DNA from: Candidatus Latescibacterota bacterium
GTDB taxonomy: Bacteria; Latescibacterota; UBA2968; UBA8231
Direction: 5' to 3'
DNA: 64,000 nt
Assembly: GCA_965221775.1 (NCBI GenBank)
Contig: CBDCSU010000005.1
Coordinates: 352,001-416,000 of the forward strand
A program made the position numbers and the translations under genes. Below are positions 1 through 64,000 of this stretch, piece after piece; position 1 is the first letter of the stretch, and every line of letters begins with the position of its first letter. The notes beneath the pieces were generated by a model. That model made no database searches. It was not told the origin of the DNA and worked only from the letters and a program-made list of their open reading frames with translations.

Positions 1-701
1 GCGGACGGGCCGGGCGGATCGGCGCCCGGAGCCTGGCCGTAGTAGTCTGCGGCGTACCAGTCCGCTACCCACTCATTCACGTTGCCGTGCATGTCGTGGA
101 GCCCCCACGGATTGGGACTTCGGGTAGCCACGGCCTGGGCGTGGCGCCTTCCCGCGTCCCAGGTGTTGCCCGTGTGCCAGGCGTAGTCACCGAGGATCGA
201 AGGGTCGTCGCCGAAGGACCAGCGCGTCGTGGTCCCGCCCCGACAGGCGTACTCCCACTCCGCCTCGGTAGGGAGACGGTAGAGATCGGCACCGGCCAGG
301 GCGTTCAGCCGTTCCACGAATCCCTGCACCTCGTCCCAGGAGACATTCACCGCCGGGTATTCCGGCCCCTCCTCCACGAAGTCCAGACCCGCCCAGGGGC
401 GGCTGCCCATGACCGCCTCCCACTGGGCCTGGGTGATCTCCGTGCGCCCCAGATGGAAGGGCCGGGTGATCCTCACCTCCCTGAGGGGGCTCTCGTCGGC
501 GTCCCTCCCCGGCTCGGTAACCGGCGAGCCCCTGAGAAAAACGCCCGAGTCGATCCGCACGAATTCCATCTCCAGGCCCCCGGGCAGCTCCGCCACCAGG
601 GCGGGGCGGCTGCCCCCGCCCGCTGAATCCTCCTCCTGCGCACACCCCAGGCCGAGGGCTCCCGTGGCCAGCACGGCCATCTGCCTTGCCACCGAGGGCA
701 T
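1..701 (-). CDS. Formylglycine-generating enzyme (FGE-sulfatase/SUMF1) domain lipoprotein, 3' end beyond the window edge
   Basis: Not in the ORF track because no stop falls inside the window. Manual translation from ATG 701 gives MPSVARQMAVLATGALGLGC (lipobox-like)...MEFVRIDSGVFLRGS...TEITQAQW...YPAVNVSWDEV...YRLPTEAEWEYACRGG...PNPWGLHDMHGNVNEWVADWY, the hallmark FGE-sulfatase motifs. It starts 3 nt after the upstream stop. Confidence 0.9.
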   Translation of the reverse strand, partial: MPSVARQMAVLATGALGLGCAQEEDSAGGGSRPALVAELPGGLEMEFVRIDSGVFLRGSPVTEPGRDADESPLREVRITRPFHLGRTEITQAQWEAVMGSRPWAGLDFVEEGPEYPAVNVSWDEVQGFVERLNALAGADLYRLPTEAEWEYACRGGTTTRWSFGDDPSILGDYAWHTGNTWDAGRRHAQAVATRSPNPWGLHDMHGNVNEWVADWYAADYYGQAPGADPPGPS

Positions 702-704
702 GGC

Positions 705-1952
705 TCAGAAGGCGGTCTCGGCGCGTGTGTCCATGAACTGGAGGGTGCAGTCCACGGTGACCCGCGCCGACAGCCCCTGCAGGACCTGCGAAACCAGACC
801 CGAAGCCGGCCGGCCGCCGGGCGGGCCCGTTCCGGCCGTGTCCGCCGCAGCTCCCTCTCCCCTCATGGGGCCGCCGGAGGGGCGGAAGCGCCAGGCGCGC
901 ATCCGGGCCGCCATGCACCCACCCACCGCCTCGCTGACCACCGTCGAGGAAATCACCTCCGCCTCGGCGACCGTGCCGGGAGGCAGGATCACGAATCTGA
1001 CCGATACCTCCCCTTCCGAGGCCCTCCCGGCAAGGGACTCGCGGGCAAAGCACTCGTTGAGCTCGTCCAGGCGAGACTTGATGTGGGCCTCGACGGCCGT
1101 CACGTCCCGGGTGATGTCACCCGTCACGTTGCCGACCACTCGAGTGCCGGGACTCAACTCCGCGCGCGACACCTCCCTGGAGACGGACTGACGCTGCTCC
1201 TGGTACTCCGCCACCTCGATCCGACGGTCGAAGTCGAAGCCGATGTCGATCGTCTCCAGCGGTTTGCCGAAGGTGTTGAACTTGAGGACGAAGTCCCTCA
1301 GGTTGAGACGGACGCCCTCGACGTCGGAGTCGAGTGGATCGAAGACGATGAACCCCCCGTACTCCTCGCCCCGGAAGATCCGCTCGCCCACGCCGTAGTT
1401 GTTGGTCCGAACCAGCCCCATGCGCATGTTGAAACGGTAGTACTCGTTGCCGCTGGGTCCCCGGAGACTCCGGTAGTAGGACTCGAAGTTTCTCGTCGAC
1501 GAACCGGCCAGGACCCCGTAGGGCTCCAGGAGCTCTCCCGGCCGGTCGGTGGTCAGGAACGACCGCAGCGGCTGCAGCTCGACCTTGGCGAAGGAGTAGT
1601 TGTGCACGGTGACCCGGAAGACGGTGAAGCGGTTGCGCACGTAGCCGACGGCCGGGTCGATGTAGTCTCCGTAGGTGTACGGATTCGTCGAGTACTCTCC
1701 CTCGCTGGACTCGGCCGGGAAGAGGTCGTTCAACTCCTGGTCGGTCATGTGCTCCACGTCGATCCGCAGGCCCTCCAGCCCGAAGGAGACCGTGCCCCCC
1801 TCTCCGACGGAGAAGCTGTCTCCCTGCTCCCCGCGCGGGGAGAGGGAGGAGGTCCGCTGGTAGATCGGCGGGTAGATGACGCTGCAACCGAGAAGCGCGG
1901 GGATGAGGAGGGCCAGCAGTGGCGCCGGGAGGCCTCGCCAGAGGTTTCTCAT
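705..1952 (-). CDS. Lipoprotein with C-terminal TonB-C-like (AgmX/PglI C-terminal) domain
   Basis: Signal peptide with lipobox LLGC. The C-terminal segment (IKSRLDELNECFARE...GEVSVRFVILPPGTVAEAEVISST...VGGCMAARMRAWRF) fits the AgmX/PglI/TonB-C pattern with its Cys pair. The N-terminal domain was not recognised. Confidence 0.75.
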   Translation of the reverse strand: MRNLWRGLPAPLLALLIPALLGCSVIYPPIYQRTSSLSPRGEQGDSFSVGEGGTVSFGLEGLRIDVEHMTDQELNDLFPAESSEGEYSTNPYTYGDYIDPAVGYVRNRFTVFRVTVHNYSFAKVELQPLRSFLTTDRPGELLEPYGVLAGSSTRNFESYYRSLRGPSGNEYYRFNMRMGLVRTNNYGVGERIFRGEEYGGFIVFDPLDSDVEGVRLNLRDFVLKFNTFGKPLETIDIGFDFDRRIEVAEYQEQRQSVSREVSRAELSPGTRVVGNVTGDITRDVTAVEAHIKSRLDELNECFARESLAGRASEGEVSVRFVILPPGTVAEAEVISSTVVSEAVGGCMAARMRAWRFRPSGGPMRGEGAAADTAGTGPPGGRPASGLVSQVLQGLSARVTVDCTLQFMDTRAETAF

Positions 1953-1989
1953 GGTCGTTGAAGCACCCCTCTTCGAGAAGGCCGGGTCA

Positions 1990-3216
1990 TCAGCGGCCGG
2001 CCTGGTTGTAGAAGTCGATCTGCTGCTGGGCGATGGAGCCCTTCTGGGTGAGGGCGAAGACCACGAGGTTCACTCCGAGCTTGAGCTGGGGCTCGTTCTC
2101 CGTCTCCCGTTCCCAGATCGCTCCGTAGCCCTTGTCCGAGTAGACGGCCACCAGCCGGTCACGGAGGTAGATGCCCTCCAGCCAGTAGGAAGGCCGGCGG
2201 GTAGCGGCGTACTGGTTGGAGGCGTTGATCACCTCCCCGCCCAGCGGCGGGCCGCCGTCGAAATCGAAGAAGACGTGGTAGATGGGGTTGTCGTCCCGCA
2301 GCGGCACGAAGCGCGCGTCCCGCCCCAGGGCCTGCTTGAACATCGCCTTCATCGAGGCCTCGGCCGGGCCGTACTCCAGACGCGGAGCGTCGTTGTCCGC
2401 CAGCACGAAGCCGCCGTTGCGCAGGTACTTCCCCAGGTTGGCCGCCTCGTGCTTGGTCAGCTCGAAGGCCGACCGGGTGGTGATGTAGACGAAGGGGGCC
2501 TTGAAGAGGGCCTGGGAGTCGAGGTACATCTGCTCGTCCACCTTGGCCTCGATCCGGGTCCAGTTGTTGATCCAGCGGGCCAGCTGGAGCAGCGCCCGGG
2601 GCCGGGACGGCTCGAGGATCGTCCCCCAGGCGCGGGCCAGGTAGACGAAGCCGGTGACGTTGGTCTTGTCCGTGGGATCCTGGATCACCATTCCCTTGTA
2701 CCGGCCGGTGTTGATGGCCGACAGGTCCAGGAACTCCGCCTGCATGTCGATCCGTCTCTCGGGCTCCTTCATGCTGGCGATGCTGACCGCCTCGAAGCGG
2801 GGCATGGCCACCACGGCGTCGCCCAGGCCGGTGCCCGCGGCAACGGTGAACTCCGCGCTTCCCCCGGTCCGGCTCCACATGCGCGTGCCCACGGGCATGC
2901 CCGCCCTCGCCATGCGCCGTCCGCTCACCGTGGTGGTGGTGCGGTCGCCGCTCGAGCGGACCACGGGGGTGCCTTCGGGGACGGCCTCCTTCCGGAAGGC
3001 GAACTCGCGGGTCAGCTGCGGCTCGGGAAGGAAGAAGGGGGTCTTCTCCTCGTCCCACTCGATGCGGGCCACCACCTCCTCCTCTTCCTCCTCCCGCGGC
3101 ACCAGGTAGAGGAAGAGCACCAGGGCGTGAAGCGCCGCCGAGGCCGCCAGGCCGGCATGGAAGAGGCGGCGATGGCGGGACAGGACCCGCAGGGACCCGC
3201 TCTGTCGAGGACTCAC
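1990..3216 (-). CDS. DUF4159 domain protein with N-terminal TonB-like membrane anchor
   Basis: TM helix with SAALHALVLFLY followed by an acidic linker. C-terminal DUF4159 motifs: PFVYIT, LGKYLRNGGFVLADN, PIYHVFFDF, LEGIYLRDRLVAVYSDKGYG, LKLGVNLVVFALT. GTGA overlap with the TPR gene stop. Confidence 0.85.
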   Translation of the reverse strand: MSPRQSGSLRVLSRHRRLFHAGLAASAALHALVLFLYLVPREEEEEEVVARIEWDEEKTPFFLPEPQLTREFAFRKEAVPEGTPVVRSSGDRTTTTVSGRRMARAGMPVGTRMWSRTGGSAEFTVAAGTGLGDAVVAMPRFEAVSIASMKEPERRIDMQAEFLDLSAINTGRYKGMVIQDPTDKTNVTGFVYLARAWGTILEPSRPRALLQLARWINNWTRIEAKVDEQMYLDSQALFKAPFVYITTRSAFELTKHEAANLGKYLRNGGFVLADNDAPRLEYGPAEASMKAMFKQALGRDARFVPLRDDNPIYHVFFDFDGGPPLGGEVINASNQYAATRRPSYWLEGIYLRDRLVAVYSDKGYGAIWERETENEPQLKLGVNLVVFALTQKGSIAQQQIDFYNQAGR

Positions 3217-6200
3217 AGGTGCTTCCTCTCGATGGTGTGGCGCCGCCGTTCGCAGAACTCCATCATCCGCGGCGTCACGCGGTCATTGCCCTGCTCTCCC
3301 TGGGTGATGACGTCGCTGAAGGCATCCACGGCCTTCTGCCATTCCCCGAGCTGCTGAAAGCACACCCCCACGTTCATCTTGGCCGCCAGGCCGCTCGAGG
3401 TCATCGGGTACTGCCGCCACACGGCTTCGAGGGGGCCGATGACCTGGCGGACCAGGTCGCGGTCGTCTTCCGCGAGGGCCCGGTTGAAGGCCTCCATGGC
3501 GCCGTTGTACTCCCGGAAGGCGACCGCCTCCTGCACCTCCTGCAGCACCCCTTCGGCGGCGCGGGCGGCCTCGGATTCCGGGAAGTCGGCCCGGAGCCCC
3601 TGGAACAACTCGTAGGCCCGGCCGTAGTCGCCGGCGTTGTAGCTCATCTCGGCCAAGGTGTACCTGGCCGTGGCGAGGTGGCGCCCCGCCGGGTAGCGGG
3701 TCAGGTACTCCTCCATGGCCTGCCGCACCGCGGCCCGGTGCTCTGCCGAAGGTTCCGCCGGCGCCTCGTTGAGCAGACACCAGGCGATGTTGTAGAGCGC
3801 CTCCTCGGCCAGCCCGGTCTCCGGGAAGCGCCGGATCACCTGGCGGTAGGTCTGCCGCGCTTCCCCGTAGGCCCCCGAGTTGTAGCGGCTCTCGGCCAGG
3901 CGGAAGAGGGCATCGGCGGCCACATCCAGATCCGGGTACTGGTCGACGACGCCCGCGAAGTAGGGGATGGCCCTGCTGAAGCGGGCCTCGTTGAAGTGCG
4001 CATAGCCGAGGTAGTACCGGGCATACCCGGCATTCGGATGTCCGGGGTCCTCGGCCAGCATCCGGATGAAGCTGGCCGCGGCCAGGTCGGCACGGTCGGT
4101 CTGGAGCGCTGCCAGACCCCGCAGGAACAGGAGGTCGGCGGCGTAGAAGCCCCCCGGGAAGGCGCGCAGACCCGCGTCGGCCCGGTCGAAGGCGCGCTCG
4201 AACTCCTCGATCCGCACCGCCGACTCGGCCTGCAGGAACCAGGCCTTCTCGCGCAGGTGGTACGGCCGCTCTTCCGGGAGGGGCCCCTCCTTCAGATCCA
4301 GGCCGATGATCTCCTCGCAGGCGGCGGAGGCCTCGGCGTAGCGGCCCTGACGGTTGGCGATCTCCGCCTCCGCCAGCAGGTGCTCCGCGCGCTCCAGGGG
4401 ACCGGCCGCCGCGAGCGCCATCCGCCGGTAGATCTCCTGGGCCCGGTCGTACTCTCCGAGGTTGGCCCAGGCCGCCGCCAGGAGGCGCCGGGCCGCGGAG
4501 GACAGCTCCGGGTCGGTCCACTCCCGGTTCAGATCCTCCAGGGCCTCGGAGTACCGCTCCATGCGGAACAACAGCGAACCGCGGCTGTACGCAGCCCGCT
4601 CCCGCAGGTCGGGATCGCCCAGGCCGATGACCGCGGCGAAGTGCGCCAGGGCGGTTTCCTGCTCTCCCAGCTGCATTGAGGCGGAGGCGAGCAGGTAGTG
4701 GAGAGCCTGACTCTCGGGCCGGTCCTTCGCCTCCAGGCCTTGCTGCAGCACCGCCACCGCCTGGCGGTGCTCTCCCTCCTGCACCAGGAGCTGCCCGGCC
4801 TCCAGGCGCGACCGGGCGAAGAGCTCCGCTTCCCTCCGCACGGCCAGCAGCTCCGCCAGGGCCCGCTCCTGGTTCCCCGCGTCCCTCTCGACGATCCCCA
4901 ACTCGAAGCGGGCCACATCCTCTTCGGGCTTGTCCTCCAGCTCGGCGATCACCGTGCGGTAGGTCTCCGCCGCCAGGGCGTGGTCGCCGCGGCCATGGTG
5001 GATCCGGGCGATCTGGAAGAGGGCGCTCTGGCGGTACCCTTCCGCGTTGGGGGCCTCGGCCACGCTTCCCAGGAAGACCAGGGCTTCGCCCACCTTGTCC
5101 TGCTGGTCCTGCAGCTGAATGGCCAATCCCAGGTTGAACCGCAACTCCACGTCGTAGGGGGATCCCGGGTACGCCGCCAGGGTGGCGCGCAACTCGCTCT
5201 CGGCGCGGCGATAGTAGTCCAGGCGCTCCTCTTCGGGTTGCCTGTCCGCCACGCGGAACCAGGCCCGGGCGACCTGCAGGGCCACGCCCTCGACGGCGAG
5301 GCCGGCCCGCGCGGCGGCGGCCTCGTAGTTCGTCCGGTAGACCTCGTACTCACGCACCGCCTCCTCGTAGTGCCCGGTCTCGAAGTAGCGGTTGGCCAGC
5401 AGGAGCTGCATGCGCGCCTTCTGCACGACATCGCCCGTCGCCTCGATGGCCTGGTGGTAGACGGCGACGACGGCGGCGAAGTCCCCCCGCCGGTAGTGCA
5501 TGTCCGCCTGGCGCAGGTACGCCTCTTCGGCGAGCCGCTGCTCCTCGGCAAAGCGTGAGGCCACCAGCTGGAAGGACTCCTCGGCCTGGGCGTACTGCCC
5601 CGTCTTCTCGTGGCACTCGCCGATGCGGATGAGGGCCTTGGCCGCCAGGTCGAGAGCGGTCTCGTCGACGAGGCCGGCGATCTTCTGCCGCTTCATCCGC
5701 AGGATCTCGCGTTCGGACATCTCCTCGATGCGCTGGGAATCGACCAGCCGCTGGTAGAAGGGGATGGCCTCCCGGTAGTTCTCCAGGGCGAAGTGGCCCT
5801 CGCCGATCTGGAACAGGGCCCGGCTGCCGCGGTAGCCGCCGGGAAAGCGCTCAACGAGGCGCTCGAAGGCGGCTATGCTGTTGGCATAGTCCTCCATGTC
5901 ATAGTGGGCCCACCCGACATCGTACATCGCCTGTTCGACATAGGCGCTCGACGGATAGCGCTCGATGAGGAGGCCCGCCCCCTCGATGGTGCGCTCGTAA
6001 TCCTGAATGGCGTACCAGCAGGCCACGGCGCGGCTGCGGGCCAGGGCCTTCAGCGCCGGGACGGTGGACAGCTCCTCGGTCTCCACGAAGGCGTCGGCCG
6101 CCTCTCCGAAGAGGGACCTGGCGCGGTCCTGGTACCGGGAACGCCTTGCCGGGTCGCGGCTCCTGGCGGCGCTGGCGAGGGCCTCCTCGGCGGACTTGAA

Positions 6201-6527
6201 GTGCGCATTCCCGACCTGGTACCGGGCCACCTCCTGCAGCGGCGCCGTGATCTGGCCGACGGTCACCTCCACGTCCCGCATCTGCAGGAAACGGCTCTGG
6301 CTCCGGATGATGCGCCGATAGCCCTCGATCGCCTGGTCGTAGGCTCCCGAGGCGTAGAACTTCTGCGCGTCGGCGAAGGTCGCCTGCATCTCCGGGGCCG
6401 TGGGCACCGACCGGGTGACGGCGATCATCGCCGTCAGGCCTACCAGGGTGATCAACGCGACCATGGTCCGTTCCCTCCGACCGGGCGCGGTCGGTACGCG
6501 CCCCGCCTCGGCTTCCTCCGTCGACAC
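3213..6527 (-). CDS. Large tetratricopeptide repeat protein (BamD/CpoB-like TPR units), membrane-anchored or secreted
   Basis: Many TPR pairs ending in 'ERYPSS', 'ERFPGG', 'DQYPDL', 'RRFPET' followed by 'A(L/M)(Y/F)'. N-terminal hydrophobic segment. The start may be ATG 6464. Confidence 0.9.
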   Translation of the reverse strand: MSTEEAEAGRVPTAPGRRERTMVALITLVGLTAMIAVTRSVPTAPEMQATFADAQKFYASGAYDQAIEGYRRIIRSQSRFLQMRDVEVTVGQITAPLQEVARYQVGNAHFKSAEEALASAARSRDPARRSRYQDRARSLFGEAADAFVETEELSTVPALKALARSRAVACWYAIQDYERTIEGAGLLIERYPSSAYVEQAMYDVGWAHYDMEDYANSIAAFERLVERFPGGYRGSRALFQIGEGHFALENYREAIPFYQRLVDSQRIEEMSEREILRMKRQKIAGLVDETALDLAAKALIRIGECHEKTGQYAQAEESFQLVASRFAEEQRLAEEAYLRQADMHYRRGDFAAVVAVYHQAIEATGDVVQKARMQLLLANRYFETGHYEEAVREYEVYRTNYEAAAARAGLAVEGVALQVARAWFRVADRQPEEERLDYYRRAESELRATLAAYPGSPYDVELRFNLGLAIQLQDQQDKVGEALVFLGSVAEAPNAEGYRQSALFQIARIHHGRGDHALAAETYRTVIAELEDKPEEDVARFELGIVERDAGNQERALAELLAVRREAELFARSRLEAGQLLVQEGEHRQAVAVLQQGLEAKDRPESQALHYLLASASMQLGEQETALAHFAAVIGLGDPDLRERAAYSRGSLLFRMERYSEALEDLNREWTDPELSSAARRLLAAAWANLGEYDRAQEIYRRMALAAAGPLERAEHLLAEAEIANRQGRYAEASAACEEIIGLDLKEGPLPEERPYHLREKAWFLQAESAVRIEEFERAFDRADAGLRAFPGGFYAADLLFLRGLAALQTDRADLAAASFIRMLAEDPGHPNAGYARYYLGYAHFNEARFSRAIPYFAGVVDQYPDLDVAADALFRLAESRYNSGAYGEARQTYRQVIRRFPETGLAEEALYNIAWCLLNEAPAEPSAEHRAAVRQAMEEYLTRYPAGRHLATARYTLAEMSYNAGDYGRAYELFQGLRADFPESEAARAAEGVLQEVQEAVAFREYNGAMEAFNRALAEDDRDLVRQVIGPLEAVWRQYPMTSSGLAAKMNVGVCFQQLGEWQKAVDAFSDVITQGEQGNDRVTPRMMEFCERRRHTIERKHL

Positions 6528-6540
6528 TGGAAGGCAGATC

Positions 6541-9351
6541 TCATTCGTCGAATCCCAGGATGACCCGCAGGAAGGCGGAGGCGATGTCGAGATCCTCCCT
6601 CTGCCGGGCGGAATCGCCGTACTCGCGCCGGGTCCACTTCACCCCCAGGTTGGTGGCGATGTTGTACCCGAAGTAGGGAGACCGGTTCGTCAGCTGCACC
6701 ACCCGAACGACCTCCTCGTAGCTGTCGCGGCCATCGGCCAGGTCCTCCTTGCGCAGGGGCAGGCCCGGCAGCCCCTGGGTGCCGAGCCACAGGTGGGTGC
6801 GCGGCGTGATGTGGTAGGTGGCCTTGAGGATCGGTATGAAGGTCCACTCGTTGGCCAGGTCCACGATCAGGCTCTCCCGGGTCCTTCGCAGCACCAGTCC
6901 CTTGGCCTGGGCGATCACCTGCCAGCGGTCCGCCAGCTCCCTCACGTACTCGGCCCGGGCCACCATCGTCAGCCGGGTGATCGTGTCGGCCGCCTGGTCA
7001 CTGCCGTCGGAGAGGGTTGCCTCCTGCTGCTCGTTGACCGCATAGCGCAGGTTGCCGCCGAGACGCAGACCGCGGCCGGCCTTGAGGTCGGCCTCGACGT
7101 AGTGCTGCCGGTCCAGGCTGTCGCGGTACTCCAGCTGATCCGTCAGCCGGGTGGGGGCGTAGGTGGGCCAGAACTCGTGCCCGCCCAGAACCTCACCGTA
7201 GGTGATGTAGTTGTCCATGATGTCGTCATGGACCCGCTGGAGGCGGGTTTCGGCCCAGGCCGAGCCCCACCGGGGGCTGTGGCGGCGAAGGGTCACCACG
7301 CCGTAGGTGCTCTCGTTGCGGGCGCCGCTGGCGATCCCCGCCGCCCGCAGCCGGCCCGCCGTGAGGCGAAACCCGCCGGGCAGATGGAGCGACCCGAAGA
7401 GGTGGTGCCCGCTCTGGTCCAGCTCGTAGGGGTAGTCCGAGTCCAGGTCGTCCTCGCGGTGGTCCGGGATGCCGTTGTTGTTGGCGTCCCGTCCATAGGC
7501 ATACTCCTCCGGCTCCACGTCGTACAGCAGGAACGCCTCCAGGTAGTCGGGCACCTGGTTGCCGTTGCGGTTGGTGTCTGGAATCCGGTCGTTGTCCCGG
7601 TCGTTGCCCGGGAACACCCCGTCCGGGTCGTAGGGGATCGTCGTGTAGTGAGGACTCGGCCGGTGGCCGTGGCCGATGTCGGGGTAGCGGTCGTCGTCGT
7701 CGTTGTCCTGCACGAAGCCGCTGTCGTACTCCTCGGCGATGGAGAACAGCTCCCCCCCCACCTCCACCCGGCCCCGGCGCCACCGTCCGTTCACGTAGTA
7801 CGCGCCGGCGTCGGTGCTGCTGCGCGCCCCGTTCCAGCGGCGGATGCCCCTCACCTCCCGGTCCTCGCGGTACCCCGGCCGGCCGTCGGGAAACTCCCGG
7901 AACTCCACGTTGCGGGCGTATTCCCAGCGCACCTCGGCGTCGCCCCACTCCCAGGCCCCGTTGAGACCCCACAGGGCCCGGCCCGTCCACTCCCCCAGGT
8001 CCAGGCGCACCCACTCCAGGTTCGACATGTCCTGCACGTTGCCCGGGGAGCGGAGGACGGCGGTCACCCCCGGCGTCTCCTTCCTCTCGAGGTATCCGCT
8101 CGTGGAGACCAGGGTATTGCCGCCCACGCGGTAGTGGAACTCGTAGTTCTCCACCGCCGGGGCCGAGACGTAGAGGGGCAGCACCTCGACGCGGTAGTCG
8201 TTGCCCACCAGCGCCTCCACCTGCACCTGGCGGATGAACGGCTCCTGGCTCACGTCGAAGAAGGCGATGATCTGCTCGTGGCCGTCGGCCCGCAGTCCGG
8301 GCACGTCCGGCAGGGCCTCCACCCAGCGCAGCAGCTCCTCCAGGTTGACCTTGTCCGACACGTCCTCCCCCCGCAGGTGGTCGCGCAGGTAGAGGACGTC
8401 CGCGAAGCGCGTGCCCTGATCCAGGTAGACCGCCCGCCGGAACTGGCCGGAGAGTCTGTTCGTCGTGCCCACCGCGGTGGGATTCTGGCCGTTGATGCGA
8501 GCCAGGAAGGGCCGCAGGTCCGGGCGCTCCTCGCCGTTGACCTTCAGACGCACCTCCGCGACCACGGCGCCGGCCTGCAGGTCCTCCGGCGAATCGTCGG
8601 AGAGCCGCACCAGGTAGCCCACCGGCAGCACCTGCTCGGCCTGCAGCCCGCCGCGCAGCACGAAGCTCTCCTGCTCGGCGTCGAAGATGTGGAAGTTCAC
8701 CCCCGTCGCCCCCAGGGTCAGCGCCCCCAGCTCGACATCGCCGTGGGCCCCCAGAAGCATCGCCGAACTCCGGATCTCCTCGGCGGAGTCCCAGTGGTGC
8801 CAGGTGGGACCGCCGCCGTAGCGGCTGTCGGCGAAAGGCCCGGTGTACCGCTGCCCGATGACGGCCACACGGGTATTGCCCACCTGGCTGTCGAGGCGGA
8901 TGCCGTCGTAGCCCGGCAGGGCCAGGGTCAGCGGCGTGAACAGCGTGCGGATCTCCTCCCCGTAGATCAGGCTCGCCGCCCACCGCGCGTGCGACTCCCG
9001 CGCCACCAGGTTGCGCTCGAAACGCCGGAAACGGGGGAGGGTGCGGAAGGACTTGGGCAAGGCCGACGTCGTCGACGACCGGGTCTCCCGCCACTCGTAC
9101 ACGTCGTAGCCCTGAATCAGGAAGTTGCCCAGGGGGCCGTAGTAGTTGCGCCGCGAGAACCGGGTGAACTCCGGCAGCGTGTAGTCCTCGAAACCGTAGT
9201 TGAGGTAGGAGGGATCCGACCGGTAGAGGAAGGAACGGCCGGAGACGTCCTGGGCGAACCCCAGATGCGGGTCCTCCGCCCCCACCCGACCCGGCCCCCC
9301 CCAGGCGGGCATGAAGACCAGAGTCCAGACCGCGAGCCTCATCCGTCTCAT
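6541..9351 (-). CDS. Uncharacterised large secreted, probable outer-membrane beta-barrel protein, paralog A
   Basis: Signal peptide, amphipathic beta-strand-like C-terminal half ending AFLRVILGFDE, central Asp-rich block DNDDDDRYPD...DGVFPGNDRDNDRIPD...DANNNGIPD. ATGA overlap with the paralog B stop. Confidence 0.8.
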   Translation of the reverse strand: MRRMRLAVWTLVFMPAWGGPGRVGAEDPHLGFAQDVSGRSFLYRSDPSYLNYGFEDYTLPEFTRFSRRNYYGPLGNFLIQGYDVYEWRETRSSTTSALPKSFRTLPRFRRFERNLVARESHARWAASLIYGEEIRTLFTPLTLALPGYDGIRLDSQVGNTRVAVIGQRYTGPFADSRYGGGPTWHHWDSAEEIRSSAMLLGAHGDVELGALTLGATGVNFHIFDAEQESFVLRGGLQAEQVLPVGYLVRLSDDSPEDLQAGAVVAEVRLKVNGEERPDLRPFLARINGQNPTAVGTTNRLSGQFRRAVYLDQGTRFADVLYLRDHLRGEDVSDKVNLEELLRWVEALPDVPGLRADGHEQIIAFFDVSQEPFIRQVQVEALVGNDYRVEVLPLYVSAPAVENYEFHYRVGGNTLVSTSGYLERKETPGVTAVLRSPGNVQDMSNLEWVRLDLGEWTGRALWGLNGAWEWGDAEVRWEYARNVEFREFPDGRPGYREDREVRGIRRWNGARSSTDAGAYYVNGRWRRGRVEVGGELFSIAEEYDSGFVQDNDDDDRYPDIGHGHRPSPHYTTIPYDPDGVFPGNDRDNDRIPDTNRNGNQVPDYLEAFLLYDVEPEEYAYGRDANNNGIPDHREDDLDSDYPYELDQSGHHLFGSLHLPGGFRLTAGRLRAAGIASGARNESTYGVVTLRRHSPRWGSAWAETRLQRVHDDIMDNYITYGEVLGGHEFWPTYAPTRLTDQLEYRDSLDRQHYVEADLKAGRGLRLGGNLRYAVNEQQEATLSDGSDQAADTITRLTMVARAEYVRELADRWQVIAQAKGLVLRRTRESLIVDLANEWTFIPILKATYHITPRTHLWLGTQGLPGLPLRKEDLADGRDSYEEVVRVVQLTNRSPYFGYNIATNLGVKWTRREYGDSARQREDLDIASAFLRVILGFDE
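6548..9252 (-). repeat. Left arm of a ~2.7-kb inverted repeat (mature coding region of paralog A)
   Basis: The reverse complement matches 19913..22620. In the blocks I aligned by hand, 9111-9250 differs from the right arm at two synonymous sites and 8581-8700 is identical. Confidence 0.95.
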
Positions 9352-12062
9352 CCCTGGAAGGGCTCCAGTCCCAGCAGCAGCCGGACGAACAGCAGCGAGC
9401 GCTCCACATCGAGCTGCTTCCGGCTCCTGTCCTCGAATCGAAGGGTCTTGGCGAGGTATCCGGCGTTCAGGGTCAGGTAGTAACCCTCGTACGTGGTGCG
9501 GTTGGTGACGGAGACGATGTAGTCCCTGCTGCCGTAGTCGACCTGGTCGTTGATCAGGTTCCTGTAGGTGCTGGACAGGAAGGGGAAACCCTGGGCCCCG
9601 GCGCTCAGACTGGTCTGGGGGGACAGGGCCACCGTGGCCACCACCATGGGGTAGAAGTAGCGCTCGGAGACGGGATGGACATGGATGTCACCGCCTCGCC
9701 TCCGGTAGGCCATGTACTTGGCCCTGGGCGTCACCGTCCACCGGTCCCTCTTCCAGGTGTAGCCGCTGCGCAGCACCCACGCCCACTCCTGGATCGTGTC
9801 GGCGGGCTGGAAGGCGGAGGCCCGCTGCCGATTGACCGTGTGCTTGAGCCGGCTGTTGACCTCCAGGTCCTTCACCCGGAGGAAGGTGGCGTCGAGGTGA
9901 GCCGTGTTGACGACGCTGTCCCTCATCAGCAGCGGGTCTTCGACCTGCGTCAGACCCTGGACGCTGGCCACCGAGGTGGGGTCGATCGGCAGTCCGTGGG
10001 GCGTGAAGAAGCCGAACTGGGGGGAATCGTCGGCGATGTCGTCATGGACCCGCTTGAAGAAGTCGGAGAAGTCGATCGAGGCATAGGGGAAGAGGGTGCG
10101 CCGGTAGTTCAGGCGCACGTAGTTGACGCGGTTCTTGCCCGGTCCCCAGATCTCGCGGACATGGAAGCGCCCCGCGCTCAGTTCCAGGGCCTCCACCGGC
10201 TCGACGGTGCCGAAGAGGTGATACCCCTTCCTGTCCGTCGGATAGGGGTAGTCCGGCCGGAAGTCGTCCTCGCGGTGATCGATCACCCCGTTGTTGTTCA
10301 TGTCGTCGCCGTAGTCGTACTCCAGGGGATCGACATGGTAGAGCAGGAAAGGCTCGTTGTAGTCGGGCTCGGCGTTGCCGTTCTCGTTCACGTCGGTCCG
10401 GCCGTCCTGGTCCCGGTCGAGTCCAGGGAAGACGCCGTCCCCATCGCCGAAGCTCTTGTTGAGGAAATGGAAGTCGGGCCACAGGTCCTTGTCGTCGTTG
10501 TCGTCCACCGTGTCGAGGATGACGGTGTCGTTGTACCTGTCCTGCCAGTTCGGAGCGACCTCTCCGATGAAGGGACTGCCGAGGTCATCGGAGTAGGTCC
10601 AGTACTCCCTGCTCTGCACGGAGAGGGAAGTGCCGTAGAGGGGGTCCATCCGGAAGTACTCGCCGGCCAGGCGAAACCACGCGAGCTGCTTCCTGGCGTG
10701 GACGAAGAAGGCATCCGCCGTCTCCCGGTGCCAGCGGCTGCGCCCGATCGTGCTCGGATACTGGAGGTAGTTGAAGCTGCGGGCGTACTCCCCGCGCACC
10801 TGGAATCCCTCCCGGTCCAGTTCCAGGCGCAGGCTGCCCGTGGTGCGGCCGCTCTGGCGGCCGTACTCGAAGGAGACGCGGCGCAGATTGCCCAGGTCGC
10901 CCACGTTTCCCTCCTGGGACGCCACGTCGCGGAAGAAGGTGGCCCGCACCACCCGGAGGTCCGGGTTGCTGGTGGTGGCCGCCGCCGCGGGCAGGAAGAC
11001 CTCGGAGAGGCTGATGCGGTAGTCGTTGGCCACCAGGGCGCTGAAGCGGACGGACTCGACCTCGTCGCGCATCTCCTGGGGGATCTTGAACCAGTAGATG
11101 AGATACTCGGTCCCGTTGGCCTCCAGGAAGCCCTGGGCGCCGGGGTCCTGAAGGGGCAGGTCCCCCTTCAGGAACTCGATGTAGGGAGGAATCGTGAAGC
11201 CCGGCCGGAAGGCCCTGTCCCCGTTCGGGAAGTGCGGATTCACCACGTCGGCGTCGTGGCGGGTCACGCTGACTTCCACGGCGTCGTTGAGGGGGCCGTC
11301 GACGCGAACGTCGTAGACCCGCGCGCCCCGGCCGTCGTCCTCCGAGCCGTCGCTGATCCTCACGGCCAGATAGGCGGGAGGATTCTTCAGCCGCGAAGGC
11401 AGCACGCCCTTGAGGCTGTTGTCCCCGAAGCCGACGAAGCTGTCGGTGCGCAGGAGGTTGGCGTAGGAGAGGCTCACTCGGAGGGCTCCCGCCCTGTGCG
11501 CGAGGTGACCGCCGAGGAGGTAGGTGGGCTCGTTCGTCAACATGTGGAACTCGTTGTCGTCGTCGTTGTAGATCGGCCAGTCGAACCGCGACGACACCGC
11601 GGTGGCCTGCGTGCTTCCGAGGTCCACGTCCCAGCGAATCCCGTTCAACTGGGCCAGGTCCAGGGTCAGGGGAGTGAACTTGGTGCGTATCCGGTTCCCC
11701 ACCATCAGCCGGCTGGCCCAGTCCTTGTGGGTATCGTGGGCCACCACGAGGTTGCCCACGAGGGCCCGGAACTGCGGGTCCTTGTTCAGCATGCTCCCGG
11801 GATCCCACTCCATGGGCCGCGTCTCCTGGCTGCGCCAGATCTCGGTGCCGTCGAGGAGGAAGTTGCCCAGCTCGTCGAAGACGGGGGCCCGGATCTGCGA
11901 CCACAGAGAGGCCGTGTACTCCCTGTGACCGGTGCGGGCGTAGTACTGCTCATAGTCGCGGACCGGCTCGTAGAGGAGCTGGCTCTCCCCGGGCCCCGAG
12001 GACAGTATCAGCCAGGCGGCCAGCGGAGCAGCGGAGAATCCAGGTATTCCACCCACCCTCAT
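9348..12062 (-). CDS. Uncharacterised large probable outer-membrane protein, paralog B
   Basis: Start placed at ATG 12062 (MRVGGIPGFSAAPLAAWLIL signal), 2 nt after the paralog C stop. Shares family motifs FTPLTL, NDYRI, GNV.D, DNDD.D..PD, DGVFPG.D.D.D, D.NNNG..D.REDD, RVHDDI, G.QG.P, N...Y.GY. Confidence 0.8.
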   Translation of the reverse strand: MRVGGIPGFSAAPLAAWLILSSGPGESQLLYEPVRDYEQYYARTGHREYTASLWSQIRAPVFDELGNFLLDGTEIWRSQETRPMEWDPGSMLNKDPQFRALVGNLVVAHDTHKDWASRLMVGNRIRTKFTPLTLDLAQLNGIRWDVDLGSTQATAVSSRFDWPIYNDDDNEFHMLTNEPTYLLGGHLAHRAGALRVSLSYANLLRTDSFVGFGDNSLKGVLPSRLKNPPAYLAVRISDGSEDDGRGARVYDVRVDGPLNDAVEVSVTRHDADVVNPHFPNGDRAFRPGFTIPPYIEFLKGDLPLQDPGAQGFLEANGTEYLIYWFKIPQEMRDEVESVRFSALVANDYRISLSEVFLPAAAATTSNPDLRVVRATFFRDVASQEGNVGDLGNLRRVSFEYGRQSGRTTGSLRLELDREGFQVRGEYARSFNYLQYPSTIGRSRWHRETADAFFVHARKQLAWFRLAGEYFRMDPLYGTSLSVQSREYWTYSDDLGSPFIGEVAPNWQDRYNDTVILDTVDDNDDKDLWPDFHFLNKSFGDGDGVFPGLDRDQDGRTDVNENGNAEPDYNEPFLLYHVDPLEYDYGDDMNNNGVIDHREDDFRPDYPYPTDRKGYHLFGTVEPVEALELSAGRFHVREIWGPGKNRVNYVRLNYRRTLFPYASIDFSDFFKRVHDDIADDSPQFGFFTPHGLPIDPTSVASVQGLTQVEDPLLMRDSVVNTAHLDATFLRVKDLEVNSRLKHTVNRQRASAFQPADTIQEWAWVLRSGYTWKRDRWTVTPRAKYMAYRRRGGDIHVHPVSERYFYPMVVATVALSPQTSLSAGAQGFPFLSSTYRNLINDQVDYGSRDYIVSVTNRTTYEGYYLTLNAGYLAKTLRFEDRSRKQLDVERSLLFVRLLLGLEPFQG

Positions 12063-12064
12063 GG

Positions 12065-14893
12065 CTACAGGATCCTCGCCTGGATGAAGAACTCGCTGAG
12101 CCGCTGGGTCCGCCGGCTCGGCAGGTTGACGAACTCCGAGCGGCTGGAGCGGAAGCCGAGATTCGTGCTCACGTCGTAGCCGGTGTAGTTGCTCAGGTTC
12201 TGGATGAGGACGATCCAGTGGCGCGCGTCGAAGTCCCTCGACGCCGCCTCGGCATCGCGGAACCGGTGGGCCCACGGCAGTCCCTGCACGCCCGCGCGGA
12301 GGGTTGTGTGCTCACTCAGGGCATAGTCGGCCCTGAGAATGGGGATGATCTCGTGGCTCTCCAGGGGCATGACGAGATCCTCGGGCGCCGACCGCCGCCG
12401 CAGGGCGAGCTTCACCATCGGGCTCAGGGTCAGCCCGCCCCTGACAAAGGCGTAGTCCGCTTTGCTCACGAGGCTCCAATCGAGGATGTCGTCTCCCAAC
12501 CCGGGCCGGCTGTCCCTGCGGTTGTTCCACTCGACCTTGGCTGCCTGGATGACGTTGAGCCCCTCGATGCCGGTGTAATGCCCCTTTGCGAAGAGGGTGT
12601 TCACGAGGCTGTTCTCCATCAGCATCAGATCGGGCCGCGGTCGAATGGCCACGTTGACCTGGGTCTGGGGCTCGATCACCGCCTCGTACAGTGGATTGGC
12701 TATGTCGTCGCGAACACGCTTGAGGCGCCAGCGGGCGATGAATCGGCCCGCTTCGCTCCCCTCCAACGTGTAGCCCAGCTCGCCGTAGGTCACCTCGTTC
12801 CGGCCCGCCGCCGCTCGCTGCCGAACCCCGTACCGCCCGAGACGCAGCGCTGCTTTCTCGAAGGGCTGGGCCGAGGCAAAGCCGTGGTAGCCCCGGCTGT
12901 CCAGGTCGTAGGGGAGGTCCGGCTTGTTGTCGTTCTCGCGCACGTCGACGACGCCGTTGTTGTTGAAGTCCTCCCCGTACACGAAGTCGTCCGGCTCGAC
13001 GTAGTACATGAGGAAGGGCTCGAGATAGTCCGGGAACTGGTTGCGGTTGACGTTGGTGTCCACCACCCCGTCCTCGTCCTGGTCCAGGCCCGGGAATACC
13101 CCGTGCCCTCCGCCCAGACCAAACTCGCCGGCCGCATCGGGCCGGATGGCGTCCACGTCGATTCCCGAGGCGTTGGCATAGGCGATGTAGACGGGGTCCA
13201 GAGGGTCCCAGTGCTCCACCTTGTCCGGCCACTCGTCCCCGTCGTCGTTGTCCTCCACCAAGTCCCACCCCAGGACGGCCTGCTGGCCTTCGGACCACAC
13301 GGGCAACGAGACCTGGTAGGTGGGAGGGACGTCGAAGAGCTCCAACCCCACGTCCGCGAGGGACCCCTCCTGCAGGAGACGCACGTAGTACGCGCTCGTG
13401 GCGCGGCTGTCCCGGCGGCCTGCGAAGGGGAAGCGGGCGTGCTGGACGTTGCTGATGTACTCCGCCTCGAGGTTGGCGCCGCCGATCTTCGCCTCCACCG
13501 TGCTGCCGAACTGGACGAGGCCCGTGGGGAAGGCGTAGTCGACGGTGACCCAGCCCATGTTCGACCCGTCCTGCACGTTGCCGGGCGCCCGCTTGACGTT
13601 GTGCCAGTCGCTCCAGAGCGAGGTGCCGCCACCGAAGAAGCCGTAGGCGGCGCCCACGTCGAGGCTGTAGTCTCCGGCCACCTGCACCCGGAACTGCAGG
13701 CTCTGGGGATCGCCGGGTATCTCGTAGCGCAGTACCAGCAGGTCCGTGCCGCCCACCTCAAGCGGAAAGGGCCCGTCGAGGGGGATGCCCTCCCTGGCGA
13801 AGAGTCCCGTGCGCTCGACGAAGATCCGGTCGGCATTGAAGATCCGGGGTGCCCACGCTCCGTCCCGGCGAATGTGGGGAACTTCACTCACCTCCACGAC
13901 TTGGGGGATCAGCTTCACCTCGGGCTCCGCGTCCACCCGCTGCCGGTCGACGTACAGCTCCACCGCGAACAGATCGACACCGTCTCCGTCCCCGGGCGAA
14001 TCGTCGCTGATGACCAGGTAGAAGGACGACGTGCCGGTCAGGCGCGAAGGGACGTCCCCCCGAAGGCTCGTGTTCCGCCGGGACGCATCCTGCAGGTGGA
14101 GGTTCACGTAGGAGGCCCCGAAGGTCAGGATGTCGCCGAACTGGCTGCTCCAGTGGCCTCCGAAGAGGTAGTGGGTGAAGTGTCGCGACCCCGTCAGCGG
14201 CCGGGGCACCCGGGAGGAGATCAGGGAGAAGCTGTTGCGGTGGGAGGACGCATCCCAGCGGAGCCCCTCGAGGCGGGACAGGTTCAGGGTCAGTGGAGTG
14301 AACCGGCCGTCCAGGAGGTCGCCGATCATGAACCGGGTGGACCAGCCGCCGAAGGCGTCGCGGAGGATCACCATGTTGCGGAACTGGCCCAGACCCCAAC
14401 CGGGAACCCTGCTGCTGCGCGCGGGGTCCAGGGTGCCGTACTCCTCGATCCGCAGGATCTCCACCCCGTCGACCAAGTAGGAGCCGAAGGGATCGTAGGT
14501 GGGGCGCTCCGGACGGAATCCGTAGTCCCGGTAGCTGAGGAAACTGTAGTTCTCGTAGCGCTCGTCCCAGAGGGGACGCAGCTCCCGGTTCAGGAAATCC
14601 TGCTGTCCCGACCAGTAGTCCTCGGGGGAGCGCTGTGCCAGGCAGGGTGCGGCCAGGCTGCCTGCCAGCAACCACACGGCAAGACCCGCCGCCCGGCGGC
14701 GCCGTGTCCGGCCAGCGGCGCCGGACGGGCCACCGGCGCGGCGGCCTCGGGCGATCGGGTGACCCGCATGATCCTCAAACCGATGGAAGGCGGGACGTTG
14801 CTCGACCGGGGGGCCGACCTCCAGTACAGGCGCGGCCCCTTCGGGCCCATCACCCGTCCCGTTCGTCCTCTCGGAGGCCTCGTCGGTTGCCAA
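12065..14893 (-). CDS. Uncharacterised large probable outer-membrane protein, paralog C
   Basis: Same family motifs (FTPLTL, SDDSP, GNVQD, VEDNDDGDEWPD, GVFPGLDQDEDG, DFNNNGVVDVREND, GVQGLP). The signal peptide (RRRRAAGLAVWLLAGSLAAPCLAQ) lies ~60 aa inside the TTG-started ORF, so the true start is uncertain. Confidence 0.8.
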   Translation of the reverse strand: MATDEASERTNGTGDGPEGAAPVLEVGPPVEQRPAFHRFEDHAGHPIARGRRAGGPSGAAGRTRRRRAAGLAVWLLAGSLAAPCLAQRSPEDYWSGQQDFLNRELRPLWDERYENYSFLSYRDYGFRPERPTYDPFGSYLVDGVEILRIEEYGTLDPARSSRVPGWGLGQFRNMVILRDAFGGWSTRFMIGDLLDGRFTPLTLNLSRLEGLRWDASSHRNSFSLISSRVPRPLTGSRHFTHYLFGGHWSSQFGDILTFGASYVNLHLQDASRRNTSLRGDVPSRLTGTSSFYLVISDDSPGDGDGVDLFAVELYVDRQRVDAEPEVKLIPQVVEVSEVPHIRRDGAWAPRIFNADRIFVERTGLFAREGIPLDGPFPLEVGGTDLLVLRYEIPGDPQSLQFRVQVAGDYSLDVGAAYGFFGGGTSLWSDWHNVKRAPGNVQDGSNMGWVTVDYAFPTGLVQFGSTVEAKIGGANLEAEYISNVQHARFPFAGRRDSRATSAYYVRLLQEGSLADVGLELFDVPPTYQVSLPVWSEGQQAVLGWDLVEDNDDGDEWPDKVEHWDPLDPVYIAYANASGIDVDAIRPDAAGEFGLGGGHGVFPGLDQDEDGVVDTNVNRNQFPDYLEPFLMYYVEPDDFVYGEDFNNNGVVDVRENDNKPDLPYDLDSRGYHGFASAQPFEKAALRLGRYGVRQRAAAGRNEVTYGELGYTLEGSEAGRFIARWRLKRVRDDIANPLYEAVIEPQTQVNVAIRPRPDLMLMENSLVNTLFAKGHYTGIEGLNVIQAAKVEWNNRRDSRPGLGDDILDWSLVSKADYAFVRGGLTLSPMVKLALRRRSAPEDLVMPLESHEIIPILRADYALSEHTTLRAGVQGLPWAHRFRDAEAASRDFDARHWIVLIQNLSNYTGYDVSTNLGFRSSRSEFVNLPSRRTQRLSEFFIQARIL

Positions 14894-14920
14894 GTCAAGC
14901 CAGACAGGAAGCGAAGCTTC

Positions 14921-16987
14921 TCAGTAAGCCACCCCTACGACGCCGGTGGCGGTTTCGGTCCCGGCGTCGAGCTCCACCTGGACGCGGTAGAGGTAGTTGC
15001 CCGGCGGCACCAGCCGGCCTTCGTCGTCCCTGCCGTCCCAGTATCCGGGGACGATACCCCGTGCCCCGCTGACGAGGCGCAGGTAGACGCCGGCCGCCAG
15101 GGGGGACGGCTTCAGATCGCGCACCAGAGCGCCCCGGAGGTCGAAGATGCGCAGTCCCAGGTCGCGGGGCGTGTCTACCTTGCTGAGAATGAACTCGATG
15201 ACGGTGTCATCGTTGATGTCGTCACCGTTGGGTGTGAACACGGAGGGATTGGCGCGGACGTTCGACAAGGCGTCCTCGGGAGAGGTCGTCGGGACCACCG
15301 CCCAGGAGAAGGGCTCGCCCGTGCTCTCGTCCATACCGAGGCTCTCGGCCACGTTGACGGGGTTGTCCGACCCGGGGCTGAAGAGAAAGACGCGGAACTC
15401 GTGGCTGTTCGCGTGGGAGCGGGCCCGAAAGGGTATCTGCAGTTGGTCGATGTCGCGCACCGGCTCGGAGAAGACGAGCTCAAGCGCATCCTGCGTGGAG
15501 ATCCAGCTCTCCAGGATCCCCTGGAGCTGACCGTCGTCGACCAGTCGGGCCTCGCTGGGGACGGCGACGCGGAGCCGCTCGATCCCCGAGTCTTCGGGGG
15601 AAAAGGCCAGGTCCAGGGTGCACACGAAGAGGGTGTCGGCACCCATGGACACGCGGTTGGGCGAGATCCTGGAATGGGCGCCGGAAACGGCGATCTCCTC
15701 GGTCGTGTAGTCCAGCTCCAGGCTGTGCAATGCCGGCGTGCGCCGCTGGTCCCTGGACTCCAGGGCGACCCGGTATTGGAGCCAGGCTCCCGGCTCCGAG
15801 GCGGGGAACCAGACCTCTCCACTCGACAGAGGGGTGCTCCACCCCCGCTTGGGATCCTCGAAGTCCGACGGGGAATTCCCCGTCCGGAACTGGACGAAGA
15901 GATCCGTGCGCTCGGGGATCTCGGCATCCCAGCGCACGCGGCCGAAATTCTTGGCCTGGTCGGGCGCGCCCAGCGAGAGAGGATCGGAGAGGTATGTGCC
16001 CTCGTCCGTGTACCCGTCTCCGTAGACCTCCACCTCGGCCACCTTGGGAGGGCTCACGGAGTTGATGTCGACGATCACGACTCGCACGTACCGGGTCCAC
16101 ACCGGCGTAAAGCGCACCTCGGTCCAGTCGAACTTCTCGATATCGTGGATGACGCCCACCTCGGTCCAGCGGACCCGGTCGTCGCTGACCTGCACCGAGT
16201 AGCCCCTCAACGAATTCTCCTCCAGCTGGCCGGGATTGCTCCCCCTGGTGATGACGCGGACGCTGCTGACGTTGCGCCTGACCTGCAGATCCACACTGGC
16301 CGAGTAGTTGAGAGCAGAGGTGGGCGGGTCCCAGGAGGTGTTCAGCTTGCCGTCCACGACTTCCACACGGTTGCTCGGCTTGTCGAGGGCCAGGTTCTGG
16401 CCGCGAATCTGACTGAGAACCAGGCTTCCCTGCCGGGCGCCCACGTCGATCCCCGACGGGAACCCGGAGACGATCTCGATCTCCGGGTCGAGCAGATCCT
16501 GGATCCGGGCGCGCTCGACCGCCCCCTGCTGCACGGCCTGCCACGCCGGATCGTCCTCCGGATCGGCCGTCGTCCACTCGAGACCCTGCTGCTCGAAGGA
16601 GGTCCAGTACCACCCCTGCACCACCTGGTTCGTGGTCGTCTCGATCCGGTACTCGTCGGTGACCACCGCGGCGATGAGGCCGTTGCCGGCGCCGGCGCCG
16701 CGGTTGACGACCTTCACGGCGATGTCATTCCCCGCATTCCCGTCCTGCACCTGGACGGCATAGACCTGCATCCGGGTACCGAGAGAGTCCCCGCCGAGGA
16801 GCACGCCGTTGAAGTAGACCTCGTAGCTGTCCACGGCGGCCACGTGGAGCCTGGCCTCGAGAGCGGCGTCGGAAACGAAGTTGGAACGGAAGTAGGTGGT
16901 GCTACGCCACGAACTCTGCTCCCAGGTCTGCGCGGTGACCGCAGCCGTGCAGCAGAGCACGATGAGGGAGGTGAAGCGGATAGACAT
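14921..16987 (-). CDS. Secreted F5/8 type C (discoidin/CBM32-like) domain protein with CHU_C (T9SS type B-like) / FlgD-Ig C-terminal domain
   Basis: Signal MSIRFTSLIVLCCTAAVTA. Discoidin pattern VDLQ...YSVQVSDD...WT...RYVRVVI...VAEVEVYG. C-terminus NPSVFTPNGDDIND...LRIFDLRGALVRDL...WDGRDDEGRLVPPGNYLYRV. Confidence 0.85.
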   Translation of the reverse strand: MSIRFTSLIVLCCTAAVTAQTWEQSSWRSTTYFRSNFVSDAALEARLHVAAVDSYEVYFNGVLLGGDSLGTRMQVYAVQVQDGNAGNDIAVKVVNRGAGAGNGLIAAVVTDEYRIETTTNQVVQGWYWTSFEQQGLEWTTADPEDDPAWQAVQQGAVERARIQDLLDPEIEIVSGFPSGIDVGARQGSLVLSQIRGQNLALDKPSNRVEVVDGKLNTSWDPPTSALNYSASVDLQVRRNVSSVRVITRGSNPGQLEENSLRGYSVQVSDDRVRWTEVGVIHDIEKFDWTEVRFTPVWTRYVRVVIVDINSVSPPKVAEVEVYGDGYTDEGTYLSDPLSLGAPDQAKNFGRVRWDAEIPERTDLFVQFRTGNSPSDFEDPKRGWSTPLSSGEVWFPASEPGAWLQYRVALESRDQRRTPALHSLELDYTTEEIAVSGAHSRISPNRVSMGADTLFVCTLDLAFSPEDSGIERLRVAVPSEARLVDDGQLQGILESWISTQDALELVFSEPVRDIDQLQIPFRARSHANSHEFRVFLFSPGSDNPVNVAESLGMDESTGEPFSWAVVPTTSPEDALSNVRANPSVFTPNGDDINDDTVIEFILSKVDTPRDLGLRIFDLRGALVRDLKPSPLAAGVYLRLVSGARGIVPGYWDGRDDEGRLVPPGNYLYRVQVELDAGTETATGVVGVAY

Positions 16988-17090
16988 CAGGCGGTTTCCC
17001 TTGCCGATAGAAACAAATGGGTGGCCGGCTTGCACCGGCCACCCATTCCGAGTCAGGCTGCTCCCAAACAGGGACGCCCGCTGACCGCTT

Positions 17091-18938
17091 TTACTTGAGC
17101 AGAGTCACGCGCTTGCTCTCGGCAAAACTCCCCGCGACCATCCGCAGGACATAGACCCCGCTGCCAACCTTGACGCCCTGGTAGTCCGTGCCGTCCCAGG
17201 TGACGTGGTAGGAGCCGGAGTCCAGCACTTGATCCACCAGCCTGGCCACTTCCTGGCCGGCCACGTTGTGCACGGTCAGTGTCACCGACTCGTTGATCTC
17301 GGGAACGGCGATGCGGACGGTCGTCTCGGGGTTGAAGGGGTTCGGGAACGCATCACCCAGTGCGAAAGCGCCGGGCGTGGCCCCACCTTCCAACTCCGTG
17401 ACGTCCGTGGTCAGGCCGTCGCCCACCTTCGCCCGTGCGATGTCCATGGGGAAGTGTGCCAGGTACGGACCGGCTCCCACGCCGATGTAGAGACCGTCGG
17501 CCTCGTTGTCGTTGTCCATCAGCATGGCGATGCCGCCGAGTGAGCCCGGGGGCATGTGGATTCCCACGTTGAGCTTGAACAGACCGAAGCCGTCGGGTCC
17601 CATGACCGTGGCCCATTCAGGCGCCTCCCAGCCGCCGATGAGGCTGATACCCCAGCGGGTGGCCAGTATGCTGATCGGAATGTTCGAGGGGATCCCCAGG
17701 GCCTCCCTCTCCTCCCTGGTGTAGAAGTCCAGGTAGAAGTCGCCGTTCTGGTTTTTCCAGACCAGGTTGAGGTCCTTGTCGGTCTTGGTCGGACCCGCTC
17801 CTTCCCGGCCGAGGTAACTGGTCCCGTAGTAGCCCGTGTCGTCGACGTCGAACCCCGCAACTGCCTTGAAGTTCCTCGGGGCGCCTTCGTCGTTGAAGAC
17901 CTGGGGGAAGTAGTCCAGGAAGGAGAGGACCTCCACCAGCTCTCCGGTGGCGCGGTCGAATATCTGCACCGCCGGACCCGGCGAACCGTAGGGCTCCACG
18001 TGGTCGGCGACGGTGGCGTAGAGCATGCCGTCGTCGGCCACCCAGGGATGGTGGCGGGCGTTGGCCACCATGGTGGTGATGCCGCGGACCTCCATGGCGA
18101 TGTAGCCGCCGTCGGCGTTCTCCCAGCTCTCGTCCAGCAGCGCCGTGCCCGCCTCGCGATCGATGATCGCCCGGTACAGGCCGCCCGGCGGGTTCTGGAA
18201 GCGGATGACGTAGGCCACGCCATCTTCCGACGGGTCCATCTGCAGATAGCCGACATCCTTCCAGTCATTCCCGGTCTCGCCCGGGACCGCGTTGACCCAC
18301 GGGATGGCGAAGGTCTCGAAGGCCTCGGGGTTGGCGAGCAGGTCGGTGCCCATCTCGCTCACCCTGATGTTCCAGACGCCCTCGATCTGCTGGGGGAACC
18401 AGATCTCCGGAGGACTCGCCTGGTCGTTGACCACCGAGTTCTGCCAAGGGGCCATGGTACCGCCCGCGTAGGTGGGCTTGGAGTCGACGTCGATGGCGAA
18501 CAGGTAGGTCCTGTAGGTGCCGGAGCCGACGGTCGCTCCCGTGTAATCCGTGCCGTCCCAGGTGATGGTGTTCGAGCCCGCGTCGAACCGGTCTCCGGCA
18601 CTGATGTAGACGAGGGTATCCAGACCGGCGGCGCGGATCAGGCTCTGTTCGATGCCTCCCACCCCGAAAGGCTCTCCGCCGTACTGGGGATTGGCATCGA
18701 GGGTGTACACGGCAAGCCAGACCATGGCCGAGGGAACGCCTTCGATGGTGAAGGGGATCTCGACCGCGGAACCGTCAAAGGTGTGGTTCACGTCCTGCGT
18801 CGAGAGCTTCAGCACCGTCGGCGCGCCGCCCTTCCAGTGGACGTCAAAGCCCTGCCAGTCGGGGTTGGACTGGCCGAAGTCGTTTGCCGCGGCCGTCCCG
18901 AGGAGTCCGGAACACAACAGCAGGATCGCCTTCTTCAT
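17091..18938 (-). CDS. Secreted protein with N-terminal FlgD-Ig domain and C-terminal T9SS type A-like / FlgD-Ig sorting domain
   Basis: AAGGAG RBS before ATG 18938 and signal MKKAILLLCSGLLGTAAA. C-terminus FALGDAFPNPFNPET...VHNVAGQEVARLV...WDGTD..G..VGSGVY...SKRVTLLK. A second WDGTDYTG..VGSGTY motif lies near the N-terminus. Confidence 0.9.
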   Translation of the reverse strand: MKKAILLLCSGLLGTAAANDFGQSNPDWQGFDVHWKGGAPTVLKLSTQDVNHTFDGSAVEIPFTIEGVPSAMVWLAVYTLDANPQYGGEPFGVGGIEQSLIRAAGLDTLVYISAGDRFDAGSNTITWDGTDYTGATVGSGTYRTYLFAIDVDSKPTYAGGTMAPWQNSVVNDQASPPEIWFPQQIEGVWNIRVSEMGTDLLANPEAFETFAIPWVNAVPGETGNDWKDVGYLQMDPSEDGVAYVIRFQNPPGGLYRAIIDREAGTALLDESWENADGGYIAMEVRGITTMVANARHHPWVADDGMLYATVADHVEPYGSPGPAVQIFDRATGELVEVLSFLDYFPQVFNDEGAPRNFKAVAGFDVDDTGYYGTSYLGREGAGPTKTDKDLNLVWKNQNGDFYLDFYTREEREALGIPSNIPISILATRWGISLIGGWEAPEWATVMGPDGFGLFKLNVGIHMPPGSLGGIAMLMDNDNEADGLYIGVGAGPYLAHFPMDIARAKVGDGLTTDVTELEGGATPGAFALGDAFPNPFNPETTVRIAVPEINESVTLTVHNVAGQEVARLVDQVLDSGSYHVTWDGTDYQGVKVGSGVYVLRMVAGSFAESKRVTLLK

Positions 18939-19094
18939 GGGATACTCCTTTTCTCCGCCCCGGACTCCCGTCTGGCCCGGTGTGGCGTGAGTTCGTGGCC
19001 TGCCTCGTCCTGCCGGGTCTCGGCAGGGCCCAAGAGGCCACAATGATCGGCAACTCAACCCCTTTGGGGGTTCGTCCATTCGTTCACTAGAAGA

Positions 19095-19123
19095 CTGTTA
19101 CTGCTCTTTCGGATGGAAGTCAA
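19095..19123 (-). promoter_or_regulatory. Candidate sigma70-type promoter for the leftward envelope operon
   Basis: Minus strand TTGACT-17 nt-TAACAG, preceded by a T-rich tract. The -10 match is weak. Confidence 0.4.
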
Positions 19124-19195
19124 GGAAAAAGCACGGCCCCCCACGCCCCTTCACCCCGGGGAGAGAGGAGCTATTGGTTGCCACTTACGGACCGC

Positions 19196-19672
19196 TTATG
19201 GGCCGCTCTGGGCCTCCTCCTCGCCGGCCTTGATCCTCACGGGGTCGGACCCGACCGAGATGAACCGTGTCCGCGGGTTGAGGGTGAGCTTGTCGTACGG
19301 CCCGTAGGGCCGCCAGCGCTTGGCCCCCGGAGTCGTCATCGTCTGGGGCTCGGCGTCGGGCCGTTCCGCGCCGATCATCCGAAGGGCCTCGTCCTCGTCG
19401 AAGGGGTCCATCTCTTCGAACCTGTAGCTGACATAGCTCGCCTCCCCCTCCTTAATTACCACGAAGACCCGGACACCCGTGCCAAGCACATCCTGCCACA
19501 GCAGATGCCCGAACCTCCCCTCCGAGGCCTGGACCCTCTGCCAGGGGTCTCCCCAGCGCTCGATGAGATCGGCCTCGCTCCTGCCGAGAACCTCATGAAC
19601 GTCCAGCGGCGGCGGCTCCCGGGAGCAGGACGCCCCGAGAACCAGGACTGAGATGACCAGCGCGGCTCTCAT
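19196..19672 (-). CDS. Small lipoprotein, possibly BamE/SmpA-like fold
   Basis: This is the 3' part of track ORF 19196..22126, with the real start at ATG 19672: MRAALVISVLVLGASC (lipobox-like), then VLGRSEADLIERWGDP, which resembles the G.(S/T)..(D/E)....(L/W)G.P motif of SmpA/BamE-type domains. Confidence 0.7.
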   Translation of the reverse strand: MRAALVISVLVLGASCSREPPPLDVHEVLGRSEADLIERWGDPWQRVQASEGRFGHLLWQDVLGTGVRVFVVIKEGEASYVSYRFEEMDPFDEDEALRMIGAERPDAEPQTMTTPGAKRWRPYGPYDKLTLNPRTRFISVGSDPVRIKAGEEEAQSGP

Positions 19673-19739
19673 TCGGATCCGATCCTTGTCTCGTGCTCGG
19701 TTGAAGCCCGGCACGTCCCGGCCCCGGGCAGGGAGCCGC

Positions 19740-19767
19740 AAAATAGAGGGGGGGCTTTCCCGGTCAA
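19740..19767 (-). promoter_or_regulatory. Candidate sigma70-type promoter for the small lipoprotein gene
   Basis: Minus strand TTGACC-16 nt-TATTTT, with a 7-bp homopolymer (19748-19754) in the spacer. Confidence 0.4.
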
Positions 19768-19819
19768 GCAGCCGAATCCGACGGCTTGCCGATCGGTGGT
19801 GATTTCCTCTCCGGCAGGG

Positions 19820-22624
19820 ATGGTGCGTATGCGGCCCTGGATCTGGATGCTCCTCCTCTTGCTGACGGGCGGGTTCCGGGCGCTGGCGTCCGAGCCGGTC
19901 CTGGGGCTCCCGCAGGACGTCTCCGGCCGCTCCTTCCTCTACCGGTCGGATCCCTCCTACCTCAACTACGGTTTCGAGGACTACACGCTGCCGGAGTTCA
20001 CCCGGTTCTCGCGGCGCAACTACTACGGCCCCCTGGGCAACTTCCTGATCCAGGGCTACGACGTGTACGAGTGGCGGGAGACCCGGGCCTCGACGGCCAC
20101 GGCCTGGCACAAGTCGCTGCGCACCCTCCCCCGCTTCGGGCGTTTCGAGCGCAACCTGGTGGCGCGGGAGTCGCACGCGCGGTGGGCGGCGAGCCTGATC
20201 TACGGGGAGGAGATCCGCACGCTGTTCACGCCGCTGACCCTGGCCCTGCCGGGCTACGACGGCATCCGCCTCGACAGCCAGGTGGGCAACACGCGGGTGG
20301 CCGTCATCGGACAGCGGTACGTGGGTCACTTCACCGCCGGCCAGTACGGCGAAGGGCCCGTCTGGACCAACTGGGACTTCACCGAGCACATGCGCAGCTC
20401 GGCGATGCTCCTCGGGGCCCACGGCGACGTCGAGCTGGGGGCGCTGACCCTGGGGGCGACGGGGGTGAACTTCCACATCTTCGACGCCGAGCAGGAGAGC
20501 TTCGTGCTGCGCGGCGGGCTGCAGGCCGAGCAGGTGCTGCCGGTGGGCTACCTGGTGCGGCTCTCCGACGATTCGCCGGAGGACCTGCAGGCCGGCGCCG
20601 TGGTCGCGGAGGTGCGTCTGAAGGTCAACGGCGAGGAGCGCCCGGACCTGCGGCCCTTCCTGGCCCGCATCAACGGCCAGAATCCCACCGCGGTGGGATC
20701 CACCAGCCGGCTCACGGGCCAGTTCCGGCGGGTGGCCTACCTGGACCGGGGCACGCGCTTCGCAGACGTGCTCTACCTGCGCGATCACCTGCGGGGGGAG
20801 GACGTGTCGGACAAGGTCAACCTGGAGGAGTTGCTGCGCTGGGTGGAGGCCCTGCCGGACGTGCCCGGGCTGCGGGCCGACGGCCACGAGCAGATCATCG
20901 CCTTCTTCGACGTGAGCCAGGAGCCGTTCATCCGCCAGGTGCAGGTGGAGGCGCTGGTGGGCAACGACTACCGCGTCGAGGTGCTGCCCCTCTACGTCTC
21001 GGCCCCGGCGGTGGAGAACTACGAGTTCCACTACCGCGTGGGCGGCAATTCCCTGGCGCCGGGGCAAGGCTACTTCGTGGAAAAGGAGACGCCGGGGGTG
21101 ACCGCCGCACGCCGCTCCCCGGGCAACGTTCAGGACATGTCGAACCTGGAGTGGGTGCGCCTGGATCTGGGGGAGTGGACGGGCCGGGCCCTGTGGGGTC
21201 TCAACGGGGCCTGGGAGTGGGGCGACGCCGAGGTGCGCTGGGAATACGCCCGCAGCGTGGAGTACCGCGAGTTTCCCGACGGCCGGCCGGGGTACCGCGA
21301 GGACCGGGAACTCAGGGGCATCCGCCGCTGGAACGGGGCGCGCAGCAGCACCGACGCCGGCGCGTACTACGTGAACGGACGGTGGCGCCGGGGCCGGGTG
21401 GAGGTGGGGGGGGAGCTGTTCTCCATCGCCGAGGAGTACGACAGCGGCTTCGTGCAGGACAACGACGACGACGACCGCTATCCCGACAGCGGCCCCGGAC
21501 ACCGCCCCATGAGTGCGGACACGGGCACCCCCTTCGACCCGGACGGGGTGTTCCCGGGCAACGACCGGGACAACGACCGGATTCCGGACACCAACCGCAA
21601 CGGCAACCGGGTGCCCGATTACCTGGAGGCGTTCCTGCTGTACGACGTGGAGCCGCTGGCCTATGCCTATGGACGGGACGCCAACAACAACGGCATCCCC
21701 GACCACCGCGAGGACGACCTGGACTCGGACTACCCCTACGAGGTGGACCAGCGCGGGCACCACGCCTTCGGGACGCTGCATCTGCCCGGCGGGTTTCGCC
21801 TCACGGCGGGCCGGCTGCGGGCGGCGGGGATCGCCAGCGGCGCCCGCAACGAGAGCACCTACGGCGTCGCCACCCTTCGCCGCCACAGTCACCGGTGGGG
21901 CTCGGTCCGGGCCGAGACCCGCCTCCGGCGGCTCCACGACGACATCGTCGACAACTACGTCGTCTTCGACGAGGTGTGGGGCCGCTATCCCAACCGGGAG
22001 CGGACCTATGCCCCCACCACGGTGCTGGATCTGCTTGAGTATCGCGACAGCCTGGACCGGCAGCACTACGTCGAAGCCGACCTCAGCCCCGCCCCCGGAC
22101 TGCGCCTCGGCGGCAACCTGCGCCATGCGCTCAACGAGCAGCGCGAGGCCACCCTGGCCGATGGCAGCGATCAGGCCGCCGACACGATCACCCGGCTGAC
22201 GATGGTGGCCCGGGCCGAGTATGTGTGGGAGCTGTCGGAGCGGTGGCGCGTGATCGCCCAGGCCAAGGCGCTGCGGCTGCGCCGGACTCGGGAGAGCCTG
22301 GCGGTGGACCTGGCCAACGAGTGGACTTTCGTGCCGATCCTGAAGACCTCATGTCACATCACGCCGCGCACCCACCTGTGGCTCGGCACCCAGGGGCTGC
22401 CGGGCCTGCCCCTGCGCAAGGAGGATCTGGCCGACGGCCGCGACAGCTACGAGGAGGTCGTTCGGGTGGTGCAGCTGACGAACTGGTCTCCCTACTTCGG
22501 GTACGAAATCGCCACCAACCTGGGGGTGAAGTGGAGCCGGCGCCAATACGGAGATCCCGCACGGGAGAGGGACGATCTCGACATCACCTCCGCCTTCCTG
22601 CGCGTCCTCCTGGGATTCGAATAG
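19820..22624 (+). CDS. Uncharacterised large probable outer-membrane protein, paralog D (near-identical inverted copy of paralog A)
   Basis: Signal MVRMRPWIWMLLLLLTGGFRALA (ATG 19820 or 19829). From QDVSGRS onward it is colinear and mostly identical to 6541..9351, ending AFLRVLLGFE. Confidence 0.85.
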   Translation: MVRMRPWIWMLLLLLTGGFRALASEPVLGLPQDVSGRSFLYRSDPSYLNYGFEDYTLPEFTRFSRRNYYGPLGNFLIQGYDVYEWRETRASTATAWHKSLRTLPRFGRFERNLVARESHARWAASLIYGEEIRTLFTPLTLALPGYDGIRLDSQVGNTRVAVIGQRYVGHFTAGQYGEGPVWTNWDFTEHMRSSAMLLGAHGDVELGALTLGATGVNFHIFDAEQESFVLRGGLQAEQVLPVGYLVRLSDDSPEDLQAGAVVAEVRLKVNGEERPDLRPFLARINGQNPTAVGSTSRLTGQFRRVAYLDRGTRFADVLYLRDHLRGEDVSDKVNLEELLRWVEALPDVPGLRADGHEQIIAFFDVSQEPFIRQVQVEALVGNDYRVEVLPLYVSAPAVENYEFHYRVGGNSLAPGQGYFVEKETPGVTAARRSPGNVQDMSNLEWVRLDLGEWTGRALWGLNGAWEWGDAEVRWEYARSVEYREFPDGRPGYREDRELRGIRRWNGARSSTDAGAYYVNGRWRRGRVEVGGELFSIAEEYDSGFVQDNDDDDRYPDSGPGHRPMSADTGTPFDPDGVFPGNDRDNDRIPDTNRNGNRVPDYLEAFLLYDVEPLAYAYGRDANNNGIPDHREDDLDSDYPYEVDQRGHHAFGTLHLPGGFRLTAGRLRAAGIASGARNESTYGVATLRRHSHRWGSVRAETRLRRLHDDIVDNYVVFDEVWGRYPNRERTYAPTTVLDLLEYRDSLDRQHYVEADLSPAPGLRLGGNLRHALNEQREATLADGSDQAADTITRLTMVARAEYVWELSERWRVIAQAKALRLRRTRESLAVDLANEWTFVPILKTSCHITPRTHLWLGTQGLPGLPLRKEDLADGRDSYEEVVRVVQLTNWSPYFGYEIATNLGVKWSRRQYGDPARERDDLDITSAFLRVLLGFE
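19913..22620 (+). repeat. Right arm of a ~2.7-kb inverted repeat (mature coding region of paralog D)
   Basis: See the left arm. The shadow ORF translations in the track are also identical over long stretches, which indicates identity at all three codon positions. Confidence 0.95.
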
Positions 22625-22629
22625 CAGGA

Positions 22630-24699
22630 CTACAACCCGGGGAAGTAGCTCAGATCCAGGTGCGGGCGCTCCATGTATCGCGTCATGTGAGAGAGGTCCG
22701 AGAAGAACAGGTGCTCGTGGTCCTTCCGGAACCGCACCAGCTCGCGCAGGGCCTCCGTCGCTTCGTCGACCCGCTCCTCCGGCACCTGCGCACTGCCATC
22801 GTGGATGGCGGTGAAGGCAACCGCCAGCAGGGCGTGTTGCAGACCCACCTGAAGGAACCTGACCCGCTCCGCGAACTCGGGCCGGGGGCTGGTGCCCGCC
22901 TCGTGCAGCGCCCGCTCCAGGATGGGGAGGGCGGGATCGAAGACCTCCGGGGGAAAGGCATCGTGGGCCTGGAGAGGATACTTCGCGTAGCGGCGCACCT
23001 CCAGGTCCTGGATGAAGTTCAAGGTGTTCTCCACCGCATAGCCCTCCCAGTAGTCGCAGTAGCGCCTGACACTCTCCGCCGCCGGTCCGAAGGCCGAGAA
23101 GTACTCGCCGCGAATCGCATCGATCTCCAGTTCGGGATCGCTGTGCAGCCGCAGGTGCATGTAGAGCCGGAGCCCCTGCGCCGCCCACTGCCCGGTGTTC
23201 ATGTCGAAGTCGGTGCCCTCCATTCCGTTTTCGTAGGCGAACTTGAAGAAGGCCCCGGACTGATGGGTCTCGAAGTGGGGCAGCAAGTAACCGTCGAGAA
23301 GGTAGTTGGGCCGGTACCCCATCCTCATGCCGGTCTTCTTCCAGCCGAGCCACTGCTCCTTCATCCACTCGAAGGCCGCCACGGGCATCGGGAAGTAGCG
23401 CAGGTGGGGATCCCTCCACTGGACGAATTCGCCGTAGTAGCTCTTGCCGAGGTAGACGTCGTTGACCGGTGCGGTGAACTCGTTCTCGTACAGTGACATG
23501 ACCAGCATCTGCACGTTCGGATTCCGCCTGGCCGCCTTCTCCCGTATGGCCTGCCAGAAACGGACGTACCGGTCGGAGGTCTGACCGTAGAAGACCTGGG
23601 TATCGTGGTCGTCCTCGTACATGAGCCTGGCGAACCAGGGCGGCGGTTCGGGCTGGGGCCCGTCCCATGCCCGGCACGGCTCGCACGTACACCGCCCCGG
23701 CCGGTCCACCGGCCTTACCACGAGGCCCCTCTTCCCGTCCCATCGCTCGACGATGAAGTCCTGCAGCTCCTCGTTCGTCACGCACAGCGACACATACGGG
23801 TGCGGTCTTCCGGGTTTCGGATTCCCCCGCCTCCCGTCGCGGGTAAGGACGAACCACTCCGGGTGCTTCTCGCCGTACTGGTTCCAGCTGACGGACTTGT
23901 GATCCCCCGGGGGGCGCGCATCCAGTCCGCCCAGCCGGTGTCTCCGATAGAGCACCCTCAGGGCCGCGTCGTACTCGCGCGCCACTTCGGGTGAGAATCC
24001 GATGCGGGCATCGGCGCTTCCCTCCCCGATGTCATGGCGAGGAATCCTCATGTAGCGGAAGCGGAGGGCCGGTTGTTCCATCCGCCTCACCGCCCGCAGA
24101 GCGATCGACCTCGTCCCGGGCACGTAGGTGCCCAGATCTCCGGGCCACAGCCAGCGCACGCCCACGAATTCCTCCAGGAACTCGTAGACGCCGAAGAGGG
24201 TGCCCACGTCCGGATTGTCCAGTTCCAGGGGATCGGCGTCGCTCTCCCGCCCGAGGATGTAGAGGTCGTTGCCCACGGAGCGCATGACGAAGGTCTCCCT
24301 GGGGAGGCGCTCCACGTCGATCCCCTGGCGGAGAGCGGATTCCGTCTCCCCCACGTAGATGCGGGTATTGACGTCCCGGGGCGTCTCCGATTCCGGGATG
24401 ACACGGAGGGTGACGCCCGTGGCCAGCCGTACGTGCTCCACCAGCTCTTCCACGGCATAGGCCGCCGTCCTCGTGGGCGCGTCGGCAGTGACCACCACGG
24501 CCCTCGGTTCGCCCTCCACCACCAGGGTGACCTGCGCCCCGGCCACCGGGGGCAGGAAGGCCGCGAGAGCCATCACCAGGGCGGTGACGACGCTTCTCCG
24601 GCAATGCCTCCTGTCTCTGTTGGAGATCGATCGGGGCACGGTAGTCCTCCTTCCGGCAAGGCGGACGCCACGCTCAGCGGACGCCGACGTATACCACAT
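22630..24699 (-). CDS. DUF4838 domain protein (putative glycoside hydrolase, GH67/GH20-like N-terminal domain)
   Basis: Signal ending AGAQ; motifs YAVEEL..HV..ATG, GTLFGVYEFLEE..GVRWLWPG..G, HPEWF, LCVTNEEL, FGPAA. The start is probably downstream of 24699. Confidence 0.85.
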   Translation of the reverse strand: MWYTSASAERGVRLAGRRTTVPRSISNRDRRHCRRSVVTALVMALAAFLPPVAGAQVTLVVEGEPRAVVVTADAPTRTAAYAVEELVEHVRLATGVTLRVIPESETPRDVNTRIYVGETESALRQGIDVERLPRETFVMRSVGNDLYILGRESDADPLELDNPDVGTLFGVYEFLEEFVGVRWLWPGDLGTYVPGTRSIALRAVRRMEQPALRFRYMRIPRHDIGEGSADARIGFSPEVAREYDAALRVLYRRHRLGGLDARPPGDHKSVSWNQYGEKHPEWFVLTRDGRRGNPKPGRPHPYVSLCVTNEELQDFIVERWDGKRGLVVRPVDRPGRCTCEPCRAWDGPQPEPPPWFARLMYEDDHDTQVFYGQTSDRYVRFWQAIREKAARRNPNVQMLVMSLYENEFTAPVNDVYLGKSYYGEFVQWRDPHLRYFPMPVAAFEWMKEQWLGWKKTGMRMGYRPNYLLDGYLLPHFETHQSGAFFKFAYENGMEGTDFDMNTGQWAAQGLRLYMHLRLHSDPELEIDAIRGEYFSAFGPAAESVRRYCDYWEGYAVENTLNFIQDLEVRRYAKYPLQAHDAFPPEVFDPALPILERALHEAGTSPRPEFAERVRFLQVGLQHALLAVAFTAIHDGSAQVPEERVDEATEALRELVRFRKDHEHLFFSDLSHMTRYMERPHLDLSYFPGL

Positions 24700-26626
24700 T
24701 TCCGGTCTCCCCGAGGATGGCGTCCACCACCATCCACACGGCGGCGCCCATGAGCTGTCCCGCCACGAACCCGAGGAAGACCGGTTTCATGAAGTGATAT
24801 CCCCGACTGCCCCAGAACCTGAAGATGATCGCCTTCAGCAGCCAGCCGAGGAATACGGAGAACCAGGCCCGGCCCATGACCCAGCTGTCGCCGATGGGCA
24901 GGCCGATGTAGTGCAGGGGCCACCAGGGGAGCCGGTGCTGCAGATGGATGAGCAGTCCCATGACTGCGCCGCCGATGGCGGTGAAGAGCAGGCGCGGCTT
25001 GATGGTCTCCCAGCCGATGGGGTTGACCAGCTTGTCCTCGAGGAACCGGTAGGCGATGCTGGGCACGCCGAACTGCCGCAGGTTGATGCCGCCGTACGTG
25101 TAGCTCAGGTGCATGGTCATCCAGGTCGCCCCCGCCATGCTGACGACGATGGCCACGAGGATCGCCCAGAACAGGCGCCGCGGATGCCGGCACGCCGGCA
25201 GGCCTCCCGCGTGGGCGAGCTTGAGCCCGTTGGCCGTGGAAGCCATGACGGTGGTGCGCATCTCCCCCGCCCACGAATAGCTGAGGCTCAGGCTGGCCAG
25301 GCCCTTCCAGCCGATGAGGTCCGTCCCCAGGGTATAGACCGCGAAAGGCTGGGGTACCATGGTGGAGGCCGTGAAGCCCACGCCTCCCTGGGCGATCACC
25401 CGGGTGACGGCCACGAAGATCGTGAGGACTGCCAGGAGGAAGACGATGGCGGTCAACGGCGGCATCCCGCTCATCAGCAGCCAGACGAAGTAGTAGGCGG
25501 CGCACGCGGTCCAGAGCCAGACGGCGGCCCGGTAGGAGAGAATCTCCTCGGCGTCGGCCGCGTCCCTCCGCCAGCGGACGGCTGCGCCCAGGACGCGCGC
25601 CAGGTGCCGGCGGGCCGTCCACAGGATGGCGGCCACCAGCACGATGATCGCCCCCATGCCCTGATGGGACAGGGCGGGAGAGGATGCGGTCAAGGACTCG
25701 TGCCGGCCCGGGAGCTCGTAGCCCACGACGTGGAAGACGCCGGTCTGGCACATCCCCAGCACGTGGAAGAACCACACTGAGAAGGCGACGTGCAGGTTGA
25801 GGAAGTAGCTGAGGCCGATGATCGCGAAGTTGACGAAGATGCGCAGCCGGACGCTGTTGCGGAACAGCGGGATCGGGTCGAAATAGGTCTCGATCTCCGG
25901 GATGAAGAAGTAGTAGTGGTGCAGTCCGCGGAGCATCTGCAATGCGAAGGGGATCGCGAAGCCGGCCCACAGGAGCCGGTTCCTGAAGAGGGGCGGCACC
26001 GCGTGATCGTCGGCGCCGCGAAGCATCTCGAGAGGAAGCTGGGTCAGGGGAAAGACGAGGCGCTCCTGCTCCACCCAGGGGCGGCGCAGGATGACCATGG
26101 TGCAGACCATGAGGACGAAGACGGCGAGCATGGCGCTGCCCCACGCCAGCATGGGCACGGCCCACTCGCTCCACGGTATCCCCTGACCCGCCGGGAGGCC
26201 CTCGTAGAAATAGCGCGCCACGTCGGGGTCCCGCGGAGCCAGCCAGCTCGGAATGAGTGGATGGACGAGATCGACCCAGCCGTTCTCAGGGGTGGCGTAG
26301 TAGAAGGGCCGGGTGAGTATGTGGAACAGGTTGGTCACCAGGCCCCAGGTGGGGATCGCGCAGGCCACGACCATCATGGCGAAGACCACGATGAGCTCGA
26401 CGCTGCTCAGTCCCCAGCCCGTGCGGAGACGCTTCAGGACCGGGTTGATCAGCCCCACGAGCACGAGGAACAGCATCATGGCGCCGGCGGTGATGTAGTC
26501 CGAGGTCAGGCCCGCGTTCTGCAGCAGCAGGACGCTGTACGGACAGGCGAGGTTGATCGCCAGGGCCAGCAGCGCCCCGAGGGCGATGGCGCGGAATGTC
26601 ACATCGTGATGTGGGCCCTCGGACAT
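24674..26626 (-). CDS. DUF6785/DUF6784 family polytopic membrane protein (putative transporter)
   Basis: Many TM helices; motifs TFRAI.LG, ELIVVF.M, W.EW.VP...W, RRPWVEQERLVFPL, WWPLH.IG, FLGWLLK..I, PVFLG...G. Confidence 0.8.
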   Translation of the reverse strand: MSEGPHHDVTFRAIALGALLALAINLACPYSVLLLQNAGLTSDYITAGAMMLFLVLVGLINPVLKRLRTGWGLSSVELIVVFAMMVVACAIPTWGLVTNLFHILTRPFYYATPENGWVDLVHPLIPSWLAPRDPDVARYFYEGLPAGQGIPWSEWAVPMLAWGSAMLAVFVLMVCTMVILRRPWVEQERLVFPLTQLPLEMLRGADDHAVPPLFRNRLLWAGFAIPFALQMLRGLHHYYFFIPEIETYFDPIPLFRNSVRLRIFVNFAIIGLSYFLNLHVAFSVWFFHVLGMCQTGVFHVVGYELPGRHESLTASSPALSHQGMGAIIVLVAAILWTARRHLARVLGAAVRWRRDAADAEEILSYRAAVWLWTACAAYYFVWLLMSGMPPLTAIVFLLAVLTIFVAVTRVIAQGGVGFTASTMVPQPFAVYTLGTDLIGWKGLASLSLSYSWAGEMRTTVMASTANGLKLAHAGGLPACRHPRRLFWAILVAIVVSMAGATWMTMHLSYTYGGINLRQFGVPSIAYRFLEDKLVNPIGWETIKPRLLFTAIGGAVMGLLIHLQHRLPWWPLHYIGLPIGDSWVMGRAWFSVFLGWLLKAIIFRFWGSRGYHFMKPVFLGFVAGQLMGAAVWMVVDAILGETGNVVYVGVR

Positions 26627-26889
26627 GTGGGATCAGTCTTCTGCGACCATCCGGGCGGGTATGGGCATCCGATGCGGCCTCGGGTATGGGGCGGGTCAAG
26701 GTATTCGGGACAGGCCGCAGCGACAACGGGCGGAAGCCCCCTCCCGGTCCCGGTTTCCTGAGATTCGCTGCCCTCGAAGCCGCGGGGGCTTCAAGTGGAG
26801 GTTTTCACCTCTCCCGCGGCCCCCTATCTTGGGACGGCCAGCGGAACAACAGCCCCTCAGCTCCGCGCCAGTATGCGGTGGGAGGCACC

Positions 26890-28323
26890 ATGACCACGAT
26901 CCGGCTCCTCGCGGCCCTCGGGCTCATCCTGGCGGCCTTGACGCGCACCATGGCACAGACCGGCGACCAACTCATCCAGGAGATCATCCGCACCACCGCC
27001 CCGCTGGAGCAGCCGCGTGGCGAGCGCCTTCCCCTCTACCTCTGGCCGGCTCACAACCTGGGCACAGATGACGAGGCCGAGGTGGAGACGTTGCTGCGCC
27101 AGCTCGAGGCGCGCGGCATCGCCGCCATCGCCAACTGGCGCACGGACGACGCGGAGGCCCTGGAGCGGGCCCTGCGCCTGGGGGCCTTCCAGAAGCGCCT
27201 GGGACTGCCCATCACGGTCAACGCCACCTCCTGCACCTACTCCTTCTTCAACGGCGACGAGGCCACGGCGCACGTGGACAGCGACGGCCGGCCCTTCTTC
27301 GATCCCTCCTTCGGCCCCCAGCACATGGGTTGTCCCTTCGCCATCGACTCCCGCACCACCGAGATGCGCCGCCGCATCGCCGAGCCCGTGGCCGCCTATG
27401 GCGAGGCCGGCCTCGACATCCACATGATCTTCGCCGACTGGGAGATCGACGGCCCCATCGAGTGGAACGAGGCCTGGGAACACTCGCGCCGCTGCATGCG
27501 CTGCCGGGCCCGCATCCCCCGGATTGACGACTTCGACGCCTTCCAGGGGGCCCTCCGCCGGCAGCGCAGCTACCTGCAGCGGCACATGCTCGCCGAGCCC
27601 GTGCTGGCGCGGTTCCCCCGCGCCCTGGTGGGCAACTACGCCGTCTATCCCCACAACGGCTACCGGTACTGGTTCGACTACTTCGAGAAGCACACTCCGG
27701 GCACGCCCCATCAGGTGGAGGGCGGCGCCCGCTACCGCCAGTGGTACCCCGAGTTCGACGGCACGGGCTACACCTTCGCCATGCCGGTGGTCTACACCTG
27801 GCAGGACATCTACGGCTGGTATGACTTCGACGTGCCCGACTACCGGTGGTTCTACAACATGCTGCTCGTGGGCAGCAACGCCGGAGAGTCGACGCCGGCC
27901 CACGTCCCGCTGATCACCTTCGTCCATTGGCACACGGTGATCCTCTCCGATCCCCCGCCGGATCACCCCCAGTTCAGTGAGGAGAAGTACCGCGAGCTGC
28001 TCTGGCATCTGCTGCTGCGCGGGCACGACGCGCTGTTCATGTGGAGTCCGCGGGATCAGGCCCTCAAGGAGAGCCAGCTCGCCCACCAGGTGTACGCGGA
28101 ATCCCACGAGTACCGCGATTTCCTCGCCCACGGAACGCCCGTCTCCTTCACCGTCCCGAAGCAACCGGGCCCGGTGGTGTCGGCCCTGCGCCGGGATGAC
28201 CGCTTGCTGGTGAGGCGCACCGACTTCACCGATACGGACGCCGTGGTGGAACTGGAGGTCGATGGCCGGATCCTCCAGGTGCCGCGGCTCGAAGGAAGCT
28301 GTCAGGTCATGACGCTGGACTGA
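26890..28323 (+). CDS. Secreted hypothetical protein, possible glycoside-hydrolase-like TIM barrel
   Basis: GGAGG RBS before ATG 26890, signal peptide, FADWEIDGP and C..C motifs, aromatic-rich. The function is inferred only. Confidence 0.7.
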   Translation: MTTIRLLAALGLILAALTRTMAQTGDQLIQEIIRTTAPLEQPRGERLPLYLWPAHNLGTDDEAEVETLLRQLEARGIAAIANWRTDDAEALERALRLGAFQKRLGLPITVNATSCTYSFFNGDEATAHVDSDGRPFFDPSFGPQHMGCPFAIDSRTTEMRRRIAEPVAAYGEAGLDIHMIFADWEIDGPIEWNEAWEHSRRCMRCRARIPRIDDFDAFQGALRRQRSYLQRHMLAEPVLARFPRALVGNYAVYPHNGYRYWFDYFEKHTPGTPHQVEGGARYRQWYPEFDGTGYTFAMPVVYTWQDIYGWYDFDVPDYRWFYNMLLVGSNAGESTPAHVPLITFVHWHTVILSDPPPDHPQFSEEKYRELLWHLLLRGHDALFMWSPRDQALKESQLAHQVYAESHEYRDFLAHGTPVSFTVPKQPGPVVSALRRDDRLLVRRTDFTDTDAVVELEVDGRILQVPRLEGSCQVMTLD

Positions 28324-28399
28324 GCGGCCCTCCCGGTCCGTCCGGATCATCTCCCCCTCGGGAGCGTCCCAGGACTCGCAGGGTTGGATGCACAGAGGC

Positions 28400-29078
28400 G
28401 GTGGCTAGGATAGCCCTCGTTCTCCGGCCCCTCGTTGTCGCGCGTCCCGTCCGAAGGCCTGCCACTCGTCCGTCCTCCTCCGCATCTCGAGGAAGGGCTC
28501 GTGGTCCCACCCCAGGGCATCGATCCTGGTGTGGCATACGCCGTTGCAGGCCTGGTTGAAACATGTCCCGCCGGCGAGAGCGGGGCGTCTGCCGGATGCG
28601 CACCTCGGGAATGGAGATCTCCTGACGCTGCGGCACGACCTCCCCCAGCGTATCCGGCCACAGCCAGCGGACCCCGAGAACCTCCCGCGCGAAGAGGTTT
28701 CCCCGCGAAGAGCGTCCCCCCTGAGGGGGAGCCCATCCGGACGGGCATCGTCGCTTACGAACGCCACCGCGCCGGGGAAGGTCCGAAGGCGCACCTCCTC
28801 GAGCCCCAGCTCTTCCGGACTGATGCCGAGGTCGCGGGTGCGCTCCGTGTCACCCACGGGGATGAGGGCGGACTCCGACTTCGGGGCGACATCGCTCCCG
28901 CAGGAGGGGCAGGCGGGCGCCGCTCATCTTCTCGATCCACGTCCTCAGGGACTCGGCGGCATCCCGGGCTGATGCCGTTGGCTCGTCGGCCACCACCAGG
29001 ATCGATGCCGGCGGCGGAACCCGGTCCTGTCGTCAGCGGCATCACGGAGAGTGCCAGGATGGAGACTCGATTCAACAT
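28400..29078 (-). pseudogene. Frameshifted, truncated remnant of a DUF4838-family gene
   Basis: Pieces in different minus-strand frames line up with the DUF4838 N-terminus: MLNRVSILALSVMPLTTG / ILVVADEPTASARDAAESLRTWIEKMSGARLPLLRE / VGDTERTRDLGISPEELGLEEVRLRTF / GTLFA / REVLGVRWLWPDTLGEVVP. The 3' boundary is approximate. Confidence 0.85.
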
Positions 29079-29131
29079 GGACGACCTCGCTGATCTCTGC
29101 GGCGCGGCCGGAAGAGGTGGTCCTCCCGTGC

Positions 29132-29623
29132 TCAGAGGAGACCCGGCCAGAGATGCCGGACCAACTGCCCCAGCCCGTAGCTCGCGCCGTTGGCGAGGAA
29201 GGAAGCGACTATGGCCCTCGCCAGCGGGATCCGCCCTGCCGCGAGCCAGAAGGTGACGCTCTCGATGCAGGCGATGAGCAACTCGGCGATGGCGACACCG
29301 GACCAGAAGATGTGAGGCTGGTCCATGACGAAGAAGATCGCCTGTCGTCCGTACTCCTCCCTGAGGCTCTCCGGCGCCAGCAGGAGGCTGAGGGAGGCCA
29401 CGTAGAACCTGGGCCAGAGGAACCAGAGCAACGGGTGGGTCATGCACGTGCCCCACGCCCCGGCCGCGGCCGCCCGGCGGACGGTTACCCGGGGATGGGC
29501 CCGGTAGCTCCGGGCCATCCAGACGAAGACCGGCACCTCGATGGTCAGCGTGAAGGCGAACGACCTGAGCCAGCTCAGCTGCCGGGGCGACAGGTCGAAT
29601 GGCAGGAGATCGAGAGGCCCCAT
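29132..29623 (-). CDS. Small integral membrane protein of unknown function
   Basis: About four hydrophobic segments; motifs FTLTIEVPV, THPLLW, AELLIACIES, SFLANGASY.LG. Confidence 0.75.
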   Translation of the reverse strand: MGPLDLLPFDLSPRQLSWLRSFAFTLTIEVPVFVWMARSYRAHPRVTVRRAAAAGAWGTCMTHPLLWFLWPRFYVASLSLLLAPESLREEYGRQAIFFVMDQPHIFWSGVAIAELLIACIESVTFWLAAGRIPLARAIVASFLANGASYGLGQLVRHLWPGLL

Positions 29624-29701
29624 GAGAACGCAACTCCACCGGTCGGTCCGGGAGTCGCGGCCAGGCACCGGTGGTCAACGGGCCGCGGATCCCCCGAGCG
29701 G

Positions 29702-30928
29702 TCAACCGCTCACGTAGATCCGTACCTCGAAGCCCTCCATCATGGTGATGATCCCGTCCTCGATCGTCGTCAGGTCGGACGAGACCGGCGTCAACGGGCG
29801 CAGGTCCCCGGCATCCAGCCAGTCCAGCCCCTGGATGATGAGGTCCGCGGGGGTACCGTCCTCGTTGATGAGCACGAGCATCGTCCGCTCGCCATGGCGC
29901 CGGGCCACGGCGGTCCCGCCGAGCAGCCACGGATAGCGGTTGGGTTCGTTGACGGCCCGCACGCTGTGAATGGTGGCCGATGTCAGGAACGGGTGGAGCT
30001 GCGAAAGCTCGGAGACGACAGGCAGGAGGTTTGCCATGAGGGCCTCCCGGTCCCCCTCATACGCTGAGCCCCACCAGAAGATGCCGGTGGCGCCGTAGGC
30101 GATGGACTGCCAGGCCATGAAGCGCATCTGCTCCAGGGTCGGCAGGAGGTGCGGACCCTCGCGGTCGGGCAGCGAGCTCCACGAGAAGGCCTGCTGCACG
30201 ATCCACAAGTCGCACCGCGGCGCCGTCTTGTGGAAGCGGTCGGTGTACAGCCCCATGTACTGCATGGGACGGCGGTCGCTGGCGGGGATCGGGTAGTAGT
30301 CGAATCCGACGATGTCCAGGGACGGCGCGCAGCGGGCCAGGGAAGCCTGGCTGCTCTGACAGGCCTCGTTGATCCACAGGCGGCGGCCGGGGTCGTGCTC
30401 GCGGATCAGGGCGGCGCCCCGGGTCAGCCCGCGGACCAGCGCGTCCATCCGCGCGATCCTCTCTGCAGCGACCTCCTTGTGGGGACCCCAGAAACGCGGC
30501 GGCTGGGCGCGCTCCAGGCGCCAGGCCCACCAGATCGCCTCGTCCGGGGCTTCCCATACCTCCAGCGCCGGGTGGTCCTTGAGGCTGTTGACGAACTCGA
30601 CGAGCTGGGAGCCGTCGTCATCGTCGGCCAGGATCATGGGGGCGTGGACCGTGGCGGACATCCCCCACTTCCAGTTCTCGTCGAGGTGCTCGCGGTTCCC
30701 CGCCTTGACGAGGTTGATGCCCGCCTCCTTCCAGCGGCGCCACTCGTCGTCGTTCCGGGGACGCTCGTACATCCCCAGGGCGAAGAGGGGCTGCCCGTCC
30801 CGGGAGACGACCGAACGCCCGGGCCCGCGGGCGTTGTGGTCATCCCCGTAGGCGACGCCCAGCGGTAGAAGGATCGCCGCGGCCCACACCGCGGCGACCG
30901 CTCGGGGACAACTATTCTGCGTCAGCAT
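29702..30928 (-). CDS. Secreted glycoside-hydrolase-like (GH-A clan-like TIM barrel) protein
   Basis: GGAGGTG RBS and signal peptide; motifs AGINLV, KDHPAL..W..PDE, DP.R..W.N, DIVGFDYYP, W.VQQAF, G.TGIFWW. Confidence 0.75.
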   Translation of the reverse strand: MLTQNSCPRAVAAVWAAAILLPLGVAYGDDHNARGPGRSVVSRDGQPLFALGMYERPRNDDEWRRWKEAGINLVKAGNREHLDENWKWGMSATVHAPMILADDDDGSQLVEFVNSLKDHPALEVWEAPDEAIWWAWRLERAQPPRFWGPHKEVAAERIARMDALVRGLTRGAALIREHDPGRRLWINEACQSSQASLARCAPSLDIVGFDYYPIPASDRRPMQYMGLYTDRFHKTAPRCDLWIVQQAFSWSSLPDREGPHLLPTLEQMRFMAWQSIAYGATGIFWWGSAYEGDREALMANLLPVVSELSQLHPFLTSATIHSVRAVNEPNRYPWLLGGTAVARRHGERTMLVLINEDGTPADLIIQGLDWLDAGDLRPLTPVSSDLTTIEDGIITMMEGFEVRIYVSG

Positions 30929-30956
30929 TTCTCACCTCCATGAGTGAAGCCATGAC

Positions 30957-33900
30957 CTATTGCTGCAGGCGGACCAGGATCCCCTCCACGGCCCGGCAGA
31001 TCTCCCGTACGCGGCCCCAGTCCGGGGACTCGCGGTAGAGCAGGAAGGTGGAGGAGGAGCGCAACTCCTCGAGGAGTGCCTCGGCTTCGGGATCTCCGGT
31101 CGCGGCCGCCCGCTCCGCGAGCATGGTGAAGGCGGTGAAGTCCTCGGTGCCGTCGCGCACGGCCTGCCAGCGCCGGTTGCTGGTGAAGTGGACCCCGTCG
31201 TCGCCGATGGTGACGTATTCGGGCTCCTCCTCGGGGCGGGTCCTCCACAGGGTCGACCCCATGCGCAGGCTCCAGAAGCCCCAGCCCTCCACCCCCAGGC
31301 GGAAGGTCTCCCAACCCGACCCCCGGTAGAACCCCAGCGGGTCGAGTACGATGGCGTTGCCCTCGGCGACGAACCACCAGACCGGGCTCCCCTCCCGCTT
31401 CCGCATGGCGGGCATGGCCTCGTCGAAGAGGCGCCTGAGGACCTTCATCGCCGGCTGCCAGACGTGGGTCACCTCGGCCATCCTCTCGACCTGCTCGGCC
31501 GTGGTGGTGCCGGCGTAGTTGCTGTAGACCCGCCATCGCGGATCGCTGTCGACGAACCGGCGCGCCTTGTCGATGTAGGTCTGCACCGACCCCTCGCCGG
31601 TGAGCCCCGGCTCGTCCTGGGGGTAAACGGACCACCGGTCGGCGCCGATCCCGAGGGAATCCAGCCGCGGGAAGACGGCGTCGGCATAGGTCCCGTAAGC
31701 CGCGAGCCACTGATCCTCGGTCGGCTTCATCCCCTTGGGCCAGGAGATGTGGTAGTTCTGGAAGAGCAGGTGCTTCAGGGGACCGACCGTCTCCCACATG
31801 CGGTCGAAGGTCGACCAGTCCACCGGCTTGACCAGCCGGGTCCCGGTGCTGTCGACATGGATATAGGGCAGGTTCAGCACCGCCGCGTTGACCCCCGAGC
31901 GCTTCAGGTGGACCGCCAGCCGCCGCATCCGTTCGGGGCCCTGGTGCAGGGGGTAGGTCCATGGATGGAAGACGTAGGGCCGCTCCCAGGCGTGCTCCGG
32001 CAGGGCCACCTCGGAGACGCGCAGGCGCACCGTCAGCGTATCCCGGTAGGGCGCCGGCTCCAGGGTCGTGAGAGGCCACTTGAGGGTGTATTCCCCGGAG
32101 GCCAGCCCGTAGGTGCTCACCTCCAGCCACAGGTCCGCCACCTCCCCGGGAGCCACCGACAGGAGCTTCTCCGGGCCCAGCTCCGGCAACAGCTCCGGCA
32201 CCCGCTCGTCGGTCTCCGTTCCCAGCACCCGGTAGGCGTGCTTCGACGCCAGGGAGACCACCTGCGAGAACCGGACGACCTCGTCCGCCTCCAGCGCCAG
32301 CTCGACGCTGGTGTCGGCCGCGGCGATCGAGCCCGGCTCCAGCCGCACCACCAGGCCCGCCGGCGACGTGTTCAGCACGTGGACGGCCCGGCTCTCGACC
32401 TCGTTGCCGTATCCCCACACCTCGACCACGGGAGAGCCGAGGTCGGCCGGCAGCTCGTCGAGCGGGTTGACCAGGTCCCAGGGGTTGGGATCCTCCCAGA
32501 CGGCCAGGTCCGTGTTGGACCGCTCCGCCGCCTGGCGTCCCCCCAGGGCGGTCAGCCCCGCCGTCCGCCGCGTCGCCTTCAGCAGCAGCCGGACCTGGTC
32601 GGCCAGGGCCTCGTGCTCCCGCCAGGTGAAGGACTCCACTCCTTTCGCCCGGGTCTTCAGGACGGCCAGGTCCCCCTGGAGCCCGGCGGCCAGGTGCAGG
32701 ACGAAGCGCGCCGCCCGGGGATGTCCGCCGGCCAGCGCCGCGGCCACCTTCCGGGCCTGCCCCGCCGCCGACTCGACCTGCCGGATTACCGGCCCGAGCA
32801 GATCCTCCTTCACCTCCACCGCCCGGGCCTGGCGGCGCTTCACGACGCCCGCCTCGTCCAGCAGCCGCACCTCCACCTGGTAGCGTCCGAGCTGGCGTAC
32901 GGGATAGCGCAGCGCCGGCGAATCTCCGGCCCGGAGCGTGTGCACGCGGCTCCAGCGCACCCCGGAAGGGCTGATCACCGAGACCTCCGCATGATCGCCC
33001 GGCCCGGTTTCGGCCGCATCGAGATCGAGAAGGTTGTACCCGTAGTGCGGCGGCGGGAAGGACCTCACCAGCACCCCTTCCTCCCCGGCGGGGCGGGCCT
33101 CGGCCGGCGCCGGGCGCGCCGGCGGCAGGTCGTCCCCGCCCCACATGTGGCCGGCGGCGATGGCGCCGCCCTCGAAGGGGAACTCCCACGCCGTCAGGTG
33201 CCTCTCGCCCGAGACAACCTCCAGGCGGCCGTCGCCGTCCAGATCCGCCACCATCGGCGCGTGGATGCCCCCGTCCTCCTGGGCCACGGCGGCCAGGATC
33301 TCCCCCGCGGGATCGACCACGTACAGCCCGGTGCGCCGCTCGTCCGGCGAGTGGCCCCGCACGCCGACCACGACCTCCTGCACCCCGTCGCCGTCGAGGT
33401 CGGCCACGGCGGGCGGGAAGAAGATCCCCCGGCCGCCGAGCTGGGTGCCCCAGAGGGTTTCCCCGGAGAGGCTCATGCGCGCCACCAGGGTCGACTTGCC
33501 GGTGACGATCAGGTCGTTGAGGCCGTCGCCCTCCAGGTCTCCCGCGATCAACCCCAGGTATCCGTAGTAGCTCGGCTGCGGCTCGACCCAGGCCACGGCG
33601 CCCGTCGGCCCATCCAGCCGCACCACCAGGTTGCGCACGCAGTCGAGGAAGTAGACCTCGGTGCGGCCGTCGCCGTCGCCGTCCATGACCAGCGGCCGGT
33701 TGCGGCTGAAGACGGCCTCGTGGGCGGACAGGTCGGCCTGCCAGAGCAGCCGGCCCGAGCCCGTCAGGGCCAGGACCCGGGAGTCGCTGCCGTAGACAAC
33801 CTCTTCCCTGCCGTCGCCGTCCAGGTCCGCCGCCACCGGCGCCGAGGCCAGCTCCCATCCTGCGCTGAACTGCCAGAGCACCCGTCCCTGCCGGTCCAGA

Positions 33901-34406
33901 CAACCCACCCAGCCGGCCTTGGAGGTCACCACGATCTCGGGGCGGCCGTCCCCGTCCACGTCGCCCGCGGTGGGGAACATGCGGAAGTCGATCGGCCCGA
34001 ACCCCGGCCAGCGCCAGAGCACCTGACCGCCGCCGTCGAGAGCGAAGACCTCCCCGTAGCTGGCCTGGACCACGATCTCGGGAGCCCCCTCGCCGTCCAG
34101 GTCGACCACCACCGGCGTCCTGACGCGCTCCCTGGCCCACTCCACCTGCCCGGCCACCTTGGCCAGGCCGATCAGCTGCGTCCGCCACACCTCCCGCCCC
34201 TTCGTGTCCAGCCGCACCAGGTCGGTGCCCTCACCGACGAGAATCCCCTCGATGCGCGGCACCGACGGGTAGGGGATCGGCGTGCTCAGGCCCGACGACT
34301 CGTAACGCCACTGCTGCTCGGGCGCCGGCCACGGGTCCCCCGCCCGGGCCGGGGCGGCGGCCAGCCCGCAGATCAAGGCCAGAGCCAGGACCGCTGCGCG
34401 TGACAT
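30957..34406 (-). CDS. Secreted FG-GAP/PQQ-like beta-propeller protein fused to a C-terminal GH123/DUF4091-like domain
   Basis: Signal MSRAAVLALALICGLAAAPARA; repeated (A/G)DLDGDG..E(I/V)V motifs; C-terminal YPQDEP, G.GFW, SNRRWQAVRDGTEDF (S.R....RDG.ED pattern). Confidence 0.8.
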   Translation of the reverse strand: MSRAAVLALALICGLAAAPARAGDPWPAPEQQWRYESSGLSTPIPYPSVPRIEGILVGEGTDLVRLDTKGREVWRTQLIGLAKVAGQVEWARERVRTPVVVDLDGEGAPEIVVQASYGEVFALDGGGQVLWRWPGFGPIDFRMFPTAGDVDGDGRPEIVVTSKAGWVGCLDRQGRVLWQFSAGWELASAPVAADLDGDGREEVVYGSDSRVLALTGSGRLLWQADLSAHEAVFSRNRPLVMDGDGDGRTEVYFLDCVRNLVVRLDGPTGAVAWVEPQPSYYGYLGLIAGDLEGDGLNDLIVTGKSTLVARMSLSGETLWGTQLGGRGIFFPPAVADLDGDGVQEVVVGVRGHSPDERRTGLYVVDPAGEILAAVAQEDGGIHAPMVADLDGDGRLEVVSGERHLTAWEFPFEGGAIAAGHMWGGDDLPPARPAPAEARPAGEEGVLVRSFPPPHYGYNLLDLDAAETGPGDHAEVSVISPSGVRWSRVHTLRAGDSPALRYPVRQLGRYQVEVRLLDEAGVVKRRQARAVEVKEDLLGPVIRQVESAAGQARKVAAALAGGHPRAARFVLHLAAGLQGDLAVLKTRAKGVESFTWREHEALADQVRLLLKATRRTAGLTALGGRQAAERSNTDLAVWEDPNPWDLVNPLDELPADLGSPVVEVWGYGNEVESRAVHVLNTSPAGLVVRLEPGSIAAADTSVELALEADEVVRFSQVVSLASKHAYRVLGTETDERVPELLPELGPEKLLSVAPGEVADLWLEVSTYGLASGEYTLKWPLTTLEPAPYRDTLTVRLRVSEVALPEHAWERPYVFHPWTYPLHQGPERMRRLAVHLKRSGVNAAVLNLPYIHVDSTGTRLVKPVDWSTFDRMWETVGPLKHLLFQNYHISWPKGMKPTEDQWLAAYGTYADAVFPRLDSLGIGADRWSVYPQDEPGLTGEGSVQTYIDKARRFVDSDPRWRVYSNYAGTTTAEQVERMAEVTHVWQPAMKVLRRLFDEAMPAMRKREGSPVWWFVAEGNAIVLDPLGFYRGSGWETFRLGVEGWGFWSLRMGSTLWRTRPEEEPEYVTIGDDGVHFTSNRRWQAVRDGTEDFTAFTMLAERAAATGDPEAEALLEELRSSSTFLLYRESPDWGRVREICRAVEGILVRLQQ

Positions 34407-34472
34407 CGCTTCTTCTCTTTCTCCCGTCATCGGGCGCCGCGAGAGGGCGCTGCCGCGCCGGGAACCGGTCTC

Positions 34473-36494
34473 CTAGTCCAGGGCGGCGGCGAGATCATCG
34501 ACGTTCAGCTTCGGCCGCTCCCAGAAGCTGGTGACCCACAGGAGGTCCGAGAAGAACTGGCCCTGGTGCTGCTTGCGGAAGGCGACCAGGTCGCGCAGGG
34601 CCGACTCCGCCTCGGCCCGGTTCGCCTCGGGGACCGTGTCCGGGACCTCCTCCTGGATCTCGAAGAGGGATGTGAGCCTCACGGCCAGCCTGGCGTGCTC
34701 CAGGCCGGTCCGGACGAACTCGACGCGCCCGGCGAACTCGGGCGGCACACCCGGGGCCCCGGCTTCGGCCGCCGCCTGCTCCAGCAGCCGCTCGGCGGGC
34801 CCGAAGGCCTCCGGCGGGAAGGCGAGGTGCGCCTTGCGTGCATACGAGCGGTAACGCCAGCCGAATTCCCAGAACAACTCGACGAACCGCAACTGGTTGT
34901 CGAAGGAGTAGTCCTCCCAGTACTGGAAGTAGCGGTCCATGGTGCCGGCTGCGGGGCCGAAGGCCGAGCAGTACTCGGCGCGGATGGCGTCCACCTCCAG
35001 GGTGGGATCGCTCAGGAGGCGCATGTGCATGTAGAGCCGCAGGCCGTGGACCCCCCACTGCCCGGTGAGGGAGTCGAAGCTGCCCCCCTCCATGCCGTTC
35101 TCGTAGGCGAACTTGAAGAACTCCCCGGACTGGCGCGTGTCGAAGTGGGGCAGCACGTAGCCGTCGTGCAGGTAGTTGGGCCGGTAGCCCATGCGGACCC
35201 CCGTCTTGCGCCAGCCCAGCCACTGGGCCTTCACCCACTCGTAGGCCTCGGGGTGCATGGGGAAGTAGCGGAGGTGCGGGTCCTGCCACTGGACGAACTC
35301 GCCGTAGAGGCTCTTGCCGAGGTGGATGTCGAAGAGAGGCGCCGGGAACTCGTTCTCGTAGATGAAGGAGACCGAGACCATGGCGTGGGGATTCCGCTTG
35401 CGGGCCTTCTCGTGGATCGTCTTCCAGAACCGGGCGTAGCGGTCCGAGGTCACCCCCGAGAACTCCTCCTGGGCCCGGCGGTCCGTGGCGTAGACCCGCT
35501 CGGCGAACCACGGCGGCTCCTCCGGCTGGGGCGCGTCCCAGGCCTGGCAGACGTCACAGGTGCAGCGGCCCGGACGGTCCACGGGACCGAGGAGGAGCCA
35601 GCTCTCGCCGTCCCACTGGCTGACCACGAAGTCCTGCAGCTCCTCGTTGGAGACGCACATGGCCACGTGGGCGTAACTGGTGTCCGGATCGCCGCGCACG
35701 CCGTCCCGCCGCAGCTGGAACCAGTCCGGGTGCTCGCGTCCGTAGCGCTGCCACCAGCCGCTGAAGGCGTGGCCCGACGGCGGCTTGGCGTCCATGCCGC
35801 CGAGCCGGTGCCGGCGCAAGAGCACCTGCACGGCCTTGCCGTACTCCACGGCGACATCGCGGCTGAAGCCGAGCTTCTCGTCCCCGGGATCCAGGGGCGC
35901 CCCCCCGAGGGCGACGGAGCGGATCGCGCCCCAGGAGAAGTGCCGGAATCTCAGGGCCGGCGCCGCCGTCTCGTCAATGGCGGAAAGGCGAACGATGTCG
36001 GTCCCGGGGACATAGGTGCCGAGCTCGCCGGGCCAGAGCCAGCGCACGCCGAGCACCTCCTCGAGGATCTCGTACACGCCGAAGAGGGGTCCCACGTCGG
36101 GATTGTGCTCGGAGAAGGGGTCGCCGCCGGACTCCCGGCCGCCGATGAACAGGTCGTTCCCCACGGAGCGGAGGACGTAGGTCTCCCGCGGCAGGCTCTC
36201 CGGATCGAGGCCGAAGGTGCGGCCCGTCTCGGTGTCCCCCACGTACACACGGCTGTGCACGTCTTCCGGGGCTTCGGACTCGGGAACGGTCCGCAGCGAC
36301 ACGCCCGTCGCCAGGGCGATATGCCGGACCAGTTCCGCCGCCGCGTAGGTCGCCGTCGGCGTCGGCTCGTCCGCGGTGACCACTACCGCCCGGGCCCTGC
36401 CGTCCTCGACGATGAGGACCTGCGCCTCTCCGGGGAGGGGCGGCAGGATCGCCGCGGCAACGGCGATCATCGCCGGGATTCGGGGACCGCGCAT
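34473..36494 (-). CDS. DUF4838 domain protein (putative glycoside hydrolase), paralog of 22630..24699
   Basis: Same motifs: LFGVYE.LEE.LGVRWLWPG.LGTYVPGT, HPDWF, MCVSNEELQDF, YGEFVQW.DPHLRYFPM. Start at ATG 36494 or 36470. Confidence 0.85.
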   Translation of the reverse strand: MRGPRIPAMIAVAAAILPPLPGEAQVLIVEDGRARAVVVTADEPTPTATYAAAELVRHIALATGVSLRTVPESEAPEDVHSRVYVGDTETGRTFGLDPESLPRETYVLRSVGNDLFIGGRESGGDPFSEHNPDVGPLFGVYEILEEVLGVRWLWPGELGTYVPGTDIVRLSAIDETAAPALRFRHFSWGAIRSVALGGAPLDPGDEKLGFSRDVAVEYGKAVQVLLRRHRLGGMDAKPPSGHAFSGWWQRYGREHPDWFQLRRDGVRGDPDTSYAHVAMCVSNEELQDFVVSQWDGESWLLLGPVDRPGRCTCDVCQAWDAPQPEEPPWFAERVYATDRRAQEEFSGVTSDRYARFWKTIHEKARKRNPHAMVSVSFIYENEFPAPLFDIHLGKSLYGEFVQWQDPHLRYFPMHPEAYEWVKAQWLGWRKTGVRMGYRPNYLHDGYVLPHFDTRQSGEFFKFAYENGMEGGSFDSLTGQWGVHGLRLYMHMRLLSDPTLEVDAIRAEYCSAFGPAAGTMDRYFQYWEDYSFDNQLRFVELFWEFGWRYRSYARKAHLAFPPEAFGPAERLLEQAAAEAGAPGVPPEFAGRVEFVRTGLEHARLAVRLTSLFEIQEEVPDTVPEANRAEAESALRDLVAFRKQHQGQFFSDLLWVTSFWERPKLNVDDLAAALD

Positions 36495-36971
36495 GGCTCT
36501 GAAGGAGGGGCGAGGCGACCACGTCCTGCAGGCGCCCGGGTGGTCGGAGGGGCCTGAGAAACCCCTGGGGTACTGCCGGCGGGGGTGGCGATCGAACATG
36601 GGGGGCTCCCTGTTCGGGGATGGTGGATCACCCGCCCGTGGGGAGACGTGCGCCGCGCATTCTACGGCAATCCCCCGGCATCCACAACTACCGGAGGGGC
36701 CGGGACTTCCACCCCCCCTGCGCCAGGAGCGCCGGAATCCCGGCAGGATCCCCGCTCGAGGCGATTCCCGTCGGCCCTGCCGACGACAGTGACGAGGAAG
36801 GGCCCGGATGCGGGCGGACCAACGCCCGTGACGGGTACGTGTCTTGAGGTTTCCGAGATTCCTGGGAACGGCCCCGCCGCCCGGGGCACCGCCGAACGAC
36901 GGGCACGGAGCCCCGCGGCATCCCTCGGTCCGCGCGGCTCGCCGCTCTGGGACTCGAGCGGCTTCCCGGCG

Positions 36972-37661
36972 TCAGTCGCGCATGCCCTGGCGCAGGATCA
37001 GCAACCTCACCAGGTGCATGAGGGCGGTGGCCGTGGCCGCCACGTAGGTGAGGGCGGCGGCGTTGAGCACGCGCCGGGCGTCCCTGGCCTCGTCGGCGCG
37101 CAGGTAGCGGCCGTCCACCAGCTGGGCCATGGCGCGGGAACTGGCGTTGAACTCCACCGGCAGGGTGATCAGCTGGAAGGCGACGACGCCGGCGTAGAGC
37201 AGGATGCCGATGTCGACCATGCCCGGTGACTGGAAGAAGAAACCGATGAGGAACAGGGGGAAGGCCGCCCAGGAGCCGATGTTGGCCACCGGCAGGAAGC
37301 TGTGGCGCAGGTTCAGAGCAAAGTAGCCGGTGGCGTGCTGGATGGCGTGGCCCACCTCGTGGGCGGCCACCGCCAGGCCGGCGAGGTGGCGGCCGTGGTA
37401 GATGCCCGAGGAGAGGCGCACGACTTTCTCCCGGGGATCGTAATGGTCGGAGAGGGTGCCGCCCGTCTCCTCGACGGCGACGTCGACGATGCCCTGCTCG
37501 CGCAGCAGGCGCCGGGCCGTCTCGGCGCCGGTGATGCCGGCGGCGGACCCGACCTGGCTGTACTTGGAGTAGGCGCTGCGCACCTTGGACTGGGCGTACA
37601 GGGCCAGGACGATGCAGGGGATCAGCAGGATCATGGTGGAATCGAAGAAGAAGAAGGGCAC
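36972..37661 (-). CDS. Membrane zinc metallopeptidase, YugP / Zn_peptidase_2 family
   Basis: AAAGGAGGT RBS before GTG 37661; motifs LSDHYDP, VAAHEVGHAIQH, TLPVEFNAS.RA, AAALTYVA. Confidence 0.92.
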   Translation of the reverse strand: MPFFFFDSTMILLIPCIVLALYAQSKVRSAYSKYSQVGSAAGITGAETARRLLREQGIVDVAVEETGGTLSDHYDPREKVVRLSSGIYHGRHLAGLAVAAHEVGHAIQHATGYFALNLRHSFLPVANIGSWAAFPLFLIGFFFQSPGMVDIGILLYAGVVAFQLITLPVEFNASSRAMAQLVDGRYLRADEARDARRVLNAAALTYVAATATALMHLVRLLILRQGMRD

Positions 37662-37821
37662 CTCGAAACCTCCTTTGAAGTCGGTTGCCTGCGGGGTTCG
37701 GCCGGACTCGCCGGCACTCCTGCTCTGGAATATATGAACCCGGACGTTGCGCGCCGGTCCCGCGCAACCGCGGACGCTCAGCCGCGGGAACCTCCCCCTT
37801 CCCGAGCCCCCACAGGAGGGG

Positions 37822-38565
37822 TCAGGTGGACGCCTCCGTCCATCGCGGCGACGGTTCCTCGGTGGCGATCCGCACCTGCCTCTCGATGGACCCGCCGCCG
37901 TTCGGCTCGCCCTCATGGGCCAGGTTCACCGGCAGCCGCAGGGTCGGAGGCACGGCGACGCCGGCGGAGACGATCATCTGGAAGGCTGCCTCGACGCTCA
38001 ACCCGGTGGGCTCGATCTCGTTGCGCGGCACGATGAGCATGAACCCGGTGGTCGGGTTGGGCGCCGTGGGCACGAAGATGCTGTGCGCCGGCGGCCGCCC
38101 GTCCTCGAAGGGCACATCGCCGGCGAGGAACCCGAGGGTCCACAGCCCCTTCCGGGGGTACTCGAAGAGGACGACCTGCTTGAACCCCGCCTTGTCGGGA
38201 GAGGTCATCGTCTCCATCAGCTTGCGCACCGGGCTGTAGATGGTGCGCACCAGGGGCAGCCGCTCGATCGCCTCGCGCGCGTCGTGCAGCAGGCGGCGGG
38301 TGAGCACGTGGGTGGTCACCGTGCCCACGACCCAGAGGATGAGGATGGTGAGCAGGAACCCGATGCCCCGGTAGTACCAGTCGGGATCGCCGGCGATGGC
38401 GGCGAAGGGGCGGATCAGGGGACGGGAGAACCGGTCGGCCCAGTTGAACAGGGTCCACAAGACCCAGCCGGTGATCCACAGAGGGGCGATGACGGTGATG
38501 CCCGCCATCAGGGTGTTGCGCAGCCGGTGCAGGCGGTTGGACCTGACCGGACCTGGTCTCTTCAT
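37822..38565 (-). CDS. DUF502 domain membrane protein
   Basis: Motifs AGITVIAPLWIT, LPLVRTIY..VRK, VLFEYPRKG.W.LGF, FVPTAPNPTTGF. Start placed at ATG 38565, downstream of its promoter. Confidence 0.9.
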   Translation of the reverse strand: MKRPGPVRSNRLHRLRNTLMAGITVIAPLWITGWVLWTLFNWADRFSRPLIRPFAAIAGDPDWYYRGIGFLLTILILWVVGTVTTHVLTRRLLHDAREAIERLPLVRTIYSPVRKLMETMTSPDKAGFKQVVLFEYPRKGLWTLGFLAGDVPFEDGRPPAHSIFVPTAPNPTTGFMLIVPRNEIEPTGLSVEAAFQMIVSAGVAVPPTLRLPVNLAHEGEPNGGGSIERQVRIATEEPSPRWTEAST

Positions 38566-38623
38566 ATCCACGACGATTACCGGAGGGGAGGCTTCATCGC
38601 CTCGGGGTCGGGCGGCACGGGCG

Positions 38624-38652
38624 AACCTACCCAGGCCCCGAAATGGTGTCAA
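38624..38652 (-). promoter_or_regulatory. Sigma70 promoter for the DUF502 gene
   Basis: Minus strand TTGACA-17 nt-TAGGTT. Confidence 0.7.
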
Positions 38653-38681
38653 GACAGGTCGATGGCCGGATTCCCTCTCCT

Positions 38682-38710
38682 TTGACACCCTGAAACCCCT
38701 CCTCTACCAT
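38682..38710 (+). promoter_or_regulatory. Sigma70 promoter for queC (nearly leaderless transcript)
   Basis: TTGACA-17 nt-TACCAT, with the ATG 10 nt after the -10 and no Shine-Dalgarno. Confidence 0.75.
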
Positions 38711-38719
38711 CGCCTGACA

Positions 38720-39469
38720 ATGACCCCCGCCTCCGAACCGGCCGTCCTCCTGCTGAGCGGCGGCATGGACTCCACGACCCTGCTGTGGCATCTGCGCACC
38801 GAGCGTCCGGACCACCCGGTGCACACCCTCTCCATCGACTACGGGCAGCGTCACCGGATCGAGCTCGAGTCGGCGGCCGCCCTGTCGGCCCGCGCCGGCG
38901 CCGCCTCGCACCAGGTCCTGCCCCTCGATCCGGGAGCCTTCGGCGGCAGCCCCCTCACGGATGACTCCCTCGACGTTCCCGCCGCCTCGGAGGACCGCCA
39001 GATCGACACGGTGGTTCCCTTCCGCAACCTGCTGTTCGTCACCCTCGCCGCCGCCTGCGCCGAGGGCCTGGGGGCCGCCGACATCTACATCGCCCCGGTG
39101 CGCGACGACCACGAGGCCTACCGCGACTGCCGGCGGGAGTTCTACGACAGCCTGGAACAGACGCTGAGGCTCGGCGCCGCACGCGACACGGCCTTCCGCA
39201 TCCACACGCCTTTCGTGGAGCGCACCAAGGTGGAAGTCGTGGCCCTCGGCATGAGGCTGGGGGTGCCCTGGGAGTTGACCCACACCTGCTACACGGGGCG
39301 GCGCCCGGCCTGCGGCCGCTGCGACGCCTGCAGCGAGCGGCTGGCCGCCTTCGCCGCCAACGGCGCCGTCGATCCCCTGCCCTGCGAGTTGGAGCGGACT
39401 GGAGGCGCGGCCCCCCGGGAAAGGCGGGGTCAGTCCACCGGCGCGAGGGTGCCGTCGCCGAGGCGGTAG
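38720..39469 (+). CDS. queC: 7-cyano-7-deazaguanine synthase
   Basis: LLSGGMDS PP-loop, DYGQRH, VPFRN, Y.DCR, T.TCY...CG.C.AC.ER. Confidence 0.92.
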   Translation: MTPASEPAVLLLSGGMDSTTLLWHLRTERPDHPVHTLSIDYGQRHRIELESAAALSARAGAASHQVLPLDPGAFGGSPLTDDSLDVPAASEDRQIDTVVPFRNLLFVTLAAACAEGLGAADIYIAPVRDDHEAYRDCRREFYDSLEQTLRLGAARDTAFRIHTPFVERTKVEVVALGMRLGVPWELTHTCYTGRRPACGRCDACSERLAAFAANGAVDPLPCELERTGGAAPRERRGQSTGARVPSPRR

Positions 39470-40008
39470 CGCTTCCCGGTGCGGGGGCAGCGGAAGCCGT
39501 CGGAGCCAACGCCCTGCAGCGGGTGGCCCTCCTCGCTGACCCACCCGGACTGGCGCCCGGGCACTCCGTAGACGACGGCGTGCGCCGGCACGTCGCGGGT
39601 GACCACCGATCCGGCGCCTACGAGTGCGTACTCCCCGACCGTCACGCCGCAGAGCACGGTGCTGTTGGCGCCGAGGGTGGCGCCCCTCTTCACCAGGATG
39701 GGCTGGAACTCGTGCTTGCGCTCGATGAAGGCGCGGGGATTCACTACATTGGTGAAGACCATGGAGGGGCCGCAGAACACGTCGGACTCCAGGGTCACCC
39801 CTTTGTATACCGACACGTTGTTCTGCACCTTGCAGCGGTCGCCGATGACGACATCCCGGTCGACATAGACGTTCTGGCCGAGGATGCAGGACCGCCCGAT
39901 TCGGGCCCCCGGCATGACATGGGTGAAATGCCAGATACGGGTGTCCTCGCCGATCTCGACGGGCTCGTCGACGACGGCGGTTTCGTGTATGAAGGGTTTG
40001 GATCCCAT
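39430..40008 (-). CDS. Hexapeptide-repeat N-acetyltransferase (WbpD/WlbB-like, UDP-diamino-sugar acetyltransferase)
   Basis: IWHFTH, LGQNV, KVQNNVSVY.GVTLE..VFCGPSMVFTNV.NPR, plus a C-terminal CP..G..Y. Confidence 0.9.
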   Translation of the reverse strand: MGSKPFIHETAVVDEPVEIGEDTRIWHFTHVMPGARIGRSCILGQNVYVDRDVVIGDRCKVQNNVSVYKGVTLESDVFCGPSMVFTNVVNPRAFIERKHEFQPILVKRGATLGANSTVLCGVTVGEYALVGAGSVVTRDVPAHAVVYGVPGRQSGWVSEEGHPLQGVGSDGFRCPRTGKRYRLGDGTLAPVD

Positions 40009-40106
40009 GGATGAGGCCGTTGTTCCGCGGCGGCTGCAATATACGGGCGCCCGCCGGCAGCGGCTACGCGCATCGACAGCACACCCCGGGAGGAGGTAGA
40101 CCCAGC

Positions 40107-41081
40107 ATGAAGCTCACCACTTTCGCCGTCGACAAGCAGGAGCGCCTCGGCGCCGTCGCCTGCGGCGACCGGATCGTCATCGACCTGGCCGCCGCCGAAC
40201 GCAGCGCCGCCCGCCGCGAGAAGCGCAAGTCCAGTGCCTTCTACGGCGACATGATCTCCTTTCTGCAGGCTGGCGCCAAGGGCATGGCCGCCGCCCGCAG
40301 GCTCGTGAAGGCGGTGTCGGAGAAACTCGGCGACGAGCCCAAGGCCGACGGCCGCAGCACCCACCTCCTGGGCCGCGTCAAGCTGCGCGCCCCGGTGCCG
40401 AACCCCGCCAAGCTGTTCTGCCTGGCCGGCAACTACCAGGACCACATCGAGGAGGGCGGCGGCCGCATGGCGGCCCAGGACAAGGAGACGCCGCGGGTCT
40501 TCATGAAGCCGCCCACCACGACCGTCGTCGGCCCCGGGGACCGCATCCTCATTCCGCCGGTGGCCCGCGCCATCGACTGGGAGGGGGAGCTGGCCGTGGT
40601 CATGGGCCGCCGGGGCAAGGCCGTCAAGTCCGCCGACGCCCTCCGCTACGTGGCCGGGTACACCATCATGAACGACGTATCCGAGCGCCAGCTGGTGATC
40701 AAGGAGCGCTCCGCCAGCCGGCCCAAGGACGAGTGGTTCGACTGGCTCAACGGCAAGTGGCTGGACACGGCGGCGCCCCAGGGGCCGTGGCTGGTCACCA
40801 CCGACGAGATCCGCAATCCCCAGGACCTCGATATCAGCACCTACGTGAACGGCGAGCGCAAGCAGCACAACAACACCGGCCAGATGCTCTACTACGTGGC
40901 CGACATCATCGAGTACATCTCGGCGATCATCACCCTGGAGCCGGGGGACATCATCAGCACCGGCACGATCTCCGGTGTCGGCGCCACCACCGACACCTTC
41001 CTCCAGCCGGGGGACCGGGTCGAGATCGAGATCTCGAAGATCGGCGTGCTGAAGAACAACGTGGCCGCCAGCAGGAAGTGA
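40107..41081 (+). CDS. Fumarylacetoacetate hydrolase family protein
   Basis: AGGAGG RBS; motifs NY.DH..E, F.K, DWEGELAVV, GYTIMNDVSER, GK..DT..P.GP, LEPGDII.TGT. Confidence 0.93.
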   Translation: MKLTTFAVDKQERLGAVACGDRIVIDLAAAERSAARREKRKSSAFYGDMISFLQAGAKGMAAARRLVKAVSEKLGDEPKADGRSTHLLGRVKLRAPVPNPAKLFCLAGNYQDHIEEGGGRMAAQDKETPRVFMKPPTTTVVGPGDRILIPPVARAIDWEGELAVVMGRRGKAVKSADALRYVAGYTIMNDVSERQLVIKERSASRPKDEWFDWLNGKWLDTAAPQGPWLVTTDEIRNPQDLDISTYVNGERKQHNNTGQMLYYVADIIEYISAIITLEPGDIISTGTISGVGATTDTFLQPGDRVEIEISKIGVLKNNVAASRK

Positions 41082-42301
41082 GCGGCGACCCATCGGCCTC
41101 GACGGGCCCGGCTCCCGTGGGACTGTGGAGCCGGGCCTTCGTCGTTCTCTGCGGCCTCTCCTTCCTCGGCGGCTTCGCCACCGCCCCGTACCACTCCCTG
41201 CTGCCGGTCTACGTCGACGCCGACCTCGGACGCCTGGCCCTGTTCACCGGGTACCTGCGCGCCGTCGCCCTCGCCCTGGGCGGCATCTTCGCCATCGTCG
41301 CGGGCCGTCTCTGCGACCTGCTGGGCCTCAAGGTCACCCTCCTCCTCGGCCTCGCCGGCAGCGCCGTGACGGGCCTCGTCTTCCACACCGGCGACGTCCT
41401 CCTCCTGACCCTGCTCACCCTCGTGGCGGGGGCCGCCGGCGGCCCCCTGAGCACCTCGGGCCAGAGCTACCTCATCGCCGCCGCCGGCCCGGCGCGCCTG
41501 GGTCTGGGCGGCGCCCTCTACTTCCTCAGCAGCACCCTGGGGCAGTCCGCCGGCAACCTCGCCACGGGACTGGTCAAGGAGGACTGGAGCTTCGGCCAGA
41601 TCGGCACGGCCATGGCCCTGCTCTCGGCGGCGGTGGTCCTGGCGGGGATGCTGCTGCTGCCGTCCACCCCCGTTCGTGAGTCCCGGCGGACGGCTCCCCG
41701 GCTGGCCCTGTGGTCGTCGTACCGGCCCCTGCTGGCGCAGCGGAACGTGCACCTCCTCGTCGGACTGCGGCTGACGATCACCGGCTTCTGGGGCATGGCC
41801 AGCCTGGCCCTGCCCCTGCTCGTGTACCGCGCCAGCGGCTCGGCGGCGACGGCCGCCTTCTACGGGTCCGTGAGCCTCGCCGTGGCCGCTGCCGGGCAGT
41901 TGCTCACCGGCCTGCTGCGGGACCGCTTCGGCCGCACCCGGCCCCTGGTCCTGTCCGCCGCCGGCATCGTCGCCAGCGCCGTGGGCCTGGTCTTCAGCAC
42001 CGGGTCGGTGACGGGTCTGTTCCTCCTCGGCACGGCCCTGTCGACGACGGCCTGGGCGGTCTCGGTCCTGGTGCCCGGCCTCATCGACGAGGTGGCCGCC
42101 GCCGGGGAGCGGAACCGCCTCGTCGGCCTGGGCCACATGGTCTGGAGCGGCGCCATGGTCACCGGCAGTGTCGCCGGGGGCTGGCTGGTGGAGGTCGGGC
42201 CGCATCTCCCCTTCGCCGTCGGCGCCGTCTCCTCGACGGTGGGAGCCTTGTGTCTGTGGCGTCTCTGCGTCCGCCTCGACTCTCTCCGGGCGGCGGGGTA
42301 G
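41078..42301 (+). CDS. MFS transporter
   Basis: GTG overlapping the FAH stop; about 12 TM; motif A variants GRLCDLLG and GLLRDRFGR. Confidence 0.88.
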   Translation: MSGDPSASTGPAPVGLWSRAFVVLCGLSFLGGFATAPYHSLLPVYVDADLGRLALFTGYLRAVALALGGIFAIVAGRLCDLLGLKVTLLLGLAGSAVTGLVFHTGDVLLLTLLTLVAGAAGGPLSTSGQSYLIAAAGPARLGLGGALYFLSSTLGQSAGNLATGLVKEDWSFGQIGTAMALLSAAVVLAGMLLLPSTPVRESRRTAPRLALWSSYRPLLAQRNVHLLVGLRLTITGFWGMASLALPLLVYRASGSAATAAFYGSVSLAVAAAGQLLTGLLRDRFGRTRPLVLSAAGIVASAVGLVFSTGSVTGLFLLGTALSTTAWAVSVLVPGLIDEVAAAGERNRLVGLGHMVWSGAMVTGSVAGGWLVEVGPHLPFAVGAVSSTVGALCLWRLCVRLDSLRAAG

Positions 42302-42307
42302 CGGAGC

Positions 42308-43447
42308 ATGCAACGGCTCAGGCTGCTGCTGGCCTCGGTGGCCCATTTCTGCGTCGACTCGTACGCCACCATGCTGGCGCCCCTGCTGCCGCTGGTGATG
42401 ACCCGTCTCGGCCTCGGCATCGCCGGCGCCGGGTTCCTCGGCACCCTGGTCACCCTGTGCAGCATCACCCAGCCCCTGCTCGGCCTGTGGGGCGACCGCA
42501 TGCAGCGCCGCCGGCTGGTCCTCGGGGGGATGGCCATGACCGCGGTCTTCACCCCCCTCATGGGCATCGCGCCGAGCTACTGGGTCCTCGTGGGGATCCT
42601 CTGGCTCGGCGGCCTCGGGGTCGCCGCCTTCCACCCCCAGGCGTTCTCGCTGGCCGGCGAGCTGTGCGGGCCCCGGCGCGGCTTCGGCCTGGCCCTGTTC
42701 ATCTTCGGCGGCACCCTCGGCCTCGGGGTGACGCCTCTATGGGTGCGGCCCTTCGCCGAGGCCGCGGGGCTGGAGTGGCTGCCCCTGGTGGGCGTGCCCG
42801 GGTTGCTCGTGCTGATCCTGGTCTGGCGGTTCCTGCCCCTCGACAACCCCCAGGCCGCCGCCCGCGAGGCCGGCGGCACGGCCCCCGCCGGCGACGGCGT
42901 CCGCAGGGGCCTGATCCTGATCACCGTCGTCGTCATCCTGCGCTCGGTCACCGGCCTCTGCTTCGGGATCTTCCTGGCCGTCCTCGCCGGAGAGCGGGGC
43001 CTGTCGCCGGAGCAGGGCGACCGCTGGCTGGCGATCTACAACATCTCCGGCGTTGTCGGCGCCCTGCTCTTCGGCTACCTCTCCGACCGCCTCGGCAAGC
43101 GCCCCCTGGTCTGCTTCTCCCTCCTGGCGGCCAGCCCGGCCCTCTTTTTCTTCCTGCAGGCCGAGGGCTTCACCGCCTACCTGCTGCTGGGCGTGGGCGG
43201 CGGCTTCCTGCTGGCCTCCAACTCGATCCTCGTCGCCCTGGCCCAGGAGCTGGCCCCCGGACGCTCGGGGCTCGCCTCCAGCCTCCCCCTCGGCTTCAGT
43301 TGGGGCGTCGCCAGCCTCGCCCTGGGACCGACCGGGTACATCGCCGACCGCGTCGGACTCTCCCTGACCCTCGAGTGGCTCGCCCTGCTGCCCCTGGTGA
43401 CCGCCGTGGCCGCCCTCTTTCTTCCGGACCCCTCGCGGCAGAGGTGA
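42308..43447 (+). CDS. MFS transporter, fosmidomycin-resistance (Fsr) family
   Basis: Motifs HFCVD.Y, QPL.G...DR, G.AAFHP, GYLSDRLG. Confidence 0.88.
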   Translation: MQRLRLLLASVAHFCVDSYATMLAPLLPLVMTRLGLGIAGAGFLGTLVTLCSITQPLLGLWGDRMQRRRLVLGGMAMTAVFTPLMGIAPSYWVLVGILWLGGLGVAAFHPQAFSLAGELCGPRRGFGLALFIFGGTLGLGVTPLWVRPFAEAAGLEWLPLVGVPGLLVLILVWRFLPLDNPQAAAREAGGTAPAGDGVRRGLILITVVVILRSVTGLCFGIFLAVLAGERGLSPEQGDRWLAIYNISGVVGALLFGYLSDRLGKRPLVCFSLLAASPALFFFLQAEGFTAYLLLGVGGGFLLASNSILVALAQELAPGRSGLASSLPLGFSWGVASLALGPTGYIADRVGLSLTLEWLALLPLVTAVAALFLPDPSRQR

Positions 43448-43478
43448 CGTCCGCGAACCCCAGCGAAGGAGACCGCCC

Positions 43479-44117
43479 TTGTACGAACTCTGGAAACCGA
43501 TCTACACGGCGCTGGCCGCCGATGTCATGGACGCCCTCGGGTACCGGGAGCAGGCCCTCGACCACGGCGTCCGCCCCGCCCATCCCGCCAGCTCCTTCGC
43601 CGGCCCGGCGGTCACCATCGACGCCCACCGCCGCGAGGAGCCCCACGACGATCCCTACGGACACATCTTCGAAGCCTACGACCGCGTCCGCCCCGGGGAC
43701 GTGATCCTGGTGGCCACCAACGGCGAGGTGCGCTCCGGCCTGTGGGGGGAGTTGCTGGCGACGGCCGCCGCCGCCCGCGGCGTCAACGCCGTGGTCACCG
43801 ACGGTCTGGTGCGCGACGTCCGCCAGATGAACGACATGGGCTTCCACTGCTTCTGCCGCGGCTTCTCGCCCCTCGACTCGGCGGGGCGGATCCTGCCCAC
43901 CGGGGTGCAGGTGCCGGTCACCTGCGGCGGCGTCCGCGTCGAGCCCGGGGACTTCGTCCTCGCCGACTACGAGGGGGTGGTCGTCATCCCGGCGGCGATC
44001 CGCGAGCAGGTGCGGACCCGGTGCCTGGAGAAGCTGGAGGGGGAGAACCGCGTGCGCGACGAGCTCGCCTCGGGGCGCTCGCCGCGGGAGGTCTTCGACG
44101 AGTACGGGATCCTCTGA
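43479..44117 (+). CDS. RraA family / HMG-CHA aldolase-like protein
   Basis: AAGGAG RBS before a TTG start; motifs WGELL, V.DG.VRD, GGV.V.PGD.V.AD..GVVVIP. Confidence 0.88.
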   Translation: MYELWKPIYTALAADVMDALGYREQALDHGVRPAHPASSFAGPAVTIDAHRREEPHDDPYGHIFEAYDRVRPGDVILVATNGEVRSGLWGELLATAAAARGVNAVVTDGLVRDVRQMNDMGFHCFCRGFSPLDSAGRILPTGVQVPVTCGGVRVEPGDFVLADYEGVVVIPAAIREQVRTRCLEKLEGENRVRDELASGRSPREVFDEYGIL

Positions 44118-44145
44118 AGCCGGCGATGCCGCCAGCCGCGGTAAC

Positions 44146-45312
44146 TCAGCTCGCCGCCGCCAGGGCCGCCTCGAAATCGGCCCACAGGTCCTCGGCCGCC
44201 TCGATACCCACGGCGACGCGCACGAGGCCGTCGCCGATGCCGAGGGCGCGCCGCCGCTCCGGACTCTGGCCGGCGTGGGAGCTCACCGCGGGCCGGCTCA
44301 CCAGGGTCTCCACCCCACCGAGGCTGGGGGCGTCCACGGCCAGTTCCAGACGGTCGATGAGCCCTTGGGCGGCCCCGGCGCCCCCGAGATCGAAGCTGAG
44401 CACACCCCCGCAGCCGGCGAACCACCGGCGGGCGCGCTCGTGTCCGGGGTGGCCGGCCAGCCCCGGGTAGTGGACGGCGGCCACGGCGGGGTGCGCCTCC
44501 AGCCGCTGCGCCAGGAACAGGGCGTTGCGGTTCTGCTGCTCCACGCGCAGGGCCAGGGTCTTGAGCCCCCGCTGCAGCAGGAAGCAGGCGTGCGGATCGA
44601 GCACCCCGCCGAGGTGGTTCATCTTGTGCGTCACCCGGCGGACCCGCTCCGCCGTGGAGACGACGGCGCCGGCGACGATGTCGGAGTGGCCGTTGAGGTA
44701 CTTCGTGGCGCTGTGCAGCTCGACGTCGAAACCAGCCTCCAGAGACCGGTAGTTCACCGGCGTGGCGAAGGTGTTGTCGATGACGGAGACGATCCCCCGC
44801 TCCCGGCAGAAGGCGGTCACCGCCTCCAGGTCGGCGACCTCCAGGAGGGGGTTGGTCAGGCTCTCCACCAGGAAGGCGCGGGTCTCCGGACGGACGAGGT
44901 TCGCCCATTCCACCGGGTCGTCACCGCCGACGAAGTCGACGTCGATGCCCAGGGCCGGCGCGTCTTCCGTGAGAAAGCTGAGGGTGCCGCCGTAGAGGCA
45001 GTCCTGGGCCAGCAGGTGGGGCCGCTCCCGCCCCGGCTCCGCCTCCAGCAGGGTCAGCAGGGTCGTGGTGATCGCCGCCATGCCGGAGCCCGCCACCACC
45101 GCCGCCTCGCCGCCGCAGATCCCGGCCAGCCGCGCCGCCAGGTCCCGGTGGTTGGGCGAGTTGCTCAGCCGCAGGTAACGGATGTCGTCGTACGAGGCGG
45201 TCTCCTCCGCCTCCCAGGTGGCGCTCTGGAAGACGGGCTGCACCACCGACCCCTCGATCCGGTCGAGGCCGCCGTGGATCAGGCGGGTGCGCAGGTCGCG
45301 GCGGCGGCTCAC
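44146..45312 (-). CDS. PLP-dependent trans-sulfuration enzyme (cystathionine/methionine gamma-lyase or synthase family)
   Basis: GTG 45312 overlaps the folC-fusion stop; motifs Y.R..N.P, SGMAAI, ES.TNP, DNTFATP, HSATKYLNGHSD, RGLKTL.LR, SLGGVETL, GIE..EDL. Confidence 0.92.
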   Translation of the reverse strand: MSRRRDLRTRLIHGGLDRIEGSVVQPVFQSATWEAEETASYDDIRYLRLSNSPNHRDLAARLAGICGGEAAVVAGSGMAAITTTLLTLLEAEPGRERPHLLAQDCLYGGTLSFLTEDAPALGIDVDFVGGDDPVEWANLVRPETRAFLVESLTNPLLEVADLEAVTAFCRERGIVSVIDNTFATPVNYRSLEAGFDVELHSATKYLNGHSDIVAGAVVSTAERVRRVTHKMNHLGGVLDPHACFLLQRGLKTLALRVEQQNRNALFLAQRLEAHPAVAAVHYPGLAGHPGHERARRWFAGCGGVLSFDLGGAGAAQGLIDRLELAVDAPSLGGVETLVSRPAVSSHAGQSPERRRALGIGDGLVRVAVGIEAAEDLWADFEAALAAAS

Positions 45313-47444
45313 AGGACGTTGTCGCGCAGCAGCCGCTCGTAGACGGCGACGAAGTCGCCGCGGCCGTTGGAGCGGTTGTAGAAGAAGCAGAACGGGTTCG
45401 GGTTGAGTTCCAGGATCCACCAGGCGCCGGCGTCGTCGCGGATCAGGTCGATGGCGTAGAAGCCGAGATCGATGACGCCGGCCACCTCCCCGGCCAGCCG
45501 CCGCAGCGGCGCCAGCACCTCCTCGCCGGTGACTCGCTCGGCGCGGCCGCCCGGGTGGTGCAGAGGGTTGAGATCCTCCGCCCCCGACTCGTCGCTGGCC
45601 TTGGCGTAGGCCAGCAGCAGCTCCCCCCGGGTGGCCACGGCCCGGTACTCCCGGCCGCTGACGAAGGACTGCACGAGGACGAGGTTGTCGAGGGGGCCGG
45701 CGTTCTCGAAGAGCGACTGCAGCCTCCGGGCCACGCCCTGGGCGTCCGTCTCCAGGTAGACCCCCTGGGAGCCGGAGCCCCGGGCCTTCTTGACGAGCAC
45801 CGGCCAGCCCATCTCCGCGTTGACGGCGGCGGCCATCTCCTCCACGGTCCGGTGCCGCTTGTAGCGGTTGAAGCGGTCGTCGGCGTAGGGGTTGAAGAGC
45901 TGCATCGTGAAGGGCACGGGCAGGCCGGCGGCGGCGAAGAGCTCGTGCTGGTAGCCCTTGTCCTCGGCCACGCGCGCCGCCGCGTAGTCGTTGAAGGGGT
46001 GCTTGTTGCGCACGAACAGGAAGGGACGGCGGCCGCCGTCGAGGCGCACCACGTTGCCGTCCCCCGAGACCGGCCGCGTCCGCAGGCCGAGGCCCTCGCA
46101 GGCGAGGGCGAGGCACTCGAGGCTCTCCGCCGCCGCTTCCTCGCCGATACCCTCCGCCTGAAGGGGCAGGTCGAAGTACTCCCGCCCCCGGGCCGCCAGG
46201 TGCAGGGACCCGGTGACGCAGATGCGGCCGGACTCGCCCGCTTCGGCCAAGGCTCTCTCGAAGGCCTTCCGGCAACTGGGCTCGATCCCGGCCGTCACCC
46301 CCGGCGCCGCTGCGGCCGCACAGGCGGCCAGATCCTCCACCGGCATCGCCTTCGCGTGTCCGGACTCGGTGAGCAGGAACCGAGCCGCCACCGGCTTCAG
46401 CTCTTCGAGGACCTCGTCGGCCGGGTGGTCCTCGTTGACGCCCAGGACGAAGATCCAGTCCCTGCCGGCGCGGGCGAGGTCGGCGGCCAGGGCCGCGGCC
46501 GCGGCCGGGTTGTGGGCGCCGTCGAGGAGCACGCGCGGGTGCTCGCGGGCCATCTCGAAGCGGCCCGGCCACTGGTGGGAAGCCAGCACCCGGCGGGCGC
46601 GCTCCGGTTCGAGGTCGGGGCATACCCGGGCGGCGGCGGCCACCGCGAGGCGGGCGTTGTCCACCCAGCTCCCGGGTCTCGTGTCGGAGGCCTCGGGCGC
46701 CGCCAGGTAGGGGACGGGCTCGCCCTCCCCTTCGAGGCGGAACCCACCGTCGCCGCAGACGATCAGGGGAATGGCCTTCTCACGGGCCCGGCGGCGGACG
46801 AGGTCGAGGACTTCGGGGTCCTGTGCGGCCGTGGTGAACAGGGGCCGGCCGGGACGCGCCACGGGCAGCTTCTCGCCGGCGATGGAGACCAGGTCGTGTC
46901 CGAGAACGGCGCAGTGGTCGAGGGCGACCGGGGTCAGGATGGCGAGGTCGTGGTCCCAGGCGTTGGTGGCGTCGTGGCGCCCGCCGAGGCCGACCTCGAA
47001 GACCGCCGCCTCCACCCCCTCGGAAGCGAAGAGGTGGGCGGCGAGAGCGGTGAGGGCCTCGAAGCGGGAGAACGGCCCGAGTCCCTCGGCCTCGAAGCCG
47101 CGGGTGGCGTCGTGGACGAAGGTGACCGCCTCGGCCCAGCGGTCCTTGTCGAGGAGGCCGCCGTCGACCTGGATGCGCTCGCGCTGGCTGTGCAGATGGG
47201 GGGAGGTGTAGAGCCCGGTGCGGCGGCCGGAGGCCTGGAGCAGCGCCGCCAGCAGGCTGGCCACCGTGCCCTTGCCGTTGGTGCCGGCGACGATGACGCT
47301 GCCGAAGCGCTGCTGCGGATCGCCGCAGCGCCGCAACAGGGCGCGCACCCGGGGCAGGTAGTGCTCCAGGGGCCCCTCGGGCGGCCGTCCCCGCTCCCAG
47401 TCGGGCAGGGTGTCGAGAAATCGCTTTGACCTGGAGTAGTCCAC
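45309..47444 (-). CDS. folC: FolC-like folylpolyglutamate/dihydrofolate synthase fused to a C-terminal RimK-like ATP-grasp domain
   Basis: N-terminal ~430 aa: VAGTNGKGT, YTSPHL, FEVGLGGR.DATN, WPGRFE, DGAHNP, TGSL. C-terminal ~280 aa: DK..Q, P..VK...GS.SQGV, VQSFV.G.EYR, AIDLI, LELN.NP. Confidence 0.85.
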   Translation of the reverse strand: MDYSRSKRFLDTLPDWERGRPPEGPLEHYLPRVRALLRRCGDPQQRFGSVIVAGTNGKGTVASLLAALLQASGRRTGLYTSPHLHSQRERIQVDGGLLDKDRWAEAVTFVHDATRGFEAEGLGPFSRFEALTALAAHLFASEGVEAAVFEVGLGGRHDATNAWDHDLAILTPVALDHCAVLGHDLVSIAGEKLPVARPGRPLFTTAAQDPEVLDLVRRRAREKAIPLIVCGDGGFRLEGEGEPVPYLAAPEASDTRPGSWVDNARLAVAAAARVCPDLEPERARRVLASHQWPGRFEMAREHPRVLLDGAHNPAAAAALAADLARAGRDWIFVLGVNEDHPADEVLEELKPVAARFLLTESGHAKAMPVEDLAACAAAAAPGVTAGIEPSCRKAFERALAEAGESGRICVTGSLHLAARGREYFDLPLQAEGIGEEAAAESLECLALACEGLGLRTRPVSGDGNVVRLDGGRRPFLFVRNKHPFNDYAAARVAEDKGYQHELFAAAGLPVPFTMQLFNPYADDRFNRYKRHRTVEEMAAAVNAEMGWPVLVKKARGSGSQGVYLETDAQGVARRLQSLFENAGPLDNLVLVQSFVSGREYRAVATRGELLLAYAKASDESGAEDLNPLHHPGGRAERVTGEEVLAPLRRLAGEVAGVIDLGFYAIDLIRDDAGAWWILELNPNPFCFFYNRSNGRGDFVAVYERLLRDNVL

Positions 47445-47486
47445 GACTCCCGATCCCGTGCCCGGCCGGCGGCGCCGCGAGGGCGG

Positions 47487-48560
47487 TCAGCCGCCGCGGG
47501 TGTGCATCTCGCGGTGAGGGTCCTGGCGCAGCTCGTCGATCTGGTAGAGGGCGCCCCGCACCGGCGCGCGGACACGCTCCTCGGCGCCGCGGTCCCGCCG
47601 CCGGGACCAGCCCTCGGCGATCCGTTGCGATAGCTCGCCGGCCGGGACCCCGCGGCGCACCGGCTCGCGCAGGTCGATGCCGTCGCGGGCGTAGAGGCAC
47701 AGGTACCAGAGCCCGTCCGCCGTCAGCCGGCTGCGGTCGCAGCTGCCGCAGAAGGGGCTCGTCGTCGACGAGATGATACCGAAACGCTCGCCCCCGGGAA
47801 GGCGGAAGCTCTCCGCCGGGGCGTTGCCCCGCCCCCCCTCGGCCGAGGCCGGTCCGTAGTGGCCCTGCAGGCGGTCCAGGATCTCCTCGCGGGAGTAGAC
47901 CCGCTCCGGCTGCCAGAGGGTGGCGCCGCCCACGTCCATGTACTCGATGAAGCGGACCTCGGCGCCCAGGCGGCTGCCGAAGCCGACCAGGTCGACGATC
48001 TCGTCGTCGTTGAAGTCGCGCATGACCACGGTGTTGATCTTCAGCGACTCGAAGCCGGCGGCGGCGGAGGCCTCGATGCCGGCGATCACGTCGTCGAGGG
48101 CGGCCCTCCGCGTCAGGGTCTCGAAGCGCGCCGGCTTGAGGGAGTCGAGGCTGACCGTGACCCGGCGCAGCCCGGCCTCGCGCAGGGCCCGCGCGTGGCG
48201 GGCCAGCTGCGTGGCGTTGGTGGTGAGGGCGATGTCGTCCAGACCGCGCTCGTCGAGGCCAGCGATCAGGTCGGGGAGGCGGGCCCGCAGCAGCGGCTCG
48301 CCGCCGGTCAGGCGGACCCGCCGCACGCCGTTGGCGGCGAAGGCGTCCACCAGGACCAGGATCTCGTCGAAGGTCAGGATGTCCGCCTTGGGCAGCCAGG
48401 TGTACTCGTCCTCGGGCATGCAGTAGGCGCAGCGCAGGTCGCAGCGGTCGATGACCGAGATCCGCAGCGACTGCAGGGGCCGGCCGTAGACGTCGGCCGC
48501 GGCCTCGCGCACGGTGCCGGGAAGGCTGGGAGAGGGGGCGGTCACAAGGTTGCAGAACAT
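47487..48560 (-). CDS. moaA: GTP 3',8-cyclase
   Basis: LRISV.DRCDLRCAYCMP radical-SAM motif, RLTGGEPLLR, FIEYMD, FCGSCDRSRLT, C-terminal GG. The start is uncertain. Confidence 0.95.
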   Translation of the reverse strand: MFCNLVTAPSPSLPGTVREAAADVYGRPLQSLRISVIDRCDLRCAYCMPEDEYTWLPKADILTFDEILVLVDAFAANGVRRVRLTGGEPLLRARLPDLIAGLDERGLDDIALTTNATQLARHARALREAGLRRVTVSLDSLKPARFETLTRRAALDDVIAGIEASAAAGFESLKINTVVMRDFNDDEIVDLVGFGSRLGAEVRFIEYMDVGGATLWQPERVYSREEILDRLQGHYGPASAEGGRGNAPAESFRLPGGERFGIISSTTSPFCGSCDRSRLTADGLWYLCLYARDGIDLREPVRRGVPAGELSQRIAEGWSRRRDRGAEERVRAPVRGALYQIDELRQDPHREMHTRGG

Positions 48561-48685
48561 ACGGGCGAGGCCTGCGGTCCGCAATCGGCGGAAGGTTGGA
48601 AGTCCAAGCCCATCAGTCAGTTACGATCGCTCGGCAGAAGCCCGCCGCCTTGCTCCGCAGCCGTCTCCGGGGTAACTTGGCCCCC

Positions 48686-49612
48686 ATGCCGAGCCCGGAG
48701 ACCGAAGGCCTGCAGCGCCAGCTGTCGGACCGCGGATACATCGCCGGCGCCGACATCTGCCTGTCCCTGCACCTGGCGCGGGAGCTGCGCAAGCCGCTGC
48801 TGGTGGAGGGGCCCGCCGGCGTCGGCAAGACCGAGATCGCCAAGGTCCTGGCCGACCTCCTCGGCACCGATCTGATCCGCCTCCAGTGCTACGAGGGCCT
48901 CGACACCAGCACCGCCCTCTACGAGTGGAACTACCAGCGCCAGCTGCTGCAGATCCGCATGGAGGAGCAGGGCGAGCGCTCCCTCGAGCAGCGCGAGGCC
49001 CACATCTTCTCCGAGCCCTTCCTGCTCAAGCGGCCCCTGCTGCAGGCGATCACCCACCACCGGGCGCCGGTGCTCCTCATCGACGAGCTCGACCGCGCCG
49101 ACGAGGAGTTCGAGAGCTTCCTCCTCGAGCTGCTCTCGGACTGGCAGATCACGATCCCGGAGCTGGGGACGATCCGGGCCACGCACGTGCCCCACGTGGT
49201 GGTCACGGGCAACCGCACCCGCGAGCTCTCCGACGCCCTGCGCCGGCGCTGCTTCTACCTGTGGATCGACTATCCCGACTTCGACAAGGAGCTGGCCATC
49301 GTCGGCGCCCGCGTCGACGGCATCGACGCCGACCTGGCGGCGCAGATCTGCCGCTTCATGGCCGGCGCCCGCCGCCAGCAGCTGGAGAAGCCCCCCGGCG
49401 TGGCCGAGACCCTCGACTGGGCGCGGGCCCTGGTGGCCCTGCACCGCCGCCACCTCGACGCCGCCACCATCGAGGAAACCCTCGGCCTCGTGTTCAAGGA
49501 CTACCACGACGTGACCCACGTGAAGCAGTCCCTGGCCGAGTTCCTGGAAAGCGTCGGGGTCCGCCCGGCCCCGGCCCCCGGCGCCGCGGCCTCCGATGCC
49601 GCCGGCTCCTGA
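48686..49612 (+). CDS. coxD: MoxR-type AAA+ ATPase, CoxD-like
   Basis: EGPAGVGKT, RLQCYEGLD...ALYEWNY, LLIDE.DRADEEFE, DALRRRC, PGVAETLDW. Confidence 0.88.
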   Translation: MPSPETEGLQRQLSDRGYIAGADICLSLHLARELRKPLLVEGPAGVGKTEIAKVLADLLGTDLIRLQCYEGLDTSTALYEWNYQRQLLQIRMEEQGERSLEQREAHIFSEPFLLKRPLLQAITHHRAPVLLIDELDRADEEFESFLLELLSDWQITIPELGTIRATHVPHVVVTGNRTRELSDALRRRCFYLWIDYPDFDKELAIVGARVDGIDADLAAQICRFMAGARRQQLEKPPGVAETLDWARALVALHRRHLDAATIEETLGLVFKDYHDVTHVKQSLAEFLESVGVRPAPAPGAAASDAAGS

Positions 49613-50939
49613 CACGCCCTCCCCGGGCTCCTTCCCCGACGACCTCGCCCTCCACGGCGCCCTGAGCGCCAACGTCGTCGGCTTCTGCCGCCACCTCCGC
49701 GACCGCGGCCTCGGGCTGGGTCCGGCCGAGGCCGCCGACGCCCTCGCCGCCCTCGGACTCGTCGACATCGGCCGCGAGAGCCGGTTCCGCCTCGCCCTGC
49801 GCACCTGCCTGGCCAAGAGCGTCAGGGAGCAGCAGCTCTTCGACGACTGCTTCGACCGCTACTGGCGGGTCTGGGACCGGGCCGGCGAGCTGAACCGGCC
49901 GGCGCCCGACCCCGAGGCCGGGAGCCCGGGCCGCGACCGCTCGCAGCCGGTGCAGATGAGCCTGAGGGAGTGGCTGAGCGCCGGCGACGGGGAGGAGGCG
50001 GAGGAGCAGGAGGAGACCGCGGGCTACAGCGCCGGCGAGGTGATCACCCACCGCGACTTCGCCGGCCTGCGGCCCGACGAGCTGGAGGAGATGGGCCGCG
50101 TCGTGGAGGAGCTGGCCCGGGCCCTGGCGCGGCGGCTCAGCCGCCGCTACCGGCAGCTCGGCGGGCGGGGCCGCCTCGACCTGCGCCGCACCCTGCGCGC
50201 CAACCTGCGCCGCGGCGGCGAGTTGGTCGACCTGGCCTTCCGCTCGCGGCGTCCGCAGAAGCTCAAGCTCGTCGTCCTGTGCGACGTGAGCCGCTCCATG
50301 GACCTCTACAGCCGCTTCCTGCTGCAGTTCCTCTACGCCTTCGCCGCCGCCTACCGCCGCCTGGAGATCTTCGGCTTCAGCACCAGCCTGCGGCGCCTGA
50401 CGCCGGCCCTGCGCGAGGGCGAGTGGGACCGCGTCCTGCGGGGGTTGTCCCGGGAGATGCCGGAGTGGTCGGGCGGCACCCGCATCGGCGCCTGCTTCGC
50501 GAGCTTCGCCGACGCCTGGGCCGAGAGCTTGGTGGACCGGCGCACGGCCGTCATCGTCCTCAGCGACGGCTGGGACACGGGGGAGGCGGAGTTGCTGTCG
50601 TCGTCCCTGTCCCGCATCCGCCGCCGCGCCTTCGCCGTGCTCTGGCTGAACCCGCTGATGGGCAACCCGGGATTCCGCCCCGAGACGGCGGGCCTGCTTG
50701 CGGCCCTGCCCCACGTGGACCTGCTGGCGCCGGCCCACAACGCGGCGGCCCTGCGCGACCTGGCCCGCGGCCTCGGCCGGCTGGAGCGCGGGGGCGTGAG
50801 ACGCAGACCCTGGGCAGGACGCGCTGGACCGGAGCCGGAGAGCGATCCCCCGCCCCCGGCGCCTGACCCCGACGCCCCGAGCTCGGCGAGGAACCTGCGG
50901 GCCCTCGCCGAGGAACGCGCCGCCCGCCGGAAGGGCTGA
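49596..50939 (+). CDS. coxE: VWA domain protein, CoxE-like
   Basis: DLRRTLR, LCDVSRSM, WSGGTRIG, LSDGWDTG, WLNPL. Confidence 0.88.
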   Translation: MPPAPDTPSPGSFPDDLALHGALSANVVGFCRHLRDRGLGLGPAEAADALAALGLVDIGRESRFRLALRTCLAKSVREQQLFDDCFDRYWRVWDRAGELNRPAPDPEAGSPGRDRSQPVQMSLREWLSAGDGEEAEEQEETAGYSAGEVITHRDFAGLRPDELEEMGRVVEELARALARRLSRRYRQLGGRGRLDLRRTLRANLRRGGELVDLAFRSRRPQKLKLVVLCDVSRSMDLYSRFLLQFLYAFAAAYRRLEIFGFSTSLRRLTPALREGEWDRVLRGLSREMPEWSGGTRIGACFASFADAWAESLVDRRTAVIVLSDGWDTGEAELLSSSLSRIRRRAFAVLWLNPLMGNPGFRPETAGLLAALPHVDLLAPAHNAAALRDLARGLGRLERGGVRRRPWAGRAGPEPESDPPPPAPDPDAPSSARNLRALAEERAARRKG

Positions 50940-51057
50940 GGCCGCCGTCAGGGCCGCGAGCCGGGAGAGGCCGCGCGCTCCCGCCGAAGAAGGGTGCCGC
51001 CCGAAGACCTGCCCGCTCCCGATGGCAGAGTTGGCCGGCCGTCGAAGGTCCCGGACC

Positions 51058-51660
51058 TCAGTCCACGCCAGCCGCCGCGCGGTACTGGGCCTCGGTGTCC
51101 ACGTCGGCAAGCACTCCGGGGTCCTCGACGGCCACCTCGACCACACGACCCGGATGACGCGCGAACAGGCGGCGGGCGCCCGTGTCCCCGGACAAGTCGA
51201 GGAGCTCCTCCCGGAAGGCGCGGTCGAAAACCACGGGATGGCCGCGCCGCCCGGCGCGGAGCGGCGCCGCGATGGCCGGCGGCTCCGCGGCTTCGAAGGC
51301 GCGGCACAGGAGCGACACGGTGGCGGGCGTGACGGCGGGCATGTCCCCGAGGGCGATCAGGTAGCCGGAGGCCTCCCCGGGAGCGGCGCGGACCCCCACC
51401 GCCAGAGAGGTGGACATGCCGGCGGCGTAGTCGGGGTTGAGGACGCTCTCGACGCCGCGGTCGTCCAGGGCCGCGCCGACGGCGCCGGCGCGGTGCCCGA
51501 GGACGGCGACGATCCGCCGCAGGCCCGCGGCCTTCAGGCTGTCCGCCGCGGCCGCCACCATGGGGATTCCCTCCGGCCCCCAGGGCAGCAGCAGCTTGGT
51601 GTCGCCGGTCCCGCCGTACCTGGAGGATCGGCCGGCGGCCAGCAGCACCGCGGCGATCAC
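51058..51660 (-). CDS. mocA: Molybdenum cofactor cytidylyltransferase (MocA-like nucleotidyltransferase)
   Basis: GTG 51660 overlaps the xdhC stop; motifs LAAG.SSR.G, NP.Y..GMSTSL, LGDMP, GHPV.F, GD.GAR, DVDT. Confidence 0.85.
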   Translation of the reverse strand: MIAAVLLAAGRSSRYGGTGDTKLLLPWGPEGIPMVAAAADSLKAAGLRRIVAVLGHRAGAVGAALDDRGVESVLNPDYAAGMSTSLAVGVRAAPGEASGYLIALGDMPAVTPATVSLLCRAFEAAEPPAIAAPLRAGRRGHPVVFDRAFREELLDLSGDTGARRLFARHPGRVVEVAVEDPGVLADVDTEAQYRAAAGVD

Positions 51661-52700
51661 GGGGCGCCGCGGCGGACGGCCACCACCTCGGCGAGGATGC
51701 TGAGGGCGATCTCCTCGGGGCTCTCGGCGCCGATGTCCAGGCCCACGGGGCCGTGGATGCGGCCGATCTCCCCGTCGTCGAAGCCGGCCTCGCGCAGCCG
51801 CTCGACCCGCTTGGCGTGGGAGCGGCGGCTGCCGAGGGCGCCGATGTACGCCGCCGGCGAGCGCAGCAGGTGGTGGAGGGCCTCGTCGTCGATCTTGGGG
51901 TCGTGGGTCAGCAGCACGGCAAAGGTGCTCTCGTCCACGGACCAGTCCTCGAAGAAGGGGGCCGGCCAGACGCGCTCCAGCCGCGACGGCGCCTCGGGGA
52001 AGCGCTCGGGTCGGGCGAAGACCTCCCGCGGATCGATGACGACGGTCTCCAGGTCGAGGACCTTCGCCAGGCGCACGAGGGGGATGCAGATGTGGCTGGC
52101 GCCGACCACCAAGAGCCGGTCCCGCCGCGGGAAGACCTGCACGAAGACCGCCTCCGATCCGATCTCGACGACGTCGCTCTCCCGTCTCGAGAAAGCGGAG
52201 ACCGCCGCCTCGAGAGCCGCCGCCGAGGCGGCCCCCCAGTCGCCGGCGGCCACCTCTCCGGCCTCCGGATCGACCAGCAGGTGCGGCCCCTCCCCCGGGG
52301 CCAGCCGGGTCAGCAGCACCGCCGGCCGGTTGGCCTCCAGGCGGGCGCGCAGGGCCTCCCAGACGCCGGGGCTGCCGCCCCCCGCCTGCCCGGGGTGCTG
52401 CTCCACGAGGACCGAGACCTGCCCTCCGCAGGTGAGGCCCACGGACCAGGCGGTCTCGTCGCTGACCCCGTAGTGGAGGCGGCGGGGCTCGCCGTCGGCC
52501 AGGACCTGCCGGGCCTCGGTGATCACGTCGCCCTCGATGCAGCCGCCGCTCACCGAGCCGGCCACCTCCATCTGCCGGCCGACGATCATGGCCGCGCCCA
52601 CCGGCCGCGGAGAGGAGCCCCAGGTCTCGATGACGCGGGCCAGGGCGAAGGGGCGGCCTTCCCCCTCCCAGGCCAGGATGTCCTTCCAGATGTCCTTCAT
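51657..52700 (-). CDS. xdhC: XdhC/CoxF family Moco chaperone
   Basis: GSSPRP.GA, GSVSGGCIE, GLTCGG, THDPKIDD, YIGALGSR, PVGLDIGA.SPEEIA. Confidence 0.9.
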   Translation of the reverse strand: MKDIWKDILAWEGEGRPFALARVIETWGSSPRPVGAAMIVGRQMEVAGSVSGGCIEGDVITEARQVLADGEPRRLHYGVSDETAWSVGLTCGGQVSVLVEQHPGQAGGGSPGVWEALRARLEANRPAVLLTRLAPGEGPHLLVDPEAGEVAAGDWGAASAAALEAAVSAFSRRESDVVEIGSEAVFVQVFPRRDRLLVVGASHICIPLVRLAKVLDLETVVIDPREVFARPERFPEAPSRLERVWPAPFFEDWSVDESTFAVLLTHDPKIDDEALHHLLRSPAAYIGALGSRRSHAKRVERLREAGFDDGEIGRIHGPVGLDIGAESPEEIALSILAEVVAVRRGAP

Positions 52701-52718
52701 TCGTCCCCGCGAAGCTGA

Positions 52719-52749
52719 TTGACGGAGGTGCAGGGCCAATATATATAGT
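52719..52749 (+). promoter_or_regulatory. Sigma70-type promoter for coxGSLM
   Basis: TTGACG at 52719, then TATATA (17-nt spacer) or TATAGT (19-nt spacer), in the short AT-rich divergent gap. Confidence 0.6.
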
Positions 52750-52759
52750 CCGCCCTCCC

Positions 52760-53191
52760 ATGCACCTCGAAGGAACCCACAAGTTCTCCGCCCCGCCGGA
52801 GAGGATCTGGGCCCTGCTCAACGACCCCGACGTGCTCGCCCGCACGACTCCGGGGCTCAGCTCCCTGGAGCCGGAGGGCGGCGACGTGTACAAGGCGCGG
52901 TTCCAGATCAAGCTCGGCCCCGTCAACGGCGGGTTCGACGGCTCCCTGGCCGTCCTCGACAAGGATCCCCCCCGGGGCTACCGCCTCGAGATCGACGTCG
53001 GCGGCCGCCTGGGGACGACGAAGGCGGAGGGCACCTTCGAGATCCGCGGGGAGGAGGAAGGCGCCGTCGTGGCCTTCGCCGGAGATGCCCGCCTCAAGGG
53101 GGTGCTGGCCCGCATGGGCGGCCGCGTGCTGACCGGCGTCGCCCGGCAGTTCACCCGACAGTTCTTCGAAGCACTGGAAAAGGAAGTGTGA
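52760..53191 (+). CDS. coxG: CoxG-like SRPBCC protein
   Basis: W..LNDP.VL....PG, IKLGPV...F.G, G.LA..G.R, FF..L; first gene before coxS. Confidence 0.85.
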
Positions 53192-53243
53192 TGGTCCGTC
53201 GGCGACGCGCCATCCCCTCTCCCCCTCCAAGGAGGTAGCGATC

Positions 53244-53708
53244 ATGACGGTTCCGATCCGGGTCACCGTGAACGGGGTGGCCCACGAGCACGAAGTCGAG
53301 CCGCGGCTCCTGCTCGTCGACTACCTGCGCGAGGTGCTGCGCCTCACCGGCACCCACGTGGGCTGCGACACGAGCAGCTGCGGCGCCTGCACGGTCGTCG
53401 TCAACGGCCGCGCCGTGAAGTCCTGCACCCTGCTGGCGGTGCAGGCCGACGGCGGCGAGGTCACCACCGTCGAGGGCCTGGCCGCCAACGGCGAGCTGCA
53501 CCCGATCCAGGCCGGGTTCAAGGAGATGCACGGCCTGCAGTGCGGGTTCTGCACGCCGGGCATGATCATGACCGCCTGGCAGATCCTCGAGCGCAACCCG
53601 GACCCGACGGACGACGAGATCCGCCACGGCCTCGAGGGCAACTACTGCCGCTGCACCGGCTACGACAACATCGTCAAGTCGATCCGCCACGCCGCGGACA
53701 ACCTGTGA
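53244..53708 (+). CDS. coxS: Molybdo-hydroxylase / CO dehydrogenase small (2Fe-2S) subunit
   Basis: [31 protein letters not shown]; AAGGAGG RBS. Confidence 0.93.
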
Positions 53709-53719
53709 CGGAGGAAACC

Positions 53720-56098
<2,379 letters not shown>

Positions 56099-56111
56099 GG
56101 AGGAGGGAGAG

Positions 56112-56972
56112 ATGATTCCTTCGAGCTTCGAGTACCATCGTCCCGCCTCCCTGGACGAGGCGGTGAGCCTGCTGCAGGAGCACGGCGAGGACGCCAGCCT
56201 GCTGGCCGGCGGCCACAGTCTGCTGCCGGCGATGAAGCTGCGCCTGTCGGCGCCCGAGCACCTGGTCGACATCAGCCGCATCGACGGGCTGCGCGAGATC
56301 CGATCGGAAGGGGGCGGCGTCGTCATCGGCGCCGGCGCCACCCACCACGACGTGGAGTCCTCCGCCGCCGTCGCCGCCGGCGCTCCGCTGCTGGCCCGGG
56401 CCGCCGCCGTCATCGGCGACGTGCAGGTGCGCAACGCCGGCACCATCGGCGGCAGCCTGGCCCACGCCGACCCCGCCGCCGACTACCCGGCGGCGGTGCT
56501 CGCCTCCGAGGGCTCGGTGGAGGTGGTCGGTCCCGGCGGGTCCCGCTCCATCGCCGCCGCCGACTTCTTCGTCGAGCTCTTCGCCACCGCCCTGCAGCCG
56601 GGCGAGATCGTCACCGCCGTGCGGGTGCCCGCCCCGGGCGCCGGCACGGGCGTCTCCTACCTGAAGTTCCCGCACCCGGCGTCGCGCTTCGCCGTCTGCG
56701 GCTGCGCCGCGGCGGTCACCGTCAGCGGCGGCGCCTGCAGCAGCGCCCGCGTCGCCTTCAACGGCATCGCCAGCGCCGCCTTCCGCGACGCCGGCGTGGA
56801 GAGCGCTCTCACCGGCGCCTCCCTCGACGAGAACGCGGTGAAAGCCGCCGTGGCCGGCGCCGCCGAGGGCCAGGAGCTGCTGGCCGACAGCTTCGCCGGC
56901 GAGGACTACCGCCGGCAGCTGGCCCGGGTCTACGCGCGCCGGGCGGTGCTGGCGGCGGCAGCCGCCGCCTGA
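56112..56972 (+). CDS. coxM: FAD-binding medium subunit
   Basis: FEY.RP.SL.EA, LAGGHSLLP.MKLRL, QVRN.GTIGGSLAHADP.AD. Confidence 0.92.
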   Translation: MIPSSFEYHRPASLDEAVSLLQEHGEDASLLAGGHSLLPAMKLRLSAPEHLVDISRIDGLREIRSEGGGVVIGAGATHHDVESSAAVAAGAPLLARAAAVIGDVQVRNAGTIGGSLAHADPAADYPAAVLASEGSVEVVGPGGSRSIAAADFFVELFATALQPGEIVTAVRVPAPGAGTGVSYLKFPHPASRFAVCGCAAAVTVSGGACSSARVAFNGIASAAFRDAGVESALTGASLDENAVKAAVAGAAEGQELLADSFAGEDYRRQLARVYARRAVLAAAAAA

Positions 56973-57007
56973 GGGACCCCCGGGCGCGGCGCACGCCGAG
57001 CACCACG

Positions 57008-57042
57008 GAGGGGCGGGCCTTGCGGTCCGCCCCTCTTTGCTT
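57008..57042 (+). terminator. Intrinsic terminator after coxM
   Basis: 12-bp stem GAGGGGCGGGCC / GGTCCGCCCCTC (one G-U pair), TTGC loop, followed by TTTGCTT. Confidence 0.75.
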
Positions 57043-57064
57043 GTCCGCCGCAGGGGAGACTCCC

Positions 57065-58039
57065 ATGGAACCCGCCATCCGCATGACGGGCGTCACCAAG
57101 AGCTTCGGGCCCACCAAGGCCGTGGAGGACCTGGATCTCGAGGTGCCCCGCGGCGGGCTGCACGGGTTCATCGGACCCAACGGTGCCGGCAAGACGACCT
57201 CGATCCGGATGATCCTGTCCATCCTCTTCCCGGACTCGGGCGCCGTATCGGTTCTGGGACACCCCTCGGCCCTGGACGCCAAGGACCGGATCGGCTACCT
57301 GCCCGAGGAGCGGGGCCTGTACCGGAAGATGAAGGTCCGCTCCTTCCTCAAGTACATGGCCCGCCTCAAGGGCGACGAGGGCCCCGATCTCGACCGCCGC
57401 ATCGGCGAATGGCTGGAGCGCGTCGGTCTATCCGGCGACGGGGGCCGGCGATGCGAGGAGCTGTCCAAGGGGATGTCGCAGAAGGTCCAGTTCGTGGCCG
57501 CCGTGATCCACCGGCCGGACCTGCTGGTGCTCGACGAACCGTTCAGCGGCCTCGACCCCGTGAGCACCCGCAGGCTCCGGGACCTGATCCTCGAGGAGCG
57601 CGGCCGGGGGGCCACGGTCCTGCTCTCCACCCACGTCATGCCCCGGGCCGAGGAGATCTGCGAGCACGTGGTCATGCTCCACAGGGGCCGCAAGGTGCTG
57701 GACGACTCCCTCGCTGCCATCCGCCGGCGCCACGACCCGCGGTCGATCCGCTTCGAGCCCCTCGACCCGGGGGCCGACACCGCGCCCCTCGCTTCGCTGC
57801 CCGGCGTGGAGAGCCTCCGGGACGAGGACCGGGGCCTGGAGATCCGCCTCCGCCAGGGCACCGATCCCTCCGCGGCGATGCGCCTCATCCTGGAGACGGT
57901 CCCCGCGGCGCGCATCGAGCTGGCCCGTCCGCGTCTCGAGGACGTCTTCCTCGAGCAGGCCTCGGAGAGCCGCTCCCCGGAGGAGGAGCGGCAGCTGCGG
58001 GCGCAACTCGGCGACGCCGCTGCGGAAGAGACCGAATGA
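57065..58039 (+). CDS. ABC-2 type exporter ATP-binding protein (YhaQ/NatA-like)
   Basis: GPNGAGKTT, GYLPEERGLY, LSKGM.QK.QF, LDEPFSGLDPV, STH.M. Confidence 0.93.
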   Translation: MEPAIRMTGVTKSFGPTKAVEDLDLEVPRGGLHGFIGPNGAGKTTSIRMILSILFPDSGAVSVLGHPSALDAKDRIGYLPEERGLYRKMKVRSFLKYMARLKGDEGPDLDRRIGEWLERVGLSGDGGRRCEELSKGMSQKVQFVAAVIHRPDLLVLDEPFSGLDPVSTRRLRDLILEERGRGATVLLSTHVMPRAEEICEHVVMLHRGRKVLDDSLAAIRRRHDPRSIRFEPLDPGADTAPLASLPGVESLRDEDRGLEIRLRQGTDPSAAMRLILETVPAARIELARPRLEDVFLEQASESRSPEEERQLRAQLGDAAAEETE

Positions 58040-59415
58040 GACGCGTCCTCAGGATCGCGCTCCGGGACTTCCTCGCCGTCGTGACCAGGAAGGGCTTCGT
58101 CCTCGGGGTGCTGTTCACGCCGGCCATGATCGCGGCCATGGTCCTCCTGGGACCCCGGTACCTGCAGATGCTCCATGACGCGGACTTCCGGATCGAGGGG
58201 GAGTACGCCGTCCTCGATCCGACAGGGCGGGTCCTCGCCGAGATGGAGCGGGCCCTGGATGCGGGGGGAATCGCGGAAGACGAGCTGCGGGAGCTGCGCC
58301 GGAACCTGGAACAGGCGCCGGAGGCGGCCCGGGCCCTCGCCGAGGCCGCCATCGAGCAGGCGCGGCGGGAGTCCCACTGGCCCGCCGGCGAGGTCCGGCT
58401 GATCCCGCTGGCCTCGGGTGCGGAGGTGGAGACCGCGAAAGCCGGGCTGAACGAGGAGAGCGGCGGGGCGGGGCATCGCGCCCTGATCGTGATCCACGAG
58501 GACGCCGTGGAGGCGGCCGGTCCCGCGGCCGAACTCGGGACCTACGACCTGTACGTGCCCCCCGGCCTCGACGAGCGGGAGCTGGACTTCCTGCACCGCA
58601 TCGCCCGGGAGGCGATCGTCGGCGCCCGCGTCTCCGCCCGGGGCCAGGAGCGGGCCAGGATCGAGTCCCTCGTGCGGGTCTCCCGGCAGCGGTCGACCAC
58701 GGTCGGCGCGGGGGACGAACTGCAGACCGTCAGGGGTTTCACCTTCATCCTGCCGGCGGCTTTCACCATGCTCCTGTTCCTGGGGGTAATGTCCGGCGGG
58801 CAGATGCTGCTGACCTCGATGGTAGAGGAGAAGTCGAGCCGTGTCGTGGAGGTGCTCCTGTCGGCGGTGTCGCCCATGGAGCTGATGGCCGGAAAGCTCA
58901 TCGGAGGCGTGGCCGTCTGCCTGGTCATGATGGGCGTCTACATCCTGACGGGACTGGCGATGCTGGCCTCCTTCTCCCTTCTCGGCCTCCTCGATCCCTG
59001 GCTGATCCTCTACCTGGTGATCTTCTTCTTCATCGGCTTCTTCACCCTCGGGGCCCTGATGCTGGCCGCCGGATCCGCCGTCAACGACATGAACGAGGCC
59101 GGGCCTCTCCTGACGCCCCTCATGGTCGTCTTCATGGCCCCGTGGCTCCTCTGGCCGCTGGTCTCCAGCGACCCCGGCCACACGGTCGCCGTCGTCGCGA
59201 GCTACCTGCCGCCCGTCAACACCTTCGGCATGCTCATGCGCATGGCCTCGACCCAGCCGCCCCCCTGGTGGGAGGTCTGGCTGTCGATCGCGGTGGGCGC
59301 CGCCGCGGTGGTCGGAGCCGTTTGGGTGGCGGCCAAGGTCTTCCGCATCGGGCTGCTGATGCAGGGCAAGCCGCCCGGCCTGAGGACCCTCCTCGCCTGG
59401 GTCAGGGCCGCCTGA
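58036..59415 (+). CDS. ABC-2 type exporter permease (YhaP/NatB-like)
   Basis: ATGA overlap with the ATPase; one TM, a large loop, then five TM; motif VEEKSSRVVEVLLS.V.P.ELM.GK. Confidence 0.9.
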   Translation: MRRVLRIALRDFLAVVTRKGFVLGVLFTPAMIAAMVLLGPRYLQMLHDADFRIEGEYAVLDPTGRVLAEMERALDAGGIAEDELRELRRNLEQAPEAARALAEAAIEQARRESHWPAGEVRLIPLASGAEVETAKAGLNEESGGAGHRALIVIHEDAVEAAGPAAELGTYDLYVPPGLDERELDFLHRIAREAIVGARVSARGQERARIESLVRVSRQRSTTVGAGDELQTVRGFTFILPAAFTMLLFLGVMSGGQMLLTSMVEEKSSRVVEVLLSAVSPMELMAGKLIGGVAVCLVMMGVYILTGLAMLASFSLLGLLDPWLILYLVIFFFIGFFTLGALMLAAGSAVNDMNEAGPLLTPLMVVFMAPWLLWPLVSSDPGHTVAVVASYLPPVNTFGMLMRMASTQPPPWWEVWLSIAVGAAAVVGAVWVAAKVFRIGLLMQGKPPGLRTLLAWVRAA

Positions 59416-59583
59416 GTCCCGGGTGGCCGCCCCCGCCGAGGGCCGGGAGCTGCTCGCCGACGGCTACGCCGGCGAGGACTGCGTCCCGGCCGCCGCCCGG
59501 GTCCAGCCGCGCCGGCCGGTTCTCGCGCCGCGCGATCGTCACTTCGGCCTCTGCCAAGCTGAGATGACTCTCCCCTCCCTCCC

Positions 59584-60546
59584 ATGACCCAGGAAACCCT
59601 GATGATCATCGGGTTCCTGCTCGGCGCCTATTCCATCGTCGGCAACGACGCGATCCAGACCCTCGGCACCTTCCTCAGCTCCAACTCGCACCGTCCCTGG
59701 TGGGTGCTCTGGATCTTCGGCGGGGGGATCATCACCGTGGTCCTCGTGTACGGGTGGATGGTCCACTCCGGGGACGTCTCCTACGGCCGGCTGCAGGCGA
59801 TCCCGGTGCCGGACCAGTTCGTCTGGATCTACTGCGTGCCCCCCTTCGTGCTGCTCCTGCTGACGCGCTTCGGGATCCCGGTGAGCACCACCTTCCTCAC
59901 CCTGACGATCTTCGCCCCCAAGGCGCTGCCGGCGATGCTGGTCAAGTCGCTGCTGGGGTATGCGACCGCCTTCATCGCCGCCATCCTCGTCTACAAGCTG
60001 GTCACCCGCGCCCTCGAGCACCGCTTCAACCAGACCGAGGGGCCCACCGGCGGCTGGTGGGTGGTGGCCCAGTGGTGCTCCACCGGCTTCCTCTGGAGCC
60101 AGTGGCTGATCCAGGACCTGGCCAACATCTACGTCTTCCTGCCCCGGGACCCGGTGACCCTTACGCCGACCATGTCCACGGGGTGGTTCGCCCTCAGCGT
60201 CGTCGTCCTCGTGGCCCTCCTCGGCTACATCTTCTACACCCACGGCGGCGCCATCCAGAAGGTGGTGCTCACCAAGACGAACACCACCGACATCCGCTCG
60301 GCGACCTTCGTCGACCTCATCTACGGGATCGTGCTGTTCCTGTTCAAAGAGGTCAGCAACCTGCCCATGAGCACGACCTGGGTCTTCGTGGGTTTGCTGG
60401 CCGGACGGGAGATCGCCATCGCCTGGAACGAGAAGCACCGAGGCCGCCCGGAGGTCACCCGCCTGGTGCTCTCCGACCTGGCCAGGATCTTCTCCGGACT
60501 CGCGGTGAGCGTCGCCCTGGCGCTGCTGCTGCCCCTGCTGATGTAG
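59584..60546 (+). CDS. Polytopic membrane protein, distantly PiT/PHO4 (phosphate/sulfate permease)-like
   Basis: Two repeats carrying GNDAIQTLGT / DLANIYVFLP and GIPVSTTF / LPMSTTW, which resemble the PiT GAND..N and P.STT signatures. Confidence 0.7.
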   Translation: MTQETLMIIGFLLGAYSIVGNDAIQTLGTFLSSNSHRPWWVLWIFGGGIITVVLVYGWMVHSGDVSYGRLQAIPVPDQFVWIYCVPPFVLLLLTRFGIPVSTTFLTLTIFAPKALPAMLVKSLLGYATAFIAAILVYKLVTRALEHRFNQTEGPTGGWWVVAQWCSTGFLWSQWLIQDLANIYVFLPRDPVTLTPTMSTGWFALSVVVLVALLGYIFYTHGGAIQKVVLTKTNTTDIRSATFVDLIYGIVLFLFKEVSNLPMSTTWVFVGLLAGREIAIAWNEKHRGRPEVTRLVLSDLARIFSGLAVSVALALLLPLLM

Positions 60547-60567
60547 CCGCAGCCGCGGAGCGGATCC

Positions 60568-61752
60568 TCACCAGCCCTTCCAGCTGCCGTCGGCGTGCCG
60601 GTACTGGCGGTACGGCAGCGGCTCGTACGGCAGCTTCTCGATGTCGCTCGCCTTCACCGTGACGCCGAGCCCCGGCGCCTCGGAGAGACTGATGTGGCCG
60701 CCGGCGATGCTCCAGTCGTGCTCGACGTACTCGCCGAAGCTGTCGAACCAGGAGCGGCTCATCTCCTGGATCAGGAAGTTGGGTGTCACGGCGTCGGCGG
60801 TGAGCGAGGCGGCCAGCGTCAGCGGTCCGCCGGCGTTGTGGGGCGCCATCAGCATCTGCTGCGGCCGTGCGGCACGTCCGATCTCCACCAGGCCGGTGAT
60901 GCCCGAGCAGTGGGAGACATCGGGCTGCAGATAGGCGCAGGCGCGGCGCTCGATGAGGGGCTGGAAGTCGGACAGAGTGAAGAGCTTCTCCCCCGCGGCG
61001 ACCGGTACCGGACTCTTCCGCGACACCTCCAGCAGGGCCTCCACCGAGCCGACCTTCACCGGCTCCTCGAGGAACAGCGGCCGGTACGGAGCGACCGCCT
61101 CGGCGAAGGCGAGGCTCAGCTCCGGCGTGGGGCTGCCGTGGGCGTCGAGGAGCAGGTCGAGGCCGTCGCCCACGGCCTCGCGCATGGCCCGCACGCAGGC
61201 CGTGGAATGGTCGACGGCCCCGCGGTCCACGGGCCAGGACCGCGTCTCCAGGGGGTTGCCCTTGACGCCGGCGAAGCCCGCCTCGAGCGCCTCCCGGGCG
61301 CCGGCGGCGGCGGCCTCCGGCGATTCCAGGGAGGTCGAGGTGTACACGCGCACCCGGTCCCGGCGCTTGCCGCCGAGGATGGTGTGGGCCGGCACGCCCC
61401 AGGCCTTCCCGGCGATGTCGTAGAGGGCCTGGTTCACCGCCGCCAGGGCGCTGCCGAAGACGGGTCCGCTTTTCCATGGCATGCGGTCCTGCACGTCCTC
61501 GCACAGGGCCTCCACCGGCAGCGGGTCGCGGCCGACGAGCAGCTCCTCCCAAGCGTGGAGGGCCGCCTCCACCGGCTCGGTGAGCCACTCGCCGGTGCCC
61601 TCGCCCCAGCCGCTGATGCCGGCGTCGGTCCGCAGCTCCAGGAACAGCCACGGCTTGGAGGTGGAGCACAGCAGCTGTCCGGTGGCCGGGTCGCGGATCA
61701 ACTGCCCGGTGGGGACGCTGAACTTGAAGGTGCGCAGGGAACGGATCTTCAC
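60568..61752 (-). CDS. Mandelate racemase/enolase superfamily acid-sugar dehydratase (DgoD-like)
   Basis: GWGE, A.YDI.GK..GVP....LGG, D.H, FLEEP, AAGE, LQPD..H.SGI, APHN..GP, IQE, PGLG. Confidence 0.88.
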   Translation of the reverse strand: MKIRSLRTFKFSVPTGQLIRDPATGQLLCSTSKPWLFLELRTDAGISGWGEGTGEWLTEPVEAALHAWEELLVGRDPLPVEALCEDVQDRMPWKSGPVFGSALAAVNQALYDIAGKAWGVPAHTILGGKRRDRVRVYTSTSLESPEAAAAGAREALEAGFAGVKGNPLETRSWPVDRGAVDHSTACVRAMREAVGDGLDLLLDAHGSPTPELSLAFAEAVAPYRPLFLEEPVKVGSVEALLEVSRKSPVPVAAGEKLFTLSDFQPLIERRACAYLQPDVSHCSGITGLVEIGRAARPQQMLMAPHNAGGPLTLAASLTADAVTPNFLIQEMSRSWFDSFGEYVEHDWSIAGGHISLSEAPGLGVTVKASDIEKLPYEPLPYRQYRHADGSWKGW

Positions 61753-61779
61753 GGCGGGTGGCCTCCTCGGGCTGGTGCC

Positions 61780-62775
61780 TCAGTCGAGCTGGGCGTGCTC
61801 CTGGATGATCTCCTGGCGGAAGCGGAAGACCTGGGGGTCGGCGGCGTCGACGCGCACGCGCACCCAGTGCACCTGCGGCGCCCCGAAGACCTCCAGGCGT
61901 GTGAAGTTGTCCAGGCGCCGTCCGCTGGACGGCCCCAGGAGGGGCTTGTCGACGCGGAAGTAGTGGGAGTCCCCGTGGACGAGGACGACGGGCCCGGCGA
62001 AGGCGGAGACCTCGGCGGCCAGGGCTTCGATGAACCCGGTGTAGGGCTCTGGCGGGTCCGCCCCCTGGTGGCGGTCGAAGCGCGGGTTGGCGTGGATGGC
62101 GATGATCACTCCGGCCGCGTCCGACTCCTCCGCCGCCTGGAAGGCCTGGCGCATCCAGGCGAGGGCCGCGCCGGTGCGCCGCGTCACCTCGGCGTCGTCG
62201 GCCGGGGTCCGGTCCGGGAAGGGGGCCAGGGCGTTGCGGCTGCCCACGAGGTGCAGGGTGGCGAAGACGACAGCGCCCCGGCTCCAGCGGACGTTCTCGG
62301 GGAACTCCGCCCAGGCCGGGTCCGCCGCCTGGGAGACCACCGCCAGGGAGCCGCCTCCCAGGACATTTCCCGGCGGCGCGAAGAACAGGGCCCGCAGCTT
62401 CGCCAGCCGCTCCAGGGGCGCGTGGAACCCGGCCCCCGGCCGGTGGCAGTCGGTCCAGTCGTTGTCCCCCGGCGTCAGCACAAAGGGATGCTCGAAGGTG
62501 GAGAACAGGTGGAGCCGCGACTCCAGGGCCTCGTCGGCGCAGGAGGTGGCGCCGCCCTTGATGTCCCCCACGTGCAGCACGAAGGCCAGGTCCTCGGCGT
62601 TGATGCGGTCCCGGAGCCGGGGGAAGCGCAGGCTGTCCGCCTCGCTGTAAGGCACGTCGCCGATGGCGGCGAACTCGAAGGCTTCGGACAACACAGGCTG
62701 CGCGCCCCACGGGAGCAGGACCACGGCCCAGCGGAGAACGGCGCGGGCGGCTTCCTTCACGGCGTCAGGGAACAT
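61780..62775 (-). CDS. Secreted calcineurin-like metallophosphoesterase
   Basis: GDVPY, HVGDIK.G, TPGDNDWTDC, VHGDSH, with a signal-like N-terminus. Confidence 0.88.
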   Translation of the reverse strand: MFPDAVKEAARAVLRWAVVLLPWGAQPVLSEAFEFAAIGDVPYSEADSLRFPRLRDRINAEDLAFVLHVGDIKGGATSCADEALESRLHLFSTFEHPFVLTPGDNDWTDCHRPGAGFHAPLERLAKLRALFFAPPGNVLGGGSLAVVSQAADPAWAEFPENVRWSRGAVVFATLHLVGSRNALAPFPDRTPADDAEVTRRTGAALAWMRQAFQAAEESDAAGVIIAIHANPRFDRHQGADPPEPYTGFIEALAAEVSAFAGPVVLVHGDSHYFRVDKPLLGPSSGRRLDNFTRLEVFGAPQVHWVRVRVDAADPQVFRFRQEIIQEHAQLD

Positions 62776-63085
62776 CTTCCCACTCCTCTCCGTAGTGAAA
62801 GGTGATCTCCTCGTCCTCGCGGATGATGCGCCGGGCGTAGAGGCGGTCGCCGTCGAACTCGGCGTTCGGCTTGCCCGAGTGGTTGAGGAAGCGCAGGCCG
62901 CTGCGGCCCAGCCGGCCCACGGTCTTGCCGTCGGTGCGCTCCACCCACAGGACGTAGGTGCCGTCGCGTTTTGTGTTGACCCCGGTGTACACGCCGATCA
63001 GCTCGCCGCGGGGGATCCGGCGGGCGGCGAAGACGCCGGTGCCGTGAATGGGGCTGGGGGCGTTGTAGTAGTTGCGGTTCCTCAC
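62765..63085 (-). CDS. Minimal SET domain protein (putative protein-lysine methyltransferase)
   Basis: SPIHGTGVFA.R.I..GE.I..Y.G, RFLNHS..PN, EEITFHYG. GTG 63085 overlaps the upstream TGA (GTGA); GTG 63103 is an alternative start. Confidence 0.88.
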   Translation of the reverse strand: MRNRNYYNAPSPIHGTGVFAARRIPRGELIGVYTGVNTKRDGTYVLWVERTDGKTVGRLGRSGLRFLNHSGKPNAEFDGDRLYARRIIREDEEITFHYGEEWEDVP

Positions 63086-64000
63086 GCGAAATCCGATCTC
63101 CACAGATGGACGGCCCTTGCCGCGAGCTGCCGTTGCCGTTCGTCCACCAGTTCCGGCGTCCATTCCTCGGGCGCCATCCGGGGAATCCCCCAAGTCAGGG
63201 CATATCCGCTGTTCTCGTAGGCTGTGCGTTTTTCGCCGTATGTTGCATTTCCGACGGCGCGATTGGCGGAGGCTTCGAGAAGGGTGAGGTTGCCGAGACG
63301 GTACATCGACGCTTCCCAGGTCCCAGGCGGGAAGGACTCGCTCCAGGCTTCCACCGGATTCTCCGGCAGGACATGCTCGATCGTGCCGGGATCCGTGTCC
63401 GGATCACAAGCACGGTCGGCGGCGTCTTCTTCGAGCCGCGCGAGGATGTACTTGGCCAGTCTCCTTCTCGAGCCGCGGGTATTCACGCTGAGGAGGGCGA
63501 AGTCCTGGGCCATCTTCACGTCGTCCACGTAGATCGGCTTCAGGTGTTCGAAGACCTCCGAGGGACCGGCGGCGGTCCTGTCAAGCACCGCCTTGGCCGC
63601 GGCGTGGTAGACGGGTTCGAGGGCATTCGTGTTGAGGCGGCTGACCACGGTGTAACGGCACGAGACCACGCTGACGAGCTTCAGGATGCGGACGAAATCC
63701 TCCCTCATGGACTCCCATGCGGCGAAGAGAAGCGGCGTCGCCTGACGTACTCGAAAGAGGTCGAGTTCGCGGATGAATGGCCTCGCGGCCGGCCATTCCA
63801 TCCAGTAGCTGTGGTTCGGGTCCGAAATCGCGGAGAACAGCTCGGCCCGCCTTTCGAGGTCGTCGAGGAGGGTGAAGACATCCTGTGTCGTCCTCGTCCG
63901 GTCCCGCACCAGCTTGAAGAGGCGCCCGCTGCGAACCTTCGGAAGCTCGCAGAGCATGTGATAGCGCAGGAACTCCGGAAACCGCTCCTGTTCCACCGTC
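63082..64000 (-). CDS. DUF1524 HNH-domain protein, likely the C-terminal part of a DUF262-DUF1524 (GmrSD-like) nuclease; 5' part outside the window
   Basis: TIEHVLPEN, RLGNLTLLE...N...GN..Y.EK...Y..S, WTPE....RQ..LA..A..LW. The DUF262 domain is inferred, not visible here. Confidence 0.85.
   Translation of the reverse strand, partial: TVEQERFPEFLRYHMLCELPKVRSGRLFKLVRDRTRTTQDVFTLLDDLERRAELFSAISDPNHSYWMEWPAARPFIRELDLFRVRQATPLLFAAWESMREDFVRILKLVSVVSCRYTVVSRLNTNALEPVYHAAAKAVLDRTAAGPSEVFEHLKPIYVDDVKMAQDFALLSVNTRGSRRRLAKYILARLEEDAADRACDPDTDPGTIEHVLPENPVEAWSESFPPGTWEASMYRLGNLTLLEASANRAVGNATYGEKRTAYENSGYALTWGIPRMAPEEWTPELVDERQRQLAARAVHLWRSDFA

Follow-up and report, generated by a model that had tools for sequence, protein, structure and literature searches.

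Four described systems lie closest to the gene cluster reported here. In Bacteroidota, type B cargo of type IX secretion systems (T9SS) requires an adjacent PorP/SprF carrier, e.g., SprF-SprB and PorP-PG1035-PorE, according to the portions of the two sources available to us (PMC12618676, PMC9143113). The Agl-Glt gliding machinery of Myxococcus xanthus (ancestral core complex GltD/E/G/C and AglRQS), as far as the accessible parts of its descriptions go, combines three outer-membrane barrels, TPR proteins and TonB-C domains with one TolQ and two TolR proteins (PMC11761067, PMC3169522). The other two are the TonB-ExbB-ExbD system with its TonB-dependent transporters, SusC/SusD included, and the giant outer-membrane beta-barrels of the SlpA type in Deinococcus.

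Here we analyse a Latescibacterota gene cluster in a stretch of 64,000 nucleotides (contig CBDCSU010000005.1; hereafter the window). An earlier note, made from the letters alone, had proposed that a nine-gene array in this window encodes an uncharacterised envelope machine with the parts list of the Bacteroidota and Myxococcus systems, an interpretation that is partly supported overall.

Results

Gene content of the cluster

The nine minus-strand genes of the array are co-oriented and all present, and they are spaced as the earlier note had described, with overlaps of 4 nt at 9348-9351 and 3213-3216 and gaps of 2 nt (12062/12065) and 3 nt (701/705). Likely starts were corrected to 16987 for the CHU_C gene and to ~14677 for the third paralog. 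The features are:

3..701, minus: FGE-sulfatase-fold lipoprotein, N-terminal 233 of 279 aa, LGLGC lipobox; extends beyond the window
705..1952, minus: LipoN, lipoprotein with LLGC lipobox, an unnamed N-terminal domain of ~230 aa and a TonB-C-like tail of the AgmX/PglI type
1990..3216, minus: bitopic DUF4159 membrane protein (PF13709)
3213..6527, minus: TPR giant of 1104 aa that starts with a hydrophobic anchor or signal (TIGR02795)
6541..9351, minus: position 3 paralog, 936 aa, signal peptide; unnamed large candidate outer-membrane family
9348..12062, minus: position 2 paralog, 904 aa
12065..14677, minus: position 1 paralog, ~870 aa; start uncertain, up to 14893; adjoins the type-B-like CTD gene
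14921..16987, minus: secreted discoidin (F5/8 type C) protein with type-B-like CTD (PF22633, PF00754, CHU_C)
17015..17048, minus: 15-pair stem, then a T-rich tail, in the gap that separates the type A CTD and discoidin genes
17091..18938, minus: secreted 615-aa protein with type A CTD (Por_Secre_tail / FlgD-Ig-like; TIGR04183)
~19196..19672, minus: small lipoprotein, LGASC lipobox
19796..22624, plus: fourth paralog, 934-942 aa, divergent; recent copy of the position 3 gene

The array does reach the window edge, but the unit does not end there: nine more co-oriented genes continue past the left edge, 3' of the FGE gene, which encode in order a GDSL-like protein, an SBP, two ABC permeases, ExbB, ExbD, ExbD, a 273-aa protein and a TamB-like protein. 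The region described here makes up most of a ~33-kb gene cluster that is conserved in Latescibacterota.

The small lipoprotein, mentioned in the earlier note as well, had no match in a Pfam/NCBIfam scan, and a 35%-identical paralog occupies the equivalent position on contig C3. There is a weak hint that the stem at 17015..17048 is a terminator or attenuator; metatranscriptome contigs span 17080-19074, and RNA-library contigs over the gene upstream of the stem end at 17080 and 17180.

Comparison with described systems

By analogy, the cluster may work as SprF-SprB does on its track in Bacteroidota, or as the Agl-Glt machinery does in Myxococcus, and it is a member of neither; as previously suspected, none of its proteins reached a curated cut-off that would make it a Por, Gld or Glt orthologue. 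As in the PorP/SprF pairs, to the extent that the accessible portions describe them (PMC12618676, PMC9143113), a gene for cargo with a TPNGDGxND-type CTD adjoins the gene of a partner in the outer membrane (predicted here), each genome has many pairs of this kind, and the cargo resembles adhesins or lectins. Nearby genes encode a TPR protein, an FGE-fold lipoprotein occurs in some clusters, and SprA, PorU and PorV-like proteins are present. However, the partner here has ~900 aa rather than ~300 aa and is unmatched by PF11751 or TIGR03519, the CTD is of a hybrid kind that shows FlgD-Ig features, and the twin cysteines of SprF, described in the part of PMC12635249 available to us, have no conserved counterpart in the paralog alignments. 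The motor of the Bacteroidota T9SS is GldLM, whereas here it is ExbB/ExbD.

The likeness to Agl-Glt, again as given in the accessible parts of its descriptions (PMC11761067, PMC3169522), extends to one TolQ/ExbB-like and two TolR/ExbD-like genes, a ~1100-aa TPR protein, an AgmX/PglI-type TonB-C domain, three proteins of the outer membrane (predicted here), a surface adhesin and duplication of the cluster within the genome. In contrast, the match to Glt models is limited to an 80-aa tail (GltG 38.4 vs 650), TonB-C lies on a lipoprotein rather than on a bitopic FHA protein, and the bitopic protein has DUF4159 instead. The predicted outer-membrane proteins are far larger and belong to a family unrelated to the Glt barrels, T9SS cargo takes the place of a VWA lipoprotein as adhesin, and MglA, MreB and the cytoplasmic parts were not seen here.

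Conservation of gene order

The earlier note had named conserved synteny as support for its reading, and the order does recur in other families of the phylum, i.e., CTD protein, two to three paralogs followed by the giant TPR protein, ExbB/ExbD, DUF4159 protein and lipoprotein, in host genomes that range from 45 to 69% G+C. It is seen in G006, G019, G015 and many of 76 related loci (named records). In a second species of the genus, collinearity extends over 21 genes, FGE gene included, and same-genus genomes keep the divergent fourth paralog at the same spot. Two further, more diverged copies of the cluster lie elsewhere in the same genome (contigs C3 and C6), giving three copies in total. Among the 76 loci, at least three paralogs are found in 24, the TPR giant in 22, DUF4159 in 21 and LipoN in 18; a strict-motif CTD gene lies within 6 kb at only 16 of these 76 loci of other genomes and another CTD gene at 25, and about 30 have paralogs alone.

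The FGE-sulfatase domain of the first lipoprotein is confirmed (PF03781, 120.3 bits for the portion inside the window, 148.6 bits over the full 279 aa). Seen at only 2 of the 76 loci, this lipoprotein is not a core part of the machine and would at most be an accessory one. GldK was tried as its identity and rejected (TIGR03525, 63.4 vs 350).

A large paralog family

No sequence match to the paralog family was found in Pfam, NCBIfam or PDB. The four paralogs noticed earlier are real, but the family is not confined to them: this genome has 20 full-length members, 94 of the 151 phylum genomes are positive, and the expansion of the family reaches tens of copies in a genome. The fourth paralog is 86% identical to the position 3 protein and 32-33% identical to the other two. 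In trees built with FastTree only, position-specific clades are common to three families, with position 1 grouping with the position 1 genes of C3, C6, G019 and G006, position 2 with those of C6, G019 and G006, and position 3 with the C6 copy and G019. Judged from these clades, the three window paralogs are best read as an anciently diverged triple.

The most conserved stretch of the family is an acidic DxDxD/NNNG block, and a C-terminal motif, F.RV.LG[FYW], places an aromatic residue among the last five in 78 of 114 members. The sole recurrent Pfam similarity is to Deinococcus SlpA (PF21620, SlpA_C), a protein of comparable size, at residues ~430-550 in 14 of 51 members; however, all matches cover ~110 residues and fall below the gathering score (best 27.3 bits vs 35), and an SLH/coiled-coil part is absent. 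The idea of an SlpA trimer would fit three conserved paralogs. Together, the signal peptides, the C-terminal motif and the sub-threshold SlpA_C matches hint that the paralogs may be outer-membrane barrels.

Linkage of the paralogs to secreted cargo

We refer to a C-terminal domain with the TPNGDGxND motif as type-B-like. Among the 4296 gene calls made for this analysis, every paralog (20/20) has such a CTD gene at most three genes away, and a paralog lies within the same distance of 21 of 24 motif-bearing CTD genes, compared with 6 of the 88 remaining CTD genes; CTD proteins number more than 100 in the genome. These counts support the analogy drawn earlier with cargo encoded beside a PorP/SprF barrel. 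Across the phylum, 92 of 94 family-bearing genomes vs 1 of 57 without the family have a type-B-like CTD match that counts as strong (best E <= 1e-28, a threshold set after seeing the score gap); G003 has paralogs and lacks such a match. A Mantel test on 10 adjacent pairs found no co-variation between paralog and CTD (r = -0.09, p = 0.64), which departs from the cognate specificity reported for SprF-type carriers.

The discoidin protein in the window (PF22633 54.5 bits, PF00754 50.4 bits) has a CTD that reads FTPNGDDINDD ... VAY (CTD alignment A3). Its classification as type B (CHU_C) stands marginally on CHU_C itself (27.4 vs 27) but fails on TIGR04131 (19.6 vs 35). The orthologous discoidin-CTD architecture lies 5' of the paralogs in G006. 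The type A CTD of the neighbouring 17091..18938 product was recognised correctly (TIGR04183 27.2 bits vs 23; FlgD_ig 62.3 bits), and this protein is kept in all three cluster copies of the genome (paralogs at C6:6993-8834 and C3:5476-7371). Among 20 further cargo proteins, six have discoidin domains and none has a catalytic domain.

Motor and coupling proteins

ExbB/ExbD genes had been predicted from the window and were found: three of the four ExbB operons of the genome lie in TPR-DUF4159-LipoN clusters. The transmembrane (TM) Asp of ExbD is retained in 6 of 7 aligned proteins, one of the two ExbD proteins of the window cluster having Asn in its place. In the window copy the stator is five genes off, behind the FGE, GDSL-like and sugar ABC transporter genes, a placement that fits uptake and display equally.

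The DUF4159 protein (PF13709, 97.7 bits), for which a TonB-type anchor had been claimed, has a His-containing N-terminal TM helix, from which a charged linker with Pro leads to the DUF4159 domain in the periplasm; of the 8 sequences in alignment A6, 6 have the TM His and all keep P66. About ten DUF4159 genes directly adjoin paralogs in G003, and the long TM-anchored form was absent from 5/5 paralog-free genomes, where the short form of ~230 aa alone was found. We regard this bitopic protein as a candidate force transducer.

LipoN is a TonB-C lipoprotein, as had been read, on the strength of NF033768 (AgmX/PglI type; 53.6 bits vs 40, residues 284-360); Pfam TonB_C is below cut-off (18.8 vs 24.6), all ten weak PDB matches (10/10) are TonB C-terminal domains (E 0.06-0.8), and the tail in G006 scores 40.4 with NF033768. 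Its N-terminal domain has eight paralogs in the genome, mostly near paralog/CTD modules, its 119 homologues are a mix of long forms with the tail and short forms, and a natural LipoN-DUF4159 fusion exists (P0363). The TonB-C domain is carried here by a lipoprotein and not by a membrane-anchored transducer.

The giant TPR protein is likewise as described, with TIGR02795 matching five stretches (181.9 bits) and TIGR03302 at 112 bits, and contains CpoB/YbgF-like and BamD-like TPR units. As PorW/SprE it was rejected (52.7 vs 250).

Type IX secretion components

The genome has SprA, PorU and PorV-like genes, and SprA occurs in 146 of 151 phylum genomes. Of the components that the earlier note wished to see searched for, sprA and a PorV-like gene were thus found, but homologues of PorL, PorM and PorN were not. 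In searches run without a positive control, PorP-family matches above cut-off numbered 0/151 genomes, GldM had a marginal match in 1/151, and GldL and GldN gave 0/1 and 0/9. PorV/PorQ-family genes lie inside two of the clusters, and all five DUF4159 genes of the genome are near T9SS-related genes, two of them adjoining PorZ-like and PorU genes.

Discussion

We consider it about an even chance (probability roughly 0.5) that the cluster encodes an envelope-spanning apparatus, driven by the proton motive force (PMF), which serves as a carrier for surface lectins delivered by type IX secretion. Three paralogs of ~900 aa, probably a hetero-oligomer, would sit in the outer membrane as dedicated partners of type-B-like CTD surface proteins with mostly lectin-like (discoidin) passengers, and this cargo would be exported through the SprA/PorV/PorU system of the genome. 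The family may fill the carrier or anchor role of PorP/SprF in a phylum in which PorP/SprF was not detected. Each core cluster would bring its own ExbB/ExbD stator, which could reach the paralogs via the DUF4159 protein, with a TonB-like N-terminus and a different head, the TonB-C-tailed lipoprotein and the giant TPR scaffold, and force or a conformational change would then be passed to the cargo-bearing outer-membrane complex. Against this reading stand the missing co-variation of paralog and CTD, the loci that show paralogs alone, the case of G003, the distance of the stator in the window copy, the Asn in one of its ExbD proteins and the placing of TonB-C on a lipoprotein.

The main rival, possible but doubtful in our view, is a TonB-type nutrient importer like SusC/SusD, in which the paralogs are gated channels, the lectins capture glycans, ExbB/ExbD opens the channel via the DUF4159 protein and the TonB-C lipoprotein, and the SBP and ABC permeases provide passage across the inner membrane. 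A PMF stator (ExbB-ExbD-ExbD) and a TonB-C-type domain do lie within the cluster, the large predicted outer-membrane protein has a surface glycan-binding partner with discoidin/galactose-binding domains, and this pair is expanded in the genome, with tens of paralogs as for SusC in Bacteroidota. Moreover, a GDSL-like esterase is encoded on the same strand in the window copy, along with a binding protein of sugar type and a pair of permeases, all kept in the second species, related clusters hold CBM9-like and beta-helix (pectate-lyase-like) CTD proteins, and the phylum is described as saccharolytic in the part of PMC4454575 available to us. However, the paralogs match no TonB-dependent receptor barrel or plug family, and an hhalign comparison with the 28 TonB-dependent receptors of the genome itself gave a probability of 1.6%; about 22 canonical receptors are already present, as is a fourth ExbB-ExbD-ExbD set that stands apart. 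Motor and transporter genes are absent beside most paralog/CTD modules and ABC genes from the other cluster copies and other families, the surface partner is T9SS cargo rather than a SusD lipoprotein, and the candidate transducer ends in DUF4159.

We think it unlikely that ExbB/ExbD, DUF4159, the TPR giant and the lipoprotein energise the T9SS itself, replacing PorL, PorM, PorK, PorN and PorW, with the paralogs as translocon-side partners required for export, beyond anchoring. The near-universal SprA set against the scarcity of GldM, GldL and GldN, the abundance of CTD proteins, the T9SS-related neighbours of the DUF4159 and cluster genes and the weak PorW/SprE matches of the TPR giant (52.7 bits) would all fit, yet the Gld/Por absences lack a positive control and there are three cluster copies to a single SprA. 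Families f2, f3 and f4 have SprA, but paralogs occur in 0/51 of their genomes, and the long DUF4159 form is missing as well from five f2/f3 genomes searched; therefore the module cannot be the general T9SS motor of the phylum. A system for biogenesis or of Tol-Pal-like kind, in which stator, TPR giant and lipoprotein tether or assemble giant outer-membrane proteins with help from SurA-like and TamB-like neighbours, and cargo adjacency reflects co-regulation only, seems more improbable still. It draws on the CpoB/YbgF (TIGR02795) and BamD-like matches, the TamB-like gene that ends the window operon, the SurA-like genes that come after two clusters and the SlpA similarity, SlpA being an outer-membrane-tethering barrel, but TolB, Pal and an OmpA-like peptidoglycan-binding domain were not found among the cluster genes scanned, and it would remain unexplained why the paralogs are tied so strictly to type-B-like CTD proteins, both within the genome and across the phylum.

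If the cluster is a PMF-driven carrier of type IX-delivered lectins, its physiological role may be to display glycan-binding adhesins on the sponge matrix or to move them there. This conserved cluster without a name, from an uncultured Latescibacterota bacterium associated with sponges, appears to join a proton motor, three giant candidate outer-membrane proteins and secreted sugar-binding partners in a combination undescribed so far.

Results

Gene content and order of the cluster

The gene set of the source genome (5.36 Mb, ~69% G+C, six contigs, 96.8% complete, 7.75% contamination) comprised 4296 genes from a custom GC3-based caller, and profiles were built for the parts of the cluster. Nine co-oriented genes lie within the window, three of which encode members of one unnamed family (hereafter the paralogs; 870-936 aa on the minus strand), and the overlaps and gaps between them in our gene calls match the values in the earlier note.

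Features of the cluster inside the window (CTD, C-terminal domain)
19796-22624, plus: fourth paralog, divergent; 86% identical to 6541-9351
~19196-19672, minus: small lipoprotein, ahead of the cluster
17091-18938, minus: type A CTD protein, first of the nine co-oriented genes
17015-17048, minus: strong hairpin (15 pairs and a T-rich tail) after the type A CTD gene
14921-16987, minus: discoidin protein with CHU_C-like CTD
12065-14677, minus: paralog, position 1
9348-12062, minus: paralog, position 2
6541-9351, minus: paralog, position 3
3213-6527, minus: TPR protein, 1104 aa (the TPR giant)
1990-3216, minus: DUF4159 protein with N-terminal membrane helix
705-1952, minus: lipoprotein with TonB-C tail (LipoN)
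3-701, minus: FGE-sulfatase lipoprotein, truncated by the window edge

The gene unit exceeds the extent given in the earlier note. Beyond the window edge the FGE gene is completed and, on the same strand and with small gaps, is followed by genes for a GDSL-like protein of 998 aa, a solute-binding protein and two ABC permeases, then for ExbB, ExbD, ExbD, a protein of 273 aa and a TamB-like one of 1454 aa. From the DUF6785 gene through the TamB-like gene, 21 of 21 genes are collinear in a second species of the genus, at 70-94% amino-acid identity. An Rfam scan of 1-23000 gave no match.

Further copies are present in the same genome. The one at C6:6993-28727 starts with genes for a type A CTD protein and a CHU_C protein, which precede three paralogs and a TPR giant; the remainder encodes a DUF5683-like protein, a small Fn3-like lipoprotein, DUF4159, a short LipoN, a protein of 308 aa and ExbB-ExbD-ExbD. 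Of a third copy, the short contig C3 carries the start only, and a diverged set at C5:283-306k holds two paralog/CTD pairs, LipoN, a TPR giant, ExbB, ExbD and DUF4159, together with a PorV/PorQ-family protein (85.4 bits vs a cut-off of 90). Other families of the phylum show this order again, as discoidin-CHU_C, two paralogs, TPR giant, DUF5683-like, small lipoprotein, ExbB, ExbD, ExbD, DUF4159, LipoN (G006, 45% G+C); three paralogs, TPR giant, two CTD proteins, ExbB, DUF4159, LipoN (G019); or type-B-like CTD, PorV/PorQ-like, three paralogs, TPR giant, ExbB, LipoN (G015). About ten DUF4159 genes directly adjoin paralogs in G003.

Both full copies in the source genome adjoin a gene for a DUF6785/DUF6784 membrane protein (437 and 434 bits), at 22630-26626 in the window and at G000:C6:1833-3782 (locus L022). 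In the window copy this gene has a DUF4838 neighbour, and DUF4838 recurs in the product of 34473-36599. The gene at 30957-34406 encodes an FG-GAP protein of 1149 aa that weakly matches the lambda-carrageenase beta-propeller, and FG-GAP/ASPIC proteins likewise flank the other cluster copies. Further along, at 47487-56972, is a molybdenum hydroxylase set of the CoxSML/xanthine-dehydrogenase type (CoxG, 2Fe-2S, molybdopterin and FAD subunits), accompanied by XdhC, MobA-like, MoaA-like, AAA (MoxR-type) and VWA CoxE genes.

A large unnamed family of candidate outer-membrane proteins

No Pfam or NCBIfam model matched the paralogs, a PDB sequence search with the family profile returned nothing, and all named homologues are annotated 'hypothetical protein'. 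The family is large: among 1.84 billion cluster representatives, 1124 matched its profile at E <= 1e-3 and 779 at E <= 1e-10, and the source genome encodes 20 full-length members and, at the end of a contig, one fragment, with up to ~100 first-look candidates in the genomes of relatives. The 20 genomic copies and the spread across the phylum rule out that the four members described in the earlier note are a local curiosity. Records carrying the family are mostly titled Candidatus Latescibacterota; several (extracted loci L089, L098, L101, L137, L149 and others) bear the submitter titles Gemmatimonadaceae, Gemmatimonadetes, Nitrospinota or Myxococcales, and their loci resemble the Latescibacterota ones.

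The paralogs carry signal peptides and end in F.RV.LG[FYW][DE], and their best-conserved segment is an acidic block (DNDDxD ... DxDxDGxxD ... NNNG). The only recurrent Pfam likeness is to the SlpA beta-barrel domain of an S-layer protein (PF21620), found below threshold in 14 of 51 members at E <= 0.1 (best score 27.3 vs a gathering score of 35), with no match in the window paralog itself. When compared by hhalign with 13 PorV/PorQ-family proteins and 28 TonB-dependent receptors of the same genome and with ten SprA proteins, the family reached probabilities of at most 2.7%. For the receptors the value was 1.6%, and neither the receptor barrel (PF00593) nor the plug of TonB-dependent transporters was matched in the paralogs by Pfam. 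A search for longer or fused paralog forms found none, which carries little weight, and a home-made amphipathic beta-strand score was dropped, as it failed to separate known barrels from soluble controls. That the paralogs are barrels, as the earlier note had it, is therefore kept here as a prediction from sequence.

In a FastTree phylogeny of 36 paralogs, for which the tool flags long branches and unequal composition, the core-cluster members fall into three well-supported clades sorted by position in the cluster (beside cargo, middle, beside the TPR gene) and not by genome, uniting the window, C6 and C3 copies with G019 and G006. A further clade unites the paralogs from simple cargo modules, and G015 and G003 show independent triplication. 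The conserved triple suggests that three paralogs may assemble as a hetero-oligomer.

Paralogs and type-B-like cargo occur together

A T9SS-type CTD was found on 112 proteins of the source genome, in 24 of which the motif [ST]P[ND][GN]D.xN[DE] lies within the last 140 residues; these 24 tails align well and terminate in VAY. The discoidin protein of the window carries the TPNGDGxND motif, which we take to be the type B hallmark, and its CTD scores 27.4 against a cut-off of 27 for CHU_C (PF13585) and 19.6 against 35 for TIGR04131; a CHU_C score of at least 27 was reached by 9 of the 20 other cargo proteins. All 20 paralogs have a motif-bearing CTD gene within three genes, directly adjacent in ten cases. 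Conversely, a paralog lies within three genes of 21/24 motif-bearing CTD genes vs 6/88 other CTD genes. Discoidin or galactose-binding domains occur in six of the 20 further cargo proteins and a catalytic Pfam domain in none, and related clusters include CBM9-like proteins and beta-helix CTD proteins. A secreted family of ~300 aa without a Pfam match has ~17 members in this genome, among them C5:290619-291539 (L025:12619-13539), and several directly adjoin type-B-like CTD genes or paralogs (e.g., C6:264392, C5:553838, C6:2581711, C6:1364009, C5:173559).

The same coupling is seen across the phylum. Paralogs were found in 94 of 151 genomes, including all 63 of the window's own family and none of the 30 and 19 genomes of two others (f2 and f3). 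Using a threshold of E <= 1e-28, which was picked after the score gap had been seen and is applied to relatives that are not independent, a strong type-B-like CTD match occurs in 92 of the 94 paralog-bearing genomes (exceptions G003 and G044 (68% complete)) and in one of the 57 paralog-less genomes (G030), the remainder of which reach only 1e-12 to 1e-17. Counted by family, nine have both, three neither, one mostly neither and one paralogs only.

At the level of single pairs the picture is looser. Distances between paralogs do not correlate with those between adjacent CTDs (Mantel test, r = -0.09, p = 0.64, 10 pairs). Among 76 loci from other genomes, a strict-motif CTD gene lies within 6 kb in 16, another CTD gene in 25 and paralogs alone are found in ~30, counts to be read with a motif pattern too strict for some relatives and with tandem arrays that displace neighbours beyond the 6-kb flank. 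Both results speak against a simple cognate-pair model.

Motor module, DUF4159 protein and LipoN

With a profile from the three cluster ExbB proteins, four ExbB genes were found in the source genome, which has ~22 canonical TonB-dependent receptors. Three lie in or beside TPR-DUF4159-LipoN clusters and the fourth heads a separate ExbB-ExbD-ExbD set. Downstream of the window's cluster, as also in the C6 copy, are genes for one MotA_ExbB and two ExbD proteins, and the third cluster has ExbB and one ExbD. The membrane Asp of ExbD is kept in six of seven aligned proteins, with Asn instead in one window-linked ExbD (L021:6519-6962; G000:C5:344519-344962).

Long DUF4159 proteins have an N-terminal helix, with His in 6/8 sequences, and a basic Pro-containing linker with one invariant Pro; the five paralog-less genomes searched have solely a short anchor-less form of ~230 aa. 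A PDB sequence search with DUF4159 returned nothing. Some LipoN homologues are long and carry the TonB-C tail (certain sources name these 'TonB family' or 'AgmX/PglI C-terminal domain-containing'), whereas others are short and lack it; that of G006 has 398 aa and an AgmX/PglI tail at 40.4 bits. In a natural 486-aa fusion (P0363), a LipoN domain (41% identity, E 7e-42) and a DUF4159 domain (E 2e-8) form one chain; the genes for the two are neighbours in the cluster. A search of the phylum that used one LipoN domain sequence as query missed profile-positive genomes (e.g., G006) and reported frames with stops, and its tallies were therefore left unused.

Type IX secretion in the genome and phylum

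SprA was found in 146 of 151 phylum genomes and, in the source genome, as one 2192-aa frame with 612 bits summed for TIGR04189. In the latter, two genes exceed the PorU cut-off, and next to PorU lies a full-length PorV-like gene (147.9 bits, under the cut-off of 250); it also has two PorZ-like genes (164.5 bits, under 260) and 13 members of the PorV/PorQ family. PorP/SprF matched none of the four paralogs, PF11751 was not found in the genome and none of 151 genomes exceeded the TIGR03519 cut-off; there was no positive-control genome, and thus not found does not mean absent. The models for GldM (not found in the source genome; one marginal match in 151), GldL (not found) and GldN (0/9 genomes of the genus) likewise had no positive-control genome. 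The best GldK-like gene (100.9 bits) lies outside the cluster, and the FGE lipoprotein stays below the PorK/GldK/GldJ equivalog cut-offs (GldK 63.4 vs 350, GldJ 38.6 vs 458). The two remaining DUF4159 genes of this genome are short forms, at G000:C6:208368-211246 beside a PorZ-like gene and at G000:C4:1166498-1176886 near a PorU/PorZ-like pair, and therefore all five DUF4159 genes are near T9SS-related genes.

Habitat and transcription

Sequencing runs containing the locus are labelled sponge or marine metagenome. In two studies the type A CTD gene is spanned in full by metatranscriptome contigs (17080-19074), which end at 19064-19074 in three runs, 126-136 nt upstream of the ATG, and near the hairpin at 17015-17048. 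This is a weak hint that this first gene is transcribed separately. The rest of the cluster has short RNA contigs only, and uncovered stretches and contig depths are uninformative on expression levels.

Discussion

The cluster consists of parts that can be assigned to families, in a conserved order and with private stators, and its paralogs are coupled to type-B-like cargo both within the genome and across the phylum. We infer that the paralogs are located in the outer membrane, as a hetero-oligomer that would hold lectins delivered by the T9SS, and ExbB/ExbD would act upon them via the DUF4159 protein, the TonB-C lipoprotein and a TPR scaffold. Such an operation would resemble the arrangement of SprF, SprB and track in Bacteroidota and the Agl-Glt complex of Myxococcus. 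In Bacteroidota, type B cargo requires, and is also anchored by, an adjacent PorP/SprF carrier (accessible sections of PMC12618676 and PMC9143113), and SprF has been linked to the GldK-containing track (accessible sections of PMC12635249). The paralogs share with these carriers the adjacency to a type-B-like cargo gene, but not a family sequence match. Agl-Glt comprises three outer-membrane barrels, TPR proteins, TonB-C domains, one TolQ and two TolR (accessible sections of PMC11761067 and PMC3169522). Its stator of one TolQ-like and two TolR-like proteins is matched by the ExbB and two ExbD of the cluster, whereas its bitopic TonB-C protein of the GltG/GltJ type is not, as the NF033768 tail (53.6 vs 40) sits on a lipoprotein, which scores 38.4 against 650 for the GltG equivalog. 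The TPR giant matches generic, CpoB, BamD and PorW TPR models only, with no Glt model among 17 NCBIfam matches. It shares CpoB-like units with Tol-Pal (TIGR02795, 181.9 bits); among the cluster genes that were scanned, none had a TolB, Pal or OmpA domain. No equivalog-level comparison supported membership, in keeping with the view of the earlier note that the parts list recalls known systems and the proteins are not recognisable orthologs.

Taken as a whole, the cluster could be a third independently built proton-driven surface conveyor, in Latescibacterota, beside the GldJKN track of Bacteroidota and the myxobacterial Agl-Glt, a reading to which we give a probability of about one in five. Three giant outer-membrane proteins would form a heterotrimer bearing T9SS-delivered lectins, and a dedicated ExbB/ExbD stator would exert a pull on it by way of the TonB-C lipoprotein and a TonB analogue headed by DUF4159, so that adhesins might be moved or tensioned on the host matrix, giving a sponge symbiont gliding or grip. 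The paralog family would, in addition, take the place of PorP/SprF and carry type B cargo outside Bacteroidota. The chief alternative, a SusCD-like importer, is favoured by the sugar ABC genes in the window's copy and by the lectin cargo; against it stand the missing receptor or plug similarity of the paralogs and the many modules without a motor. That the cluster is instead a general T9SS motor is unlikely, because there are SprA-bearing families without paralogs and, where searched, without the long DUF4159 form.

Knowledge of type IX secretion and of how it relates to gliding comes almost solely from Bacteroidota. We found no paper linking Latescibacterota or Latescibacteria to type IX secretion or T9SS in a literature search of main texts, and DUF4159 in a single one, the Pfam database paper. 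A genomic survey of the phylum from 2015 (PMC4454575) refers to porins and TonB uptake and, in its accessible sections, makes no mention of the present system. SprA extends across nearly the whole of a second phylum, while the GldLM motor, the GldN hub and the PorP/SprF carrier of type B cargo were not found; in place of the known parts there is a large unnamed family of candidate outer-membrane proteins, associated with type-B-like cargo and with ExbB/ExbD stators of its own. The analysis also names candidate surface lectins for an uncultured sponge symbiont. If correct, the proposed mode of operation would show how cargo is carried, and perhaps powered, outside Bacteroidota, would give DUF4159 its first functional context, and would add a further case for the recruitment of Ton/Tol-type motors into surface machines.

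Follow-up and report, generated by a model that had tools for sequence, protein, structure and literature searches.

Two genes of a sponge-associated Gemmatimonadota bacterium from an uncultured genus, here called A and D, lie in inverse orientation and are letter-for-letter identical over long blocks, third codon positions included, and six short patches of the same genes differ sharply. The question raised by this locus is what keeps two copies alike in one place and different in the next. The window considered here, i.e. the whole stretch of DNA that was analysed, is 64,000 nt long and comes from a 5.36-Mb assembly (G000). Its relevant genes are the following.

1990-3216, minus strand: DUF4159 protein gene, downstream of A in the same gene string
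3213-6527, minus strand: TPR protein gene with YbgF/BamD-like repeats, downstream of A in the same string
6541-9351, minus strand: gene A, 936 aa with a signal peptide (open reading frame and translation)
9348-12275, minus strand: paralog B, an old family member in tandem with A and C
12065-14893, minus strand: paralog C, an old family member in tandem with A and B
14921-17035, minus strand: putative type IX secretion cargo gene 1, with an F5/8 type C (discoidin) domain and a CHU_C C-terminal domain (Pfam)
17091-19079, minus strand: putative type IX secretion cargo gene 2, with a FlgD_ig / type A sorting domain (TIGR04183, 27.2 bits for a cut-off of 23)
19796-22624, plus strand: gene D, 942 aa counted from the GTG at 19796

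The arms formed by A and D are 10.5 kb apart, with the two older paralogs and the two putative cargo genes between them. A is the final member of the tandem series C, B, A within a long minus-strand gene string; D is solitary and divergent from the head of that string. B and C, to which A is 27-30% identical, overlap by 210 nt as listed, so the start of B is probably further downstream; for D, the ATG at 19820 (MVRMRPW...) is a likelier start than the GTG. The intergenic stretch upstream of D (19080-19795) is 65% GC, its open reading frame at 19178-19651 (GC3 0.68) is probably not coding, and a promoter scan upstream of D was uninformative (one minus-strand consensus match, no terminator). Rfam gave no match anywhere in the window.

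Pfam, NCBIfam and PHROGs assigned no family to A, Pfam and NCBIfam at E≤0.01 gave none for A, D, B or C, and a PDB sequence search found no match. The family counts 1187 representative clusters among 1.84 billion, and 94 of the 151 genomes sampled from the phylum have it. JGI metagenome contigs were scanned and yielded no relative; the open-access literature searched contained nothing on the family, on outer-membrane proteins linked to type IX secretion in Gemmatimonadota, or on gene conversion among symbionts of sponges. SlpA_C (PF21620) is matched by 13 of 52 family members (best E 2e-07) and not by A; two members scored individually reached 30 and 23.7 bits, below the 35-bit cut-off. The Atlas placed the homologue P0039 among unnamed clusters, with a lead of 0.89 to DUF6029. 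An aromatic final residue is usual for barrel proteins, and A has none at its C-terminal end. The family probably consists of secreted outer-membrane proteins, which, going by the weak, sub-threshold matches, may be beta-barrels. At all 10 other paralog loci of G000 the immediate neighbours of the family gene encode FlgD_ig/CHU_C sorting domains and, in many cases, discoidin domains; these loci also carry a SurA-like PPIase or TPR gene. With the locus of A and D included, the combination of cargo, family and TPR/PPIase genes recurs at 11 of 11 loci. The genome has SprA and two PorU genes above cut-offs, along with a PorV-like match (147.9 bits) below its cut-off of 250. From gene neighbourhood, we infer that the family may be the outer-membrane partner (anchor or assembly platform) of the adjacent type IX cargo, although at the A/D locus, with two cargo genes and three or four putative barrels, it is ambiguous which would pair with which.

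The repeat itself is 2.7 kb long, inverted, and 91.6% identical over 2727 nt by blastn; a blastn search of A against the whole 5.36-Mb genome returned A itself and D only. Its arms and identical tracts are as follows.

6548-9288, minus strand: left arm of the inverted repeat, covering the mature-protein part of A only
19877-22620, plus strand: right arm of the inverted repeat, covering the mature-protein part of D only
6548-7164 and 22004-22620, inverted and collinear: arm pair I1, 89% identical
7183-7646 and 21519-21982, inverted and collinear: arm pair I2, 91% identical
7658-8097 and 21068-21507, inverted and collinear: arm pair I3, 95% identical
8109-9288 and 19877-21056, inverted and collinear: arm pair I4, 93% identical
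20139-20289 in D, plus strand: identical A/D tract of 151 nt, third codon positions included
20429-20664 in D, plus strand (8501-8736 in A): identical tract of 236 nt, the longest in G000 (permutation p=0.0002)
20870-21049 in D, plus strand: identical tract of 180 nt, third codon positions included
21314-21480 in D, plus strand: identical tract of 167 nt, third codon positions included

The first-pass annotation had described a 2.7-kb inverted pair with long identical blocks, and these four collinear arm pairs and four perfect tracts of 151-236 nt bear it out. If the 232 A/D differences were evenly spread, the longest stretch free of differences would measure 66 nt on average and 146 nt at most in 2000 simulations. 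The six divergent patches that the annotation reported were likewise all recovered where it had placed them; in protein A they correspond to residues 91-111, 159-196, 295-318, 412-433, 559-574 and 711-742.

20084-20146 in D, plus strand (9019-9081 in A): patch 1, two types, 12 differences over 63 nt in G000; both copies of G006 are of the A type
20288-20401 in D, plus strand (8764-8877 in A): patch 2, two types, 30 differences over 114 nt in G000; both copies of G002 are of the D type, within a 386-nt identical tract
20696-20767 in D, plus strand (8398-8469 in A): patch 3, weakly differentiated, 14 differences over 72 nt in G000; intermediates in other genomes, nearly homogenised in G006
21047-21112 in D, plus strand (8053-8118 in A): patch 4, 19 differences over 66 nt in G000; both types in four of four genomes (16-20 nt differences)
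21488-21535 in D, plus strand (7630-7677 in A): patch 5, 18 differences over 48 nt in G000; both types in four of four genomes (18-19 nt differences); amino acids fixed within type except the first residue (12 A-type and 6 D-type sequences)
21944-22042 in D, plus strand (7126-7221 in A): patch 6, 33 differences over 99 nt in G000; both types in four of four genomes (28-33 nt differences), the A and D types differing by one codon in length

Along the gene, dS is far from uniform: between A and D of G000 it reaches 0.50 in the patches, against 0.057 at the non-patch sites of alignment columns 41-639. Synonymous differences cluster with the patches, as had been proposed. The image of an identical scaffold interrupted by patches is too simple for the C-terminal third (from about column 640), where divergence is diffuse and extends outside the patches (dS 0.18, dN 0.08). 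The signal-peptide regions are strongly diverged yet alignable, so it was wrong to call them unrelated.

The history of the pair can be read from three other species of the genus (G007, G002 and G006), in which A and D again lie inverted on either side of B, C and the cargo genes, within about 20 kb collinear at about 90% nucleotide identity; the middle segment has one orientation in all four genomes. This synteny excludes independent duplications. In a tree of the non-patch sites (columns 41-639, 1434 nt) of the four genomes' A and D copies, A and D are sisters within G000 (100/99), G006 (96/99) and G007 (77/97), and the AU test rejects a topology that unites the A copies of all four genomes (p=2e-66). 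A second tree agreed in topology with the first. For G002 the overall pairing is absent (AU p=0.005 against it), yet its two copies share the 386-nt identical tract. The patch columns, by contrast, separate the copies by locus, into an A clade and a D clade (100/100), and for each of the four genomes a pairing of its own A with its own D is rejected. Within-genome A/D dS at non-patch sites is 0.057 in G000, 0.128 in G007, 0.245 in G002 and 0.050 in G006, for an ortholog dS of 0.13-0.26, a between-genome A-D dS of 0.22 and a neighbour baseline of 0.18-0.27 that covers B and the discoidin cargo only; the G000 and G006 values (0.05-0.06) are about a quarter of the between-species one (about 0.2). 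The longest matching polymorphic runs extend over 30, 29, 82 and 57 of 605 sites (permutation p≤0.0002 in each of the four genomes), and the conversion tracts lie at different positions in each genome. The C-terminal non-patch sites do not reject orthology (p=0.30); at these sites conversion is either less frequent or limited to G006. Intragenomic gene conversion is thus ongoing on an old A/D duplication. The first-pass annotation had argued for just this, an old pair homogenised save at discrete patches and not a single recent duplication, and it was correct on both counts: non-patch sequence groups by genome and patches by locus, and a pair that is syntenic in four species has patch types common to several of them.

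Over 18 close sequences each patch has two types, conserved across species, with intermediates in patch 3 only, so that the term 'hypervariable' initially applied to them does not fit. Patches 4-6 are divergent in 12 of 12 genome-by-patch cells. For patches 1-3, 3 of 12 cells are homogenised; since both copies were left there with a single type, those exchanges were non-reciprocal and one type was lost. The genes concerned (patches 1, 2 and 3, in G006 or G002) are visibly intact, which indicates that both types are not strictly needed at these positions. Chimeric patch combinations, which the first-pass annotation had suggested looking for, do occur among related sequences: a D-type patch 2 in the A genes of G002 and P0007, an A-type patch 1 in the D gene of G006, an A backbone with a D-type patch 4 (P0008) and a D backbone with an A-type patch 5 (P0010), the last two on contigs of 3.6 and 4.7 kb that may be assembly chimeras. 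In the wider family, the patches sit in the most variable columns (entropy 2.53 versus 2.07, reached by 0 of 5000 random placements), these columns are gap-rich (gap fraction 0.19 versus 0.05, p=0.006) and outgroup copies carry 10- and 18-residue deletions or insertions within patches; variability and indels suggest that the patches may be exposed loops. As to selection, 42 of the 45 fixed A/D differences fall within the 71 codons of patches 4-6. There, 35 non-synonymous and 7 synonymous fixed differences are opposed to 20 and 45, respectively, within types (Fisher p=1.2e-7), a comparison in which the 'polymorphism' class is really divergence among four related species and the excess of fixed amino-acid differences is inflated because the patches were chosen for amino-acid differences.

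The following explanation, taken as a whole, is in our judgement likely. A and D are ancient duplicates of one member of an unnamed, secreted, probably outer-membrane family of Gemmatimonadota. Recombination between the homologous arms repeatedly copies stretches of one gene onto the other by non-reciprocal conversion, as a result of which most of the mature coding sequence evolves in concert within each genome, the recently converted tracts being identical even at silent sites. Six short segments escape, their A and D types predating the split of the four species and being conserved within type; patches 4-6 retain both types in every genome examined and patches 1-3 are overwritten now and then. 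The family would have the cargo-partner role suggested above. The patches would be exposed, indel-prone loops with binding properties that differ between the copies, and selection would remove type-erasing conversions at patches 4-6, aided by a local mismatch of 30% that hinders recombination.

That last element could be made to do all the work. The mismatch barrier to recombination is established knowledge, and the islands might persist for mechanical reasons, divergence of about 30% stopping tracts through heteroduplex rejection and the want of an identical seed, in which case they would be neutral relics. Several observations go in this direction: identical tracts stop at patch edges (columns 116-166, 213-291, 360-419 and 508-563, for patches at 98-118, 166-203, 419-440 and 566-581), patches 1-3 were overwritten in some genomes with both genes intact, and A-D dS in patches (0.23-0.50) is only about twice the ortholog dS. 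They have to be weighed against the predominance of synonymous changes within patch types (45 versus 20), which points to purifying selection, against the reverse proportion between types (35 non-synonymous versus 7 synonymous), and against the dimorphism of patches 4-6 in all 12 cells. In addition, the 386-nt tract of G002 passed through patch 2, so such patches are no absolute barrier. We therefore consider a purely mechanical origin rather unlikely and retain conversion with selection at the loops.

A much broader proposal can be built on the latter. In Gemmatimonadota and related phyla the family would serve type IX cargo as a new class of outer-membrane partner, and A/D would be a two-allele, six-site loop module whose loop types are re-assorted among strains by conversion, possibly by inversion; sponge-symbiont populations would thereby present a mosaic surface under phage or host-recognition pressure, and the shared scaffold would be held uniform to let either copy fit the same partners. 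In this full form the proposal is speculative, and we judge it improbable.

Less probable still is programmed surface variation, in which conversion or arm inversion would re-assort loop types in the manner of pilin, VlsE, Msp2-type or shufflon-like systems. The natural chimeric combinations (G002, P0007, G006, P0008, P0010) are what it would produce, save that P0008 and P0010 may have been made by assembly, and inverted arms would in principle permit exchange of the 5' parts by inversion, whereas the middle segment is equally oriented in the four genomes. No further copy of any patch sequence was found in G000, and in the closed genomes G006 and G007 the patch-6 region is matched by A and D alone; an archive of silent cassettes was rejected on these grounds. 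No recombinase or reverse-transcriptase domain was found among the neighbours scanned. With two types per patch, no silent donors and exchanges that cost the genome one type wherever both partners are known, the antigenic-variation cassette entertained in the first-pass annotation is unlikely.

The sequence might also deceive, the identical blocks arising from collapse, from cross-polishing of diverged copies or from strain mixtures. The genome is metagenome-derived, with 7.75% estimated contamination, and one related fragment (G004, one contig of 2569 nt in which a TAG stands in frame and the patch pattern is mixed) may be a chimera. Against this, the same architecture with lineage-specific identical tracts is seen in four assemblies, including one-contig and two-contig genomes. 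Logan contigs of the best run show no difference to the window in the eight pieces listed, one of which is the D-only patch-2 piece (20260-20458), and de Bruijn contigs from two runs of different studies cover the unique middle in full and reach 83 nt into each arm; as Logan contigs break within the arms, neither inversion isomers nor patch haplotypes can be read from them. Word depth, a weak indicator, is 23.8-27.5 in the shared blocks 7685-8034, 8116-8379 and 8468-8736 against 10.5-11.6 in unique contigs, i.e. about twofold, and the run of another study shows the same trend. The Logan joints listed had 20-28 letters on their shorter side and were set aside as repeat noise. Both arms are real, given four independent assemblies, two of them in one or two contigs, and contigs from two runs; we give an artefact next to no credence.

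No more tenable is a recent duplication whose patches then diverged through local hypermutation or under strong diversifying selection, for instance by a diversity-generating retroelement. This account would fit the patch dN/dS of 0.5-1.07 (0.12-0.35 elsewhere). It is contradicted by the age of the pair, which predates the separation of the four species, by both patch types being conserved across species, by a synonymous divergence that is itself nine times higher in patches, and, for the retroelement, by substitutions without a bias towards adenine (A is the starting base in 52 of 232) and by the lack of a reverse-transcriptase domain among the neighbours scanned.

To return to conversion, the process itself is well known, so that the value lies in the example and its family and not in a new principle. 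The pair is an unusually clean natural record of the balance between conversion and local divergence in one bacterial gene pair, with the same syntenic pair in four species, tracts differently placed and islands resolved to a few codons. It also marks six segments as likely specificity-determining parts of a large unannotated family tied to type IX cargo and, for uncultured symbionts, such islands point to where function should be sought.

Among known systems, silent-cassette antigenic variation combines one expression site, several silent donors and many variants per segment; in pilE/pilS, vlsE and msp2, segmental conversion between related coding sequences alters surface-exposed segments. 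A/D resembles them in the segmental conversion of segments whose surface exposure is presumed, and differs in having no donor archive, two types per segment and two full-length copies with signal peptides. Targets of diversity-generating retroelements, for their part, differ at adenine positions of a template repeat and have a reverse transcriptase nearby.

The PorP/SprF proteins, about one third the size of the ~940-aa family proteins, provide a functional parallel. According to PMC9143113, PorP/SprF-like barrels anchor type B CTD cargo together with PorE, and cargo genes adjoin their own outer-membrane partner and sometimes a gene for a TPR periplasmic protein. The likeness is a family gene beside sorting-domain cargo in a genome with type IX genes; as A and D match no Pfam or NCBIfam model, it is a working analogy and not membership.

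As regards the process, the inverted tufA/tufB genes are the classical example of concerted evolution. PMC6053082 describes concerted prokaryotic paralogs as having within-genome copies closer than orthologs, at synonymous sites too, and a synteny that excludes independent duplication. A/D shows this pairing (except for G002 overall), this synteny and a synonymous and tract-like similarity, with the difference that its concert is partial, the islands keeping orthology. Islands are also found in the GOT1 paralogs of Tigriopus californicus, where, in PMC3728101, divergence inside converted duplicates is read as selection for new function and novel combinations arise. What A/D shares with that account is the persistence of islands inside converted duplicates; GOT1 is a eukaryotic metabolic enzyme, A/D a bacterial secreted protein.

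The closest known systems are the homA/homB and babA/babB pairs of Helicobacter pylori, although the A/D family is unrelated (no Hop/Hom match) and has no known role in disease or host adhesion. As presented in PMC2795765, these are outer-membrane paralogs about 90% identical, at separate loci; one part of the gene evolves in concert within a strain by intragenomic conversion, and another occurs in a small number of well-conserved allelic forms that are now and then transferred between the two genes. In place of that single allelic segment in the middle of the gene, A and D have six short dimorphic islands; they are inverted copies flanking one gene string, and their history is drawn from species of an uncultured sponge-associated genus rather than from strains of a pathogen.

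With a G+C content of 70%, the window forms part of a 1.5-Mb contig in a six-contig genome of 5.36 Mb. The genes under study form an inverted pair:

6541-9351, minus strand: gene A, 936 aa, with an N-terminal signal-peptide-like segment
19796-22624, plus strand: gene D, 942 aa as listed, with an N-terminal signal-peptide-like segment; the start is probably an ATG 24 nt inside the listed ORF

The inverted repeat consists of four collinear arms (89-95% identity), jointly spanning 6548-9288 and 19877-22620 and confined to the mature-protein part of both genes, with nothing outside; A and D are each other's only DNA-level matches genome-wide (91.6% over 2727 nt). The signal-peptide regions, called unrelated in the first-pass annotation, are diverged yet alignable. 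The mosaic that it described was recovered in the codon alignment, with all six patches where it had placed them. Four tracts are perfectly identical (151, 236, 180 and 167 nt), for an expected longest run of 66 nt on average and 146 nt at most if the 232 differences were evenly spread (2000 simulations), and each patch packs 12-33 differences into 48-114 nt. Divergence at synonymous sites is not uniform: dS is 0.50 in the patches versus 0.057 in the non-patch N-terminal two thirds, i.e. ninefold. The picture of an identical scaffold is too simple for the C-terminal third, which is diffusely diverged outside the patches as well (dS 0.18). The converted N-terminal blocks have a third-position G+C of 0.96, compared with 0.89 for the patches and 0.88-0.89 for B and C, the older tandem paralogs beside A; GC-biased gene conversion fits the high value, which could also reflect constraint.

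Thirty-one related genomes were searched for the pair. Three other species of the genus (G007, G002 and G006) have it, inverted as here, within a 20-kb locus that is collinear at about 90% identity, so that the A copies, and likewise the D copies, are positional orthologs. A further congener, G004, gave one 2.6-kb A/D-like fragment only, and five others distant family members only, with no A/D pair. The patches were delimited on the window's own genome (G000) alone; patch and non-patch columns were then compared across the four genomes.

Outside the patches, the two copies of a genome evolve in concert. On non-patch columns 41-639, A and D are sisters in G000 (support 100/99), G006 (96/99) and G007 (77/97), and a tree grouping the four A copies is rejected (AU test, p=2e-66). 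Within-genome A-D dS is 0.057, 0.128, 0.245 and 0.050 (G000, G007, G002 and G006, respectively), against 0.13-0.26 for orthologs and an average of 0.22 for between-genome A-D pairs; the neighbouring genes, B and a discoidin cargo gene, are at 0.18-0.27 between genomes. A GENECONV-like permutation on 605 polymorphic sites gave p values no higher than 0.0002 in each of the four genomes, and the longest tracts lie at different places depending on the genome (columns 216-288, 129-177, 111-238 and 790-857). The pairing, the low within-genome dS and the lineage-specific tracts therefore show that gene conversion continued independently after the species split. The evidence is weakest for G002: taken overall, its A and D are not sisters (p=0.005), and yet no other genome has so long a single tract. 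For the C-terminal non-patch part, the data do not reject orthology (p=0.30), and only G006 has a converted look. Conversion acting on an old duplication, as initially proposed, is thus borne out by within-genome pairing of a gene pair that is syntenic in four species.

The patch columns give the opposite tree: A copies and D copies form two clades (100/100 support), and within-genome A-D pairing is rejected in every one of the four genomes. Fixed differences between A copies and D copies number 45, of which 42 fall within the 71 codons of patches 4-6. Eighteen close sequences were typed, half of them gene copies and half database proteins: each patch exists as two types conserved across species, with additional intermediates in patch 3, and the amino acids of patch 5 are invariant within type save for the first residue (A type, 12 sequences; D type, 6). 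This makes the patches dimorphic, and not hypervariable as first described.

Exchanges do run through patches, non-reciprocally. Both copies have a D-type patch 2 in G002 and an A-type patch 1 in G006, where patch 3 is also nearly alike in both; these are 3 homogenised genome-by-patch cells out of 24, and patches 4-6 are still divergent in 12 out of 12. Two database proteins have a patch 4 or a patch 5 of the other type; their source contigs, of 3.6 and 4.7 kb, may be assembly chimeras. The same may be true, by collapse or chimerism of the two arms, of the 2569-nt G004 contig (L005, G004:C353:1-2569): all of it is one D-like copy, interrupted in frame by a TAG and bearing patch 2 of the A type, and the assembly (83% complete, 400 contigs) yielded no A copy.

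As to why the patches persist, we lean towards a joint action of two non-exclusive causes: selection would keep two functional forms of each patch apart, and dense mismatch would hinder recombination across them. In patches 4-6, 35 of 42 fixed changes between types alter the protein, against 20 of 65 within types (Fisher p=1.2e-7), a count biased by the choice of patches for amino-acid change. Variation and gaps in the wider family are greatest in the patch columns (their entropy was reached by none of 5000 random placements), and these same columns hold deletions or insertions of 10 and 18 residues in outgroup copies; in sequence terms, this looks like exposed loops. Dense mismatch is known to hinder recombination, and the identical tracts do end exactly at patch edges; that such a barrier alone keeps the patches divergent is nonetheless unlikely, since a 386-nt tract crossed patch 2 in G002.

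An assembly artefact is improbable, given four assemblies with lineage-specific tracts, and both arms appear real: two runs, each from a different study, have a contig that covers all of the unique middle and extends 83 nt into each arm. Contig depth, a weak indicator, is about twice as high on shared blocks as on unique parts, and the run contigs, which break inside the arms, do not tell inversion isomers apart. A single recent duplication, already discounted in the first-pass annotation, is rejected because both patch types are older than the species split. The suggested antigenic-variation cassette is very unlikely, and has no silent archive to draw on: no extra copy of any patch was found in G000, and in the closed genomes G006 and G007 the region of patch 6 matched only A and D. 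A diversity-generating retroelement target was discarded for lack of adenine bias among substitutions.

A, B, C and D had no match in Pfam, NCBIfam, PHROG or PDB. Their family, unnamed and large, has about 20 paralogs in the genome (25-30% identity). A search with its profile recovered members from 94 of the 151 genomes sampled in the phylum (all 63 genomes of the taxonomic family to which the window belongs, and none of the 30 and 19 genomes of two others), and the profile matches 1187 representative clusters from 1.84 billion proteins; up to 96 first-look candidates occur in one related genome, and one homologue is labelled 'Gemmatimonadota bacterium' at NCBI. Large beta-barrel hints are all sub-threshold (SlpA_C in 13 of 52 members, one OMP_b-brl_3 match, an Atlas lead). 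The best conserved part is an acidic Asp/Asn-rich stretch, at residues about 546-645.

D is solitary and divergent from the head of a minus-strand string in which A is the last family gene (type A sorting-domain protein, discoidin + CHU_C protein, C, B, A, TPR protein, DUF4159). A 4-nt overlap (9348-9351) between the start of A and the stop of B points to translational coupling; B probably starts later than listed, because ORFs B (9348-12275) and C (12065-14893) overlap by 210 nt. At all 10 other paralog loci of G000 (L016-L025), a family gene adjoins FlgD_ig/CHU_C sorting-domain genes, frequently with discoidin (F5/8 type C) domains, and a SurA-like PPIase or TPR gene. The cassette (one to three family genes, cargo and PPIase/TPR) recurs at 11 of 11 loci, window 1990-19079 included. 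Of the type IX system, SprA and two PorU score above their cut-offs in this genome, and a PorV-like protein falls short of its own. An FGE-sulfatase domain, the fold shared by PorK/GldK of the type IX system, is found in an ORF cut by the window start (3-701, minus). In Bacteroidota, PorP/SprF-like barrels anchor adjacent type B cargo, together with the TPR-containing PorE (PMC9143113). By analogy, and judging from neighbourhood, the family might be an outer-membrane partner of the neighbouring type IX cargo, a tentative proposal.

Elsewhere in the window there is another pair of paralogs, two DUF4838 proteins (22630-24699, convergent with and directly downstream of D, and 34473-36599, both minus) that share 58% identity over 669 residues. 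A molybdenum hydroxylase cluster of CoxL/xanthine-dehydrogenase type (47487-56972), also with XdhC, MoxR-type AAA, VWA CoxE-like and MoaA-like genes, includes:

53540-56098: molybdenum hydroxylase large subunit
56037-56972: molybdenum hydroxylase FAD subunit

The stretch 6000-15999 is present almost word for word in 20 listed runs from 7 studies, whose labels include fourteen sponge metagenome, two marine metagenome and six coded organism names; the organism is therefore probably a widespread sponge associate. Contigs of three of four runs (X19, X20, X1) have a 21-nt in-frame insertion at 14784, near the 5' end of C, which is absent from the best-matching run, X15; X20 alone lacks 24 nt at 6516, where the TPR gene starts.

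The A/D case adds no new principle to the known examples of gene conversion, among which islands that survive conversion are interpreted as places where new function arises (PMC3728101). The nearest parallel in the literature is that of H. pylori homA/homB and babA/babB, outer-membrane paralogs about 90% identical in which one segment evolves in concert and another has a few conserved allelic variants (PMC2795765). A and D differ in having six small islands instead of one segment, in belonging to a new family and phylum, and in being resolved across species.
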